Of a stretch of DNA of 64,000 nucleotides, positions 1-64,000 are shown in pieces; the stretch's first letter is position 1, and every line of letters begins with the position of its first letter. Origin of the DNA: Candidatus Poribacteria bacterium (GTDB taxonomy: Bacteria; Poribacteria; WGA-4E; WGA-3G); contig CAXXUA010000013.1 in assembly GCA_963663765.2 (NCBI GenBank), positions 576,001 through 640,000 of the forward strand, in the 5' to 3' direction. The notes under the pieces are model-generated. The model saw only the letters and a list, made by a program, of their open reading frames with translations, made no database searches and was not told the origin of the DNA. The translations under genes and the position numbers were made by a program.

Positions 1-124
1 TGGGTTTGTTGTGTTTTTTGTATTGAGAACAATAGAAATCATGTATAATCTATTCTAATTCTATTGTTGAAATGTCCTCCAACAAATATACTTCGTGACA
101 ATTGAATACCTCGTGGACTGTGAG

Positions 125-284
125 TAATACCATTTTCATGTGATAATGTCTCATTAGCAGCGGAAATCTGGTAGGAGCGACCTCACGGTCGCGACCGGGA
201 GGTCGCTCCTACCGAAGAGAGTAACCCCCTGCCAGTAAACAGTAGAATTCCTTAATGAGACAAGATTTATTTGAATTGGTATTA
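125..284. mobile_element. MITE-like element with ~32-bp imperfect TIRs enclosing a REP palindrome
   Basis: Left end taataccattttcatgtgataatgtctcatta versus reverse complement of right end taataccaattcaaataaatcttgtctcatta. Central palindrome ggtaggagcgacctcacggtcgcgaccgggaggtcgctcctacc at 170-213. Confidence 0.65.
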
Positions 285-423
285 TACCTTATGGTGGTAT
301 GGGTTTGTTGCATTTTTTGTTTTGAGAACAATAGAAATCATGTAGAATCTATTGTAATTCTATTGTTGAAATGTCCTCCAACAAATATACTTCGTGACAA
401 TTGAATACCTCGTGGACTGTGAG

Positions 424-582
424 TAATACCATTTCATGTGATAATGTCTCATTAGCAGCGGAAATCTGGTAGGAGCGACCTCACGGTCGCGACCGGGAGG
501 TCGCTCCTACCGAAGAGAGTAACCCCCTGCCAGTAAACAGTAGAATTCCTTAATGAGACAAGATTTATTTGAATTGGTATAA
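424..582. mobile_element. Second copy of the REP-carrying MITE
   Basis: Same TIRs; REP palindrome at 468-511. Confidence 0.6.
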
Positions 583-774
583 GTATCTTGTGTTCTGAAT
601 ATCGTATGAAGCAGATTACGCGGAGAAGATACATGCCACTGTTTGTATTGACGAGGTTATGCGTATCCTAAGCAATAAATCCTGATGTAGATAACATATC
701 CGCGTTTTCCGTGTAATCTACGCAATCCGCGATTCAGTAAACCAAAAACTTACACAGTCTAAACACCAATTCTT

Positions 775-803
775 TTGACAACTTCCGTGTGATATGGTAT
801 TAT
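775..803 (+). promoter_or_regulatory. sigma70-type promoter
   Basis: TTGACA (775-780), 17-bp spacer ending in TGG (extended -10), TATTAT (798-803). Confidence 0.65.
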
Positions 804-852
804 ACAAACATATCAGAATTGCATATATTGCCAAGTAAATTATGCCATTTAT

Positions 853-2275
853 AAAGAATCACGACAAAACCCCTACCTTTAGGTAGTGGGATGTAGTCGT
901 GCTAAGTGCTTGTGTCAAGAAAAAACTTGATTTTTGGTTTAAAACATGAGATACTCATTATACCAGTTCAGTGTAGGTGCTACTAACGCCTACACACCTT
1001 ATATTAGAGGGAACTGACATCTTCATAGGACTGGAATATCATCATGCTAAAAACACATAAGATTGCATTGAATCCAAATAACAATCAGCGAAAATGGTTT
1101 GCACAACAGTGTGGCTATGCGAGATTTGCATATAATCATGCATTAGCAGATTTCAAGTCTGCATTGGCAAATGATGAGTTCTTATCCGCTGCGAAGTTAA
1201 ACACTCGATTTAATATTGCTAAGAAAGCACATGCTTGGACTAAAGATATGGATCAGGTTGTAGCCAATAAAAGCATATTTGGTAACTTGTCTGCTGCACT
1301 TGCGAATTGGGTTGGTAAGCGTGCGAGATTTCCGAAGTTCAAGAAACGTGGCAAAAAGGACGCATTCACCACAAATAATCAATCTGTAGAAGTTGAAGGC
1401 AAGCGTATCAAACTTCCTAAGATTGGTTGGATTAGAATGTTTGAATCATTGCGTTTTGTGGGTAAGATTATGAAAGTGACGATCTCAAGGACAGCACATC
1501 GTTGGTTTGTATCTATCACCATAGAAACAGAGGACACCGAAGCAGTTGATAATTCAACGCACCCTGTGATTGGTGTAGATGTAGGCATTAACACACTTGC
1601 CACATTGAGTGATGGCACGAAATATGATAATCCAAGACCCCTGAAACGATATGAAAAGAAGTTAGCAAGAGAACAACGTAGATTAAGTAGAAAAGTTTTC
1701 AAGTCTAACAACTGGTTCAAACAAAAACACAAGTTAGAACGTATCTACTATCGTATCGCTTGTATCCGAAACGATGCACATCATAAAGCAACTACAGAGA
1801 TTGTCAACCTTGCATCTGTGATCGGTATTGAGACACTCAAGGTTACTAATATGCTGAAGAACAGAAACCTCGCAAAAGCATTGTCAGATACAGCATTAGG
1901 CAGTTTCCTGCTAAAACTCAAGACAAAAGCAGAAGTGCACGGTATACCTGTCAAAGAAGCAGATCAGTTCTTTGCAAGTAGTAAAACCTGTTCCGGTTGT
2001 GGACACAAAAAGAAAGACCTTACACTTTCAGAAAGAATGTATCACTGCAGTCAATGTGATATGTCTATAGATAGAGATGTCAACGCTGCAATAAACTTGA
2101 AACCAACTACGGTGGGACACACCGAAAGTCACGCCTGTGGAGTGCAAATAAGACCCAACGCTGTTCAGGAAAGGGCACGAGACACGGAAGCAGGAAAAGT
2201 CGTTTGGAAACAACTCAAACCGTTTCCAATATAAGAACTAAGAACCCCCATGCTTTAGCTTGGGGAGTATGTCAG
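853..2275 (+). mobile_element. IS200/IS605-family non-autonomous element (solo tnpB, IS1341-like) with IS608-like ends
   Basis: Left: TTAT (849-852), then AAAA-CCCCTACCTTTAGGTAGTGGG hairpin (866-890). Right: GAAC-CCCCATGCTTTAGCTTGGGG-AGTATG-TCAG (2242-2275), closely resembling the IS608 right end GAAT-CCCC...GGGG-AGTATG-TCAA as I recall it. No tnpA present. Confidence 0.85.
1044..2234 (+). CDS. tnpB: RNA-guided endonuclease TnpB
   Basis: N-terminal HTH (HKIALNPN...ARFAYN), RuvC-I GVDVG, RuvC-II IGIETL, Zn ribbon CSGC/CSQC, RuvC-III DRDVNAA. D-E-D triad intact. Confidence 0.95.
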   Translation: MLKTHKIALNPNNNQRKWFAQQCGYARFAYNHALADFKSALANDEFLSAAKLNTRFNIAKKAHAWTKDMDQVVANKSIFGNLSAALANWVGKRARFPKFKKRGKKDAFTTNNQSVEVEGKRIKLPKIGWIRMFESLRFVGKIMKVTISRTAHRWFVSITIETEDTEAVDNSTHPVIGVDVGINTLATLSDGTKYDNPRPLKRYEKKLAREQRRLSRKVFKSNNWFKQKHKLERIYYRIACIRNDAHHKATTEIVNLASVIGIETLKVTNMLKNRNLAKALSDTALGSFLLKLKTKAEVHGIPVKEADQFFASSKTCSGCGHKKKDLTLSERMYHCSQCDMSIDRDVNAAINLKPTTVGHTESHACGVQIRPNAVQERARDTEAGKVVWKQLKPFPI

Positions 2276-2295
2276 AAAGAATAAGATACCATTTG
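2100..2295 (+). ncRNA. Predicted omegaRNA (scaffold over the tnpB 3' end and right end; guide from 2276)
   Basis: Expected location for TnpB omegaRNA. The 5' boundary is a guess; the scaffold 3' boundary is TCAG at 2275. Confidence 0.55.
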
Positions 2296-2423
2296 TCGGG
2301 GAGTTCTTGTTGAGATGTTACCCTGGTCGTGACAAGAATGTCGCTCCTACCTGTTTAGTGAGTAATTAATTCTATAATCTACCATAATATTCAACCAATT
2401 TTACATAACAAAAGGAGTAAAAA

Positions 2424-5039
2424 ATGCAACGATTATTCACAATTTGGATCTGTATTATCTTAACTTGTGGTTTCTGTATACCAATAATAGCACAAGAGAC
2501 AAAGGAAGCAAAACCAGGTCCACAACCTGCAGCTTCAAAACAAAAGAAGGAATATGAAGACTTTAGTAAAGTAATAGAAGATAGTGAGAGTTATCAAGGA
2601 TATTTCAAACTCTACAAGAAAAAAGAGAACCTTTATTGCGAAATACAACCGTCCCAATTAAACAAACCTTTTCTGTGTATGACAAGCATTGCTCGTGGTT
2701 TAGGCACAGGATATCTGCTTTCAGGTATGACAATGGAAGAGTGGCTGCTTGAATGGCGACGTGTTGGTGATAAAGTCCATCTTGTACGCAAGAATGTCCG
2801 TTTTCGCGCTGATAAAGGCACACCAATAGCAGAAGCAGTAGACTTAGGTTATCGCGATTCAATCCTTTTCGCACTCAAACTTGAGAGTGTTCATCCACAG
2901 CGAAAAAGTTTGTTAGTTAATATTTCACCTGTTTTCATGTCAGATTTAGTGCCTCTGGCAGGTCAAATAGGCGGCGGTGCTCGTTTCGACAAAGGACGTA
3001 GCACATGGGGATCAATAAAAGGATTTCCAAAAAATGTAGAATTGAGAGTAGATGCTGTTTATTCTGCAAGCGGCAGCCGTGAAACGATCCCCGATAGCCG
3101 TGGTATTCAGTTATCTGTTCATTACAGTCTTGCGCAACTTCCTAACAACACCTATCAACCCAGATTAGCTGATGATCGTATGGGGCATTTCATGACGACC
3201 GTCAAAGACTTCTCGCTGAAAACCAGCGAAGAGCCCTTTATTCGTTATGTCAATCGTTGGCATCTGGAGAAGGCAGACAAAAATGCCAAACTTTCTCCTC
3301 CAAAAGACCCAATTGTCTTTTACATTGAGAAAACTGTACCACACCGTTTCCGTCCTTATGTCCGTCAAGGTATCTTGGAATGGAACAAGGCATTTGAAAA
3401 AGCAGGATTCATTGATGCAATTGAAGCCCGTATTCAACAAGATCATGAAGACTGGGACCCAGAAGATGCACGCTATAATACGATTCGTTGGGTTGTTGGT
3501 GCGTCCTTTGCAATTGGACCCTCGCGTGTGAATCCGCTAACAGGACAAATTCTGGATGCGGATATCCTTGTCGGTGAAAGTTGGATCAGGTCATGGATGC
3601 GTGAATACACAACCTTCTTTGAGGAAGTAGAACATGAACGCGAACACCCAATTGAACATGACGCACGACATAACTGTCAGATGGCTACTGGGCTTGCACG
3701 TGAAATGGGTTTCATGGCGAGTGTACTTCAAGCGAGAGGCTTAATTGAAGATGGCGAACTTCCAGAGGAATTTATCGGACAAGCACTCAAAGCACTAATT
3801 ATGCACGAAGTCGGACACACTTTGGGAATACGGCACAACTTTAAAGCAAGCACGATATATACACTTGACGAACTGAACAAAAAGACAGGGAAAGCACTTC
3901 ACGGTTCCGTGATGGAATACGATGCGGTCAATATTGCTGCAGAAGGTGAAAAACAGGGAGATTATTACACAACGACATTAGGTCCCTGGGACCACTGGGT
4001 AATTGAATACGCATATAAACCCATCGGTGGCAACAAACCTGAAGCAGAATTGCCAGAGCTGCAGAAGATCGCATCACGGGCAGCGACCTCAGAACTGAGA
4101 TTTGCAACTGATGGTGATGCTTCCATGTATCAATATCGCGACCTTGACCCATTAGTCAATCGTTGGGACCTGGGTGCGGACCCACTTAATTTTGCGAAAC
4201 AACGTCAAGCAATCGTAGCTGATCTTTGGGACGAGATTGCAGACAAAGTCACTACAGATGGCATGGGTTACCAACGCGTCCGACGTGCATTTAGGTCGCT
4301 ACTGGGGCAATATAGCCGTGCCATGTTCCTTGCAACACGGTTCATCGGTGGACAATACCATCATCGGGACCATAAAGGAGATGAAAATGGTCGTTTACCT
4401 TATGTACCAGTTCCTGCAAAGAAACAACGTGAAGCACTTAATTTCATTAAAGAACATGCGCTTTCTGACAAAACTTTTGATTTTCCACCCAAGCTGCTCA
4501 ACAGCATTGCAATAACACGATGGAGTGATTGGGGGACAAGCAGTAATAATTCGTCACGTTTGGATTACCCAATCCATGATGTTATATTACGGAATCAGAA
4601 CCAAATTTTGGGAAGGTTACTTGATCCAAATGTGCTTGCACGTGTGCAAGATACCGAGTTGAAGTTTTCTGACGAAGATGTATTCACAATGCCGGAACTC
4701 TTTACGGGTATTACGGACGCTGTCTGGGTAGAACTTGACAAGAATGCAGACGCACAGCAGTGGACAAACACAGATGCGTTTATATCCAGTTTCCGTCGCG
4801 GTTTGCAGCGCGAACACTTGAAGCAGCTCATTAAATTGGTATTAGACGCTGATAGTGGCACACCTGAAGATGCAAGATCGCTTGCACGGCTACATCTAAA
4901 ACAGATCAATACGCGTATCAAGAGTGTGATACAAAATACAAAAGATAAGTTGGATGATTACTCAATTGCACACCTTGAAGAATCACAAGTGCGTGTTGAG
5001 AAGGCATTAGATGCGAACTTCACTGTTGAGAAGCGTTAA
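2424..5039 (+). CDS. Secreted zinc-dependent met-zincin metalloprotease (DUF5118/DUF5117/DUF4953 architecture)
   Basis: Signal peptide; HEVGHTLGIRHNF zinc motif; SVMEY Met-turn; RLADDRMGHF and YVNRWHLE family motifs; RBS AAGGAG. Confidence 0.9.
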   Translation: MQRLFTIWICIILTCGFCIPIIAQETKEAKPGPQPAASKQKKEYEDFSKVIEDSESYQGYFKLYKKKENLYCEIQPSQLNKPFLCMTSIARGLGTGYLLSGMTMEEWLLEWRRVGDKVHLVRKNVRFRADKGTPIAEAVDLGYRDSILFALKLESVHPQRKSLLVNISPVFMSDLVPLAGQIGGGARFDKGRSTWGSIKGFPKNVELRVDAVYSASGSRETIPDSRGIQLSVHYSLAQLPNNTYQPRLADDRMGHFMTTVKDFSLKTSEEPFIRYVNRWHLEKADKNAKLSPPKDPIVFYIEKTVPHRFRPYVRQGILEWNKAFEKAGFIDAIEARIQQDHEDWDPEDARYNTIRWVVGASFAIGPSRVNPLTGQILDADILVGESWIRSWMREYTTFFEEVEHEREHPIEHDARHNCQMATGLAREMGFMASVLQARGLIEDGELPEEFIGQALKALIMHEVGHTLGIRHNFKASTIYTLDELNKKTGKALHGSVMEYDAVNIAAEGEKQGDYYTTTLGPWDHWVIEYAYKPIGGNKPEAELPELQKIASRAATSELRFATDGDASMYQYRDLDPLVNRWDLGADPLNFAKQRQAIVADLWDEIADKVTTDGMGYQRVRRAFRSLLGQYSRAMFLATRFIGGQYHHRDHKGDENGRLPYVPVPAKKQREALNFIKEHALSDKTFDFPPKLLNSIAITRWSDWGTSSNNSSRLDYPIHDVILRNQNQILGRLLDPNVLARVQDTELKFSDEDVFTMPELFTGITDAVWVELDKNADAQQWTNTDAFISSFRRGLQREHLKQLIKLVLDADSGTPEDARSLARLHLKQINTRIKSVIQNTKDKLDDYSIAHLEESQVRVEKALDANFTVEKR

Positions 5040-5070
5040 ATTCGTTTGTTTGTTGTTTTGTTTGAATGTG

Positions 5071-5095
5071 TAGGCGCGCTGATATAGCGCGCCTA
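5071..5095. terminator. GC-rich hairpin (terminator or REP-like)
   Basis: taggcgcgct-gatat-agcgcgccta, a perfect 10-bp stem whose 5' arm overlaps a GTAG (5070-5073). Confidence 0.45.
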
Positions 5096-5153
5096 ACAAC
5101 ACCCTATTGTCATAAGTCATAACTACCGCAATTCGTGAAGGAGATAAGGTATA

Positions 5154-7214
5154 ATGAAAACATTACACCATCTCATCATCACCATAGCCTTCTTTCTTTT
5201 GTTCTCTCTGCAAATATCCTCTGCACAAGATACCGCAAAATCACATTTGCCAGAAGGTGCAAAACTCCGTATTGGGAAAGGGACATTGGGTGAAATCGCT
5301 TATTTTCCTGATGGCACGCGGTTTGCGGTTGCAACTTCAATTGGTGTTTGTGTATATGACTCGCTCAATGGAAATGTTTTGTACCAACTTAAAGATCCCG
5401 CCAAATCTGTGTACGGCATCAACAGTGTCAGTTTTACTCCTGATGGCGAGACAATCGTTACCGAGGGCCCAAATGCAGATATTCTTTTGTGGAATGCAAA
5501 TTTAGGAAGTTTAAAACAAACTTTTACCGACAGTGAAATGCGACTCTATTCCCCAGTTTTTTTACCTGATGGAAAGTTGATTGCGGTACAGTGTTCAGAA
5601 AAACACTCATACGAGACTAAGACTCTCCGAATATATGATGTCCAAACTGCTGAACACTTGTACATATTGACCATACCTACTAATCGTTTTGATATCCGAT
5701 TTTCTTTCAACAAAAAGGTTTTAGCAACTTGGAGTAATTTTACCGATAGCGTAGGTGAAGTAAGTCTTTGGGATATTAAAACTGGAAAGGAAATTAAAAC
5801 TATTTATGCACATGAGCATAGTATTACCAGTGTCTGTTTTTCTCCCGATGGGAAAACTCTCCTAACAAGTGGGTTGGATAAAACTGCGCGTTTATGGGAT
5901 GTTGACACGGGTGAACACCTAAACTCCCTCACTCATGAAAATTCTGATGATTTCTCCTCTATCCGCTTTTCATCAGATGGAGAGACTATAGTTACTACTG
6001 ATTCATCCGATGGTTCGGTGCGTATCTGGGCAGTAAATACCGGACAATACTTAAAGAGTTTTTTTGGACTGACGGAAGGTAAAGCTTCTTGTGTATGCTT
6101 TTCTCCAAATGGAAAAATTATCGCTGCCTCTGGGACTGACGGTACGATACTTCTATGGTCTACTAACACGGCTCAACAACTGATAAGACTTATTGGACAT
6201 GAGGGACAAGTTAACACGGTTTCCTTTTCTCCTGATAGCATGACTATTCTTAGCAAGGGAACAGACAACACAGTACGCCTCTGGAATGCAATTACAGGAC
6301 AACTTATAATAACTCTGAATGGGTACACGAACAGTGTCAATGCACTTGCCTATTCTCCTGATGGGAAGATATTTGTGAGTGGGAGTTCTCTCAATAACGT
6401 TAGTTTATGGGATGCAAATTCAGGACACCTTTTGAAAGCTTTGAAAGGTCATGCCGCTGCTATCAAGAGCGTATGTTTTTCTCCAGATGGAAAAACTATT
6501 GCCACTGGAAGTTCCGACAAAACTATCAGGTTATGGAATGTTAGCACGGGAGAGCATATAAAAACAATTACTGGACTTGATAGGAGCATCAATAGTGTTA
6601 GTTTTTCTCTGGATGGACAAACACTTGTAGGCTACTCTCGGTATAGTAAAGTATATTTTTGGAACGTAAACACTGGACAACAAATAAAAACACTAAACGG
6701 AGATTTGGTCTCACCTGATGGAAAAACACTGATATTGGTTGAACACTTTACTGCTGAAGATGGTTGTGTTGAAGGTGGTGATAGTTTCCTGTACCTTTCT
6801 GATATTGATACAGAAGAATTCCTAAGTAAAATTACATATTCGGGTAATTTATCTGTTGAGTGTTTTTCGCAGAACGGTAAATGGTTTGCCACCTTTGATG
6901 AATACAATTCAACGGTAGAAATATGGGATGTTACTTCTGGGCATGTTATTAATAGTCTTAGGGGGCATGTGAGTCTTCCTTACTATGGTGTAGGTAATAT
7001 TGTTGTAGTACGCTTTTCTCCAAATGGAAAAACTATTGCTACGGCAAGTAGTGTGGATGCAACAGTAATAATATGGAATCCCAACTCTGGAGAACGTCTC
7101 AAAACACTCACTGGACATACAGGTGGGATTAGTTCAATTGCATTCAGTCCAGACGGAAAAACACTCGCCAGTGGTAGTATGGACGGAACAATATTATTAT
7201 GGGAAGTTCCATAA
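5154..7214 (+). CDS. Secreted WD40-repeat beta-propeller protein
   Basis: Signal peptide; LPEGAKLRIGKG leader; ~14 GH...FSPDG...WD repeats. Confidence 0.92.
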   Translation: MKTLHHLIITIAFFLLFSLQISSAQDTAKSHLPEGAKLRIGKGTLGEIAYFPDGTRFAVATSIGVCVYDSLNGNVLYQLKDPAKSVYGINSVSFTPDGETIVTEGPNADILLWNANLGSLKQTFTDSEMRLYSPVFLPDGKLIAVQCSEKHSYETKTLRIYDVQTAEHLYILTIPTNRFDIRFSFNKKVLATWSNFTDSVGEVSLWDIKTGKEIKTIYAHEHSITSVCFSPDGKTLLTSGLDKTARLWDVDTGEHLNSLTHENSDDFSSIRFSSDGETIVTTDSSDGSVRIWAVNTGQYLKSFFGLTEGKASCVCFSPNGKIIAASGTDGTILLWSTNTAQQLIRLIGHEGQVNTVSFSPDSMTILSKGTDNTVRLWNAITGQLIITLNGYTNSVNALAYSPDGKIFVSGSSLNNVSLWDANSGHLLKALKGHAAAIKSVCFSPDGKTIATGSSDKTIRLWNVSTGEHIKTITGLDRSINSVSFSLDGQTLVGYSRYSKVYFWNVNTGQQIKTLNGDLVSPDGKTLILVEHFTAEDGCVEGGDSFLYLSDIDTEEFLSKITYSGNLSVECFSQNGKWFATFDEYNSTVEIWDVTSGHVINSLRGHVSLPYYGVGNIVVVRFSPNGKTIATASSVDATVIIWNPNSGERLKTLTGHTGGISSIAFSPDGKTLASGSMDGTILLWEVP

Positions 7215-7239
7215 TCGAGGGTTGAATTTACTGAAGAAA

Positions 7240-7308
7240 CATTTTGAAAAATAACAAGTGCGTGTAGAAAAAGTTATAGATGCAGGTTTCCAAGTACAGA
7301 AACGTTAG
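7240..7308 (+). pseudogene. Relic of the metalloprotease 3' end
   Basis: Reads HFEK*QVRVEKVIDAGFQVQKR* versus protease C-terminus HLEESQVRVEKALDANFTVEKR* (4971-5039); both 69 nt, ungapped. Confidence 0.75.
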
Positions 7309-7396
7309 AAATGACTTCGGATCGGATTAGTAAAACCTAAAAAGATCTGAACACCCCTGGTGAATCAACGCCAAATGAGCTTTTTGTCATTTATCG

Positions 7397-7422
7397 GGTG
7401 CGGTTTCCTAACAGCACCTACC
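7397..7422 (-). repeat. GTAG-type REP hairpin (second family)
   Basis: Reverse complement ggtaggtgctgttaggaaaccgcacc; related to the REPs at ~51231-51301 and ~61170-61240. Confidence 0.55.
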
Positions 7423-7478
7423 ACAGTGTCCAACTAATTATAGATTCCACATATTATATATCCAAAAGGAGCACCGTC

Positions 7479-9455
7479 ATGAGAAAATCACATTTATATC
7501 AACAGCTAAACTTAATAGTTATCATCTCAATGTTGTTATGTGTTTATGGACTATTCTTTGCATACGGAGATCCACCAGACATTACCCAATTAGGTCTACC
7601 CGATGGTGCAATTGCACGACTCGGCATAGGTGGGATTGAGAATATATCGATTTCTCCGAATGGCAAACAGTTAGCAATTGCAAGCCATATAGGGGTTTGG
7701 TTGTATGATGCACAAACGGGTGAGGTAATTTCACTCTATACTGAACATGAGACTTCTGTCCGTTCAGTTGCATTCTCCCCGGATGGATTCACTCTTGCCA
7801 GTGGTGGTGGATTGGGGAAAGACAGATCTATACGACTTTGGGATATAAGGACTGGTGAACACAGTGTGCTTTCTTCAAGTGACTACAATGACGTAGGGAC
7901 ATTGTCATTTTCGTCAGATGGAAATTTACTTGTAAGTGGACATCATGGTGGTAATGTTATCTTGTGGGATGTAACCACTGCTAATAAACTCAAGCATAAA
8001 CTTTTGGGGAATAAGAATCAAGTTTTGGAAGTAGCGTTTTCACCTGATGGCAAGACTGTCGCGATAGGTAGTTTAGATGCTACGCTTCGACTCTGGGATG
8101 TAGATACGGGACAACTTAAACACGCGTGTTTTGGACATACAGATTGGGTTAGAACTGTAGCGTTTTCACCTGATAGTTCTATCATTGCAAGTGGAAGTGG
8201 CGATGGAACTATTCGGTTGTGGGATGTTGAAACGGGATTACACAAAAGCACATTTAAAGGGCTATCAAAATTGGTTAGCACTGTAAGGTTTAGCCATGAT
8301 GGTAACTACCTTGTGTGTGGCTATGGCTATAATAAAGATATACAGTTCTGGAATGTAACGACAGGAAAGGTTGAGCAAGTAATTCGCGTTCCTGATGATG
8401 GAATTACAGAAGTCTTGTATTCTCCAGATAAGAAAACACTTATTGGTATGCATTGGGATGGTAACATTCATTTTTGGGACCTTGATACAGGTACAATTAA
8501 ATTTAGCATAAAAAATTATACACGCAATGCGTATGCGCTTGCATACGCTACAGATGGTAAAACATTAGCAAGCACGGCTGGTGATGGGATAGCGTTGTGG
8601 GATATAGAAACCAGAACGCAACAGTTGACCCTTATGAAACAGCAAAAGGGAGCAAAATCTATAGCTGCATTAGCATTTTCTCCTGATAATCGCACAATCG
8701 CAAGTGGGGATTGGAACGGAATCGTCAATTTATGGGATACTACTATCGGTGAACATATACGTACTCTGAAAGGACATACTGATGATGTCCGTTCTGTAGC
8801 GTTTTCCTCAGATGGAAAATTGTTAGCAAGCGCAGGTAATGACCACGCAATCCACATTTGGGATGTTAAAACTGGGGAACAAATACATGTGCTTGAAGAA
8901 GAACGCGAACGCGCTTTTTCAGTTGCTTTTTCTCCTGATAATCTGACCTTAGCAAGTGGTGGATTCAACGGTGTAATTCGTTTCTGGGATGTTGTCACTG
9001 GTGAACAAAAAATGATGATACCGAAAACTGGAAACGGTTTCTCTATCGCATATTCTCCAAATGGAGTTTTACTTGCAACAACAGGAATGACAGTAAAACT
9101 GTGGCACGCGAAGACAGGGGAGGAGATGCTCAAATTGGATTACAACTCGAAGATTTTGGATACGCAGGTGCAATTAGCAGGGAGAGATCCAGAAAAAATG
9201 AGAGGCATCATAAGGGATTTCCAAATAAATATGATGAATATGGCAGAAAATGTTGCATTTTCTCCTGACGGAAAGACGCTTGCTGTTGCTCGTAGTGACG
9301 GTCCTATAAACTTGTGGGATATAGAAACCCAAACTCTCAAAAAGTCATTCTCTGGACATAAATGGACGGTTGAGTCAATCGCTTTTGCACCTGATGGTAA
9401 GACGCTCGCAAGTGGTAGTACTGACGGTTCAATACTTTTATGGGAAGTGCCGTAA
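7479..9455 (+). CDS. Secreted WD40-repeat protein, paralog of 5154-7214
   Basis: Start moved to ATG 7479 after AAGGAG; hydrophobic N-terminus; LPDGAIARLG; ~14 WD repeats; same ILLWEVP C-terminus. Confidence 0.9.
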   Translation: MRKSHLYQQLNLIVIISMLLCVYGLFFAYGDPPDITQLGLPDGAIARLGIGGIENISISPNGKQLAIASHIGVWLYDAQTGEVISLYTEHETSVRSVAFSPDGFTLASGGGLGKDRSIRLWDIRTGEHSVLSSSDYNDVGTLSFSSDGNLLVSGHHGGNVILWDVTTANKLKHKLLGNKNQVLEVAFSPDGKTVAIGSLDATLRLWDVDTGQLKHACFGHTDWVRTVAFSPDSSIIASGSGDGTIRLWDVETGLHKSTFKGLSKLVSTVRFSHDGNYLVCGYGYNKDIQFWNVTTGKVEQVIRVPDDGITEVLYSPDKKTLIGMHWDGNIHFWDLDTGTIKFSIKNYTRNAYALAYATDGKTLASTAGDGIALWDIETRTQQLTLMKQQKGAKSIAALAFSPDNRTIASGDWNGIVNLWDTTIGEHIRTLKGHTDDVRSVAFSSDGKLLASAGNDHAIHIWDVKTGEQIHVLEEERERAFSVAFSPDNLTLASGGFNGVIRFWDVVTGEQKMMIPKTGNGFSIAYSPNGVLLATTGMTVKLWHAKTGEEMLKLDYNSKILDTQVQLAGRDPEKMRGIIRDFQINMMNMAENVAFSPDGKTLAVARSDGPINLWDIETQTLKKSFSGHKWTVESIAFAPDGKTLASGSTDGSILLWEVP

Positions 9456-9474
9456 TGGAGGGTTGAATTTACTG

Positions 9475-10374
9475 ATGGACATACTCCAATATACTCCCGA
9501 TATTTTGTCCTCTTTGACACTGTTCTACAATCAGTTGACTACTGACGTACCGCTCTGTTATCCTATAAAAGAAGAAGAATTAGAGATAGCGTTATGTGGA
9601 GTCACCACAGGCAAAGCCAACAAACAAGAAGGTGGACTTGATTCGGAAGCAGCTTATGTCGCAATATCAAAGGATACTGTGAATGCGTTCATCCACGTCG
9701 GTATTGGTCAAATAGGCGATAACAGAGAAGTAGATATCGGTGTCATTCGGTTTCTGGGTTATGAACGCGGGGCACGGCACGCGGGACAAACTGTGCTTGA
9801 AAAGGCTGAGGAATATTTCAAAGCATGTAATGTGTCCCAAATCTGGGCATTCTCACAAGACTGTAAGTATCGTTGCTATCATTTTGAACACGCTTACCTA
9901 TCCGATGCACTTGATCATGTTCAAGCTCTTTTAGGATATAACGGTTACCATCGTAGTGCTGGTGAGGTGTTTTTGGTTTGGGAAAACTACACTGTTACGC
10001 CAACACCAACGGACATACCGGTCACGTTTTCTGTAAAATGGAAGGAGGGGAGAGGAAAACGTCCAAACTGTTCCGTAAAAGCATACTATAATGACAAAAA
10101 GGTCGGTGAGTGTGATTCTGTAAGCGGAGGTGAGTTTTCAAGCCATCCGGAAGCACAAGACTGGCTTCACACAGTTTGGCTCGGAATTGAAGGGGAATTC
10201 CAAGGACAAGGTATTGGGAAATATCTGCTGCAACACACATTACACGAGATGCAAAATGTTGGATACCGGCACGCAGCAATTAGCACAAACTGGGAAAATT
10301 ATCGAGCTTTTCTCTTTTATAGCAACTGTGGTTATAAGGTTGACGATTGGACTTATGAATTGAAAAGGAACTAA
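9475..10374 (+). CDS. GNAT-family N-acetyltransferase (tandem GNAT domains)
   Basis: FQGQGIGKYL acetyl-CoA motif and NYRAFLFY..CGY. Start moved to ATG 9475 so that MDILQYT aligns with the paralog's MEILQYT. Confidence 0.85.
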   Translation: MDILQYTPDILSSLTLFYNQLTTDVPLCYPIKEEELEIALCGVTTGKANKQEGGLDSEAAYVAISKDTVNAFIHVGIGQIGDNREVDIGVIRFLGYERGARHAGQTVLEKAEEYFKACNVSQIWAFSQDCKYRCYHFEHAYLSDALDHVQALLGYNGYHRSAGEVFLVWENYTVTPTPTDIPVTFSVKWKEGRGKRPNCSVKAYYNDKKVGECDSVSGGEFSSHPEAQDWLHTVWLGIEGEFQGQGIGKYLLQHTLHEMQNVGYRHAAISTNWENYRAFLFYSNCGYKVDDWTYELKRN

Positions 10375-10385
10375 CTTAAAAACAC

Positions 10386-11306
10386 ATGGAAATTTTACAA
10401 TATACAACTGACATCCTTACATCCGTAACCGAATTTTACAACCACCTTATCGCAGACGTCCCGCATTGCTATCCTGTAAAGGAGCAAGAACTTGCTGCTG
10501 TATTGAGCGGTGTTACCGGACAATCAGATGATGTTCATGAAGAACTTCATTCACAGGTGGTGTTTGTTGCTAAGAAAAATGGTACTATTCAGGCATTTAT
10601 TCACGCAGCTATGTATGAAGATGAAAATGAAAACAATGAGAAAGAGAACATAGGTATTATTAGGTTTCTTGGTTACAAACGGGGTGAGCGGTTAGCAGGG
10701 CAAACCATGCTTGAAAAAGCTGAAACATACTTTAAGGCTAATAACGTAGCTAATATTCTCGCTTTTTCCAAAATCTATAAATATCGATTCTATCATTTTG
10801 AATACGCACATCTATCAAATACTCTTGATCATATTGAAGCACTGCTTGGATTAAACGGATACGAACGCGGCTATGGACAAGTCTTTTTAGATTGGGAGAA
10901 CTTTTCTGTTACACCAACACCCATAAATCTACCAGTTACAGTTGCTGTAGAATGGAGAGAAGGACGTGGAAAACTACCGAACTGTAACATTACCGCACAC
11001 AAGGATGGTGAAGAAGTTGCCGTGTGTCGGTCTGTTTCTTGTGGTGAGTTTTCAACGCATCCCGATGTGCAGGATTGGGTCTATACAGATTGGCTGGAGG
11101 TTGAAGATGATTTCCAAGGGCAAGGTTTAGGAAAATACCTACTGCAATACTCACTTCACGAGATGCACAAAGTTGGGTACCGACATGCCGCTCTTAGCAC
11201 GAATTGTGATAATCAACTTGCACTCCTCTTTTACAGCAACTTCGGTTACAAAGTCGTTGATTGGACTTACGGTTTTGAAAAAGACCTATTTGAAGGAACA
11301 ATGTGA
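10386..11306 (+). CDS. GNAT-family N-acetyltransferase, tandem paralog
   Basis: FQGQGLGKYL and NQLALLFYSNFGY; colinear with the previous gene over its full length. Confidence 0.87.
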   Translation: MEILQYTTDILTSVTEFYNHLIADVPHCYPVKEQELAAVLSGVTGQSDDVHEELHSQVVFVAKKNGTIQAFIHAAMYEDENENNEKENIGIIRFLGYKRGERLAGQTMLEKAETYFKANNVANILAFSKIYKYRFYHFEYAHLSNTLDHIEALLGLNGYERGYGQVFLDWENFSVTPTPINLPVTVAVEWREGRGKLPNCNITAHKDGEEVAVCRSVSCGEFSTHPDVQDWVYTDWLEVEDDFQGQGLGKYLLQYSLHEMHKVGYRHAALSTNCDNQLALLFYSNFGYKVVDWTYGFEKDLFEGTM

Positions 11307-11339
11307 AGGATAATCTTCACGACTTGATGTGAAAATAGC

Positions 11340-12377
11340 TTAATGTTCAAAGTTCACTTCTTGTAGGACTGCTGATGCTCTCAACGCCATCTCAGTCGTC
11401 GGATCGCGTTTAATGATGCGGTTTAATTGTAGCACTGCGCGATCATCGCCATCTCTCGCTAATTCCAATGCTTCCTCAAATCCTTTATTACTGTAACTGA
11501 AATCTCTTGGAATGACGTTAAGGTCAAAGTCTTTCCAGTAATATTTGAGTTCATTGGATTCCCAATTGCGGTAGACATCTTCCCACTGCAACGAGTTGAA
11601 GATATTCAAGTGCGGTTCCAGCATGTGTTCTGCAATCGGATCATCAACTGCTTGATAACGATTGTCAAGCGACACACGCAGCCGGTCTTCTGTCAAATTT
11701 GGTAATGCTTTATGGATAGTCAATGCGGGGAAGATCAAAGTATCACCAATTTCATAGTCTGTCGTATGCCATTCATCTGACAGTTCATCAGTATTGACGC
11801 ACAGACCGCCAGCACCAAGCGAAAAGTGATGTTCCATGACTCTATCAACTTTATGTGAACCCGGTAGCACTGCTAATCCTCCCAACTCTATCGGACAATC
11901 ACCAACGGGTGCCCAACAGGTATAGGTTTGGAAATTTCCTTGAAAGTGAACGAAGTCTTGATGAATTGGTGTCGTGTGTTCAGTGTATTTCGGATACCAG
12001 AGACGTGCTATCTTCTGCGGATGCGGTATCACCTTTCTTCCGATGATTTTCCCTACCATATCAACGACCTCGGACCAATGACCGGAACGGTGAAATGTTT
12101 CTAACTTATATACTTCATGGTAGACCTCCGTGTATTCGGGATCACCTTCGGTACATTGTGTGGAAACATCAGCAATACCATCCATAGGGTCAGTACCAGC
12201 AACAAGCCAACCGCCTTCTTGCATTGTCGTTAGCATCTCTCGTCGTAATGCCAAGAGTTTGTCAGGGTTCTGTAGCTGCTTAAAGAAAAGATACCCCGCT
12301 TCTGCCATACGTGTGCGTAACTCATCCGGATCGTTCATTGCATCGTTTGATACGCGAAGTTCCTTGAGTTCTTCCAT
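11340..12377 (-). CDS. Phytanoyl-CoA dioxygenase (PhyH)-family Fe(II)/2OG oxygenase
   Basis: TPIHQD HxD motif, WAPVGD, GGLAVLPGSH, distal IHKALPN and RVSLDNRY; RBS AAGGAG. Confidence 0.88.
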   Translation of the reverse strand: MEELKELRVSNDAMNDPDELRTRMAEAGYLFFKQLQNPDKLLALRREMLTTMQEGGWLVAGTDPMDGIADVSTQCTEGDPEYTEVYHEVYKLETFHRSGHWSEVVDMVGKIIGRKVIPHPQKIARLWYPKYTEHTTPIHQDFVHFQGNFQTYTCWAPVGDCPIELGGLAVLPGSHKVDRVMEHHFSLGAGGLCVNTDELSDEWHTTDYEIGDTLIFPALTIHKALPNLTEDRLRVSLDNRYQAVDDPIAEHMLEPHLNIFNSLQWEDVYRNWESNELKYYWKDFDLNVIPRDFSYSNKGFEEALELARDGDDRAVLQLNRIIKRDPTTEMALRASAVLQEVNFEH

Positions 12378-12427
12378 CTGATCTGCTCCTTGAGTCCACT
12401 AAAGTGTGATGTGAGACTATTTATATT

Positions 12428-13051
12428 TTATTGTTTATCTGAGAATTCAGGAAAGATAAATTTCTTTAGGAAAGATGTCCTTGCATAAAAGGCTCTTGAG
12501 GTAGATCCATGTCCACGTCCTTTGGTTCTCGGTTGGACATATACACCCATTCTACCTGTAAGGGCTGAAAAACCTTTAGTACGTATAGTTTCTCTAACTA
12601 AGTCATAATCTAATTTTACTTGATTGTAGACTTCAATGTCATCTAAATTAAAAGTAGTTACACGATGTAAAATGGATCTTTCCTCTTTTTGACTTTCCCA
12701 AATTCTTGCAGCCACAATCATTCGTCTTAACTTGATCAGTAAATGACTTTTTTCAAAATCTGTACGTTCAACATTATAGGAATCAATCATAGTAATAGCC
12801 ATTGTTTCTTTTATCGTCAATTTACCGCTTTTTAAATACTTTAAGGGTATTATTTTCAGTTCCCAAGAACCAAAATTTGGTGATTGAGATGAATTAATTG
12901 GTAATCCTAAATGCCTCTCAAGAACATGCCCTGCCCAACCCTTATTGATCTTTGTACCTTTATTTACAGTTACCTCATGAATATTTGCGAGTTGTCGTAG
13001 ATCTTGATTTACAATTGATGATATTTTTCTGATTGCTTCTTCTCTGTTCAT
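12428..13051 (-). CDS. MutH/Sau3AI-family PD-(D/E)XK endonuclease
   Basis: NKGWAGHVLE..LG, SPNFGSWELKIIPL and QPRTKG align with recalled MutH motifs DKGWIG..LE, EQDF...ELKTIP and QIRPKA. Directly downstream of a methylase. Confidence 0.75.
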   Translation of the reverse strand: MNREEAIRKISSIVNQDLRQLANIHEVTVNKGTKINKGWAGHVLERHLGLPINSSQSPNFGSWELKIIPLKYLKSGKLTIKETMAITMIDSYNVERTDFEKSHLLIKLRRMIVAARIWESQKEERSILHRVTTFNLDDIEVYNQVKLDYDLVRETIRTKGFSALTGRMGVYVQPRTKGRGHGSTSRAFYARTSFLKKFIFPEFSDKQ

Positions 13052-13055
13052 ACTA

Positions 13056-14069
13056 TTACCATTTTTCAGTTATGTCATCTTCAAATAATCTATTCGACAC
13101 TTCATCAATTCGCATTTGGGCAATTTGGTTATATGCATTGTCCTTTTCAATCATTGTCCATTTACGGTTATGCTGATCCGCGACCACCGCTGTTGTTCCC
13201 GACCCAGAGAATGGGTCAAGAATCAGATCGCCCTCGTTTGTTCCAGCTAAAATTACACGATTGACAACTGTCAATGGTTTTTGAGATGGGTGTTTACCAT
13301 GCTTTTTCTCTTTTCGTGGTGTAAGTGGAATTTCCCACATGTTACGCATCTGCTTACCACTGTTCATCGCCTTCATAGTATCATAGTTGAACGTCCAGTT
13401 TTTGGCTTTATTGCTTTCATTGTTGACAGCCCAAATGATAAATTCAGTAGATTCAGTAAACATCCGACAAGTAATGTTCGGCTGTGCGTTAGGTTTATAC
13501 CAAACGAGTTGTGAGATTATCCGTCTATCAAAAATGTTTTGAAGGATGAATCCAATTGTAAAGATACAGTGAAAAGATCCAAAAATGAACAGATTTCCAT
13601 TTGTCTTTAGGACTCTCAACACTTCTCTAATCCAATTTACCGAGAACTGAAAATAATCATCCTTAGAAAAAATATCCCACTGTTCTTGCATCGTGACATG
13701 TGAACTAAATGCCCAACCCAATCCTTTCTTTTTGGACATATTAAACGGCGGGTCTGTGATACAACAATCAAACACACCATCCGGAAAAGTAGGAAGGATT
13801 TCTAAGCAATCACCCGATAGAATCTGATTTATCGGAAGTTTTTTGTATGCTTTACTTAATATAGTTGTTGAATATTCAGAATCTTCAGAGAATGGTTCAT
13901 GTATTTTGTCTTTGGCAATCTCTTCAGCTTCGTTTGTGTTTTTCAATGGATGAATTCCCGTTGTAAGATATTCAATCAATTCCGCTTTCTTTAACGATGA
14001 GTAACCCTTCAATCCTCGTATTTTGAGTTCTTTCTTAAGGTCTATGTTTCGCATTTGGTGTATATTCAT
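13056..14069 (-). CDS. Beta-class N6/N4 DNA methyltransferase (DpnA-like) with a small N-terminal helical domain
   Basis: DPPF (motif IV) precedes DPFSGSGTT (motif I). WYKPNAQPNITCRMFTESTE and GKQMRNMW...GKHPSQKP resemble DpnA. Start 14069 chosen because the TTG at 14153 lies at or upstream of the predicted TSS. Confidence 0.88.
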   Translation of the reverse strand: MNIHQMRNIDLKKELKIRGLKGYSSLKKAELIEYLTTGIHPLKNTNEAEEIAKDKIHEPFSEDSEYSTTILSKAYKKLPINQILSGDCLEILPTFPDGVFDCCITDPPFNMSKKKGLGWAFSSHVTMQEQWDIFSKDDYFQFSVNWIREVLRVLKTNGNLFIFGSFHCIFTIGFILQNIFDRRIISQLVWYKPNAQPNITCRMFTESTEFIIWAVNNESNKAKNWTFNYDTMKAMNSGKQMRNMWEIPLTPRKEKKHGKHPSQKPLTVVNRVILAGTNEGDLILDPFSGSGTTAVVADQHNRKWTMIEKDNAYNQIAQMRIDEVSNRLFEDDITEKW

Positions 14070-14156
14070 TTGTTTGAGTTTGTCCTCATAGAAACTGAGT
14101 TGTAAACAATCTGGTTTTGAACAATGTGTCCAAAATCCTTCTCTGTTGTGCAATTC

Positions 14157-14185
14157 ATTATACCTAAAAACAATAGTTGTGTCAA
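14157..14185 (-). promoter_or_regulatory. Perfect-consensus sigma70 promoter for the methylase-nuclease operon
   Basis: Minus strand TTGACA (14185-14180), 17 bp, TATAAT (14162-14157). Confidence 0.8.
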
Positions 14186-14358
14186 ATTACGGCGGGTGTG
14201 TAACAGTGGTATTTAATTGTCGAATAAACACACATTCTAACATTGGCATCTAAAGGTAGGAACGACTTCCTATTATTGATCGAAAGAAACAATTCTACGA
14301 AAATATTAGAAAAAATGAATTTTATGCAACCTTTTCCATTTTGCAAATGAAACCCCGC

Positions 14359-15360
14359 GGTAGGAGCGACCTCCCGGTCGCGACCGTTTTGATTCATTGT
14401 ATCCTTACGGTCGCGACCAGGAGGTCGCTCCTACCAACGCAGGGGACGGTCGCGACCAGGAGGTCGCTCCTACCAACGCAGGGGACGGTCGCGAGCGGGA
14501 GGTCGCTCCTACCAAGAGGGTATTTTTGATTCATTGTCCCCTTACGGTCGCGACCAGGAGGTCGCTCCTACCAACGCAGGGGACGGTCGCGACCAGGAGG
14601 TCGCTCCTACCAAGAAGGTAATTTTGATTCATTGTATCCTTACGGTCGCGACCAGGAGGTCGCTCCTACCAAGAAGGTAATTTTGATTCATTGTATCCTT
14701 ACGGTCGCGACCAGGAGGTCGCTCCTACCAAGAAGGTAATTTTGATTCATTGTATCCTTACGGTCGCGACCAGGAGGTCGCTCCTACCAAGAGGGTAATG
14801 ATGCATAAAAAACACATTCTGCGTTTTCTGTGTCCTCTGTGATATGGTAAATTATGGAATTAATTACACACCGCGCTGGTAGGAGCGACCTCCCGGTCGC
14901 GACCGTTTTGATTCATTGTATCCTTACGGTCGCGACCAGGAGGTCGCTCCTACCAACGCAGGGGACGGTCGCGACCAGGAGGTCGCTCCTACCAAGAAGG
15001 TAATTTTGATTCATTGTATCCTTACGGTCGCGACCAGGAGGTCGCTCCTACCAACGCAGGGGACGGTCGCGACCAGGAGGTCGCTCCTACCAACGCAGGG
15101 GACGGTCGCGACCAGGAGGTCGCTCCTACCAAGAGGGTAATTTTGATTCATTGTATCCTTACGGTCGCGACCAGGAGGTCGCTCCTACCAACGCAGGGGA
15201 CGGTCGCGACCAGGAGGTCGCTCCTACCAAGAGGGTATTTTTGATTCATTGTATCCTTACGGTCGCGACCGGGAGGTCGCTCCTACCAAGAGGGTATTTT
15301 TGATTCATGGAATTATTTACACACTGCGCTGGTAGGAGCGACCTCCTGGTCGCGACCGTC
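14359..15360. repeat. REP/BIME-like tandem array: 16 copies of a 31-bp unit joined by two spacer types, plus 3 inverted copies
   Basis: Unit acggtcgcgaccaggaggtcgctcctaccaa; spacer A cgcagggg (39-bp period), spacer B ga(a/g)ggta(a/t)ttttgattcattgtatcctt (59-bp period). Two blocks of 8; opposite-orientation REPs at 14359, 14878 and 15331. Confidence 0.92.
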
Positions 15361-15399
15361 CCCGTGAGTATCACTATAAGGGGATAACATCATTTGATA

Positions 15400-18300
15400 C
15401 TATTTCCTAATCAACATCTTCCGTATTTTCGTATAATTCCCCGCATTGAATTTGATGAAATAGACGCCTCCTGCCACCTTCTCACCGAGATTGTTTTTAC
15501 CATCCCAATGCGCAGCACGAGGTCGGCTATAATACACTCCAGCTGCCCGATGTCCCAACGCCAACTCCCTAACGACGACACCACGCACATTGTAGATTGT
15601 GAGTGTGACATCCGATGCTTCGGATAACTTGTAGGGAATCCACGTTTCGGGGTTGAACGGGTTAGGATAGTTTGGTAGAAAGGCAGTTGAATCAGGTATT
15701 TGTAACAGATTGTTCAGCTGTGTAAGACTACTGAGCGGTGGGCTGCCTCTATCTTCGGTAACTTGGATTCTAACGTTGATAGATGTGCTATCATTATCTT
15801 CGCCACTATCATCAGTTGCAATGACAGTTACATTATATCTTGACCAGCCTAACGTTTCGTAGCTTAAGAATACTTCGTTCGTTTGTAATTGTCCGGTGGT
15901 GCTATCAATAATAAACTTTGAAGCATCTGTGCCACCGAGACTATAGGTCAAAGAATCTCCATCAAGGTCAATAGCTGTTACCGGATCGCCAAAGTCTTCA
16001 CCCTTATAAGCAGCATTCTCATTAACAAATCGAGTGGTTGATAATCCATCAGGAAAATATGGAGCAGCATTATTACCATCGATTACAATAATTGGTGATG
16101 ATTCTATAAGTACATAGCCATCATGATGGGAAGGTAGACTGGGGACTCCATCATTTATCACCACAACAGAGCCAGTGCTATCACTGTTACGCGTTACGGT
16201 GAATGTTGAACTGTCTGTTGATCCCTTTGGAATAGTAATACTTGTTACATCTCCACTGATACTTCCGTCCTGTACATATACCGGTAAGTCAATACTAAAA
16301 GGAGCACCGGTTGGAGCAACTGCCTTAACCTCACCACTACTAACTTTCACCAATGATATATTAAGAGGCAGCGGATTAACTTTATTCCTATCCAAATAAA
16401 GTTTTGTGAGACTGGTTAAACCTACAAACGTACCTGCAGGAATAGCAGACAATTCATTATTATCCAATTCAAGTTGTTCCAGATTTGTAAGATTCTTAAA
16501 GATTTCATCTGGTAATGTGCTGATTTTATTTGATTGAAGATCAAGTGTTGTCAGTGCTGTGAGGTTGTCAAAAACACCATCTGGAAGACTAGTTAACGGA
16601 CCATTCTTGAGTTCAAGTGTCTTAAGTGAAGTCAGATTGTCAAAGACAGCACCAGATATCGTTCCGAGCTCGTGCCAAATCAAGCCCAGGTATGTTAAAT
16701 TTGTGAGATTGTCAAAAATGCCATCTGGAAGTGTTGTTAAATCGTTATGAGACAAGTTGAGTGTTGTCAAACTGGTAAGATTGTCAAAAATGCCATCTGG
16801 AAGTGTTGTTAATTTGTTTCCAACCAAGTTGAGTCCTGTCAAACTCGTGAGACCGTCAAAATCACCAGATTTTAGACCATTTGTCCGTATATCATCACGT
16901 CCAATTAGATCTATTGCTCCTGTAATCGCTAAAAGATGGTCACTTGTAACAGCAGCAGCGTCGTCAACACCGGATACCTTTGCGACAATTGCGTCTCGTA
17001 CCGATGCTGTTCGTTCACTGACAGGGGTTATACTTGTGTTAACATCTCTGAATACGGTAAGCGAATTCTCTTTTGTAAAACTATAGCCCTCGTGTCCTGA
17101 AGGTAAGTCGGGCAGATCCCCGAAAGCTGCAGTGACAGCGGTAGTCGTCCCCATAGTACGAATAATAGTGATCGTCTCGCTATTTGTTGCACCTGCGGCT
17201 ATTGTAACACCAGTCCCACCACCGCTTATACTTCCATTCGTAACAGTGATAGGAAAGTCGAATTCAAAGGGTAAGCCTATCGGAGCAACTACCTTAATCT
17301 TACCGATAGAAACAAATTGTAATATTAAATTGATGGATAACGGATCCACCGTATTACCCCCTAATTTAAGTTCCGTGATATTGGTTAAACCTTCAAATGT
17401 ACCTGTAGGAACAGCAGACAAATCATTACCATCCAATTCAAGGGTTTCCAGATTTGTAAGATTCTGAAAAATCCCCACAGGTAATACGTTGATGTCATTG
17501 CTATCCAAGTCAAGTGTTGTCAGTGCTGTCAGGTTGTCAAAAATGCCTGCTGGAAGACTTGTTAAAGACGCACTCTCAAGTTCAAGACTTTCAAGAGAAG
17601 TTAGATTGTCAATGACATTATTCCCTAACGTTTGAATGTTGTTTGAATTTAAGTTGAGATGCGTCAAACTGGTAAGATCCGAAAAAATACCAGTTGGAGG
17701 TGTATTTAAATTGTTGCCAGACAAGTTAAGACCGGTCAAACTCGTGAGACCGTGAAAATCACCAGATTTGATCCCATTTGACTGTAAATTGCTATTAGAA
17801 CTTAGGTCTAATGTTCCAGTAATCGCTGCAAGATGCGTTACTGTAACATCCGCTGCATCGGTAACGCCAGATACCTTTGCGACAATAGCATCACGAACTG
17901 CTGCTGTTCGGTCACTCACAGGGGTTATATTTGTGTTTACTCCTGTGGATATCGTGAGTGAATCTCCTTTTATAAGACTATAACCCTGGTGTCCTGAAGG
18001 TAGCGAGGGCATATCTCCAAAAGCCACAACGACATCGTTCGCAGCACTCCCAGCACGAGTTACCGTTATAGTCTCACTTTCTGTCGCACCTGTTGGTATC
18101 GTTACACCCGTTGCACCCCCACTGATAATGCCATTCGTAACAATAATAGGAAGTTCCAATTCAAAGGGTGCGCCTATCGGAGCAACCGCTTTAATGTTAC
18201 CTCCTGGAACTGTCACAAAATCTATATTGATAGGCAGTGGTTCAACTGCGTTATCATATAAATAGAGTTCTTTTATATTGGTTAAACCGGCAAACGTTCC

Positions 18301-21300
18301 TGCAGGTATAGTAGACAATTCATTACCATCCAATTCAAGGATTTCCAGATTTGTAAGATTCTTAAAGATCCCATCAGGTAATATGCTGATATCCTGACCA
18401 TCCAGATCAAGTCTTGTCAGTGCTGTAAGGTTGTCAAAAACACCCGCTGGAAGACTTGTTAAGTTACCGGCTTCAAGCTCAAGTATCTTAAGCGAAGTCA
18501 GATTATCAAAGATTGTAGCAGATATCATTGCGATCTCGGTAAAATCCAAGTTAAGGTGTGTCAAACTGGTGAGGTTATCAAAAACGCCATCTGGAAGCGT
18601 TGTTAACTCGTTAAGAAAGAAATCAAGCAGTGTCAAACTGGTAAGATTGTCAAAAATACCATCTGGAAGTGTTGTTATATCGTTACTGATCAACTTGAGT
18701 GTTGTCAAACTGGTAAGATTGTCAAAAATGCCATCTGGAAGTGTTGTTAACTCGTTTCCAGTCAAGTCGAGTGTTGTCAAACTGGTAAGGTCGTCAAAAA
18801 TGCCATCTGGCAGTGCTGTTAACATGGTTGAAAGCAGGTTGAGTTCTGCCAAACTCGTGAGACCGTCAAAATCGCCAGATTTGAGACCATTTGCCCTGAT
18901 ACTTTCATCCCCAGCTAGGTTCAGTGTTCCTGTGATCGCTGCAAGATGTGTTTCTGTAACATCAGATGCATAATCCACACCAGATACCTTTGCGACGATA
19001 GCATCGCGTATCCCTGCTGTTCGGTTAGCGACAGGTATGAAACTCTCATTTGCGTCTGTGACATTGATCGTAACAGCAATCGTATCGCTATCATTACTTG
19101 CCCCACTATCGTCAGTGACCTTGACAGTTACCGAATAGGAAGTCTTCGTTTCATAGTTCAACGCTGCCCTTGTTTGGAGTTGTCCACTCGTGCTAACAAT
19201 AGAAAATGATGATGCATCTGTGCCTTCAAGTGTATAGGTCAATATGTCATCAGTATCATCATCTGTAGCCGCTACAGGTGCACCGAAATTTTGTCCTGAG
19301 TCAGTATTTTCTGCGACAGAACGCGTTGTGCTTTCACCATCAAATACGGGTGCGTTGTTTGTTATCTGCTGCGAGACACGGGTCACAAAAATCGTGCCTG
19401 ATATTTCTGCGGTGGCACTATCAGGATCTGTAGCAATTACCTTAATTGAGTAAGCGGAACTCGTATCGTCAATGAGTGCTTGCGTCACCTTGATTTGTCC
19501 TGAACTGCTATCAATATCAAACTTAGCTGCATCATCACCACCGAGACTATAACTCAATGTGTCGTCATCAGCATCGGTCGCAGTAACCTTATCACCGATG
19601 CTATCGCCTACAGAAGCGTTTGCAATGTCTGATATTCTGTAGGAGAAACTATTATTTGAAAATGAGGGGGCGGTGTTCTCACTGACATCATTCACATTGA
19701 TGGTAACAGCAATCGTATCACTATTATTACTTGCACCACTATCATCAGTGACCTTGACAGTTACCGAATAGGAAGTCTTTGTCTCATAGTCCAACGTTAC
19801 GCTGGTTTGCAGCTGACCACTTGTGCTGACAATAGAAAACGATGCTGCATCTGTGCCTTCAAGCGTATAGGTCAATGTGTCATCAGTATCATCATCTGTA
19901 GCAGCGACAGGTTCACCGATATTTTGTCCTGATGCGGTATTTTCTGCGACTGAAAGCGTTGTGCTTTCACCATCATCAAATACGGGTGGGTTGTTTGTGT
20001 TCTGCTGCGAGACACGGGTAACAAATATCGTTCCTGATATTTCAGCAGTTGCACTATCAGGATCCGTAGCAATCACCTTTATTGCGTAGGCGGAACTGGT
20101 ATGATCAATAAGAGACTGTGTGATTTTCAGTTGTCCAGAACTGCTATCAATATCAAACTTAGCTGCATCATCACCCCCGAGACTGTAGGATAAAGTATCC
20201 TCATCAGCGTCGGTCGCAGTAACCTTATCACCGATGCTATCGCCTACAGAAGCGTTTTCAATGTCTGATATTCTATAGGAGAAACTACTTTCTGAAAATG
20301 AGGGTGCGGTGTTCTCATTGACATCTGTAACGTTGATGGTTACGGCAATTGTGTTGGTCAATGTATCATCAGTTACCTTTACAGTTACCGAATATGAAGT
20401 TGTTGTTTCATAATCTAATGCAGCGTTTGTTTGGAGCTGTCCACTCGTGCTGACAATAGAAAATGATGATGCATCTGTGCCTTCAAGTGTGTATTCTAAG
20501 GTGTCACCTTCGGGGTCTGTCGCGGAAACTGCACTGCCGATATTCTGTCCTGATGCAGTATGTTCAGCTATAGACCGGGTGGTTGGTGAACTTTCTGTGA
20601 ATGTGGGTGCTTCGTTGACATCCGTAACATTGATAGTGACAGGGATTGAATCTGTTCCACCATTTCCATCGGAGACCGATACCGTCACGGAATATGTGTC
20701 TTTGGTTTCATGGTCAAGTGCAGCATTTGTTCTGAGCTGTCCATTTGTGCTGTCAATACTAAACGAAGCCGCATCTGTTCCACCGAGTGAGTATTCCAGT
20801 GTATCATCGGTATCGGGGTCGGTTGCTTCCACTTTATCTCCGATGTCAATACCGGTCCCTGTGTTTTCATTTACATTTAGGGTTATGCTTTCAGCCGTGC
20901 CAAACGAAGGGTCGTTGTTCTCATTCACATCATTAACATTGATGGTGACAGCGATTGAATCTGTTCCACCATTTCCATCTGAGACCGATACCGTCACGGA
21001 ATATGTGTTTTTGGTTTCATAGTCCAGCGCAGCATTTGTTCTTATCTGTCCAGATGTGCTGTCAATACTAAACGAAGCCGCATCTGTTCCACCGAGTGAG
21101 TATTCCAGTGTATCATCGGTATCGGGGTCGGTTGCTTCCACTTTATCTCCGATGTCAATACCGGTACCTGTATTTTCATTTACATTGCGGGTTATGCTTT
21201 CAGCCGTGCCAAACGAAGGGTTGCTGTTCTCATCAACATCGGTGACTTTGATGGTAACAGCGATTGAATCTGATCCACCATTTCCATCTGAGACCGATAC

Positions 21301-24300
21301 CGTCACGGAATATGTGTTTTTGGTTTCATAGTCGAGCGCAACATTTGTTCTTATTTGTCCAGATGTGCTATTAATACTAAAGGAAGCCGCGTCTGTGCCA
21401 CCAAGGCTGTATTCTAATGTATCATCATCCCCATCTGTAGCAGCGACAGCATCACCAATATCTACACCTGAGAGTGTATTTTCAGCGATGGATCGTTCCG
21501 TGCTTTCACCATCTGTGAAAACAGGCGCGCTGTTCTCATCCACATCGGTGACTTTGATGGTAACGGTAATGGAATCCGTTCCACCATTTCCATCCGAGAC
21601 AGAAACGGTTACGGAATATGTGCTTTTTGTTTCATAGTCCAGGGCAGCATTTGTTCGGATTTGTCCAGATGTGCTATTAATACTAAAGGAAGCCGCGTCT
21701 GTGCCGCCAAGACTGTAGTCTAATGTGTCATCATCCGCATCTGTAGCAGCGACAGCATCACCAATATCTACACCTGAGAGTGTATTTTCAGCGATGGATC
21801 GTTCCGTGCTTTCACCATCTGTGAAAACAGGCGCGCTGTTCTCATCAACATCGGTGACTTTGATGGTAACAGTGATTGAATCCGTTCCACCATTGCCATC
21901 GGAGACCGATACCGTAACAGAATATGCGTTTTTTGTTTCATAGTCCAGCGCAGCTTTTGTTCTGATTTGTCCGTTTGTGCTGCCGATTTCAAATGAAGCG
22001 GCATCTGTTCCACCGAGTGAATATTCCAGTGTGGCATCATCTGCATCTGTAGCGGTTATTGCTGTGCCGATGTTGACACCAGCCCCCGTATTTTCAGCGA
22101 TGGATCGTTCCGCGCTTTCCCCGTCTGTGAAAACAGGCGCGGTGTTCTCATCAACATCCGTAACATTGATGGTGACAGGGATTGAATCCGTTCCACCATT
22201 GCCATCGGAGACCGATACCGTAACAGAATATGCGTTTTTTGTTTCATAGTCGAGTGCAGCTTTTGTTCTGAGTTGTCCATTTGTGCTGCCGAGACTGAAA
22301 GAGCTTCTATCTGTTCCACCGAGTGAATATTCGAGTGTGTCATCGGTATCGGGATCAGTAGCGGCTACTGCTGCACCGATGTTGACACCTGAACCCGTAT
22401 TTTCCGCAATGGATCGTTCCGCGCTTTCGCTACCAAATGTGGGTGCTTCGTTAACATCCGTAACAGTGATAGTGACAGCTATTGTGTCGGTGGCATCTCC
22501 TGTGTCGGTCGCTATAACTGTAACCGTATATGAATTTTTGGTTTCATAAACAAGTGCTGCTTTTGTTTTTAATTGTCCAGAAGTGCTAACAATGTCGAAC
22601 GATGCAGCATCCGTGCCACCGAGACTGTAGGTTATGGTGTCCTCAGCGTCAGGATCTGTTGCAGTGATGACGTTACCTAAGTTTGTGCCAGCAGCAGTCT
22701 TCTCAGCGACTTGACGTGTAATGGAGTCCCCATCGTTAAATACCGGTGCTTCGTTGACGTTTGTAACATTGATCGTGACCGTGATCTCATCTTCCAACGT
22801 GCCATCAGAGACAGTAACTATTACCTCATAAGAAGTCTTCGTTTCATAGTTTAGTGCCGCGCTGGTTTTCAACTGACCTGTGTCACCATCAATAGCAAAT
22901 GAAGAGGCATCAGTGCCACTGAGTAGATAAGCAAGATTTTCACTATCTTCGTCAGTCGCAGCAATCGCAGTGCCGATGTTGGCATCAGCAGCAGTATTCT
23001 CTGCAATTGTCCGTGTAGCCTCGTCACCATCAGTGAACACAGGTGCAATGTTTGAAGGCGTCTCGTCTAAATCCCTGACATTGATTGTCACTGCAATGGA
23101 ATCCGTTAGACTGCCATCTGATACCGCAATGGTTACAGAATAGGATGTTTTTGTTTCATAATCAAGTGCAGCCTTTGTTTTCAATTGTCCGGTTGTGGAT
23201 TCAATGTCAAATGATGTACCGTTCGTGCCACCGAGGGTGTAAGTTAATGTCGTGCTGTCAACATCCGTTGCTGACACAGCACTGCCGATGTTGATGCCAG
23301 AACCTGCATTTTCTGCGATTGTGCGGGTTGTGCTGGTGCCAGCAGTAAAAACGGGTGCTTCGTTGACGTTAGTTATGTTGATTGTCACAGATATGCTGGA
23401 ACTGCCGCCTTGATCATCGGAGACAGTGATGGTGACTGAATATGAAGATTTTGTTTCGTAATCCAGTGCTGCACTCGTTCGGAGTTGACCTGAACTACTA
23501 TCAATACTAAAGGAAGCGGCATCTGCTCCACTCATCCTATAAGATAAAGTGTCATCATCAGCATCTGTCGCAGATACAACACTACCGATGTTCACATTAG
23601 AGGCAGTATTTTCAGCAATGGTACGTGTTGTGCTACTCCCATTTGTGAAGACGGGTGCGTTGTTGACAGGACTTTCGTCGATATCGTTGACATTAATTGT
23701 GACCGTGATACTTGCACTCCCACCATTCCCATCTGAAACAGTGATGGTGACTGAATATGAATCTTTCGTTTCATAATCCAGTGCTGCACTCGTTCGGAGT
23801 TGTCCTGAACTACTATCAATACTAAAGGAAGTGGCATCTGTTCCACTCAGACTGTAGGACAACGTATCATCATCAGCATCCGTCGCAGAAACAGCAGTGC
23901 TAATGTCTACACCAGATTTGGTATTCTCATCTACAGAGCGCGTAGTGGTGCTCCCATCTGTGAATGTGGGTGCTGTGTTCGTCGCTTCATCAACATCCGT
24001 AACATTGATAGTGATGTTTATAGTATCACTTCCTCCCTTTCCATCGGAGACGTTGATGGTGACTGAATAGGAAGATTTTGTTTCATAGTCAAGTGCTGCG
24101 CTTGTTCGCAATTGTCCGTTTGTGCTTCCAATGCTAAATGAGGATGCATCTGTTCCACCCAGACTATAAGTTAAAGTGTCATTGTCCTCATCTGTCGCAG
24201 AAACAGCACTGCCAATGTCTACACCGGAACCCGTATTCTCTGCGACTGAACGGGATGCAGTCTCACCTTCTGTGAAGACAGGTGCTGTGTTCGTCGCTTC

Positions 24301-27300
24301 ATCAACATCCGTGATGTTGATAGTGACAGCAATAGTATCACTTCCGCCTTTTCTATCTGAGACAGTGATAGTGACTGAATAGGATGACTTTGTTTCATAG
24401 TCAAGTGCTGTGCTTGTTCGCAATTGACCATTTGTACTTCCAATACTGAATGAAGCGGCATCTGTGCCCCCCAGACTGTAAGTTAAAGTGTCATTGTCAA
24501 CATCCGTTGCAGAAACAGCACTGCCAATGTCTACACCGGAACCCGTATTCTCATCTATGGAGCGCGTAGTGGTGCTCCCATCTGTGAAGACAGGTGCTGT
24601 GTTCGTCGCTTCATCAACATCCGTAACATTGATAGTGACAGCAATAGTATCGCTTCCTCCCTTTCCATCGGAGACGTTGATGGTGACTGAATAGGAAGAT
24701 TTTGTTTCATAGTCAAGTGCTGCACTTGTTCGCAATTGTCCGTTTGTGCTTCCAATACTAAATGAGGATGCATCTGAGCCACTTAGACTATAAGTTAAAG
24801 TGTCATTGTCCTCATCTGTCGCAGAAACAGCAGTGCCAATGTCTACACCTGACCCCGTATTCTCATCTACGGAGCGCGTAGTGGTGCTCCCATCTGTGAA
24901 TGTGGGTGCTGTGTTCGTCGTTTCATCAACATCCGTGATGTTGATAGTGATGTTGATAGTATCGCTTCCCCCTTTTCCATCGGAGACAGTGATGGTGACT
25001 GAATTGGAAGATTTTGTTTCATAGTCAAGTGCTGCGTTCGTTCGCAATTGACCATTTGCGCTGCCAATACTAAACGATGACGCATCCGTGCCACTTAGGC
25101 TATAGCTCAAGGTATCATCATCAGCATCTGTTGCAGAAACAGCAGTGCCAATATTGACACCCGAGCCCGTATTCTCTGCGACTGAACGGGATGCAGTCTC
25201 ACCTTCTGTAAAGATCGGTGCCGTATTCAGTGCTTCTTCAACATCTGAGACATTTATTGTTACGGTTATTGTGTCGCTTCCATCGTTATCATCAGAGACG
25301 GTAATAATCACTGAATAGGAGGTCCTTGTTTCATAGTCAAGTGCTGTGTTCGTTCGCAATTGACCATTTGTGCTACCAATACTGAATGAAGTCGCATCAG
25401 AACCACCGAGAATGTATGTTAAAGTATCATCGTCAGCATCTGTTGCTGATACAGGATTACCGATATTGACACCAGAACCCGTATTTTCAGCAACTGTTCG
25501 TGTAGTGGTGCTACCTTCTGTGAAAACAGGAGCGTTATTCGGGGGATCAGTATCCTCCCCATCCGTTGTTTCATCGGTCGTTGGTGTTTCTACGATGTCG
25601 GTAATGTTGATCGTAACATCAATACTGTCCGTAAGGCTGCCATCAGAAACAGTGATCGTCACTGAATAGGAGTCCTTTGTTTCGTAATCAAGCGCGACCT
25701 TTGTCTGTAGTTGCCCCGATGTGCTATTTATGCTTAAGGATGCTGCATCGGTGCCTGAAACCGTATAAGTTAAGGTATCATTGTTAGCATCTGTGGCAGT
25801 GACAGCGGAACCAATGTCTGATCCTGCATCAGTATTCTCGGCGATAGAACGGGTTGTATTTATCCCTTCGGTGAATACAGGTGGTGTATTGACTGCGCTG
25901 TAGATTTCCAAAGGTAACTCGTTAGATTTTGCCAGGGCATACCCAATATGGTTCGTCGGTAAATTGGGTAATGTGCCAAAGTCTACTGTCACATCATCAT
26001 AAGTGTCGGGTGTGCGGTTCACCATCAAGGGTTGACTTTCTACGCTGCCTTTCAAAATTGTGATTGTGGTTGCATTATTATTCAAACTGCCGTTTGCAAC
26101 AGTGATCGGCAGCACAATATCAACAGGTGCACCTTTTGATATGACAACTTTGATTTGGTTTTCTCCAACTTTTTGAATTGTCATATTCAGGGATAATGGA
26201 TCAACTGTATTGCCGCTCAAATCCAGTGATGTCAAGGATGATAAACCCTCAAATACACCATCAGGTAGACTTTGTAATTGGTTATTTGATAGATTCAGTG
26301 TTGATAGTGACAGTAATCCTTCAAAATCATCTGCTTTCAATGATGTAATGTCCATGTCACTTAGATCAAGCGATGTAATGGTAGCAAGGTCTGCTTCTGA
26401 TATGTTTCGGCAATCTTCTATACCTTGTAGCGCGGATACTATTACATCACTAACCTGTATTGTGCGGTTGCAGACAGTAGATTTTGCAAGGATATATCCG
26501 AAATGGTTAGGAGGAATGCTTGGTAAGTTACCGATATTTACATCTGTCGTTGTCGCAACAAAAGATCCACTTGTCACACTTCCTTTCGGTATTGTGATAT
26601 TAGCGACACTTGCCTCATTGATAGGTAACACGATGTCGAATGGCGCGCCTGTAGGAATTATGGCTCTGAACTCATTATCAGACACTTGTTGCAATGACAC
26701 CATCAACGGCATTGGTGCAACAAGGTTGCCACCTAAACGAATTGAAGTGAGCGAGGTAAGATCTTCAAAGATACGAACAGGCAGGTTACGCAACATATTT
26801 CCATATAGGTTTAAACTTGTTAAACTTGTCAATCCAGAAAAATCACCGCTTTTGAGTTCTGAAATACCAGCAGACCGAAGGTTTAGAGAAGTAATCGTTG
26901 CAAGATGCGTATCTGTTACATCTGCTGCTACACTTACATCCGGGATTGCTGCAACGATGGCATCACGCACCATTGGTGTCCGATCACTGACAGCAAGCAT
27001 CGTTGAAACCGCTGGCGTGTCATCTAAATCAATGACAATTATGATGACAGAAATAGTTGATGTGAGTGTTTCATCGGAAGCATTTACAGATACAATATAG
27101 ATTCGTTTTGTTTCATAGTCTAATGCATTTTTTGTTTTCAGTTGTCCAGTGTCACTATCAATACTAAAAGAATCTGCGTTTAAACCACTAAGCGTGTATG
27201 CTAATGTATCGTTTTCAGTATCAGTCGCAGAAACGGCATTGCCGATATTCACATCAGCTGCACTGTTTTCGGACACTGAACGCAAAGTAATATTGCCATC

Positions 27301-28044
27301 AGCAAAGGTCGGTGCGGTGTTTTCAGGTGTTTCAGGTTGTGTGGGAGTCTCTGGTTCCACTGGTGTTTCAGGTGTTGTGCTGGTGGCACTGATCACTTCA
27401 ATGGGCAATGTATCAGATTTAGAAAGAACATAACCGTAGTGATTACTCGGCAAACTGGATAGCGTTCCGATATTAGCTGTTACTGCTGCAGTCGTTCCTG
27501 CAGTGCGAGTTACCGTGACAGTACTACTTTCTACTGCACCTTTAGAAATGGTCAGAGATGTCATATTCCCGCTAATGCTACCATTGGTAGGACTGATGGG
27601 AATACTCATAGTGAACGGTGCGCCTGTCGCGACAACGGCTTTAATCTGATCCTCTGCAACTTTTTCCAATAAGATGGTAATTTGCATAGGATCAACAGTG
27701 TTCCCACCTAATCGCAGAGTTGTTAGTGCCGTGAGTCCTTCAAAGATTTTATCCGGCAGACTGCTCAGTTCGTTGCCATATAAGTTCAGGTTAGTCAGAC
27801 CAGTCATCCCAGAAAAATCACCCGATTTTAGTGCTGTAATACCTTTGGAACGTAAGTTTAGACTTGTGATTGCCGCGAGTTGTGCATCGGTCACATCCGC
27901 TGCGGAATTCGCTCCTGCGGCAGTCACGATGGCATCACGCACTTCTGTTGTGCGATCAACCACCGGAGTGATCTCCGCAAAGCTTGTTATTTGTAGACCG
28001 AAAATCAATAAAACTGAGAACAAAACAGGTACTCTTTGCATCAT
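15400..28044 (-). CDS. Giant secreted LRR/cadherin protein A (~4,200 aa) with C-terminal FlgD-Ig/T9SS-like domain
   Basis: ATG 28044 after AAAGGAAA; signal peptide; three short LRR modules; ~24 cadherin-like repeats (LDYET, APVF, DxDxD); three long LRR modules; NYPNPFNPETWIPY...KMLIRK. Confidence 0.9.
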   Translation of the reverse strand: MMQRVPVLFSVLLIFGLQITSFAEITPVVDRTTEVRDAIVTAAGANSAADVTDAQLAAITSLNLRSKGITALKSGDFSGMTGLTNLNLYGNELSSLPDKIFEGLTALTTLRLGGNTVDPMQITILLEKVAEDQIKAVVATGAPFTMSIPISPTNGSISGNMTSLTISKGAVESSTVTVTRTAGTTAAVTANIGTLSSLPSNHYGYVLSKSDTLPIEVISATSTTPETPVEPETPTQPETPENTAPTFADGNITLRSVSENSAADVNIGNAVSATDTENDTLAYTLSGLNADSFSIDSDTGQLKTKNALDYETKRIYIVSVNASDETLTSTISVIIIVIDLDDTPAVSTMLAVSDRTPMVRDAIVAAIPDVSVAADVTDTHLATITSLNLRSAGISELKSGDFSGLTSLTSLNLYGNMLRNLPVRIFEDLTSLTSIRLGGNLVAPMPLMVSLQQVSDNEFRAIIPTGAPFDIVLPINEASVANITIPKGSVTSGSFVATTTDVNIGNLPSIPPNHFGYILAKSTVCNRTIQVSDVIVSALQGIEDCRNISEADLATITSLDLSDMDITSLKADDFEGLLSLSTLNLSNNQLQSLPDGVFEGLSSLTSLDLSGNTVDPLSLNMTIQKVGENQIKVVISKGAPVDIVLPITVANGSLNNNATTITILKGSVESQPLMVNRTPDTYDDVTVDFGTLPNLPTNHIGYALAKSNELPLEIYSAVNTPPVFTEGINTTRSIAENTDAGSDIGSAVTATDANNDTLTYTVSGTDAASLSINSTSGQLQTKVALDYETKDSYSVTITVSDGSLTDSIDVTINITDIVETPTTDETTDGEDTDPPNNAPVFTEGSTTTRTVAENTGSGVNIGNPVSATDADDDTLTYILGGSDATSFSIGSTNGQLRTNTALDYETRTSYSVIITVSDDNDGSDTITVTINVSDVEEALNTAPIFTEGETASRSVAENTGSGVNIGTAVSATDADDDTLSYSLSGTDASSFSIGSANGQLRTNAALDYETKSSNSVTITVSDGKGGSDTINITINITDVDETTNTAPTFTDGSTTTRSVDENTGSGVDIGTAVSATDEDNDTLTYSLSGSDASSFSIGSTNGQLRTSAALDYETKSSYSVTINVSDGKGGSDTIAVTINVTDVDEATNTAPVFTDGSTTTRSIDENTGSGVDIGSAVSATDVDNDTLTYSLGGTDAASFSIGSTNGQLRTSTALDYETKSSYSVTITVSDRKGGSDTIAVTINITDVDEATNTAPVFTEGETASRSVAENTGSGVDIGSAVSATDEDNDTLTYSLGGTDASSFSIGSTNGQLRTSAALDYETKSSYSVTINVSDGKGGSDTINITINVTDVDEATNTAPTFTDGSTTTRSVDENTKSGVDISTAVSATDADDDTLSYSLSGTDATSFSIDSSSGQLRTSAALDYETKDSYSVTITVSDGNGGSASITVTINVNDIDESPVNNAPVFTNGSSTTRTIAENTASNVNIGSVVSATDADDDTLSYRMSGADAASFSIDSSSGQLRTSAALDYETKSSYSVTITVSDDQGGSSSISVTINITNVNEAPVFTAGTSTTRTIAENAGSGINIGSAVSATDVDSTTLTYTLGGTNGTSFDIESTTGQLKTKAALDYETKTSYSVTIAVSDGSLTDSIAVTINVRDLDETPSNIAPVFTDGDEATRTIAENTAADANIGTAIAATDEDSENLAYLLSGTDASSFAIDGDTGQLKTSAALNYETKTSYEVIVTVSDGTLEDEITVTINVTNVNEAPVFNDGDSITRQVAEKTAAGTNLGNVITATDPDAEDTITYSLGGTDAASFDIVSTSGQLKTKAALVYETKNSYTVTVIATDTGDATDTIAVTITVTDVNEAPTFGSESAERSIAENTGSGVNIGAAVAATDPDTDDTLEYSLGGTDRSSFSLGSTNGQLRTKAALDYETKNAYSVTVSVSDGNGGTDSIPVTINVTDVDENTAPVFTDGESAERSIAENTGAGVNIGTAITATDADDATLEYSLGGTDAASFEIGSTNGQIRTKAALDYETKNAYSVTVSVSDGNGGTDSITVTIKVTDVDENSAPVFTDGESTERSIAENTLSGVDIGDAVAATDADDDTLDYSLGGTDAASFSINSTSGQIRTNAALDYETKSTYSVTVSVSDGNGGTDSITVTIKVTDVDENSAPVFTDGESTERSIAENTLSGVDIGDAVAATDGDDDTLEYSLGGTDAASFSINSTSGQIRTNVALDYETKNTYSVTVSVSDGNGGSDSIAVTIKVTDVDENSNPSFGTAESITRNVNENTGTGIDIGDKVEATDPDTDDTLEYSLGGTDAASFSIDSTSGQIRTNAALDYETKNTYSVTVSVSDGNGGTDSIAVTINVNDVNENNDPSFGTAESITLNVNENTGTGIDIGDKVEATDPDTDDTLEYSLGGTDAASFSIDSTNGQLRTNAALDHETKDTYSVTVSVSDGNGGTDSIPVTINVTDVNEAPTFTESSPTTRSIAEHTASGQNIGSAVSATDPEGDTLEYTLEGTDASSFSIVSTSGQLQTNAALDYETTTSYSVTVKVTDDTLTNTIAVTINVTDVNENTAPSFSESSFSYRISDIENASVGDSIGDKVTATDADEDTLSYSLGGDDAAKFDIDSSSGQLKITQSLIDHTSSAYAIKVIATDPDSATAEISGTIFVTRVSQQNTNNPPVFDDGESTTLSVAENTASGQNIGEPVAATDDDTDDTLTYTLEGTDAASFSIVSTSGQLQTSVTLDYETKTSYSVTVKVTDDSGASNNSDTIAVTINVNDVSENTAPSFSNNSFSYRISDIANASVGDSIGDKVTATDADDDTLSYSLGGDDAAKFDIDSSSGQIKVTQALIDDTSSAYSIKVIATDPDSATAEISGTIFVTRVSQQITNNAPVFDGESTTRSVAENTDSGQNFGAPVAATDDDTDDILTYTLEGTDASSFSIVSTSGQLQTRAALNYETKTSYSVTVKVTDDSGASNDSDTIAVTINVTDANESFIPVANRTAGIRDAIVAKVSGVDYASDVTETHLAAITGTLNLAGDESIRANGLKSGDFDGLTSLAELNLLSTMLTALPDGIFDDLTSLTTLDLTGNELTTLPDGIFDNLTSLTTLKLISNDITTLPDGIFDNLTSLTLLDFFLNELTTLPDGVFDNLTSLTHLNLDFTEIAMISATIFDNLTSLKILELEAGNLTSLPAGVFDNLTALTRLDLDGQDISILPDGIFKNLTNLEILELDGNELSTIPAGTFAGLTNIKELYLYDNAVEPLPINIDFVTVPGGNIKAVAPIGAPFELELPIIVTNGIISGGATGVTIPTGATESETITVTRAGSAANDVVVAFGDMPSLPSGHQGYSLIKGDSLTISTGVNTNITPVSDRTAAVRDAIVAKVSGVTDAADVTVTHLAAITGTLDLSSNSNLQSNGIKSGDFHGLTSLTGLNLSGNNLNTPPTGIFSDLTSLTHLNLNSNNIQTLGNNVIDNLTSLESLELESASLTSLPAGIFDNLTALTTLDLDSNDINVLPVGIFQNLTNLETLELDGNDLSAVPTGTFEGLTNITELKLGGNTVDPLSINLILQFVSIGKIKVVAPIGLPFEFDFPITVTNGSISGGGTGVTIAAGATNSETITIIRTMGTTTAVTAAFGDLPDLPSGHEGYSFTKENSLTVFRDVNTSITPVSERTASVRDAIVAKVSGVDDAAAVTSDHLLAITGAIDLIGRDDIRTNGLKSGDFDGLTSLTGLNLVGNKLTTLPDGIFDNLTSLTTLNLSHNDLTTLPDGIFDNLTNLTYLGLIWHELGTISGAVFDNLTSLKTLELKNGPLTSLPDGVFDNLTALTTLDLQSNKISTLPDEIFKNLTNLEQLELDNNELSAIPAGTFVGLTSLTKLYLDRNKVNPLPLNISLVKVSSGEVKAVAPTGAPFSIDLPVYVQDGSISGDVTSITIPKGSTDSSTFTVTRNSDSTGSVVVINDGVPSLPSHHDGYVLIESSPIIVIDGNNAAPYFPDGLSTTRFVNENAAYKGEDFGDPVTAIDLDGDSLTYSLGGTDASKFIIDSTTGQLQTNEVFLSYETLGWSRYNVTVIATDDSGEDNDSTSINVRIQVTEDRGSPPLSSLTQLNNLLQIPDSTAFLPNYPNPFNPETWIPYKLSEASDVTLTIYNVRGVVVRELALGHRAAGVYYSRPRAAHWDGKNNLGEKVAGGVYFIKFNAGNYTKIRKMLIRK

Positions 28045-28122
28045 AAATTTCCTTTCATCAATCAAGATACTTTCATTAAATCTTGTTGTAAATGTAGGAT
28101 TGGAACGCGCCAATGTTGTTTC

Positions 28123-31100
28123 CTATTTCAGTATTAACATTTTCCGCGTTGCTGTAAAATCGTTTGCCTTGAATGTGGTGAAATATACACCTGCTGCGAC
28201 TTTCTCACCGTTTGCGTTTCTGCCATCCCAATATGCAGCACGTTTGCGGTCAGTATAATATCCAGCGGTTTTATGTCCCAAATCCAACTTCCGAATGACG
28301 ACACCACGCATATCGTAGATCGTCAAGGAAACATTGCCTGCTTCAGATAACTGGTAGGGTATCCATGTTTCTGGATTGAAGGGATTAGGATAGTTTGAAA
28401 ATAGAGCCGTTTCCTCTGGAATGGGTGGAATGTCAATCGTAGGAGCCAGAGGTATTGAAAGTGGTAAAACAGACATTGGTTGGTTACTTTCATCTATATC
28501 ATATTCATAACCAGAATGTGCATCATTTCTATCAAAAGTAATGAGAGGAAATGTCACCGTTACTGCATTGTTAGATCCTTCGGAACGTTCTATATCAAGT
28601 ATGTCACTTTCGGTATCTCCAGGATTTAATATATGAGCATCCCAGCCTAAACCGTTATGTGTCTCACTGTCAATAGCATCACCACCCGGGGAGATTACGA
28701 CATTTGGCATTATTAAAAGCGGAGAACCGATAGGACACACAATCTTTACTTGACCTTCTGCGACGTATGATAGACTCACAAGGATCTTTAAGGGACGCAC
28801 TGTATTCCAACTCAAGTTAACCGTATCTATCTTTTTGCCAATACCAAAAAAGCCATCAGGTAGGGAGCTTAATTTGTTATGGTTCAACAATAACTCCGAT
28901 AAACTACTCAATCCTGACAATAGATCACCTTGCACAGAACTAATACTGTTACCAGCCAAATCAAGGGTTTCCAAACTGGATAGACCACTAAATATGCTAT
29001 CTGGCAAAGATGTCAAATCATTGTTTTGTAGATTAAGATAAGTTAGTGCTGATAAGCCATCAAATATATCAGATGGCAAAGAAGTAAGACTGTTATATTC
29101 TAATGACAGTCGTGTTAGATGGGTGAGTCCATCGAAGTCATCAGCATTCAATGAAGAAATCGACGCAGAACTAAGGTCCAATTCTGTTACATTAATGAAG
29201 TGTCCATTTTTCACATCTGATGCGGAAGTAACGCCTTCTATTGCATCTACAATCGCATCACTCACCTTGGTAGTTCGGGAGCTGAGGGCAACATCTGGAA
29301 CAGAATCGTCAAACTCAGTAATGTTAATTGTAACGGCTATGGAGTCAGTTCCCTCATAACCATCAGAAACGGATACTGTGACCGAATAGGAGTTTTTCGT
29401 ATCATAATCCAAAGTTGCACTGGTTATTAACTGTCCAGTCTTGCTATCTATAGAAAATGATGAGGCATCCGTCCCACTGAGACTGTATGTGAGGGGATCT
29501 CCATCGCTATCTGTAGCCTCCACAGGACCCCCAATATTTATACCGGAGTTCACAGCCTCACTGATTGACCGACTCGTGGATTCCTCTTCAGTGAACTCAG
29601 GAGCAATGTTATCTCCAGATTTTATCACTACAAGTCTGCCCACACCCCTAACATATTTATACCCAGTATCATATTGTCCTTCTGTGGGTAAAGATGTAAT
29701 GGAAACAGTAACAGAATTATTATTCGTTGAATCTGCAGGTAAACGTTGTAGTTGGTATTCACGGCTTTCAACAGCACCTCGATGAATCTTCAAATAAATG
29801 CTCTTGTCATTTTCACGAAGTAAGTGATTATTGTTGGAATCAAGGAATATACCATTCGTAATATTAACTCTTACATATAATAGATCTGGGGCTCCGATTG
29901 GAATTACAGCTTTAACTTTAGCAAAATGTCCAGACGCACCATCGACACCCTGTTCCAGACCGATAGTGAAATCAAAAGGGGCTCCAGGGTTATCGGAAAG
30001 AGTAAGAGCAAATAATCCACCATTTCCTTTTAAGAATCCATCCGGTAATGACTCTATTCTGTTATTTTCTAAAAGAAGTTTGCTTAGGAATGGGCAGTTA
30101 TCAAAAAGACCAGTTTCCACAGAACTAATTCTATTATTAAAAAGATTTAAATCAAACAAAGAATCAGTACCTTGAAAAAGTCTTGATGGAAGAGATGTCA
30201 ACCGATTTTCCGAGAAATTGATATCACGAAGATCTGTAAGATTATCAAATATATTTAATGGAAGAGAGGTCAAACGCATGTATCCCATTCGAAGTTCTCT
30301 CAAATTTGTAAGTTGATCAAATAAACCAGGCGGTAATGTGCCAACATAATTTTTCTCAAGCACAAGAAGTGTCAGACCAGTGAGACCATCTAACATACCC
30401 GGTGTGAATGACTCAAACTCATTCCATTCAAGGTCCAGAGACCTCACATTACCAAGTCCTTCAAATATACCTGGTGGCAACGAAGTAAGATTGTTAAGCG
30501 AGAGATCAATAGATCTAAGGGCTGAGAGTCCTTTAAAATCATCGGGATCCAAAGAAGTAATATTATTAGCTCTCATATTTATTGAAGTAATACTATCAAG
30601 ATGTATCTTTAGAACATCTGAAGCAGTAGATGCATCCGGTATAAGTCCAATAAGATACTGTTGTACCTTTTCTGAACGGGCACTGAGGGGTACTGTTGGT
30701 GGTGTTTCATCTAAATCGGTGATTGTAATTGCAACATCAATTGATGCTGAACCCCCGAAGTTATCTGATACAGTAATAGTGACAGAATATGAACTCTTAG
30801 TTTCATAATCTAATACAGCCTTTGTTAGAAGCTGCCCTGTTGCACCATCAATATTGAAGGAAGCTGCATCACTACCACCGAGTGTATATGTCAAAATGTC
30901 GTCATCTGCATCAGTAGCAGAGATTGGATCGCCGATATTTACAAAACTTCTTGTTCTTTCAGCTATAGAAAGGTCTACTATAAGTCCATCGTCAAATACT
31001 GGAGCACTGTTCTCGGTTCTAAATACATCAATAGCCTCGCCTTTGGTGAATGCATATCCGTTATGCTCACTTCTACCATCTCTTGAGTCATTAGGTATGC

Positions 31101-34100
31101 TTGGTAATGTTCCAATACTTGCAATAACATTTTCAGTTGTTCCGGGTGTCCGTGTGATCGTGATAGTCTCACTATCTGTGCTTCCGATGGGTATTGTCAC
31201 ACCTGTCGCGCCACCATCTATGCTGCCATTTGTGACAGATATTGGGACGGTAATATCAAATGGAGCTCCTGTTTGTGCAAATGCTTTAATCTGACCGTTT
31301 TCGCCTGCGACCAATATTATCGGAAGAGGGAGCGGATCAACAGGATTGGCTTCCAAATAGAGTTTCTGTAGATTGGTAAGATTCACAAACATACCTGCAG
31401 GAATTGAACTGAAATTATTAGCATACAAGTTCAGTATTGTCAGATTTGTAAGGTTCTCAAAAAACCCTGCAGGCAATGAGGATAAAGACTGATAAGACAG
31501 ATTAAGCTTTACCAGATTCGTCAGATTATCAAAAACGCCAGGAGGTAATATCGTCAATAGCTGGTTTTGACTACCAAGTCCCGAAAACTCAAGTCTTTCA
31601 AGAGAAGTAAGATCATCAAAGATACCACTTGGAATTGAACTGATTCTGTTAAAATTCAGTTGAAGTTCTGTCACACTTGTAAGTCCATCGAAGTCACCTG
31701 GTTTCAACGCACTAAGTCGTTCATAGTATAAACTCAGTTGACCTGTTATTGCTGCGAGGTGTCCCTCAGTCACATCTTCAGCATTGTCAATACCATCTAC
31801 TAAAGCAACAATAGCATCACGAACAGCGGGTGTGCGGTCAGCGACAGGAGTAATACCTTCATTCACGTCAGTCACATTGATGGCAACAGCAATTGTATCA
31901 CTATTATTGCTCGCACCACTATCGTCAGTGACCTTGACAGTTACAGAATAGAAGTTCTTTGTTTCATAGTCTAACGCAGTTCTTGTTTGCAGCTGTCCAC
32001 TCGTGCTGACAATAGAAAGCGATGAAGCATCTGTGCCTTCAAGGCTATATGTCAATGTATCTCCTTCATCATCATCTGTTGCAGTGATAGGGCTACCGAT
32101 GTTTTCTCCAGATGGTGTATTTTCTGGGATTGAAAGGGTTGTGCTGTCATCAGCAAATATGGGAGGGTTGTTAATAACTTCATCCACATCATTCACATTG
32201 ATGGTAACAGCAATCGTATCACTATCATTACTTGCACCACTATCATCAGTGACCTTGACAGTTACCGAATAGGAAGTCTTTGTCTCATAGTTCAACGTTA
32301 CGCTGGTTTGCAGCTGACCACTTGTGCTGACAATAGAAAACGATGCTGCATCTGTGCCTTCAAGCGTATAGGTCAATGTGTCATCAGTATCATCATCTGT
32401 AGCAGCGACAGGTTCACCGATATTTTGTCCTGATGCGGTATTTTCTGCGACGGATCGCGTTGTGCTTTCACCATCATCAAATACGGGTGGGTTGTTTGTT
32501 ACCTGTTGCGAGACACGGGTAACAAATATCGTTCCTGATATTTCAGCAGTTGCACTATCAGGATCCGTAGCAATCACCTTGATTGAATAAGCGGAACTGG
32601 TATGATCAATAAGAGACTGTGTGATTTTCAGTTGTCCTGAACTGCTATCAATATCAAACAGAGCCGCGTCATCACCACCGAGACTGTAGGATAAAGTATC
32701 CTCATCAGCGTCGGTCGCAGTAACCTTATCACCGATGCTATCGCCTACAGAAGCGTTTGCAATGTCTGATATTCTGTAGGAGAAACTACTTTCTGAAAAT
32801 GAGGGTGCGGTGTTCTCATTGACATCTGTAACGTTGATGGTTACGGCAATTGTGTTGGTCAATGTATCATCAGTTACCTTTACAGTTACCGAATATGAAG
32901 TTGTTGTTTCATAATCTAATGCAGCGTTTGTTTGGAGCTGTCCACTCGTGCTGACAATAGAAAATGATGATGCATCTGTGCCTTCAAGTGTGTATTCTAA
33001 GGTGTCACCTTCGGGGTCTGTCGCGGAAACTGCACTGCCGATATTCTGTCCTGATGCAGTATGTTCAGCTATAGACCGGGTGGTTGGTGAACTTTCTGTG
33101 AATGTGGGTGCTTCGTTGACATCCGTAACATTGATAGTGACAGGGATTGAATCTGTTCCACCATTTCCATCGGAGACCGATACCGTCACGGAATATGTGT
33201 CTTTGGTTTCATGGTCAAGTGCAGCATTTGTTCTGAGCTGTCCATTTGTGCTGTCAATACTAAACGAAGCCGCATCTGTTCCACCGAGTGAGTATTCCAG
33301 TGTATCATCGGTATCGGGGTCGGTTGCTTCCACTTTATCTCCGATGTCAATACCGGTCCCTGTGTTTTCATTTACATTTAGGGTTATGCTTTCAGCCGTG
33401 CCAAACGAAGGGTCGTTGTTCTCATTCACATCATTAACATTGATGGTGACAGGGATTGAATCTGTTCCACCATTTCCATCTGAGACCGATACCGTCACGG
33501 AATATGTGTTTTTGGTTTCATAGTCCAGTGCAGCATTTGTTCTTATCTGTCCAGATGTGCTGTCAATACTGAAAGAGCTTGCATCTGTTCCACCGAGTGA
33601 GTATTCCAGTGTATCATCGGTATCGGGGTCGGTTGCTTCCACTTTATCTCCGATGTCAATACCGGTGCCTGTATTTTCATTTACATTTAGGGTCACGTTT
33701 TCAGCCGTACCAAACGAAGGGTTGCTGTTCTCATCAACATCGGTGACTTTGATGGTGACAGCGATTGAATCTGATCCACCATTTCCATCTGAGACCGATA
33801 CCGTCACGGAATATGTGTTTTTGGTTTCATAGTCGAGCGCAACATTTGTTCGGATTTGTCCAGATGTGCTATTAATACTAAAGGAAGCCGCGTCTGTGCC
33901 ACCAAGGCTGTATTCTAATGTATCATCATCCGCATCTGTAGCAGCGACAGCATCACCAATATCTACACCTGAGAGTGTATTTTCAGCGATGGATCGTTCC
34001 GTGCTTTCACCATCTGTGAAAACAGGCGCGGTGTTCTCATCAACATCGGTGACTTTGATGGTAACAGTGATTGAATCCGTTCCACCATTTCCATCCGAGA

Positions 34101-37100
34101 CAGAAACGGTTACGGAATATGTGCTTTTTGTTTCATAGTCCAGGGCAGCATTTGTTCGGATTTGTCCAGATGTGCTATTAATACTAAAGGAAGCCGCGTC
34201 TGTGCCGCCAAGACTGTAGTCTAATGTGTCATCATCCGCATCTGTAGCAGCGACAGCATCACCAATATCTACACCTGAGAGTGTATTTTCAGCGATGGAT
34301 CGTTCCGTGCTTTCACCATCTGTGAAAACAGGCGCGCTGTTCTCATCAACATCCGTGACTTTGATTGTAACAGTGATTGAATCCGTTCCACCATTGCCAT
34401 CGGAGACGGATACCGTAACAGAATATGCGTTTTTTGTTTCATAGTCCAGCGCAGCTTTTGTTCTGATTTGTCCGTTTGTGCTGCCGATTTCAAATGAAGC
34501 GGCATCTGTTCCACCGAGTGAATATTCCAGTGTGTCATCATCTGCATCTGTAGCGGTTATTGCTGTGCCGATGTTGACACCAGCCCCCGTATTTTCAGCG
34601 ATGGATCGTTCCGCGCTTTCACCATCTGTGAAAACAGGCGCTCGGTTCTCATCAACATCGGTGACTTTGATGGTAACGGTAATGGAATCCGTTCCACCAT
34701 TGCCATCGGAGACGGATACCGTAACAGAATATGCGTTTTTTGTTTCATAGTCCAGTGCAGCTTTTGTTCTGAGTTGTCCATTTGTGCTGCCGAGACTGAA
34801 AGAGCTTCTATCTGTTCCCCCGAGTGAATATTCGAGTGTGTCATCGGTATCGGGATCAGTAGCGGCTACTGCTGCACCGATGTTGACACCTGAACCCGTA
34901 TTTTCCGCAATGGATCGTTCCGCGCTTTCGCCATCTGTGAATACAGGTGCTCGGTTCTCGTCTACATCTGTAACATTGATGGTGACAGTGATTGTATCGG
35001 TGGCATCTCCTGTGTCGGTCGCTATAACTGTAACTGTATATGAATTTTTAGTTTCGTAATCAAGAGCTGCTTTTGTTTTTAATTGTCCAGAAGTGCTAAC
35101 AATGTCGAACGATGCAGCATCCGTGCCACCGAGACTGTAGGTTATGGTGTCCTCAGCGTCAGGATCTGTTGCAGTGATGACGTTACCTAAGTTTGTTCCA
35201 GCAGCAGTATTCTCAGCGACTTGACGTGTAATGGAGTCCCCATCGTTAAATACCGGTGCTTCGTTGACGTTTGTAACATTGATCGTGACCGTGATCTCAT
35301 CTTCCAACGTGCCATCAGAGACAGTAACTATTACCTCATAAGATGTCTTCGTTTCATAGTTTAGTGCCGCGCTGGTTTTCAACTGACCTGTGTCACCATC
35401 AATAGCAAATGAGGAGGCATCAGTGCCACTGAGTAGATAAGCAAGATTTTCACTATCTTCGTCAGTCGCAGCAATCGCAGTGCCGATGTTGGCATCAGCA
35501 GCAGTATTCTCTGCAATTGTCCGTGTAGCCTCGTCACCATCAGTGAACACAGGTGCAATGTTTGAAGGCGTCTCGTCTAAATCCCTGACATTGATTGTCA
35601 CTGCAATGGAATCCGTTAGACTGCCATCTGATACCGTAATGGTTACAGAATAGGATGTTTTTGTTTCATAATCAAGTGCAGCCTTTGTTTTCAATTGTCC
35701 GGTTGTGGATTCAATGTCAAATGATGCACCGTTCGTGCCACCGAGGGTGTAAGTTAATGTCGTGCTGTCAACATCCGTTGCTGACACAGCACTGCCGATG
35801 TTGATGCCAGAACCTGCATTTTCTGCGATTGTGCGGGTTGTGCTGGTGCCAGCAGTAAAAACGGGTGCTTCGTTGACGTTAGTTATGTTGATTGTCACAG
35901 ATATGCTGGAACTGCCGCCTTGATCATCGGAGACAGTGATGGTGACTGAATATGAAGATTTTGTTTCGTAATCCAGTGCTGCACTCGTTCGGAGTTGACC
36001 TGAACTACTATCAATACTAAAGGAAGCGGCATCTGCTCCACTCATCCTATAAGATAAAGTGTCATCATCAGCATCTGTCGCAGATACAACACTACCGATG
36101 TTCACATTAGAGGCAGTATTTTCAGCAATGGTACGTGTTGTGCTACTCCCATTTGTGAAGACGGGTGCGTTGTTGACAGGACTTTCGTCGATATCGTTGA
36201 CATTAATTGTGACCGTGATACTTGCACTCCCACCATTCCCATCTGAAACAGTGATGGTGACTGAATATGAATCTTTCGTTTCATAATCCAGTGCTGCACT
36301 CGTTCGGAGTTGTCCTGAACTACTATCAATACTAAAGGAAGTGGCATCTGTGCCACTCAGACTGTAGGACAACGTATCATCATCAGCATCCGTCGCAGAA
36401 ACAGCAGTGCTAATGTCTACACCAGATTTGGTATTCTCATCTACAGAGCGCGTAGTGGTGCTCCCATCTGTGAATGTGGGTGCTGTGTTCGTCGCTTCAT
36501 CAACATCCGTAACATTGATAGTGACACCAATAGTATCACTTCCTCCCTTTCCATCGGAGACGTTGATGGTGACTGAATAGGAAGATTTTGTTTCATAGTC
36601 AAGTGCTGCGCTTGTTCGCAATTGTCCGTTTGTGCTTCCAATGCTAAATGAGGATGCATCTGTTCCACCCAGACTATAAGTTAAAGTGTCATTGTCCTCA
36701 TCTGTCGCAGAAACAGCACTGCCAATGTCTACACCGGAACCCGTATTCTCTGCGACTGAACGGGATGCAGTCTCACCTTCTGTGAAGACAGGTGCTGTGT
36801 TCGTCGCTTCATCAACATCCGTGATGTTGATAGTGACAGCAATAGTATCACTTCCGCCTTTTCTATCTGAGACAGTGATAGTGACTGAATAGGATGACTT
36901 TGTTTCATAGTCAAGTGCTGTGCTTGTTCGCAATTGACCATTTGTACTTCCAATACTGAATGAAGCGGCATCTGTGCCCCCCAGACTGTAAGTTAAAGTG
37001 TCATTGTCAACATCCGTCGCAGAAACTGCACTGCCAATGTCTACACCGGAACCCGTATTCTCATCTATGGAGCGCGTAGTGGTGCTCCCATCTGTGAAGA

Positions 37101-40100
37101 CAGGTGCTGTGTTCGTCGCTTCATCAACATCCGTAACATTGATAGTGACAGCAATAGTATCACTTCCTCCCTTTCCATCGGAGACGTTGATAGTGACTGA
37201 ATAGGATGACTTTGTTTCATAATCCAATGCTGCACTCGTTCGGAGTTGTCCTGAACTACTATCAATACTAAAGGAAGTGGCATCTGTGCCACTCAGACTG
37301 TAAGATAACGTATCATCATCAGCATCCATCGCAGAAACAGCAGTGCCAATGTCTACACCTGACCCCGTATTCTCATCTACGGAGCGCGTAGTGGTGCTCC
37401 CATCTGTAAAGACAGGTGCTGTGTTCGTCGTTTCATCAACATCCGTGATGTTGATAGTGATGTTGATAGTATCGCTTCCCCCTTTTCCATCGGAGACAGT
37501 GATGGTGACTGAATAGGAAGATTTTGTTTCATAGTCAAGTGCTGCGTTCGTTCGCAATTGTCCATTTGCACTGCCAATACTAAACGATGATGCATCTGAG
37601 CCACTTAGACTATAAGTTAAATTGTCGTTGTCCTCATCCGTCGCAGAAACAGCGCTGCCAATGTCTACACCGGAACCCGTATTCTCTGCGACTGAACGGG
37701 ATGCAGTCTCCCCTTCTGTAAAGATCGGTGCCGTATTCAGTGCTTCTTCAACATCTGAGACATTTATTGTTACGGTTATTGTGTCGCTTCCATCGTTATC
37801 ATCAGAGACGGTAATAATCACTGAATAGGAGGTCCTTGTTTCATAGTCAAGTGCTGTGTTCGTTCGCAATTGACCATTTGTGCTAACAATACTGAATGAA
37901 GTCGCATCAGAACCACCGAGAATGTATGTTAAAGTATCATCGTCAGCATCTGTTGCTGATACAGGATTACCGATGTTAACACCAGACCCTGTATTTTCAG
38001 CAACTGTTCGTGTAGTGGTGCTACCTTCTGTGAAAACAGGAGCGTTATTCGGGGGATCAGTATCCTCCCCATCCGTTGTTTCATCGGTCGTTGGTGTTTC
38101 TACGATGTCGGTAATGTTGATCGTAACATCAATACTGTCCGTAAGGCTGCCATCAGAAACAGTGATCGTCACTGAATAGGAGTCCTTTGTTTCGTAATCA
38201 AGCGCGACCTTTGTCTGTAGTTGCCCCGATGTGCTATTTATGCTAAAGGATGCTGCATCGGTGCCTGAAACCGTATAAGTTAAGGTATCATTGTTAGCAT
38301 CTGTGGCAGTGACAGCGGAACCAATGTCTGATCCTGCATCAGTATTCTCGGCGATAGAACGGGTTGTATTTATCCCTTCGGTGAATACAGGTGGTGTATT
38401 GACTGCGCTGTAGATTTCCAAAGGTAACTCGTTAGATTTTGCCAGGGCATACCCAATATGGTTCGTCGGTAAATTGGGTAATGTGCCAAAGTCTACTGTC
38501 ACCGCAGCATAAATATCGGGTGTGCGGTTCACCATCAAGGGTTGGCTGGCTATACTTCCTCTCGGGATTGTAATAGATGTGGCATTATTATTTAAACTGC
38601 CGTTTGCAACAGTGATCGGCAGCACAATATCAAAAGGTGCACCTGTTGATATGACAACTTTGATTTGGTTTTCTCCAACTTTTAGAATTGTCATATTCAG
38701 GGATAATGGATCAACTGTATTGCCGCTCAAATCCAGTGATGTCAAGGATGATAAACCCTCAAATACACCATCAGGTAGACTTTGTAATTGGTTATTTGAT
38801 AGATTCAGTGTTGATAGTGACAGTAATCCTTCAAAATCATCTGCTTGGAGAGCACTTATTGAAGCACTGCTAAGATCTAAGGCAGTAATGGTAGCAAGGT
38901 CCGTTTCTGATATGTTTCGGCAATCTTCTATACCTTGTAGCGCGGATACTATTGCATCACTAACCTGTATTGTGCGGTTGCAGACAGTAGATTTTGCAAG
39001 GATATATCCGAAATGGTTAGGAGGAATGCTTGGTAAGTTACCGATATTTACATCTGTCGTTGTCGCAACAAAAGATCCACTTGTCACACTTCCTTTCGGT
39101 ATTGTGATATTAGCGACACTTGCCTCATTGATAGGTAACACGATGTCGAATGGCGCGCCTGTAGGAATGATGGCTCTGAACTCATTATCAGACACTTGTT
39201 GCAATGACACCATCAACGGCATTGGTGCAACAAGGTTGCCACCTAAACGAATTGAAGTGAGCGAGGTAAGATCTTCAAAGATACGAGCAGGCAGGTTACG
39301 CAACATATTTCCATATAGGTTTAAACTTGTTAAACTTGTCAATCCAGAAAAATCACCGCTTTTGAGTTCTGAAATACCAGCAGACCGAAGGTTTAGAGAA
39401 GTAATCGTTGCAAGATGCGTATCTGTTACATCTGCTGCTACACTTACATCCGGGATTGCTGCAACGATGGCATCACGCACCTTTGGTGTCCGATCACTGA
39501 CAGCAAGCATCGTTGAAACCGCTGGCGTGTCATCTAAATCAATGACAATTATGATGACAGAAATAGTTGATGTGAGTGTTTCATCGGAAGCATTTACAGA
39601 TACAATATAGATTCGTTTTGTTTCATAGTCTAATGCATTTTTTGTTTTCAGTTGTCCAGTTTCACTATCAATACTAAAAGAATCTGCGTTTAAACCACTA
39701 AGCGTGTATGCTAATGTATCGTTTTCAGTATCAGTCGCAGCAACGGCATTGCCGATATTCACATCAGCTGCACTGTTTTCGGACACTGAACGCAAAGTAA
39801 TATTGCCATCAGCAAAGGTCGGTGCGGTGTTTTCAGGTGTTTCAGGTTGTGTGGGAGTCTCTGGTTCCACTGGTGTTTCAGGTGTTGTGCTGGTGGCACT
39901 GATCACTTCAAGCGGCAATGTATCAGATTTAGAAAGAACATAACCGTAGTGATGACTCGGCAAACTGGATAGCGTTCCGATATTAGCTGTTACTGCTGCA
40001 GTCGTTCCTGCAGCGCGAGTTACCGTGACAGCAGTACTTTCTACTGCACCTTTAGAAATGGTCAGAGATGTCGTATTCCCGCTAATGCTGCCATTGGTAG

Positions 40101-40554
40101 GACTGATGGGAATACTCATAGTGAACGGTGCGCCTGTCGCGACAACGGCTTTAATCTGATCCTCTCCAACTTTTTCCAATAAGATGGTAATTTGCATAGG
40201 ATCAACAGTGTTCCCACCTAATCGCAGAGTTGTTAGTGCCGTGAGTCCTTCAAAGATTTTATCCGGCAGACTGCTCAGTTCGTTGCCATATAAGTTCAGG
40301 TTAGTCAGACCAGTCATCCCAGAAAAATCACCCGATTTTAGTGCTGTAATACCTTTGGAACGTAAGTTTAGATTTGTGATTGCGGAAAGTTGTGCATCGG
40401 TCACATCCGCTGCGGAATTGACGCCCGCGGCAGTCACGATGGCATCACGCACTTCTGTTGTGCGATCAACCACCGGAGTGATTTCCGCAAAACTTGTTAT
40501 TTGTAGACCGAAAATCAATAAAACTGAGAACAAAACAGGTACTCTTTGCATCAT
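28123..40554 (-). CDS. Giant secreted LRR/cadherin protein B (~4,140 aa)
   Basis: Same leader and stalk as A (starts are 12,510 bp apart); ~24 cadherin-like repeats; three divergent LRR modules separated by cadherins; C-terminal domain ending KMLILK. Confidence 0.9.
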   Translation of the reverse strand: MMQRVPVLFSVLLIFGLQITSFAEITPVVDRTTEVRDAIVTAAGVNSAADVTDAQLSAITNLNLRSKGITALKSGDFSGMTGLTNLNLYGNELSSLPDKIFEGLTALTTLRLGGNTVDPMQITILLEKVGEDQIKAVVATGAPFTMSIPISPTNGSISGNTTSLTISKGAVESTAVTVTRAAGTTAAVTANIGTLSSLPSHHYGYVLSKSDTLPLEVISATSTTPETPVEPETPTQPETPENTAPTFADGNITLRSVSENSAADVNIGNAVAATDTENDTLAYTLSGLNADSFSIDSETGQLKTKNALDYETKRIYIVSVNASDETLTSTISVIIIVIDLDDTPAVSTMLAVSDRTPKVRDAIVAAIPDVSVAADVTDTHLATITSLNLRSAGISELKSGDFSGLTSLTSLNLYGNMLRNLPARIFEDLTSLTSIRLGGNLVAPMPLMVSLQQVSDNEFRAIIPTGAPFDIVLPINEASVANITIPKGSVTSGSFVATTTDVNIGNLPSIPPNHFGYILAKSTVCNRTIQVSDAIVSALQGIEDCRNISETDLATITALDLSSASISALQADDFEGLLSLSTLNLSNNQLQSLPDGVFEGLSSLTSLDLSGNTVDPLSLNMTILKVGENQIKVVISTGAPFDIVLPITVANGSLNNNATSITIPRGSIASQPLMVNRTPDIYAAVTVDFGTLPNLPTNHIGYALAKSNELPLEIYSAVNTPPVFTEGINTTRSIAENTDAGSDIGSAVTATDANNDTLTYTVSGTDAASFSINSTSGQLQTKVALDYETKDSYSVTITVSDGSLTDSIDVTINITDIVETPTTDETTDGEDTDPPNNAPVFTEGSTTTRTVAENTGSGVNIGNPVSATDADDDTLTYILGGSDATSFSIVSTNGQLRTNTALDYETRTSYSVIITVSDDNDGSDTITVTINVSDVEEALNTAPIFTEGETASRSVAENTGSGVDIGSAVSATDEDNDNLTYSLSGSDASSFSIGSANGQLRTNAALDYETKSSYSVTITVSDGKGGSDTINITINITDVDETTNTAPVFTDGSTTTRSVDENTGSGVDIGTAVSAMDADDDTLSYSLSGTDATSFSIDSSSGQLRTSAALDYETKSSYSVTINVSDGKGGSDTIAVTINVTDVDEATNTAPVFTDGSTTTRSIDENTGSGVDIGSAVSATDVDNDTLTYSLGGTDAASFSIGSTNGQLRTSTALDYETKSSYSVTITVSDRKGGSDTIAVTINITDVDEATNTAPVFTEGETASRSVAENTGSGVDIGSAVSATDEDNDTLTYSLGGTDASSFSIGSTNGQLRTSAALDYETKSSYSVTINVSDGKGGSDTIGVTINVTDVDEATNTAPTFTDGSTTTRSVDENTKSGVDISTAVSATDADDDTLSYSLSGTDATSFSIDSSSGQLRTSAALDYETKDSYSVTITVSDGNGGSASITVTINVNDIDESPVNNAPVFTNGSSTTRTIAENTASNVNIGSVVSATDADDDTLSYRMSGADAASFSIDSSSGQLRTSAALDYETKSSYSVTITVSDDQGGSSSISVTINITNVNEAPVFTAGTSTTRTIAENAGSGINIGSAVSATDVDSTTLTYTLGGTNGASFDIESTTGQLKTKAALDYETKTSYSVTITVSDGSLTDSIAVTINVRDLDETPSNIAPVFTDGDEATRTIAENTAADANIGTAIAATDEDSENLAYLLSGTDASSFAIDGDTGQLKTSAALNYETKTSYEVIVTVSDGTLEDEITVTINVTNVNEAPVFNDGDSITRQVAENTAAGTNLGNVITATDPDAEDTITYSLGGTDAASFDIVSTSGQLKTKAALDYETKNSYTVTVIATDTGDATDTITVTINVTDVDENRAPVFTDGESAERSIAENTGSGVNIGAAVAATDPDTDDTLEYSLGGTDRSSFSLGSTNGQLRTKAALDYETKNAYSVTVSVSDGNGGTDSITVTIKVTDVDENRAPVFTDGESAERSIAENTGAGVNIGTAITATDADDDTLEYSLGGTDAASFEIGSTNGQIRTKAALDYETKNAYSVTVSVSDGNGGTDSITVTIKVTDVDENSAPVFTDGESTERSIAENTLSGVDIGDAVAATDADDDTLDYSLGGTDAASFSINSTSGQIRTNAALDYETKSTYSVTVSVSDGNGGTDSITVTIKVTDVDENTAPVFTDGESTERSIAENTLSGVDIGDAVAATDADDDTLEYSLGGTDAASFSINSTSGQIRTNVALDYETKNTYSVTVSVSDGNGGSDSIAVTIKVTDVDENSNPSFGTAENVTLNVNENTGTGIDIGDKVEATDPDTDDTLEYSLGGTDASSFSIDSTSGQIRTNAALDYETKNTYSVTVSVSDGNGGTDSIPVTINVNDVNENNDPSFGTAESITLNVNENTGTGIDIGDKVEATDPDTDDTLEYSLGGTDAASFSIDSTNGQLRTNAALDHETKDTYSVTVSVSDGNGGTDSIPVTINVTDVNEAPTFTESSPTTRSIAEHTASGQNIGSAVSATDPEGDTLEYTLEGTDASSFSIVSTSGQLQTNAALDYETTTSYSVTVKVTDDTLTNTIAVTINVTDVNENTAPSFSESSFSYRISDIANASVGDSIGDKVTATDADEDTLSYSLGGDDAALFDIDSSSGQLKITQSLIDHTSSAYSIKVIATDPDSATAEISGTIFVTRVSQQVTNNPPVFDDGESTTRSVAENTASGQNIGEPVAATDDDTDDTLTYTLEGTDAASFSIVSTSGQLQTSVTLNYETKTSYSVTVKVTDDSGASNDSDTIAVTINVNDVDEVINNPPIFADDSTTLSIPENTPSGENIGSPITATDDDEGDTLTYSLEGTDASSLSIVSTSGQLQTRTALDYETKNFYSVTVKVTDDSGASNNSDTIAVAINVTDVNEGITPVADRTPAVRDAIVALVDGIDNAEDVTEGHLAAITGQLSLYYERLSALKPGDFDGLTSVTELQLNFNRISSIPSGIFDDLTSLERLEFSGLGSQNQLLTILPPGVFDNLTNLVKLNLSYQSLSSLPAGFFENLTNLTILNLYANNFSSIPAGMFVNLTNLQKLYLEANPVDPLPLPIILVAGENGQIKAFAQTGAPFDITVPISVTNGSIDGGATGVTIPIGSTDSETITITRTPGTTENVIASIGTLPSIPNDSRDGRSEHNGYAFTKGEAIDVFRTENSAPVFDDGLIVDLSIAERTRSFVNIGDPISATDADDDILTYTLGGSDAASFNIDGATGQLLTKAVLDYETKSSYSVTITVSDNFGGSASIDVAITITDLDETPPTVPLSARSEKVQQYLIGLIPDASTASDVLKIHLDSITSINMRANNITSLDPDDFKGLSALRSIDLSLNNLTSLPPGIFEGLGNVRSLDLEWNEFESFTPGMLDGLTGLTLLVLEKNYVGTLPPGLFDQLTNLRELRMGYMRLTSLPLNIFDNLTDLRDINFSENRLTSLPSRLFQGTDSLFDLNLFNNRISSVETGLFDNCPFLSKLLLENNRIESLPDGFLKGNGGLFALTLSDNPGAPFDFTIGLEQGVDGASGHFAKVKAVIPIGAPDLLYVRVNITNGIFLDSNNNHLLRENDKSIYLKIHRGAVESREYQLQRLPADSTNNNSVTVSITSLPTEGQYDTGYKYVRGVGRLVVIKSGDNIAPEFTEEESTSRSISEAVNSGINIGGPVEATDSDGDPLTYSLSGTDASSFSIDSKTGQLITSATLDYDTKNSYSVTVSVSDGYEGTDSIAVTINITEFDDSVPDVALSSRTTKVSDAIVDAIEGVTSASDVKNGHFINVTELDLSSASISSLNADDFDGLTHLTRLSLEYNSLTSLPSDIFDGLSALTYLNLQNNDLTSLPDSIFSGLSSLETLDLAGNSISSVQGDLLSGLSSLSELLLNHNKLSSLPDGFFGIGKKIDTVNLSWNTVRPLKILVSLSYVAEGQVKIVCPIGSPLLIMPNVVISPGGDAIDSETHNGLGWDAHILNPGDTESDILDIERSEGSNNAVTVTFPLITFDRNDAHSGYEYDIDESNQPMSVLPLSIPLAPTIDIPPIPEETALFSNYPNPFNPETWIPYQLSEAGNVSLTIYDMRGVVIRKLDLGHKTAGYYTDRKRAAYWDGRNANGEKVAAGVYFTTFKANDFTATRKMLILK

Positions 40555-40639
40555 AAATTTCCTTTCATCAATCAAGATACTTTCATTAAATCTTGTTGTA
40601 AATGTAAGACTGGAAGACACCAAAGTTCAATTTTGTTGT

Positions 40640-43600
40640 CTATTTCAGTATTAACATTTTCCGCGTTGCTGTAAAATCGTTTGCCTTGAATGTGGTGAAA
40701 TATACACCTGCTGCGACTTTCTCACCGTTTGCGTTTCTACCATCCCAATATGCAGCACGTTTGCGGTCAGTATAATATCCAGCGGTTTTATGTCCCAAAT
40801 CCAACTTCCGAATGACGACACCACGCATATCGTAGATCGTCAAGGAAACATCGCCTGCTTCAGATAACTGGTAGGGTATCCATGTTTCTGGATTGAAGGG
40901 ATTGGGATAGTTTGAAAGTAGTGCCGTCTCATCTGGTATGAGTTGGGTGTTGGTCGGGGCACCACTAACTTCAGGAATAAGTTCCAATGGTAGGTTAGCA
41001 TTATTTATGTCTAAATAATATCCATGATTATCTAAAGATCTTTCGTAAAAAACAATGTCAATAGTGACGGTAACAGCATCAGTTGTATCATCCAATCGTA
41101 CCACACTTAAAGCATCGGTTTCTGCTTCACCAACTGGTATTCTTATTTGAGGTCTTCTATTGTCTAAAGTGACTATGTATCCATATTCTTGGTCTGGATG
41201 CACTTTACCATTACTGATTGGGACATTAATACGGTTATTATTAATTGGCATACCTGTCGGACAAACAACCTTGAACTGTCCTTCTGCGACTTTTTCCAGT
41301 CCCACCTTGATGGGGACACTGTCTGGTTGCGGATCTTCACCTTGAAAACCACATTGAAATAGAGTTAGTTCTGTGAGACCTACAAATATGCCATCGGGGA
41401 ATGAGGTTAAGTTGTTCCTGTTCAAAAAAAGTTTGGTTAAGTTGGTTAATTCACTAAATAAACCTGACGGTAGAGAACTGATATTATTATTTTCCAGAAC
41501 AAGTGTTGTCAGCTTCGAGTTATTGTCAAAGATATTACCTGGTAAGGAAGTCAAACTGTTATATCTTAAAGATAGGGATGTTAAATTCGTCAATTCTTCA
41601 AATATATCAGCAGACAAAGTTGTCAATTCATTACCTTCTAAAGATAGTGTTTCTAAATTCGTTAGTTCGTCAAAAACATCAGAATTTAAGGAACTAATAG
41701 AATTATATGACAAACCGAGGTATTCTAATTGTGTGTTATTGTCAAATACATCATCTGGTAATGAAGTAATTCCGTTTGAACCAATGGCAAGGGTTTTCAA
41801 CAATGTGAGTTCATCAAATATTCCATCTGGTAATGATGTGGTACCGTTAGAATAGTAGAGTAGTTTAATGAGTGAAATGGTATTATCAAACAATCCATCT
41901 GGCAAGGTAGATATATTATGATCATACATTTCAAGATTTTCCAGAGAAGTGAGGTCGTCAAAAATCCCAGCTCTAAGTGATGTTAATTGATTGGTTGTTT
42001 CAGATGCGAAAGTGGCTAAGTAAAGCGTTTTGAGGGATGTAAGTCCGTCAAAAACACCACCCGATAGGGTCGTGAACTCATTCAGATTCAAGTCAAGTAA
42101 TTCCAATGATGTGAGTTGGTCAAAGATCCCGTCTGGTAATGAAGTCAGTCCATTGTATCCAAGCTCAAGTTTTGTCAGTGATGTGAGACTATCAAATATA
42201 CCGTCAGGCAGTGTTGTAAAAGCGTTTTCGTCGTCATGAAAGAAGTTATTAAATGATAAATCAAGCTCGGTTAGTGAAGTAAGACCGTCAAAGATATCAA
42301 CAGGTAACGAACTGAATTTATTACTGCTTATATTTAATAATGTTAAACCCGTGAGTCCATCAAAATCACCTGATATTAGACCTGTTAAGTTCTTATTTCT
42401 AATATCCAATGTAGTGATTGCAGCAAGCTGTGATTCTGTCACATTTTCAGCTGCATCTACACCTTCAATAGCATCTACAATCGCATCTCGAACCGCACCT
42501 GTACGGTTACTGACAGGTGTAATGGAGTCTGATTCTGTTACGTCATTTACATTGATTGTAACAGCAATCGTATCACTTTCATTACTTGCACCACTATCAT
42601 CAGTGACCTTTACAGTCACCGAATAGGAAGTCTTTGTCTCATAGTCCAACGTTACTCTGGTTTGCAGCTGTCCACTTGTGCTAACAATACTGAACGATGA
42701 TGCATCTGTGCCTTCAAGTGTATAGGTCAATGTGTCATCAGTATCATCGTCTGTAGCAGCGACAGGTTCACCGATATTTTGTCCTGATGCGGTATTTTCT
42801 GCGACGGATCGCGTTGTGCTTTCACCATCATCAAATACGGGTGGGTTGTTTGTGTTCTGCTGTGAGACACGGGTAACAAATATCGTTCCTGAAATTTCAG
42901 CAGTTGCACTATCAGGATCCGTAGCAATCACCTTGATTGAATAAGCGGAACTGGTATGATCAATAAGAGACTGTGTGATTTTCAGTTGTCCAGAACTGCT
43001 ATCAATATCAAACTTAGCTGCATCATCACCCCCGAGACTGTAGGATAACGTATCCTCATCAGCGTCGGTCGCAGTAACCTTATCACCGATGCTATCGCCT
43101 ACAGAAGCGTTTGCAATGTCTGATATTCTGTATGCGAAACTACTTTCTGAAAATGAGGGTGCGGTGTTCTCACTGACATCTGTAACGTTGATGGTTACGG
43201 CAATTGTGTTGGTCAAGGAATCATCAGTTACTTTGACCGTTACGGAATATGAAGTTGTTGTTTCATAATCTAATGCAGCGTTTGTTTGGAGCTGTCCACT
43301 CGTGCTGACAATAGAAAATGATGATGCATCTGTGCCTTCAAGTGTGTATTCTAAGGTGTCACCTTCGGGGTCTGTCGCGGAAACTGCACTGCCGATATTC
43401 TGTGCAGAAGCAGTATGTTCTGCTATAGACCGGGTGGTTGGTGAAGCCTCTGTGAACGATGGTGCTTCGTTGACATCCGTAACATTGATGGTGACAGCGA
43501 TAGAATCTGTTCCACCATTTCCATCGGAGACCGATACCGTCACGGAATATGTGTCTTTGGTTTCATAGTCCAGTGCAGCATTTGTTCTTATCTGTCCAGA

Positions 43601-46600
43601 TGTGCTGTCAATACTGAAAGAGCTTGCATCTGTTCCACCGAGTGAGTATTCCAGTGTATCATCGGTATCGGGGTCGGTTGCTTCCACTTTATCTCCGATG
43701 TCAATACCGGTACCTGTATTTTCATTTACATTTAGGGTCACGCTTTCAGCCGTGCCAAACGAAGGGTTGCGGTTCTCATCAACATCGGTGACTTTGATGG
43801 TGACAGCGATTGAATCTGATCCACCATTGCCATCAGACACAGATACGGTTACGGAATATGTGCTTTTTGTTTCATAGTCGAGTGCAGCTTTTGTTCTGAG
43901 TTGTCCGTTTGTGCTGCCGATTTCAAATGAAGCGGCATCTGTGCCACCGAGTGAATATTCCAGTGTATCGTCGGTGTCAGGGTCAGTAGCGGCTACTGCT
44001 GTGCCGATGTTGACACCTGAACCCGTATTTTCAGCGATGGATCGTTCCGTGCTTTCACCATCTGTGAAAACAGGTGCGGTGTTCTCATCAACATCGGTGA
44101 CTTTGATGGCAACGGTAATGGAATCCGTTCCATCATTTCCATCCGAGACAGATACCGTCACGGAATATGTGTTTTTGGTTTCATAGTCGAGCGCAGCATT
44201 TGTTCTTATTTGTCCAGATGTGCTATTAATACTAAAGGAAGCCGCGTCTGTGCCGCCAAGACTGTAGTCTAATGTGTCATCATCCGCATCTGTAGCAGCG
44301 ACAGCATCACCGATATCTACACCTGAGAGTGTATTTTCAGCGATGGATCGTTCCGTGCTTTCACCATCTGTGAATACAGGTGCGGTGTTCTCATCAACAT
44401 CGGTGACTTTGATGGTAACGGTAATGGAATCCTTTCCATCATTTCCATCCGAGACAGAAACGGTTACGGAATATGTGTTTTTTGTTTCATAGTCCAGGGC
44501 AGCATTTGTTCTGATTTGTCCGTTTGTGCTGCCAATGTCAAATGAAGCGGCATCTGTGCCACCAAGACTGTAATTCAATGTGTCATCATCTGCATCTGTA
44601 GCGGTTATTGCTGTGCCGATGTTGACACCAGCCCCCGTGTTTTCAGCGATGGATCGTTCCGTGCTTTCACCATCTGTGAAAACAGGTGCTCGGTTCTCAT
44701 CAACATCGGTGACTTTGATGGTAACGGTAATGGAATCCGTTCCACCATTTCCATCAGAGACAGATACCGTAACAGAATATGCGTTTTTTGTTTCATAGTC
44801 CAGGGCAGTTTTTGTTCTGAGTTGTCCGTTTGTGCTGCCAATGTCAAATGAAGCGGCATCTGTCCCACCAAGACTGTAGTTCAATGTGTCATCATCTGCA
44901 TCTGTAGCGGAGACAGCATTTCCGATGTTGACACCAGCCCCCGTGTTTTCAGCGATGGATCGTTCCGCGCTTTCGCCATCTGTGAATACAGGTGCTCGGT
45001 TCTCGTCTACATCTGTAACATTGATGGTGACAGTGATTGTATCGGTGGTATCACCTGTGTCGGTCGCTATAACTGTAACTGTATATGAATTTTTAGTTTC
45101 GTAATCAAGAGCTGCTTTTGTTTTTAATTGTCCAGAAGTGCTAACAATGTTGAACGATGCAGCATCCGTGCCACCGAGACTGTAGGTTATGGTGTCCTCA
45201 GCGTCAGGATCTGTTGCAGTTATGACGTTACCTAAGTTTGTGCCAGCAGCAGTATTCTCAGCGACTTGACGTGTAATGGAGTCCCCATCGTTAAATACTG
45301 GTGCTTCGTTGACGTTTGTAACATTGATCGTGACGTTGATCTCATCTTCAAGCGTGCCATCAGAGACAGTAACTATTACCTCATAAGAAGTCTTCGTTTC
45401 ATAGTTTAGTGCCGTGCTGGTTTTCAACTGACCTGTGTCACCATCAATAGCAAATGAGGAGGCATCAGTGCCACTGAGTAGATATGCAAGATTTTCACTA
45501 TCCGCATCAGTCGCAGCAATTGCAGTGCCGATGTTGGTATTCGCTGCAGTATTCTCTGCAATTGTCCGTGTTGCTTCGTCACCATCAGTGAACACAGGTG
45601 CGACGTTTGAAGGTGTCTCGTCTAAATCCCTGACATTGATTGTCACCGCAATGGAATCCGTTAGACTGCCATCTGATACCGTAATGGTTACAGAATAGGA
45701 TGTTTTTGTTTCATAATCAAGTGCAGCCTTTGTTTTCAATTGTCCGGTTCTGGATTCAATGTCAAATGATGCACCGTTCGTGCCACCGAGGGTGTAAGTT
45801 AATGTCGTGCTGTCAACATCCGTTGCTGACACAGCACTGCCGATGTTGATGCCAGAACCTGCATTTTCTGCGATTGTGCGGGTTGTGCTGGTGCCAGCAG
45901 TAAAAATAGGTGCTTCGTTGACATTCGTAACGTTAATCGTTACGTTGATGCTGGAACTGCCACCTTGATCATCTGAGACAGTGATGGTGACTGAATATGA
46001 AGATTTTGTTTCGTAATCCAGTGCTGTACTCGTTCGGAGTTGACCTGAACTACTATCAATACTAAAGGAAGCGGCATCTATGCCACTGATCCTGTAAGAT
46101 AACGTATCATCATCAGCGTCTGTTGCAGCGACAGCGCTGCCGACGTTCACATTAGATGCAGTATTTTCAGCAATGGTACGTGTTGTGCTACTGCCATTTG
46201 TGAAGACGGGTGCGTTGTTGGCAGGACTTTCGTCGATATCGTTGACATTAATTGTGACCGTGATACTTGCACTCCCACCATTCCCATCTGAGACAGTGAT
46301 TGTGACTGAATAGGAATCTTTCGTTTCATAATCCAATGCTGCACTCGTTCGGAGTTGACCTGAACTACTATCAATACTAAAGGAAGCGGCATCTGTTCCA
46401 CTCAGACTGTAGGACAACGTGTCATTGTCAGCATCCGTCGCAGAAACAGCACTGCTAATATCTACACCAGATTTGGTATTCTCATCTACGGTGCGCGTTG
46501 TGCTTGTCCCATCTGTGAATGTAGGTGCTGTGTTCGTCGCTTCATCAACATCCGTAACATTGATAGTGATGTTTATAGTATCACTTCCTCCCTTTCCATC

Positions 46601-49600
46601 GGAGACGTTGATGGTGACTGAATAGGAAGATTTTGTTTCATAGTCAAGTGCTGCACTTGTTCGCAATTGTCCGTTTGTGCTTCCAATACTAAATGAGGAT
46701 GCATCTGAGCCACTTAGACTATAAGTTAAAGTGTCGTTGTCCTCATCTGTCGCAGAAACAGCGCTGCCAATGTCTACACCGGAACCCGTATTCTCTGCGA
46801 CTGAACGGGATGCAGTCTCACCTTCTGTGAAGACAGGTGCTGTGTTCGTCGCTTCATCAACATCCGTGATGTTGATAGTGACAGCAATAGTATCACTTCC
46901 GCCTTTTCTATCTGAGACAGTGATAGTGACTGAATAGGATGACTTTGTTTCATAGTCAAGTGCTGTGCTTGTTCGCAATTGTCCGTTTGTGCTTCCAATA
47001 CTAAATGAGGATGCATCTGAGCCACTTAGACTATAAGTTAAAGTGTCGTTGTCCTCATCTGTCGCAGAAACAGCGCTGCCAATGTCTACACCGGAACCCG
47101 TATTCTCTGCGACTGAACGGGATGCAGTCTCACCTTCTGTGAAGACAGGTGCTGTGTTCGTCGCTTCATCAACATCCGTAACATTGATAGTGACACCAAT
47201 AGTATCACTTCCCCCTTTTCCATCGGAGACAGTGATGGTGACTGAATAGGAAGATTTTGTTTCATAGTCAAGTGCTGCACTTGTTCGCAATTGTCCGTTT
47301 GTGCTTCCAATACTAAATGAGGATGCATCTGAGCCACTTAGACTATAAGTTAAAGTGTCGTTGTCCTCATCCGTTGCAGAAACAGCGCTGCCAATGTCTA
47401 CACCGGAACCCGTATTCTCAGCGACTGAACGGGATGCAGTCTCACCTTCTGTAAAGAGCGGTGCCGTATTCACTGCTTCTTCAACATCCGAGACATTTAT
47501 TGTTACGGTTATTGTGTCGCTTCCATCGTTATCATCAGAGACGGTAATAATCACTGAATAGGAGGTCCTTGTTTCATAGTCGAGGGCTGTGTTCGTTCGC
47601 AATTGACCATTTGTGCTACCAATACTGAATGAAGTCGCATCAGAACCACCGAGAATGTATGTTAAAGTATCATCGTCAGCATCTGTTGCTGATACAGGAT
47701 TACCGATATTGACACCAGAACCTGTATTTTCAGCAACTGTTCGTGTAGTGGTGCTACCTTCTGTGAAAACAGGAGCGTTATTCGGGGTATCAGTATCCTC
47801 CACATCCGTAGTGGGTGCTTCTACAACGTCGGTAATGTTGATTGTAACATCAATGCTGTCCGTAAGGCTGCTATCAGAAACAGTGATCGTCACTGAATAG
47901 GAGTCCTTTGTTTCGTAATCAAGCGCGACCTTTGTCTGTAGTTGTCCCGATGTGCTATTTATGCTAAAGGATGCTGCATCGGTGCCAGAAACCGTATAAG
48001 TTAAGGTATCATTGTTAGCATCTGTGGCAGTGACAGCGGAACCAATGTCTGATCCTGCATCAGTATTCTCGGCGATAGAACGGGTTGTATTTATCCCTTC
48101 GGTGAATATAGGTGGTGTATTGACTGCGCTGAAGATTTCCAGAGGTAACTCGTTAGATTCTGCCAAGGCATACCCATTATGGTTCGTCGGTAAATTGGGT
48201 AATGTGCCAAAGTCTACTGTCACCGCATCATAAGTGTCGGGTGTGCGGTTCACCATCAAGGGTTGACTTTCTACGCTGCCTTTCAAAATTGTGATAGTGG
48301 TTGCATTATTATTCAAACTGCCGTTTGCAACAGTGATCGGCAGCACAATATCAAAAGGTGCACCTGTTGATATGACAACTTTGATTTGGTTTTCTCCAAC
48401 TTTTAGAATTGTCATATTCAGGGAAAATGGATCAACTGTATTGCCGCTCAAATCCAGTGATGTCAAAGATGTCAAACCTTCAAAAATCCCATCAGGTAGA
48501 CTTTGTAATTGGTTATTTGATAGATTCAGTGTTGATAGTGACAGTAATCCTTCAAAATCACCCGCTTGGAGCGCACTTATTGAAGCACTGCTAAGATCTA
48601 AGGCAGTAACGGTAGCAAGGTCCGCTTCTGATATGTTCCGGCAATCTTCTATACCTTGTAGCGCGGATACTATTACATCACTAACCTGTATTGTGCGGTT
48701 GCAGACAGTGGATTTAGCAAGGATATATCCGAAATGGTTAGGAGGAAGGCTTGGTAAGTTACCGATATTTACATCTGTCGTTGTCGCAACAAAAGATCCA
48801 CTTGTCACACTTCCTTTCGGTATTGTGATATTAGCGACACTTGCCTCATTGATCGGTAACACAATGTTGAATGGCGCGCCTGTAGGAATGATGGCTCTGA
48901 ACTCATTATCAGACACTTGTTGCAATGACACCATCAACGGCATTGGTGCAACAAGGTTGCCACCTAAACGAATTGAAGTGAGCGAGGTGAGATCTTCAAA
49001 GATACGAACAGGCAGGTTACGCAACATATTTCCATATAGGTTTAAACTTGTTAAACCTGTCAATCCAGAAAAATCACCGCTATTGAGTTCTGAAATACCA
49101 GCAGACCGAAGGTTTAGAGAAGTAATCGTTGCAAGATGCGTATCTGTTACATCTGCTGCTACACTTACATCCGGGATTGCTGCAACGATGGCATCACGCA
49201 CCTTTGGTGTCCGATCACTGACAGCAAGCATCGTTGAAACCGCTGGCGTGTCATCTAAATCAATGACATTAATGATGACAGAAATAGTTGATGTGAGTGT
49301 TTCATCGGAAGCATTGACAGAAACAATATAGATTCGTTTTGTTTCATAGTCTAATGCATTTTTTGTTTTCAGTTGTCCAGTGTCACTATCAATACTAAAA
49401 GAATCTGCGTTTAAACCACTAAGCGTGTATGCTAATGTATCGTTTTCAGTATCAGTTGCAGAAACGGCATTCCCGATATTCACATTAGCCGCCGTGTTTT
49501 CCGACACTGAACGCAAAGTAATATTGCCATCAGCAAAGGTCGGTGCGGTGTTTTCAGGTGTTTCAGGTTGTGTGGGAGTCTCTGGTTCCACTGGTGTTTC

Positions 49601-50296
49601 AGGTGTTGTGCTGGTGGCACTGATCACTTCAATGGGCAATGTATCAGATTTAGAAAGAACATAACCGTAGTGATGACTCGGCAAACTGGATAGCGTTCCG
49701 ATATTAGCTGTTACTGCTGCAGTCGTTCCTGCAGCGCGAGTTACCGTGACAGCAGTACTTTCTACTGCACCTTTAGAAATGGTCAGAGATGTCATATTCC
49801 CGCTAATGCTACCATTGGTAGGACTGATGGGAATACTCATAGTGAACGGTGCGCCTGTCGCGACAACGGCTTTAATCTGATCCTCTCCAACTTTTTCCAA
49901 TAAGATGGTAATTTGCATAGGATCAACAGTGTTCCCACCTAATCGCAGAGTTGTTAGTGCCGTGAGTCCTTCAAAGATACCATCGGGCAGACTGCTCAGT
50001 TCGTTGCCATATAAGTTCAGGTTAGTCAGACCAGTCATCCCAGAAAAATCTCCCGATTTTAGTGCTGTAATACCTTTTGACCGTAGGTTTAGTTCTGTAA
50101 TAGCTGTAAGGTCGTCTTCGGTGACATCTGCTGCGGAATTGACGCCCGCGGCAGTCACGATAGCAGCCTGTACCTCTGTTGTTCGCTCACTTACTGGTGT
50201 AATCTCCGCTGAACTTGTAACTGGTAAACCGAAGAAAACTAATGAACAAAGTAAAACAGATAGGACGGAACTCAGATTCTTGAGTTGTGTTTTCAT
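40640..50296 (-). CDS. Giant secreted LRR/cadherin protein C (3,218 aa)
   Basis: Different signal peptide but the same stalk family as A/B; ~19 cadherin-like repeats; one long tip of roughly 18 LRRs; C-terminal domain nearly identical to B. Confidence 0.9.
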   Translation of the reverse strand: MKTQLKNLSSVLSVLLCSLVFFGLPVTSSAEITPVSERTTEVQAAIVTAAGVNSAADVTEDDLTAITELNLRSKGITALKSGDFSGMTGLTNLNLYGNELSSLPDGIFEGLTALTTLRLGGNTVDPMQITILLEKVGEDQIKAVVATGAPFTMSIPISPTNGSISGNMTSLTISKGAVESTAVTVTRAAGTTAAVTANIGTLSSLPSHHYGYVLSKSDTLPIEVISATSTTPETPVEPETPTQPETPENTAPTFADGNITLRSVSENTAANVNIGNAVSATDTENDTLAYTLSGLNADSFSIDSDTGQLKTKNALDYETKRIYIVSVNASDETLTSTISVIINVIDLDDTPAVSTMLAVSDRTPKVRDAIVAAIPDVSVAADVTDTHLATITSLNLRSAGISELNSGDFSGLTGLTSLNLYGNMLRNLPVRIFEDLTSLTSIRLGGNLVAPMPLMVSLQQVSDNEFRAIIPTGAPFNIVLPINEASVANITIPKGSVTSGSFVATTTDVNIGNLPSLPPNHFGYILAKSTVCNRTIQVSDVIVSALQGIEDCRNISEADLATVTALDLSSASISALQAGDFEGLLSLSTLNLSNNQLQSLPDGIFEGLTSLTSLDLSGNTVDPFSLNMTILKVGENQIKVVISTGAPFDIVLPITVANGSLNNNATTITILKGSVESQPLMVNRTPDTYDAVTVDFGTLPNLPTNHNGYALAESNELPLEIFSAVNTPPIFTEGINTTRSIAENTDAGSDIGSAVTATDANNDTLTYTVSGTDAASFSINSTSGQLQTKVALDYETKDSYSVTITVSDSSLTDSIDVTINITDVVEAPTTDVEDTDTPNNAPVFTEGSTTTRTVAENTGSGVNIGNPVSATDADDDTLTYILGGSDATSFSIGSTNGQLRTNTALDYETRTSYSVIITVSDDNDGSDTITVTINVSDVEEAVNTAPLFTEGETASRSVAENTGSGVDIGSAVSATDEDNDTLTYSLSGSDASSFSIGSTNGQLRTSAALDYETKSSYSVTITVSDGKGGSDTIGVTINVTDVDEATNTAPVFTEGETASRSVAENTGSGVDIGSAVSATDEDNDTLTYSLSGSDASSFSIGSTNGQLRTSTALDYETKSSYSVTITVSDRKGGSDTIAVTINITDVDEATNTAPVFTEGETASRSVAENTGSGVDIGSAVSATDEDNDTLTYSLSGSDASSFSIGSTNGQLRTSAALDYETKSSYSVTINVSDGKGGSDTINITINVTDVDEATNTAPTFTDGTSTTRTVDENTKSGVDISSAVSATDADNDTLSYSLSGTDAASFSIDSSSGQLRTSAALDYETKDSYSVTITVSDGNGGSASITVTINVNDIDESPANNAPVFTNGSSTTRTIAENTASNVNVGSAVAATDADDDTLSYRISGIDAASFSIDSSSGQLRTSTALDYETKSSYSVTITVSDDQGGSSSINVTINVTNVNEAPIFTAGTSTTRTIAENAGSGINIGSAVSATDVDSTTLTYTLGGTNGASFDIESRTGQLKTKAALDYETKTSYSVTITVSDGSLTDSIAVTINVRDLDETPSNVAPVFTDGDEATRTIAENTAANTNIGTAIAATDADSENLAYLLSGTDASSFAIDGDTGQLKTSTALNYETKTSYEVIVTVSDGTLEDEINVTINVTNVNEAPVFNDGDSITRQVAENTAAGTNLGNVITATDPDAEDTITYSLGGTDAASFNIVSTSGQLKTKAALDYETKNSYTVTVIATDTGDTTDTITVTINVTDVDENRAPVFTDGESAERSIAENTGAGVNIGNAVSATDADDDTLNYSLGGTDAASFDIGSTNGQLRTKTALDYETKNAYSVTVSVSDGNGGTDSITVTIKVTDVDENRAPVFTDGESTERSIAENTGAGVNIGTAITATDADDDTLNYSLGGTDAASFDIGSTNGQIRTNAALDYETKNTYSVTVSVSDGNDGKDSITVTIKVTDVDENTAPVFTDGESTERSIAENTLSGVDIGDAVAATDADDDTLDYSLGGTDAASFSINSTSGQIRTNAALDYETKNTYSVTVSVSDGNDGTDSITVAIKVTDVDENTAPVFTDGESTERSIAENTGSGVNIGTAVAATDPDTDDTLEYSLGGTDAASFEIGSTNGQLRTKAALDYETKSTYSVTVSVSDGNGGSDSIAVTIKVTDVDENRNPSFGTAESVTLNVNENTGTGIDIGDKVEATDPDTDDTLEYSLGGTDASSFSIDSTSGQIRTNAALDYETKDTYSVTVSVSDGNGGTDSIAVTINVTDVNEAPSFTEASPTTRSIAEHTASAQNIGSAVSATDPEGDTLEYTLEGTDASSFSIVSTSGQLQTNAALDYETTTSYSVTVKVTDDSLTNTIAVTINVTDVSENTAPSFSESSFAYRISDIANASVGDSIGDKVTATDADEDTLSYSLGGDDAAKFDIDSSSGQLKITQSLIDHTSSAYSIKVIATDPDSATAEISGTIFVTRVSQQNTNNPPVFDDGESTTRSVAENTASGQNIGEPVAATDDDTDDTLTYTLEGTDASSFSIVSTSGQLQTRVTLDYETKTSYSVTVKVTDDSGASNESDTIAVTINVNDVTESDSITPVSNRTGAVRDAIVDAIEGVDAAENVTESQLAAITTLDIRNKNLTGLISGDFDGLTGLTLLNISSNKFSSLPVDIFDGLTSLTELDLSFNNFFHDDENAFTTLPDGIFDSLTSLTKLELGYNGLTSLPDGIFDQLTSLELLDLNLNEFTTLSGGVFDGLTSLKTLYLATFASETTNQLTSLRAGIFDDLTSLENLEMYDHNISTLPDGLFDNTISLIKLLYYSNGTTSLPDGIFDELTLLKTLAIGSNGITSLPDDVFDNNTQLEYLGLSYNSISSLNSDVFDELTNLETLSLEGNELTTLSADIFEELTNLTSLSLRYNSLTSLPGNIFDNNSKLTTLVLENNNISSLPSGLFSELTNLTKLFLNRNNLTSFPDGIFVGLTELTLFQCGFQGEDPQPDSVPIKVGLEKVAEGQFKVVCPTGMPINNNRINVPISNGKVHPDQEYGYIVTLDNRRPQIRIPVGEAETDALSVVRLDDTTDAVTVTIDIVFYERSLDNHGYYLDINNANLPLELIPEVSGAPTNTQLIPDETALLSNYPNPFNPETWIPYQLSEAGDVSLTIYDMRGVVIRKLDLGHKTAGYYTDRKRAAYWDGRNANGEKVAAGVYFTTFKANDFTATRKMLILK

Positions 50297-50313
50297 GTAT
50301 CATTCCTTTATAA

Positions 50314-51181
50314 CAGGGTTATTCAGTTTTAGTAGTTTTTGCAGATATTTATAACATTCGTGAATTAGATGCGTAGGTCGGGTAGAGCGTATGCGAAACC
50401 CGTAGGTGTCAACTTAAGAAAATATTGTTTGCATTTTCTCTTGTGGGAGGGGTTTTCAACCCCGATTTGAGCGGAAATGCACTAAAAAATCGGGGTTGAA
50501 AACCCCTCCCACAAGAGGTAAAATCCTTAAGTTGACACCTATGGGTAGAGCGTATACGAAACCCGACATGTATTGATTGTTTGCATTTTCTCTTGTGGGA
50601 GGGGTTTTCAACCCCGATTTGAGCGGAAATGCACTAAAAAATCGGGGTTGAAAACCCCTCCCACAAGAGGTAAAATCCTTAAGTTGACACCTATGGGTAG
50701 AGCGTATGCGAAACCCGACATGTATTGATTGTTTGCATTTTCTCTTGTGGGAGGGGTTTTCAACCCCGATTTGAGCGGAAATGCACTAAAAAATCGGGGT
50801 TGAAAACCCCTCCCACAAGAGGTAAAATCCTTAAGTTGACACCTATGGGTAGAGCGTATGCGAAACCCATAGGTGTCAACTTAAGAAAAAAGTGTTGGCA
50901 TATTCTCTTGTGGGAGGGGTTTGTAACCCCGATTTGAGTGGAAATGAACAAAAAATCGGGGTTGCAAACCCCTCCCACAAGAGGTCAGAATCCTTAAGTT
51001 GACACCTATGGGTAGAGCGATAGCGAAACCCTACATGTATTGATTGTAGTTGTCATGTCGGGTTTCGCTATCGCTCTACCCGGGGAATGCCTAAATGGCA
51101 TTCATACCGTTGATTTGGACCTACGATATAAACTTTAAGTAACACCCATCAACTGATAATTCTTAAAACTAAATAACCCTG
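50314..51181. mobile_element. ISAs1-like MITE with nested cargo and a 9-bp target-site duplication
   Basis: TIRs cagggttattcagtttta / cagggttatttagtttta (17/18). Direct repeat cctttataa at 50305-50313 and 51182-51190. CAGGG ends are typical of ISAs1. The homologous site upstream of gene D (~61103) is empty. Confidence 0.8.
50401..51010. mobile_element. IS4-family (IS231/IS186-like) 143-bp MITE: two complete and two partial tandem copies, each carrying a GTGG-REP inverted pair
   Basis: TIR cataggtgtcaacttaag / cttaagttgacacctatg. Complete copies at 50401-50543 and 50868-51010; 152-bp period between; flanked by the 20-bp repeat ggtagagcgtatgcgaaacc. Confidence 0.7.
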
Positions 51182-51197
51182 CCTTTATAAAATAAAG

Positions 51198-51342
51198 TTA
51201 TAGTAAAAATCATAATTATTTACACACTACGGTAGGTTCGGTTTCCTAACCGAACCGGTGTTGTTCAGTCTCATAGATGCGGTTAGGAAACCTCGCCTAC
51301 CGTTGATAGAAAGTGTAGATATAATTCTATGCTTCACCATAA
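51198..51342. mobile_element. MITE-like element with ~31-bp imperfect TIRs enclosing a GTAG-REP doublet
   Basis: ttatagtaaaaatcataattatttacacact versus reverse complement ttatggtgaagcatagaattatatctacact; inner ggtaggttcggtttcctaaccgaacc...cggttaggaaacctcgcctacc. Confidence 0.55.
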
Positions 51343-51344
51343 GT

Positions 51345-54300
51345 CTATTTCCTAATCAACATTTTCCGTATTTTCGTATAATTACCCGCCTTGAATTTGA
51401 CGAAATAGACACCTCCCGCCACCTTCTCACCGAGATTGTTTTTACCATCCCAATGCGCAGCACGAGGTCGGCTATAATAAACCCCAGCTGCCCGATGTCC
51501 CAAGGCTAACTCCCTGACGAGAACACCACGCACATTGTAGATTGTCAACGTGACATCTGAAGGTTTTGCTAACTGATACGGTATCCACGTTTCAGGATTG
51601 AAGGGGTTGGGGTAGTTTGGGAGTAGGGATGTTTGTATAGGAGGATTTGTTATCGAGGGGGCACCAGTAGAGGGAATTATAATATCAAGTTCTAAAGTTC
51701 TATTATCAGCTTCAATTGCAGCGACAAGTCTGCGGAGTGGGGCGTAATCTGAAATCGGATTATCAGAGAGAAATAAATACTCTAACGATGTTAGTCCTTC
51801 AAGAGGAGAGACATTGCTGATAGAATTCTCATACAGATTGAGCCCTGTCAACTTAGTCAACCCAGAAAGTGCCGATATATCGCTAATAGAATTCTGATTC
51901 AGATCGAGCTCTATCAGCGCAGTCAACCCAGAAACCGCTGATATATCACTGATAGAATTCCCAAACATACTGAGCTCTGTCAACTTAGTCAACCCAGAAA
52001 GTGCTGATATATCACTGATAGAATGATTGTTACCCAGATAGAGTTCTTTCAACACAGTCAACCCAGAAACCGCTGATATATCGCTGATGGAATTGACACT
52101 CAGACCGAGCTCTGTCAACTTAGTCAATCCAGAAACCGCTGATATATCGCTGATAGAATTGACATCCAGCCAGAGCTCTGTCAACGTAGTCAACCCAGAA
52201 ACCGCTGATATATCGCTGATAGAATTGCCCTCCAGATCGAGCGTTGTCAGAACGGTGAGATTATTAAAATCACCAGATTTCAAGGAGGAAATTGATTTAT
52301 CGAATAGATCAAGTTCCGTGATTGCCGCAAGGTGTGTTTCTGTTACATCGGAGGCAGAATTTATGCCATCAACAGCTGCCACAATAGCGTCCTGCACTTG
52401 TTGCGTGCGTTCACTGACTGGGACAAATATGGGAATTGTAATGTCAAGAGTTAAAGTTCTATCATCAGCTTCAATTGCAGCAACAAGTGTACGGAGTGGG
52501 ACGTAATTTGAAATCGAATTGCCACTGAGATATAAGGTATTTAAAGATGTCAAACCTTCAAGAGGAGACACATCGCTGATAGAATTGCTATCCAGAAAGA
52601 GCCTTGTCAACTTAGTCAACTCAGAAACCGATGATATATCGCTGATAGAATTCTCATCCAGACTGAGCCATGTCAGCGAAGTCAACCCAGAAACCGCTGA
52701 TATATTGATGATAGAATTCTCATACAGATCAAGACTTGTCAACGCAGTCAACCCAGAAACCGCTGATATATCAATGATGGAATTGTCACCCAAATCAAGA
52801 CTTGTCAACGTAGTCAACCCAGAAATCGATGATATATCGCTGATGGAATTGTCAGCCAAATCAAGACTTATCAGACTGGTGAGACCCTCAAAATCACCAG
52901 ATTTCAAGGCGGAAATTGATTTATCGTTTAGATCAAGTTCCGTGATTGCTGCAAGATGTGTTACTGTTACATCTTCTGCAGAATCTATGCCATCAACAGC
53001 TGCCACAATGGCGTCCTGCACTTGTTGCGTGCGTCCACTGACTGGGACAGAAACCAGAATTGTAATGTCAAGATCTAAACTTCCGCCAGCAGCTTTAATT
53101 GCAGCGACGAGTCTGCCGAGTGGGGCGTAATCTGAAATCGAATTACCACTCAGACGTAAGGTCCTTAAAGATGTCAAACCTTCAAGAGGAGAGACATCGC
53201 TGATGGAATTGTTATCCAGATAGAGTTCTTTCAACACAGTCAACCCAGAAACCGCTGATATATCGCTGATAGAATTGCCATCCAGATAGAGCTTTGTCAA
53301 CTTAGTCAAGCCAGAAACCGATGATATATTGCTGATAGAATTGTCATACAGATCGAGCTCTGTCAAGTTAGTCAACCCAGAAACCGCTGATATATTGCTG
53401 ATGGAATTGTTACCCAGAAAGAGCTTTGTCAACGTAGTCAATCCAGAAAGTGCTGATATATCGCTGAAGGAATTTTCAGCCAGATCAAGACTTGTCAGAG
53501 CGGTGAGACCCGCAAAATCACCAGATTTCAAGGAGGAAATTGATTTAAAGTTTAGATCAAGTTCCGTGATTGCCGCAAGGTGTGTTGCTGTTACATCGGA
53601 AGCAGAATCTATGCCATCAACAGCTGCCAGAATAGCGGTCTGCACTTGTTGCGTGCGTCCACTTAGTAGGGTAGGAGCCGGAATTGTAATGTCAAGCTCT
53701 AAACTTCTATTATCAGCTTCAATTGCAGCGACGAGTGTGCGGAGTGGGGAGTAATCTGAAATCGAATTGCCATTCAGACGTAAGGTCGTTAAAGATGTCA
53801 AACCTTCAAGAGGGGAGACATCGCTGATAGAATTGCCATTCAGATAGAGCTGTGTCAACTTAGTCAACCCAGAAAGTGCTGATATATTGCTGATAGAATT
53901 GCGACCCAGATCGAGCCCTATCAACTTAGTCAACCCAGAAAGTGGTGATATATCGCTGATAGAATTGCGACCCAGATTGAGCACTGTCAACACAGTCAAC
54001 CCAGAAAGTGGTGATATATCGCTGATAGAATTGCGACCCAGATCGAGCCACATCAGAGCGGTGAGCCCCCCAAAATCACCAGATTTCAATGAGGAAATTG
54101 ATTCATTGCTTAAATCAAGTTCCGAGATTGCCGCAAGGTGTATTTCTGTTATATCGGCTGCAGAATCTATCCCATCAACAGCTGCCACAATAGCGTCCTG
54201 AACTTGTTGAGTACGTCCACTTAGTAGGGTAGCAGCCGGAATTGTAATGTCAAGCTCTAAACTTCTATTATCAGCTTCAATTGCAGCGATAAGTGTGCGG

Positions 54301-57300
54301 AGTGGGGCGAAATCTGAAATCGAATTGCCACTCAGACTGAGCCATGTCAACTTAGTCAACCCAGAAACCGCTGATATATCGATGATAGAATTGCCACCCA
54401 GCCAGAGCTCTGTCAACGAAGTCAACCCAGAAACCGCTGATATATCGCTAATGGAATTGCCACTCAGAAAGAGCGATGTCAACGTAGTCAACCCAGAAAC
54501 CGCCGATATATCGCTGATGGAATTACCACTCAGACTGAGCCATGTCAGCGAAGTCAACCCAGAAATTACTGATATATCGCTGATGGAATTGTCTTCAAGA
54601 CTGAGGTGTGTCAACTTAGTCAACCCAGAAACTACTGATATATCGCTGATGGAATTGTCACCCAGAAAGAGCGATGTCAGTGCGGTGAGACCCTCAAAAT
54701 CACCAGTTTTCAAGGAGGAAATTGATTCATCCTCTAAATTAAGTTCCGTGATTGCCGCAAGGTGTGTTGCTGTTACATCGGCTGCAGAATCTATCCCATC
54801 AACAGCTGCCACAATAGCGTCCTGAACTTGTTGCGTGCGTCCACTTACTGGGTATGTCAGTTCGACAGTCGCAGCTGTGACAGTCACAGAAATAGTCTGT
54901 GTTACAGACAAACTCTCATCGTTTGCGGTAACCGTGATAGTAGCAGTTCCAACCGCTACTGCGCTAATCGACACTTGAGCACCGGAAACACTTGCTGTTG
55001 CCACACCGCTATTACTTGAGCTTGCTGTATACGTGAGATTATCGCCATCTGGATCAGTGAAATAACTTGAAACAGTCAAGAGTAGGGCAGAGTCATCCGA
55101 TTGCATCGTCTGTGCTGGAATAGAACCAACAGCAGTCGGCGCACGGTTCGCACCATTTACAGCTTCTGTGATATTGATCGTGACAGCCAGCGTATCTGTT
55201 GCCGAATGCCTATCCCTTGCGGTTATGGTGAGGGTGTACGTAGGCTTTGTTTCAAAATCATAAGAAGAAATACGCGTCAGTAACTGTCCAGTATGCGTAT
55301 TAAGTGTAAACCCATTCCAATCCTCGTTTGGTCCCGATTCGACATACAGCACAAAGTCACCATCTTGGTCGGTAGCGAGGACCGGTGTTCCAACTATTTG
55401 TCCTGAAGTAGTATTCTCAGGAATTGAATAAGTAACACTTTCAACAGGAAAGACAGGAGGATCGTTGACATCAGTAACCGTAATTGTTACTTGAATACTG
55501 GTACTGAGCTCACCATCTGAGGCTATGACTTCAACGGAATAAGTGCCTTTGGTTTCATGATCCAATGCATTCTTCGTTTTCAACTGTCCTGATTGTTCTG
55601 ATGTCGTAACAATACTAAAAGAAGCCGCATCTGTCCCGCCAAGACTGTAGCTCAATGGGTCACTATCAGGATCAGAAGCAGAGAAAGGTAGACCAATATC
55701 AGTGTTAGCGTCGGTGTTTTCAGCAATTTCTCGTGTAGCACTTGCGCCACCTGTAAACACTGGAGCATTGTTAACATTCTCGTCAATATTAGTGATTCTG
55801 ATTACTACTGGAAGAGTATCAGTTGCACCACTACTATCTTCAGCCCTTATCGTCACTCTGAAAACTGATTTGGTTCCAAAATCAAATGCTTGTTGTGTCT
55901 CGAACTTTCCGACAATTCCATCAGCGATGCTGAATGCTGAAGAATCCGACCCAGTGAGTGTTATTGATAACGACTCTCTTGTGTCATCTTGATCCGTTAG
56001 AGTCACTTCTGAACCAAAAATAGTTCCTATCGGCGTATTTTCAGGTATTGTATACGTTAAACTATCAACAGCAAAGACAGGCGGATCGTTGACATCAGTA
56101 ATGTCAATCGTCACTCCAGTAGAAACAATTAAGCCGAAATCAGAAATCCACAAGGTTAGTGAGTAAGAGTTTTTGATTTCGTAATCCAATGGACTCTTGG
56201 TTCTAAATTGTCCACTTCTGGGATCAATGTCAAACAACTCTTTACCAACCCCATCTATTACGTATTCTAAACAATCATTATCAGGATCAGAAGTTGTTAT
56301 TGGATTTCCGATGTTCACACCGGCAGGTGTATTTTCAGGAATACTCATGGTATAGGGACCTGGAACTGTAAACATAGGATCTCGGTTGTTTTCACGTACA
56401 TTCACTTCATTAACGTTGATGGTGACAACAATGCTATCTGAAAGTTTTCCATCTGAGACTCTGATAGTCACAGAATAGGACTTTTTATCACAATACGTTG
56501 TGCCTTTAGTTTGCAACTGTCCAGTTGTCCTAACAATGTCAAAGGATAGTCCATCGGTACCACCAAGTGTATATGTTAAGTTATTTTGATTAGCATCCGT
56601 TGCAGCAATAGGTAGACCGATATTCCTACCAGTATCAGTATTTATTGGAACGGTACGAGTCGCAGTTGTTCCTTCTGTAAACACTGGTGCTTTGTTAGCA
56701 GTACTCTCGACAATATCTATAATTCTGATTACTACCGGAAGTGTATCAGTTGCACCATTACTATCTTCAGCCCTTATCGTCACTCTGAAAACTGATTTGG
56801 TTTCATAATCAAATGCTTGTTGTGTCTCGAACTTTCCGATATTTCCGTCAGCGATGCTGAAGGTTGAAGAATCTGACCCAGTGAGTGTTATTGATAACGA
56901 TTCTCTTGTGTCATCCTGGTCCGTTAGAGTCACCTCTGAACCAAAAATAGTTCCTATCGGGGTGTTTTCACGAATTGAATAAGTGATACTTTCAACAGCA
57001 AAGACAGGCGGATCGTTGACATCAGTAACCGTAATACTTACTTGAATACTGCTGCTGAGATCACCATCTGACGCTATGACTTCAACGGAATAAGTGCCTT
57101 TGGTTTCATGATCCAATGCATTCTTCGTTTTCAACTGTACTGTTTGTTCTGTTGTCGTAACAATACTAAAAGAAGCCGCATCTGTACCGCCAAGACTGTA
57201 GCTCAATGTGTCACCATCAGGATCAGAAGCAGAGAAGGGTAGACCAATATAAGTGTTAGCGTCGGTGTTTTCAGCAATTTCTCGTGTAGCACTTGCGCCA

Positions 57301-60300
57301 GCTGTAAACACTGGAGCATTGTTAACATTCTCGTCAATATTAGTGATTCTGATTACTACCGGAAGTGTATCAGTTGCACCACTACTATCTTCAGCCCATA
57401 TCGTCACTCTGAAAACTGATTTGGTTCCAAAATCAAATGCTTGTTTTGTCTTGAACTTTCCGATATTTCCATCAGCGATGCTGAAGGCTGAAGAATCTGA
57501 ATCAGTGAGTGTTATTGATAACGACGTGTCATCCTGGTCCGTTAGAGTCACCACTGAACCAAAAATATGTCCTATCGGGGTGTTTTCAGGAATTGAATAA
57601 GTAACACTTTCAACAGCAAAGACAGGCGGATCGTTGACATCAGTAACCGTAATACTTACTTGAATACTGGTACTGAGATCACCATCTGACGCTATGACTT
57701 CAACGGAATAAGTGCCTTTGGTTTCATGATCCAATGCACTATTCGTTCTCAACTGTACTGTTTGTTCTGTTGTCGTAACAATACTAAAAGAAGCCGCATC
57801 TGTCCCGCCGAGACTGTAGCGCAATGTGTCACCATCAGGATCAGAAGCAGAGAAAGGTAGACCAATATCAGTGTTAGCGTCGGTGTTTTCAGCAATTTCT
57901 CGTGTAGCACTTGCGCCAGCTGTAAACACTGGAGCATTGTTAGTAGCATTCACGTCAATATCTATGATTCTGATTTCTACCGGAAGTGTATCTGTAGCAC
58001 CACTACTATCTTCTACCCTTATCGTTACGTTGAAAACTGATTGGGTTTCATAATCAAATGATTGTTGAACCACAAACTTTCCAACAATTCCATCAGCGAT
58101 GCTGAACCCCGAAGCATCTGACCCAGTGAGTGTTATTGATAACGACTCTCTTGTGTCATCCTGGTCCGTTAGAGTCACCTCTGAACCAAAAACATGTCCT
58201 ATCGGGGTGTTTTCAGGAATTGAATAAGTAACACTTTCAACAGCAAAGATAGGCGGATCGTTGACATCAGTAACCGTAATACTTACTTGAATACTGGTAC
58301 TGAGATCACCATCTGACGCTATGACTTCAACGGAATAAGTGCCTTTGGTTTCATGATCCAATGCACTATTCGTTTTCAACTGTCCCGTTGTAGAATCAAT
58401 ATCAAACACTGCAGCATCAGCACCGCTAAGGTTATAGGTAAGTATATCGTTATTCCCATCTGTTGCAGTGATTGCATCCCCGATGTTTATCCCCGCAACC
58501 GTATTCTCTGCAACAGAACGTGTCGTGTTGGCACCTTCTGTAATAACAGGAGCAACTTCAATACGGGAGAGAATTTCAAGTGGTAACGTATCTGATTTGA
58601 CCAATTCATAACCGGTATGCAGTGAGGGTAGACTTGGTAAAGTGCTAATATCTACTGAAACAGCATTGAATGTATTCGGTCTACGTGTGAGAGTATAAAC
58701 ATCACTTTCAACACTTCCTTTTGGAATGGTAATGCTGCCAATACCATCTGCGGTATTTGCGTTGTTTGCCACCACGTTGAGCACAATATCAAAGGGGGCA
58801 CCGGTCGGGACAACCGCTTTGAATGCACTTTCATCAACCTTTTCTAATAATACAGTCAAAGGTAACGGATCAATTGCGTTCCCACTTAGGTCTAAAGATT
58901 CTAAATTTGTCAGTCCCTTAAAAATACCATCTGGCAGTAACGCCAACCGATTTCCGCGAAAATAAATAGTGTCTAATGCATCTAAGCCAGCAAATATTTC
59001 AGCAGGTAGGTCTGTCAACGTATTATTATTTAGATACAGTGTTGTGAGTGACAGAAATCCAGAGAAATCATCTGTTCTAAGAGACACGATTCTCATTTCG
59101 TCCAAATTAAGGAACGTAATGGTAGCGATATCCACATTTGCTACGTTTTGACAATGCATGAGAAATGGATACATTGCTTCTATCGCTGAAACCACCTCCG
59201 GGGTGCGATAACAAGCTGTAGATCTCGTAAGAATATAACCGTAATGATTCAGGGGTAATCCCGGCAATGGACCAATACTTACTGACGCAGGTGTCAACGT
59301 GTCAGTAGTGGGAACGATTGTAAACGGTTGACTTGTTAGAGTTCCTGTCAGCACCGTTGCTGTTGATACGCCACTACTGATATGTCCGTTAGCAACCTGA
59401 ATTGGAACGACAATGTCAAACGGTGCCCCACTCGGGACATATACCTGAAACACGTTTTTCTCAACCTGTTGCAAAGAGACAAAAATCGGTAGTGGGTCAA
59501 GTAGGTTGTTCCCTAATCGAAGGGTTGTCAGTGATGTAAGTCCCTGAAAAATGCCAATCGGTAGTGCCGTCAGCATATTATCGTAAAGATTGATATCTGT
59601 AAGAGATGACATACCTGAGAAATCAGTCGATTGCAGTTCTGTTATACCGGTATCCCGTAGATTGAGTGAAGTAATCGCCGCTATGTGTGCCTCGCTTATC
59701 TCATCTTCACTGACGATATCAACGATTTGATCTTGTACTTGTTGGGTACGTTCATTAAGTGGTAGGAATTCAGATACAAAGGCAGTTTCTGCCAAATCTA
59801 TAACCTGGATGACCACAGTGATTATGTCGCTGAGGTCACCATCTGTAACCGTGATAGTTACCTTATATAAGGATTTCTTTCCGAAATCTAACGCTTCTTT
59901 TGTCTTGAGTTGACCTGTGTTACTATTGATGCTAAACGTTGCAGCATCGATCCCAGCAAGAGTGTATGTAAGGGTATCTGCTGCATTATCTTTATCTGTT
60001 TTTTCAGTTATATCTATTGCGACCACTGGTGTGCCGATGTTGACTTCTGCCTCACTGTTCTCTGCAATTTTACGGACAGTGATAGCACCCTCCGTGAACT
60101 GAGGGGCAGGGTTGTCAATTAAGTCGATGACGTTGACCGTGACAGTTATGGTGTCTGTGAGCAGACCATCTGAGGTAGTGATGGTAATAGAATAAAGAGG
60201 TTTTGTTTCGTAATCCAGAGATGTCTTCGTTTTTAGTTGTCCACTCTCAGAATCAATAGAAAACGCCGATGCGTCAATACCACCAAGTGTATACGTAAGT

Positions 60301-61094
60301 GGGTCGTCCTCAGTATCTGTAGCTGCAATCGGTGTGCCGATGTTGACATCTGTTTCAGTATTCTCAACGATCGATCGGGTAGCACTGGAACCCTCAACAA
60401 ACATCGGAGCAGTGTTACCTATGATTACTTCAGTAGGCACTGTTTCGGATTTGGATAACATATAACCGTAATGGTTCTGGGGTAGGTTGGGTAAAGAACT
60501 GAAATCTACGATGACAGATATTCTATCTATTGTTTGAGATACTGTGAGAGTTCCGCTATCTCTACTACCTTTTGCTATGGTTAAGGTGTTAGCATCAGTG
60601 TTAATACTACCGTTGCTGACACTGACAGGAACGACTATCTCAAACGGTGCCCCTGTCGGCACCACTGCTTTAAATTCGTTTTCTCCAACCTTTTCCAGTG
60701 TAACCGTAATAGGAAACGGATCAACAGTATTACGACCTAACCTCAATGATGTCAACGCGGTGAGACCATCAAAAATACCATCTGGAAGGCTGCTAAGTTG
60801 ATTATCATACAAGTTAATATTAGTCAGACCGGACATCCCAGAGAAATCACCCGATTTCAGTGCTGTAATACCTTTAGCTCGCAGATCGAGTGTCGTAACC
60901 GCTGCAAGGTGAGTCTCTGTTACATCTGCGGCAGAATCAACTGCTGCCGCCTCGACTATAGCAGTCTGCACCTCTGTTGTACGCTCACTGACTGGTGTAA
61001 TGTCCGCCGAACTTGCAACTGATAAACCAAAGAAAACTAATGAAAAAAGTACAATAGATATTACAGAATTCAGATTCTTGAGTCGTGTTTTCAT
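51345..61094 (-). CDS. Giant secreted cadherin/internalin-type LRR protein D (3,249 aa)
   Basis: Signal peptide like C; divergent stalk (~13 cadherins plus one Ig-like domain); five modules of 22-aa LRRs (SISDISAVSGLTxLTxLxLxxN); C-terminal domain nearly identical to A. Confidence 0.9.
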   Translation of the reverse strand: MKTRLKNLNSVISIVLFSLVFFGLSVASSADITPVSERTTEVQTAIVEAAAVDSAADVTETHLAAVTTLDLRAKGITALKSGDFSGMSGLTNINLYDNQLSSLPDGIFDGLTALTSLRLGRNTVDPFPITVTLEKVGENEFKAVVPTGAPFEIVVPVSVSNGSINTDANTLTIAKGSRDSGTLTVSQTIDRISVIVDFSSLPNLPQNHYGYMLSKSETVPTEVIIGNTAPMFVEGSSATRSIVENTETDVNIGTPIAATDTEDDPLTYTLGGIDASAFSIDSESGQLKTKTSLDYETKPLYSITITTSDGLLTDTITVTVNVIDLIDNPAPQFTEGAITVRKIAENSEAEVNIGTPVVAIDITEKTDKDNAADTLTYTLAGIDAATFSINSNTGQLKTKEALDFGKKSLYKVTITVTDGDLSDIITVVIQVIDLAETAFVSEFLPLNERTQQVQDQIVDIVSEDEISEAHIAAITSLNLRDTGITELQSTDFSGMSSLTDINLYDNMLTALPIGIFQGLTSLTTLRLGNNLLDPLPIFVSLQQVEKNVFQVYVPSGAPFDIVVPIQVANGHISSGVSTATVLTGTLTSQPFTIVPTTDTLTPASVSIGPLPGLPLNHYGYILTRSTACYRTPEVVSAIEAMYPFLMHCQNVANVDIATITFLNLDEMRIVSLRTDDFSGFLSLTTLYLNNNTLTDLPAEIFAGLDALDTIYFRGNRLALLPDGIFKGLTNLESLDLSGNAIDPLPLTVLLEKVDESAFKAVVPTGAPFDIVLNVVANNANTADGIGSITIPKGSVESDVYTLTRRPNTFNAVSVDISTLPSLPSLHTGYELVKSDTLPLEILSRIEVAPVITEGANTTRSVAENTVAGINIGDAITATDGNNDILTYNLSGADAAVFDIDSTTGQLKTNSALDHETKGTYSVEVIASDGDLSTSIQVSITVTDVNDPPIFAVESVTYSIPENTPIGHVFGSEVTLTDQDDTRESLSITLTGSDASGFSIADGIVGKFVVQQSFDYETQSVFNVTIRVEDSSGATDTLPVEIRIIDIDVNATNNAPVFTAGASATREIAENTDANTDIGLPFSASDPDGDTLRYSLGGTDAASFSIVTTTEQTVQLRTNSALDHETKGTYSVEVIASDGDLSTSIQVSITVTDVNDPPVFAVESVTYSIPENTPIGHIFGSVVTLTDQDDTSLSITLTDSDSSAFSIADGNIGKFKTKQAFDFGTKSVFRVTIWAEDSSGATDTLPVVIRITNIDENVNNAPVFTAGASATREIAENTDANTYIGLPFSASDPDGDTLSYSLGGTDAASFSIVTTTEQTVQLKTKNALDHETKGTYSVEVIASDGDLSSSIQVSITVTDVNDPPVFAVESITYSIRENTPIGTIFGSEVTLTDQDDTRESLSITLTGSDSSTFSIADGNIGKFETQQAFDYETKSVFRVTIRAEDSNGATDTLPVVIRIIDIVESTANKAPVFTEGTTATRTVPINTDTGRNIGLPIAATDANQNNLTYTLGGTDGLSFDIVRTTGQLQTKGTTYCDKKSYSVTIRVSDGKLSDSIVVTINVNEVNVRENNRDPMFTVPGPYTMSIPENTPAGVNIGNPITTSDPDNDCLEYVIDGVGKELFDIDPRSGQFRTKSPLDYEIKNSYSLTLWISDFGLIVSTGVTIDITDVNDPPVFAVDSLTYTIPENTPIGTIFGSEVTLTDQDDTRESLSITLTGSDSSAFSIADGIVGKFETQQAFDFGTKSVFRVTIRAEDSSGATDTLPVVIRITNIDENVNNAPVFTGGASATREIAENTDANTDIGLPFSASDPDSDPLSYSLGGTDAASFSIVTTSEQSGQLKTKNALDHETKGTYSVEVIASDGELSTSIQVTITVTDVNDPPVFPVESVTYSIPENTTSGQIVGTPVLATDQDGDFVLYVESGPNEDWNGFTLNTHTGQLLTRISSYDFETKPTYTLTITARDRHSATDTLAVTINITEAVNGANRAPTAVGSIPAQTMQSDDSALLLTVSSYFTDPDGDNLTYTASSSNSGVATASVSGAQVSISAVAVGTATITVTANDESLSVTQTISVTVTAATVELTYPVSGRTQQVQDAIVAAVDGIDSAADVTATHLAAITELNLEDESISSLKTGDFEGLTALTSLFLGDNSISDISVVSGLTKLTHLSLEDNSISDISVISGLTSLTWLSLSGNSISDISAVSGLTTLTSLFLSGNSISDISAVSGLTSLTELWLGGNSIIDISAVSGLTKLTWLSLSGNSISDFAPLRTLIAAIEADNRSLELDITIPAATLLSGRTQQVQDAIVAAVDGIDSAADITEIHLAAISELDLSNESISSLKSGDFGGLTALMWLDLGRNSISDISPLSGLTVLTVLNLGRNSISDISPLSGLTKLIGLDLGRNSISNISALSGLTKLTQLYLNGNSISDVSPLEGLTSLTTLRLNGNSISDYSPLRTLVAAIEADNRSLELDITIPAPTLLSGRTQQVQTAILAAVDGIDSASDVTATHLAAITELDLNFKSISSLKSGDFAGLTALTSLDLAENSFSDISALSGLTTLTKLFLGNNSISNISAVSGLTNLTELDLYDNSISNISSVSGLTKLTKLYLDGNSISDISAVSGLTVLKELYLDNNSISDVSPLEGLTSLRTLRLSGNSISDYAPLGRLVAAIKAAGGSLDLDITILVSVPVSGRTQQVQDAIVAAVDGIDSAEDVTVTHLAAITELDLNDKSISALKSGDFEGLTSLISLDLADNSISDISSISGLTTLTSLDLGDNSIIDISAVSGLTALTSLDLYENSIINISAVSGLTSLTWLSLDENSISDISSVSELTKLTRLFLDSNSISDVSPLEGLTSLNTLYLSGNSISNYVPLRTLVAAIEADDRTLTLDITIPIFVPVSERTQQVQDAIVAAVDGINSASDVTETHLAAITELDLFDKSISSLKSGDFNNLTVLTTLDLEGNSISDISAVSGLTTLTELWLDVNSISDISAVSGLTKLTELGLSVNSISDISAVSGLTVLKELYLGNNHSISDISALSGLTKLTELSMFGNSISDISAVSGLTALIELDLNQNSISDISALSGLTKLTGLNLYENSISNVSPLEGLTSLEYLFLSDNPISDYAPLRRLVAAIEADNRTLELDIIIPSTGAPSITNPPIQTSLLPNYPNPFNPETWIPYQLAKPSDVTLTIYNVRGVLVRELALGHRAAGVYYSRPRAAHWDGKNNLGEKVAGGVYFVKFKAGNYTKIRKMLIRK

Positions 61095-61136
61095 AGGATG
61101 AGTCCTTTATATAATAAAGTTATAGTAAAAATAAAG

Positions 61137-61282
61137 TTATAGTAAAAATCATAATTTTTCACACAGTACGGTGGGTTCGGTTTCCTAACCGAACCGGTGT
61201 TTGTTCAGTCTCATAGATGTGGTCAGGAAACCTTGCATACCGTTGATAGAAAGTGTAGATATAATTCTATGCTTCACCGTAA
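61137..61282. mobile_element. Second copy of the 51198-51342 element
   Basis: Colinear with 51198-51342; preceded by a 17-bp tandem duplication of aaagttatagtaaaaat. Confidence 0.55.
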
Positions 61283-61284
61283 GT

Positions 61285-63999
61285 CTATTTTCGAATCATC
61301 ATCTTACGGGTAGCAGTGAAATCACCTGCTTTGAAGGTGACAAAGTAGACTCCCGTTGCAACCATCTCACCCAAAGAGTTCCTACCATTCCAATATGCAG
61401 CGCGCGCACGACTTTGGTAATATCCAGCAGGTTGATGTCCTAATGCCAACTCACGCACAACAACGCCACGCATATTGTATATCGTCATCGTAACATCAGA
61501 TGCTTCAGATAACTGATAGGGTATCCACGTTTCTGGATTGAACGGGTTCGGATAATTTTGATTAAATGATGTGAAATCAGGTATTGGTTGTGAATTCGTT
61601 GGAGCACCGAAAATAATTTGATTCGGTGGATTGAGGGTGATTGGTAAATTGCTCGATTTCACTAATGATAAACCAGTAAACCTTGAAGGCACTACGGCTA
61701 AATCATCAATATTTACACTAACCGAGGTTGGAGATAAAGCGAATTCTATCTCCTGCTCACTCTGAGTAGCTCCCTTTTTAATACCTAAAGTGTATGAAAT
61801 TTCATCATGTCCAATAGTAACGGTAACTGGGACATCCAATTGATACGGAATACCAGTATTAACTTCTGCAGTGAACTTAGTTTCACTTAATTTATTGAGA
61901 GATACCGTCATATTAAGTAGTGTAGTGCGATTATTAGCTGCCTTAATGGTATTAATAGAGGTCAACCCTTTAAAAATGTCATTTGGCAGTCTTTGTAAAA
62001 GATTATTCTCAAAATTCAGATGCGTTAGTGATGACAATTCCTGAAAGACTGATGAACTGAGACTGGAAATAGTGTTATAATGGAGATTTAACTTTTTCAG
62101 ACTGGATAGATCATCAAATATACCCGATGGCAAACCGGTAATGAAATTGTGATTCAAGTGAAGTTCTTTCAAGAGACTTAAACCATCAAATAGATCCGAT
62201 GGTAAAGTATGAAGATTATTGTTGTCCAAGTGTAGTTTTGTCAAAGAACTAAAACTATCAAACAGATCTACATGCAGACTTGTGAAACTATTATCACTTA
62301 AATTTAATTCTTCCAATGAAGTTAAGCCATCCAGATGATTAGAGGTGATTTCGGAGAGTGATTTATCTGATAAATCAAGCGTTTTTATACTCAACATATG
62401 TGCGTCTGTTACATCGCTTGCTTTATTTACCCCATTTATTGCCGCAACAATTGCATTACGCACTTTAGCTGGACGTTGGCTTAATGGGACGGATTCAAAT
62501 ACATCAGTGACTTGAATGGTAACGTCAATTGATTTATTACCGTCACTATTTGTAGCGACAACCCTTATGGAGTATGATTTCTTGGATTCATAGTCCAATG
62601 CAGCTCTGGTCCTTAACTGTCCAGATGTGCGACCAATTCTAAATCTATTCGCATCAGTCCCCCTAAGTGAGAAAGTAATTGGTCTTATCCCCCTCACTCC
62701 AAATGGGTCACCTATACTCGTATTTGCAGGGGTGTTTTCATCTACTGAAAGGGTAAGGTTATCTGTATCTATATCTAAAAAGATGGGTGGATTAACATCG
62801 GTCACATCATTCACATTGACGGTTACATCAATGGTGTCAGTGCTGTTGTCTGGATCAGTAGCAGTAATTGTCAAGGCGTATGATGTTTTTGTCTCATAAT
62901 CCAAAAAACCACTCGTACGTAACTGTCCAGAATCTTCAACCAAATCAAAATTGTTTGCATCTGTTCCACCGAGCGTATAGGTCAGGTCGTCGCCATCTTC
63001 ATCTGTTGCTGTAATAGGATCTCCAATGTTTGTATCAGCATCAGTATTCTCGTCTATAGACAGAGTTGTAGAATCATTTGCAAACACGGGTGCATCATTG
63101 GCATCACTCACATTTATAGTAATGTTAATGGTGTCTGATAGCGTTTCATCGGATGCAGTGACAACTACAGCATAGCTGCTCTTTGTTTCATAGTTGAGAG
63201 CTGCTTTTGTTTTTATTTGACCATTAGTTGTGTCAATGTCAAACGAGGCGGCATCTGTGCCACTGAGAGCATAAGTCAAGGTATCCTCATCTGCATCCGT
63301 AGCGGCGACAGCAGTTCCGATGTTCTGTGCTGTAGCGGTATTTTCAGCGACGGTGCGTGTTGCGCTTTCACCTTCAGTGAATTCGGGTGCATTTGCGACA
63401 ACTTCTTCCACATCTGTAATGTTGATAGTGACATTGATTGTATCCGAAGCGTCATCACCATCTTTAGCAGTAACCGTCACAGCATAGCTGCTCTTTGTTT
63501 CATAGTCCAGACTTGCTTTTGTCTTTAGCTGCCCATCAGTGCTGCCAATATCAAATGAGGCTTCATCAGTGCCACCGAGCGTATAGGTCAGGGTGTCTTC
63601 ATCTTCATCTGTTGCTGAAATAGGATCGCCAATGTTTGTATCAGCATCAGTATTCTCTGCTATAGACCGAGTTGCAGACTCAGCTGCAAATGCGGGTGCC
63701 TCGTTGACATCAGTAACATTTATGGTAATGTTAATCGTATCGGATAGATTTTCATCCGATGCAGTTACGACCACAGAATAGCTGCTCTTTGTTTCATAGT
63801 TGAGAGCTGCTTTTGTCTTTAGCTGCCCATCAGTGCTGCCAATATCAAATGAGGCTTCATCAGTGCCACCGAGCGTATAGGTCAGGGTGTCTTCATCTTC
63901 ATCTGTTGCTGAAACAGGATCGCCAATGTTTGTATCAGCATCAGTATTCTCTGCTATAGACCGAGTTGCAGACTCAGCTGCAAATGCGGGTGCCTCGTT
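61285..63999 (-). CDS. 3' part of a fifth cadherin/LRR protein (E); the start lies outside the window
   Basis: The frame stays open from 63774 to the window edge. Cadherin repeats, one LRR module, NYPNPFNPETWIPYQL...KMMIRK. Confidence 0.88.
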   Translation of the reverse strand, partial: NEAPAFAAESATRSIAENTDADTNIGDPVSATDEDEDTLTYTLGGTDEASFDIGSTDGQLKTKAALNYETKSSYSVVVTASDENLSDTINITINVTDVNEAPAFAAESATRSIAENTDADTNIGDPISATDEDEDTLTYTLGGTDEASFDIGSTDGQLKTKASLDYETKSSYAVTVTAKDGDDASDTINVTINITDVEEVVANAPEFTEGESATRTVAENTATAQNIGTAVAATDADEDTLTYALSGTDAASFDIDTTNGQIKTKAALNYETKSSYAVVVTASDETLSDTINITINVSDANDAPVFANDSTTLSIDENTDADTNIGDPITATDEDGDDLTYTLGGTDANNFDLVEDSGQLRTSGFLDYETKTSYALTITATDPDNSTDTIDVTVNVNDVTDVNPPIFLDIDTDNLTLSVDENTPANTSIGDPFGVRGIRPITFSLRGTDANRFRIGRTSGQLRTRAALDYESKKSYSIRVVATNSDGNKSIDVTIQVTDVFESVPLSQRPAKVRNAIVAAINGVNKASDVTDAHMLSIKTLDLSDKSLSEITSNHLDGLTSLEELNLSDNSFTSLHVDLFDSFSSLTKLHLDNNNLHTLPSDLFDGLSLLKELHLNHNFITGLPSGIFDDLSSLKKLNLHYNTISSLSSSVFQELSSLTHLNFENNLLQRLPNDIFKGLTSINTIKAANNRTTLLNMTVSLNKLSETKFTAEVNTGIPYQLDVPVTVTIGHDEISYTLGIKKGATQSEQEIEFALSPTSVSVNIDDLAVVPSRFTGLSLVKSSNLPITLNPPNQIIFGAPTNSQPIPDFTSFNQNYPNPFNPETWIPYQLSEASDVTMTIYNMRGVVVRELALGHQPAGYYQSRARAAYWNGRNSLGEMVATGVYFVTFKAGDFTATRKMMIRK

Positions 64000-64000
64000 G

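Follow-up and report, generated by a model that had tools for sequence, protein, structure and literature searches.

Poribacteria are dominant, uncultivated symbionts of sponges. When interaction with the host is considered, their "eukaryote-like" leucine-rich repeat (LRR) and cadherin proteins are the candidates usually named, but published descriptions are mostly tallies of their domains. The closest described relatives of the locus studied here are the poribacterial "eukaryote-like" repeat proteins with a Por/type IX secretion system (T9SS) C-terminal sorting domain (Kamke et al. 2014, PMC3909097), which come from the same phylum and share the domain set of LRR, cadherin, signal peptide and TIGR04183 tail. 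In the accessible text of that paper, domains are counted in fragmentary single-cell genomes and, unlike at the present locus, no tandem arrays, shared stalks, mosaic histories or transfer between species are described; it likewise reports no Por structural genes, whereas sub-threshold SprA-, PorV- and PorU-like genes are present here. No such arrays are described in the accessible literature on poribacterial LRR/cadherin proteins, type IX secretion and gene conversion (tables S7–S9 of PMC3909097 may list the genes), and relatives carry the NCBI names "T9SS type A sorting domain-containing protein", "cadherin domain-containing protein" and "leucine-rich repeat protein" [Candidatus Poribacteria bacterium].

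Outside the phylum, the Helicobacter pylori adhesins babA, babB and babC are likewise paralogues whose conserved segments recombine within the genome to give chimeras; according to the accessible parts of the two accounts, they are small outer-membrane proteins at dispersed loci, with switching observed within infections (PMC3444412, PMC4552749). In comparison, the genes studied here are giant, tandem and of T9SS type, and the evidence is at the evolutionary scale only. The yeast FLO adhesins, as far as the accessible text of PMC3512402 goes, are also repeat-rich surface paralogues in which ectopic recombination creates new chimeric alleles and reassorts binding and stalk parts. They differ from the array in being eukaryotic and in their folds and subtelomeric context. 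Leptospira LigA and LigB share an N-terminal series of identical Ig-like repeats, beyond which they differ, and giant RTX adhesins consist of a long repeat stalk and modular C-terminal ligand-binding domains, the C-terminal modules being distal. Both differ from the array in repeat folds and secretion routes, and the C-terminal modules of the array, unlike those of RTX adhesins, would be proximal if the C-terminal domain anchors the protein. Listeria internalins and Leptospira LRR proteins resemble the array in having a surface LRR solenoid followed by Ig- or cadherin-like spacers and in binding the host; they are far smaller, with one N-terminal LRR domain, and are anchored by sortase, by GW modules or as lipoproteins. 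The original prediction knew of no description of such a locus as a system, which holds only for this phylum and architecture; the concept is known in other adhesin families.

The locus is a tandem array of five giant surface-protein genes in a genome that groups with Candidatus Poribacteria, and we consider it quite probable that it was shaped by homologous recombination between paralogues carrying LRR modules on a common scaffold. All five genes lie on the minus strand of the window, the 64,000-nt stretch of DNA that was analysed. Gene A (15400–28113) encodes 4,237 aa counted from the listed TTG, the likely start being MMQRVP at 28041, and comprises a putative signal peptide and an LRR–cadherin–LRR head, then the 22 cadherins of the stalk, three LRR modules in tandem, a single cadherin and the C-terminal sorting domain. 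Gene B (28123–40623; 4,166 aa, likely start at 40554) has the same head and stalk, continued by LRR–cadherin–LRR–cadherin–LRR and the C-terminal domain. Gene C (40640–50296; 3,218 aa) combines a different putative signal peptide with an A/B-type head and stalk lacking ~2 cadherins, a single LRR region of ~500 aa and the C-terminal domain. These three architectures are as originally predicted. Gene D (51345–61094; 3,249 aa) has 13 cadherins and five tandem C-terminal LRR modules, and gene E, of which the 3' part (61285–64000) is in the window, runs ~7.4 kb past it, its whole protein of 3,387 aa containing 24 cadherins, one C-terminal LRR module and the C-terminal domain. None of the five genes is truncated, and each encodes a putative signal peptide of its own; reading frames are intact over 12.7 kb, and the tandem period is 12.5 kb. 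The B–A and C–B spacers are ~80 nt long, and the D–C spacer contains a cluster of palindromic MITE-like units (50380–51060, not assigned to a strand). Outside the giant genes, no ORF of at least 300 aa was found in the window. No terminator-like site was seen between B and A, and the four weak promoter-like sites, against 1.5 ± 1.3 in shuffled sequences, were counted as no evidence.

Cadherin, LRR_8 and FlgD_ig matches were found in all five proteins, FlgD_ig being above its cut-off in each. PF00028 matched with E values of 1.7e-253 to 2.2e-54 in 5–24 stretches per protein, and a purpose-built profile counted 24, 24, 19, 13 and 24 cadherin domains in A to E, respectively. LDYE-like motifs, taken here as the cadherin calcium-binding linker, are present in 17 of 24 (A), 19 of 24 (B) and 17 of 19 (C) domains, and the proteins are cadherin-repeat proteins by their tandem PF00028 domains and linker motifs. 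They are equally LRR proteins, with PF13855 matches (E = 1e-122 to 8e-48) and a predicted solenoid in the C tip. Modelled from the single sequence, the C tip with its C-terminal domain had a mean pLDDT of 56.6, and the model was usable for residues 1–390 alone; there, with pLDDT mostly 63–90 and periodic strands, the tip models as an LRR solenoid, and Foldseek matched it to Toll (E = 1.2e-9), LRRTM2 (35–40% identity), InlA (2omw) and Leptospira LIC10831 (4u06).

The last 133 aa of A score 32.7 bits on TIGR04183 (cut-off 23) and so contain a T9SS type-A sorting domain, and Pfam Por_Secre_tail (PF18962) is listed for two of the five proteins at 20.6 and 24.7 bits, below its cut-off of 27. By eye, the N-termini are hydrophobic and end in SFA/EITPV or SSA/EITPV with no lipobox cysteine, and, as originally predicted, the products read as secreted LRR/cadherin proteins at the surface. 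Searches of the genome for the T9SS components SprA/Sov, PorV, PorU and GldM gave homologues that were all sub-threshold: a SprA-like ORF with 147.7 bits on TIGR04189 (cut-off 200), a PorV-like ORF with 108.8 bits (cut-off 250; 465 in the Pontibacter control) and three PorU-like ORFs with 268–292 bits (cut-off 420). PF14349 had no match in this genome (Pontibacter control, 517 bits), and GldM was found neither here nor in genome G003 (control, 442 bits). This suggests that Poribacteria encode divergent T9SS parts. No HemolysinCabind/RTX family appears in the Pfam tables of A–E (13–17 families per protein, E ≤ 0.001). As the C-terminal T9SS-type domain is the only candidate anchor, the variable LRR modules would be cell-proximal, and the conserved LRR head would lie farthest from the cell; the word "tip", which we keep for the variable part, is therefore doubtful.

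From head to stalk, A, B and C are near-identical, as had been predicted. Genes A and B are 96.94% identical over 8,441 columns counted from the 5' end in a pairwise alignment, and megablast equates 19685–28423 with 32186–40940 (8,764 nt, 96.9%). This span therefore crosses the gene starts and the ~80-nt spacer and takes in ~300 nt of the upstream gene's C-terminal domain, so that the first repeat unit (19685–28423, minus strand) comprises the body of A, the spacer and the last ~300 nt of B, and the second (32186–40940, minus strand) the body of B, the spacer and the last ~300 nt of C. The C-terminal domains of B and C are 95–99% identical. The C body (42540–50233, minus strand) matches those of A and B at ~95% once indels of whole cadherin repeats are allowed; when the three are aligned with gaps, most windows of 300 nt in C are 0.87–0.98 identical to A and B, and its first ~250 nt, encoding the signal peptide, just 0.70. 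Local BLAST gives only 81–90% because of register shifts. Identity ends at 19685 in A, 32186 in B and 42540 in C, each the end of a cadherin repeat and each marked by the motif DDSGASN.SDTIAVTINV. The original prediction had placed the ends after this motif, correctly for B and C; its position for A, 19060, is a second motif copy, which recurs 211 aa on (approximately window position 19057) because A alone has two extra cadherin repeats there (19063–19684, minus strand), 83% identical in shifted register and ending in that copy.

Beyond this boundary the LRR tip regions are at most 52% identical to one another as proteins. Searching all five tips against the whole 6.35-Mb genome with tblastn revealed no copy of any LRR tip at ≥70% elsewhere, the only closer matches to tip regions being A's extra cadherins (89% and 76%) and the C-terminal domains. 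Within the shared body, the three-way alignment has 642 informative sites, 437 setting C apart, 140 A and 65 B, and the site patterns are strongly clustered (118 runs versus 308.4 ± 9.3 expected; minimum 279 in 5,000 shuffles). The dN/dS of the stalk is ~0.2, which together with the intact frames points to functional genes, and dS is 0.06–0.07 for the A–B body and 0.063–0.125 among heads of this genome. Part-gene likeness of paralogues above that to their cross-genome counterparts, together with mosaic site patterns, is the signature of concerted evolution or interlocus gene conversion, and both are seen here. At the finest scale the within-genome mosaic could partly consist of consensus or polishing errors among near-identical repeats. 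A genome search for donors of the six densest divergent patches in A and B gave only weaker partial matches (≤97% over part) for four; of the remaining two, one had no second match and the other, A 7340–7405, is identical in B. With no genome donor, some of these patches may be relics rather than conversion tracts; one patch in A (gene positions 1725–1785) is 92% identical over 52 nt to genes g2 and g3 of genome G044, which at most hints at a relic or a tract of foreign origin. None of the four other clusters of the family in this genome (contigs C2, C3, C5 and C6) has inter-gene blocks of ≥88% over ≥800 nt, and their only repeats are intragenic and tandem; homogenisation is thus not general.

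Comparison with the congeneric genomes G044 and G049 separates the histories of heads and tips. Genes of the A/B/C type number one in G049, three here and four in G044. In the flanks, nothing of ≥300 nt matched the array neighbourhoods of these two genomes or of G003. Gene D has collinear counterparts in both (91–97% nt), setting the baseline of the locus at a dS of 0.117 to G044 and 0.175 to G049. The A and C tips also have collinear counterparts, at 91–92% nt and in the same C-then-A order: the A tip (15628–19023, minus strand; three LRR modules, one cadherin and the first part of the C-terminal domain) is 92–100% identical per window to G044_g4 and G049_g1, with a dS of 0.149 and 0.175, and the end of C, from its last cadherins through the tip and C-terminal domain (40649–43361, minus strand), is 91.5% identical over 2,717 nt to G044_g3, the tip having a dS of 0.226. 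The heads on the same genes have a dS of 0.706 and 1.19 (A-tip genes) and 0.877 (C-tip genes), and the heads of G044 g3 and g4 differ by 0.80. With tips as close as the neighbouring gene D and attached heads at a dS of 0.7–1.2, the heads are not counterparts. In the head tree, A, B and C form one clade (support 100/100) and heads cluster by genome, in disagreement with the tip tree across species; grouping heads by tip type is rejected by the AU test (p = 2e-4 for A-tip and 6e-5 for C-tip bearers), with groups taken from the tip data, yet after a first head tree had been seen.

Junctions are found at domain borders. The last ~220 nt of the A C-terminal domain (15403–15627, minus strand) are D-type: the last ~165 nt are 93–95% identical to D of this genome and of G044, and the last ~165–220 nt just 62–72% identical to G044_g4, which places a recombination junction inside the C-terminal domain. 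Gene A is hence a three-part mosaic, its other junction lying in the last cadherins, at the cadherin/LRR border. The single G049 gene is a chimera of a g1 head and a g4 tip of the four-gene G044 array, judging by its identity to G044_g1 (95–98% over most of the first 3.3 kb, dropping to 77% at 600–1200) and to G044_g4 (92–100% per window over 7200–11400). In G003, two non-adjacent genes have 7,772 nt in common at 95.7% and different 3' parts, which on alignment is an independent recurrence of a shared body with a different 3' part. The tips of G044 g1 and g2 match this genome in their C-terminal domains and nowhere else. The B tip (28424–32185, minus strand) is an orphan in the genus: its best counterpart among the other 39 genomes is 53% identical over 952 of 1,127 aa (G049, at another locus), with short stretches up to 66%, and the best in JGI metagenome contigs is 33%. 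A 601-aa piece across the B stalk/tip junction has 1,806 relatives at E ≤ 1e-30 (8,000 scored candidates of 330–1,052 aa), none of the best 120 exceeding 62% identity, and hence no independent copy of this junction was seen.

The discordant trees, the two junctions in A and the G049 chimera agree with the predicted reassortment of stalks and tips by recombination, which, given the separate histories of heads and tips, would act over evolutionary time. Each protein would start with a Sec signal peptide and an LRR head, continue in a rod of ~20 cadherins that calcium probably stiffens and in the variable LRR modules, and end in a T9SS type-A sorting domain. Unequal crossing-over and gene conversion between tandem paralogues would explain why the bodies of A, B and C are nearly identical, the tracts covering all common parts (upstream C-terminal domain, spacer, head and stalk) and ending at the LRR regions, where there is no further homology. 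Such recombination would also make chimeras, alter copy number and put an LRR region on a different head and stalk, giving a common-scaffold repertoire with different LRR binding modules, whose role is most likely attachment to, or recognition of, ligands of the sponge host or neighbouring cells. Across three genomes, the stalk appears to have changed at least as much as the tips, being overwritten or homogenised.

The array locus shares 92–96% identity with G044 and G049, against 77% for rpoB on the same contig, and the whole array was probably transferred horizontally between distant congeners. By rpoB, the nearest genomes are G037 (89%) and G016 (88%), both of them fragmented. Somewhat speculatively, it may be part of a horizontally mobile family of modular receptors in which co-resident Poribacteria swap LRR modules, alone or with whole genes; exchange would occur by homologous recombination, for which the cadherin stalk and the C-terminal sorting domain would serve as conserved arms, with a logic like the C-terminal domain exchange of polymorphic toxins except that binding modules are exchanged. 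The same excess of identity over rpoB, and the difficulty of assembling near-identical 8-kb repeats, would also be expected of an artefact, whether through collapse, chimerism or cross-polishing of the repeat or through a contig joining two co-occurring Poribacteria species. We regard this as very unlikely: the three bodies differ at ~250–440 sites with the low dN/dS given above and unbroken frames; both flanks are at the usual divergence of the genome (66–81%); the MITE units in the D–C spacer belong to this genome's own family (214 copies on 12 contigs, up to 100% identical), with 82% partial matches at best in G044 and G049; and comparable arrays exist in the assemblies of G003 (a single contig) and G044 (seven contigs).

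A scenario without gene conversion, in which one gene was recently duplicated in tandem and the 3' parts of the copies then diverged very fast or were replaced, would fit the tandem period and the low dS of the A–B body, but is highly unlikely given that the A and C tips are old, with collinear counterparts in two species on strongly diverged heads, that tips differ in architecture as well as sequence, that the site patterns are mosaic rather than tree-like and that the repeat unit spans a gene boundary. Least probable of all is a dedicated, ongoing antigenic- or phase-variation system by which a cell lineage would swap the tips of a constant, expressed stalk, which has the right geometry, with each tip between homologous arms (stalk and C-terminal domain), but is opposed by the completeness of all five genes with their putative signal peptides, the absence of truncated or silent tip copies from the genome, of any recombinase, invertase or reverse transcriptase from the nine flanking ORFs scanned and of homopolymer tracts from 14000–64000, and by the unchanged order of the A and C tips across species. 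With no silent cassettes in the genome, no recombinase among the flanking ORFs scanned and no phase-variation tracts in that span, programmed tip switching is not supported, and dedicated or ongoing exchange was the unsupported part of the original prediction; two of the three tips, A and C, are collinear counterparts across species, an outcome that it had named as a refutation.

Three known types of variable locus were also considered and set aside. A diversity-generating retroelement, which pairs a reverse transcriptase with a template/variable repeat pair nearby, is disfavoured by the lack of reverse transcriptase in the nine flanking ORFs scanned and of further ORFs of at least 300 aa in the window. 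Systems of the pilE/pilS or vlsE type hold silent, truncated donor cassettes for the variable part, and no second LRR tip copy reached 70% in the tblastn search. In polymorphic toxins of the CdiA/Rhs type the toxin domain is C-terminal and variable, and an immunity gene comes next; here the variable parts are LRR and cadherin only, and the short B–A and C–B spacers leave no room for an immunity ORF.

Recombination between tandem paralogues is an ordinary mechanism, and its form here is unusually clear. The array demonstrates that poribacterial LRR/cadherin proteins can form arrays of complete genes of 3,200–4,200 aa in which scaffold and binding modules have separate histories with recombination junctions at domain borders, and the divergent T9SS parts, if correctly identified, bear on the export of these proteins. 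Binding studies can be aimed directly at its LRR modules in isolation, and long-read metagenomics of populations at the locus itself. The identity of the array to those of other species despite the divergence of rpoB means that adhesin repertoires may move between symbiont species and, if the tentative view of a mobile receptor family is true, sponge symbionts would gain a fast-evolving, shareable repertoire for recognition of host or partner on a common scaffold.

Five giant genes lie in tandem on the minus strand: the large open reading frames (ORFs) A (15400-28113), B (28123-40623), C (40640-50296) and D (51345-61094), and E, which runs from 61285 past the window end and encodes 3,387 aa in full when followed genome-wide. 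From the N-terminus, their proteins share a plan of signal peptide, head, stalk, variable region and C-terminal domain. The head consists of a single cadherin flanked by two LRR modules (about 720 aa), the stalk of about 20 consecutive cadherins, and the variable region, or tip, of LRR modules with or without cadherins between them; the C-terminal domain (~100 aa) starts NYPNPFNPETWIPY. Pfam models Cadherin, LRR_8 and FlgD_ig were matched in all five proteins, to which we assign a function from domain content only, and with a profile made from one repeat, A to E were found to contain 24, 24, 19, 13 and 24 cadherin-like domains, respectively. Tip LRR modules have 30-50% identity with one another and with head modules. 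A single-sequence structure model predicts that residues 1-390 of the C tip fold as an LRR solenoid, its best structural matches being Toll, LRRTM2, LGR4/5, internalin A and a Leptospira LRR protein. The C-terminal LRR modules of D (55411-58391) are tandem copies with 90-93% nucleotide identity. D measures 9,759 nt here vs 6,762 and 8,166 nt in the congener genomes G044 and G049, and E 10,173 vs 7,506 nt in G049; repeat copy number thus varies between species.

The original prediction was that A, B and C have near-identical bodies and different tips, and the alignments bear this out. A and B are 96.9% identical across about 8.4 kb, and C matches both mostly at 0.87-0.98 identity in a gapped alignment where the gaps are whole cadherins, whereas pairwise identity of the tips is at most 52%. 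The signal peptide of C is unlike those of A and B. Identity stops at 19685 (A), 32186 (B) and 42540 (C), right after the motif DDSGASN.SDTIAVTINV; A has two extra cadherins, and the motif recurs in it at about 19057, the position originally reported. No close second copy of the three tips was found elsewhere in the genome. What the prediction missed is that the repeat crosses a gene boundary. The A/B repeat spans 8,764 nt (19685-28423 matching 32186-40940) and extends upstream past each start codon and across a spacer of ~80 nt to cover the final ~300 nt of the gene before it, so the homogenised unit comprises C-terminal domain, spacer, head and stalk, and omits only the nonhomologous tip.

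Within 7,745 three-way aligned columns of the stalk, 642 sites were informative, singling out C (437), A (140) or B (65). Their patterns form 118 runs vs 308.4 ± 9.3 expected (minimum 279 in 5,000 shuffles) and the history of the three genes is therefore not one single tree, although polishing across near-identical repeats could blur the mosaic's fine structure in this genome. Stalk dS (simple Nei–Gojobori on MAFFT alignments) is 0.074 for A-B, 0.186 for A-C and 0.162 for B-C, and dN/dS is about 0.2, indicating that all three genes are under purifying selection. The genome contains about 20 more giant ORFs with like tails, with clusters on contigs C2, C3, C5, C6 and C7; homogenisation between genes was absent in all four other clusters examined.

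Across species, each represented by one genome, heads and tips tell different histories. G044 has four tandem array genes (g1-g4) and G049 one (g1), followed in both by counterparts of D and E that are collinear with ours at 91-97% identity per window. We took the dS of the first 2.76 kb of D, 0.117 vs G044 and 0.175 vs G049, as the divergence baseline of the locus. The A tip is collinear with that of G044_g4 (91.9% over 3.8 kb, dS 0.149) and of G049_g1 (91.3% over 3.8 kb, dS 0.175), and the C tip with that of G044_g3 (91.5% over 2.7 kb, dS 0.226); G044 has the order seen here, with the C-type gene immediately upstream of the A-type one. Head dS is far larger, 0.706 for A vs g4, 1.19 for A vs G049_g1 and 0.877 for C vs g3, but only 0.063-0.125 among A, B and C; between g3 and g4 of G044 it is 0.80. 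The head tree unites A, B and C in one clade (support 100/100), and the AU test rejects trees uniting the bearers of the A tip (P = 2e-4) or of the C tip (P = 6e-5), the groups having been named from tip data yet after a first head tree had been viewed. The B tip has no close counterpart (best 53% among the genus's 39 other genomes and 33% in metagenome contigs), nor a close fragment among the matches listed from the protein collection, and the tips of G044 g1 and g2 are absent from this genome; tip repertoires thus vary between species. Nearly all relatives with a name in the protein collection are Poribacteria, and the 3 closest of the head's 5 genome-collection relatives are Candidatus Poribacteria bacterium MAGs.

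Gene A is itself a mosaic of three parts by sequence comparison, all on the minus strand: a B-like part extending to 19685, a g4-like part from about 19023 to about 15628, and a D-like part (93-95%) in the last ~165-220 nt of the C-terminal domain. G049_g1 resembles G044_g1 mostly at 95-98% over its first 3.3 kb, falling to 77% at 600-1200, and G044_g4 at 92-100% per window between about 7.2 and 11.4 kb, as would be expected of recombination between the bodies of array members with deletion of the intervening DNA. Another congener assembled as a single contig, G003, has its own separate four-gene array (G003:C1:738143-781717); its nonadjacent genes 1 and 4 share 7,772 nt at 95.7% and differ in their 3' parts, with gene 2 at about 86%.

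The array, from 15400 to the window end and on to about 71450 (G000:C13:591403-647460), is discordant with rpoB on the same contig. In codon alignment, rpoB is 76% identical to those of G044 and G049, with dS, saturated for this gene, of about 2.4-2.5; the G044 and G049 genes share 94.7% identity (dS 0.22). Of the 40 genomes of the genus, 38 gave a match; the closest rpoB genes are those of G037 (89%) and G016 (88%), and G044/G049 (77%) fall within the genus bulk at 76-79%. The A tip had no match at E ≤ 1e-20 in G037 and G016, a weak negative since both assemblies are fragmented. Genes flanking the array on both sides are 66-81% identical to G044/G049 genes at unlinked places, and the array neighbourhoods compared from the congeners have nothing in common with these flanks. 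The bodies of A, B and C are 78-90% identical per window to G044 array genes vs at most 68% to other paralogues of their own genome, and the A and C tips, like D and E, show 91-97% per window with the G044/G049 loci. The obvious alternative is that a chimeric contig (the assembly has 15 contigs, 6.35 Mb and 97.8% completeness) produced the discordance. Against this, the D-C spacer within the array holds MITE-like units of a family that numbers 214 copies across 12 contigs of this genome, up to 100% identical, and has only partial matches, at best 82%, in G044 and G049. We therefore interpret the array as a 56-kb adhesin island passed between distant congeners by what looks like horizontal transfer; the G044/G049 clade, in which the locus is syntenic between sister species, is the likelier source. 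The stalk and tip conclusions use the locus's own baseline and are independent of the transfer question.

The MITE-like units of the spacer (50380-51060) number at least four in tandem, each ~150 nt in size and forming a long hairpin. Two further MITE-like families lie upstream of E (G000:C13:648291-648491 and 648889-649192); one occurs 45 times here, its closest copies 98-99% identical to the query copy, and about 30 times in G044 at 87-91%, and the other 7 times here and 6 times in G044 at 97%, so mobile-element families are common to both species. Directly downstream of A (14350-15370) is a dense array of ~29-nt palindromic REP-like elements with core GGTAGGAGCGACCTCCTGGTCGCGACCG and two alternating spacers, with a 118-nt unit found 38 times on contigs C13, C4 and C5; the repeating spacers rule out a CRISPR. 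A MutH/MvaI-BcnI-like endonuclease and an N6_N4 DNA methylase (12428-14153), likely a restriction-modification pair, lie between the array and a PhyH dioxygenase. The window also encodes an IS605-type OrfB/TnpB with a Cas12f-like TNB domain (1044-2234) and two adjoining WD40 beta-propeller proteins of ~685 aa each (5154-7214 and 7398-9455), a "eukaryote-like" repeat class described as typical of the phylum in excerpts of PMC3909097.

The tail of A scores 32.7 bits on TIGR04183, the T9SS type-A sorting domain (curated cut-off 23). Excerpts of the single-cell study by Kamke et al. 2014 (PMC3909097) describe such tails on poribacterial repeat proteins and report no Por structural genes. We found subthreshold homologues of SprA/Sov (2,162 aa, G000:C4:1172792-1179277; 147.7 bits, cut-off 200), PorV (C15:37447-38436; 108.8 bits, cut-off 250) and, in three copies, PorU (C5:1258611-1265033, C4:398938-405432 and C5:1472844-1478141; 268-292 bits, cut-off 420); GldM and the Pfam model SprA_N had no match in the genome, and a Pontibacter control scored on these models. 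Together with the tails, these homologues make a divergent T9SS-like export route plausible. By eye, the N-terminus looks like a cleavable signal peptide and lacks a lipobox, which leaves the C-terminus as the only candidate anchor. If anchored there, the variable LRR modules would be cell-adjacent and the conserved head distal, the reverse of the original picture. Most cadherin repeats carry LDYE-, DxD- and DxNDxxP-like motifs, which fits a calcium-stiffened rod.

These patterns suggest recombination through the long homologous bodies and through the short C-terminal domain, in tracts that stop where homology stops. It would account for the shared scaffold joined to distinct LRR modules, for the chimeric genes and for array copy numbers of 1, 3 and 4; either stalks or tips may be the moving part. 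The proposed recombination arms are thus supported as an evolutionary process. A system dedicated to tip exchange is not supported: across three species the A and C tips stay fixed as collinear counterparts, and we found no silent tip cassettes in the genome, no recombinase or reverse transcriptase among the 9 neighbouring ORFs scanned, and no homopolymer tracts at the locus. Recombining adhesin paralogues have been described in other organisms, the H. pylori bab and yeast FLO genes among them, so this kind of process is already known; no description of such arrays in Poribacteria was found in the literature searched. The novel points are the phylum, the giant LRR-cadherin-T9SS architecture, the clean junctions at domain borders and the apparent transfer between species.
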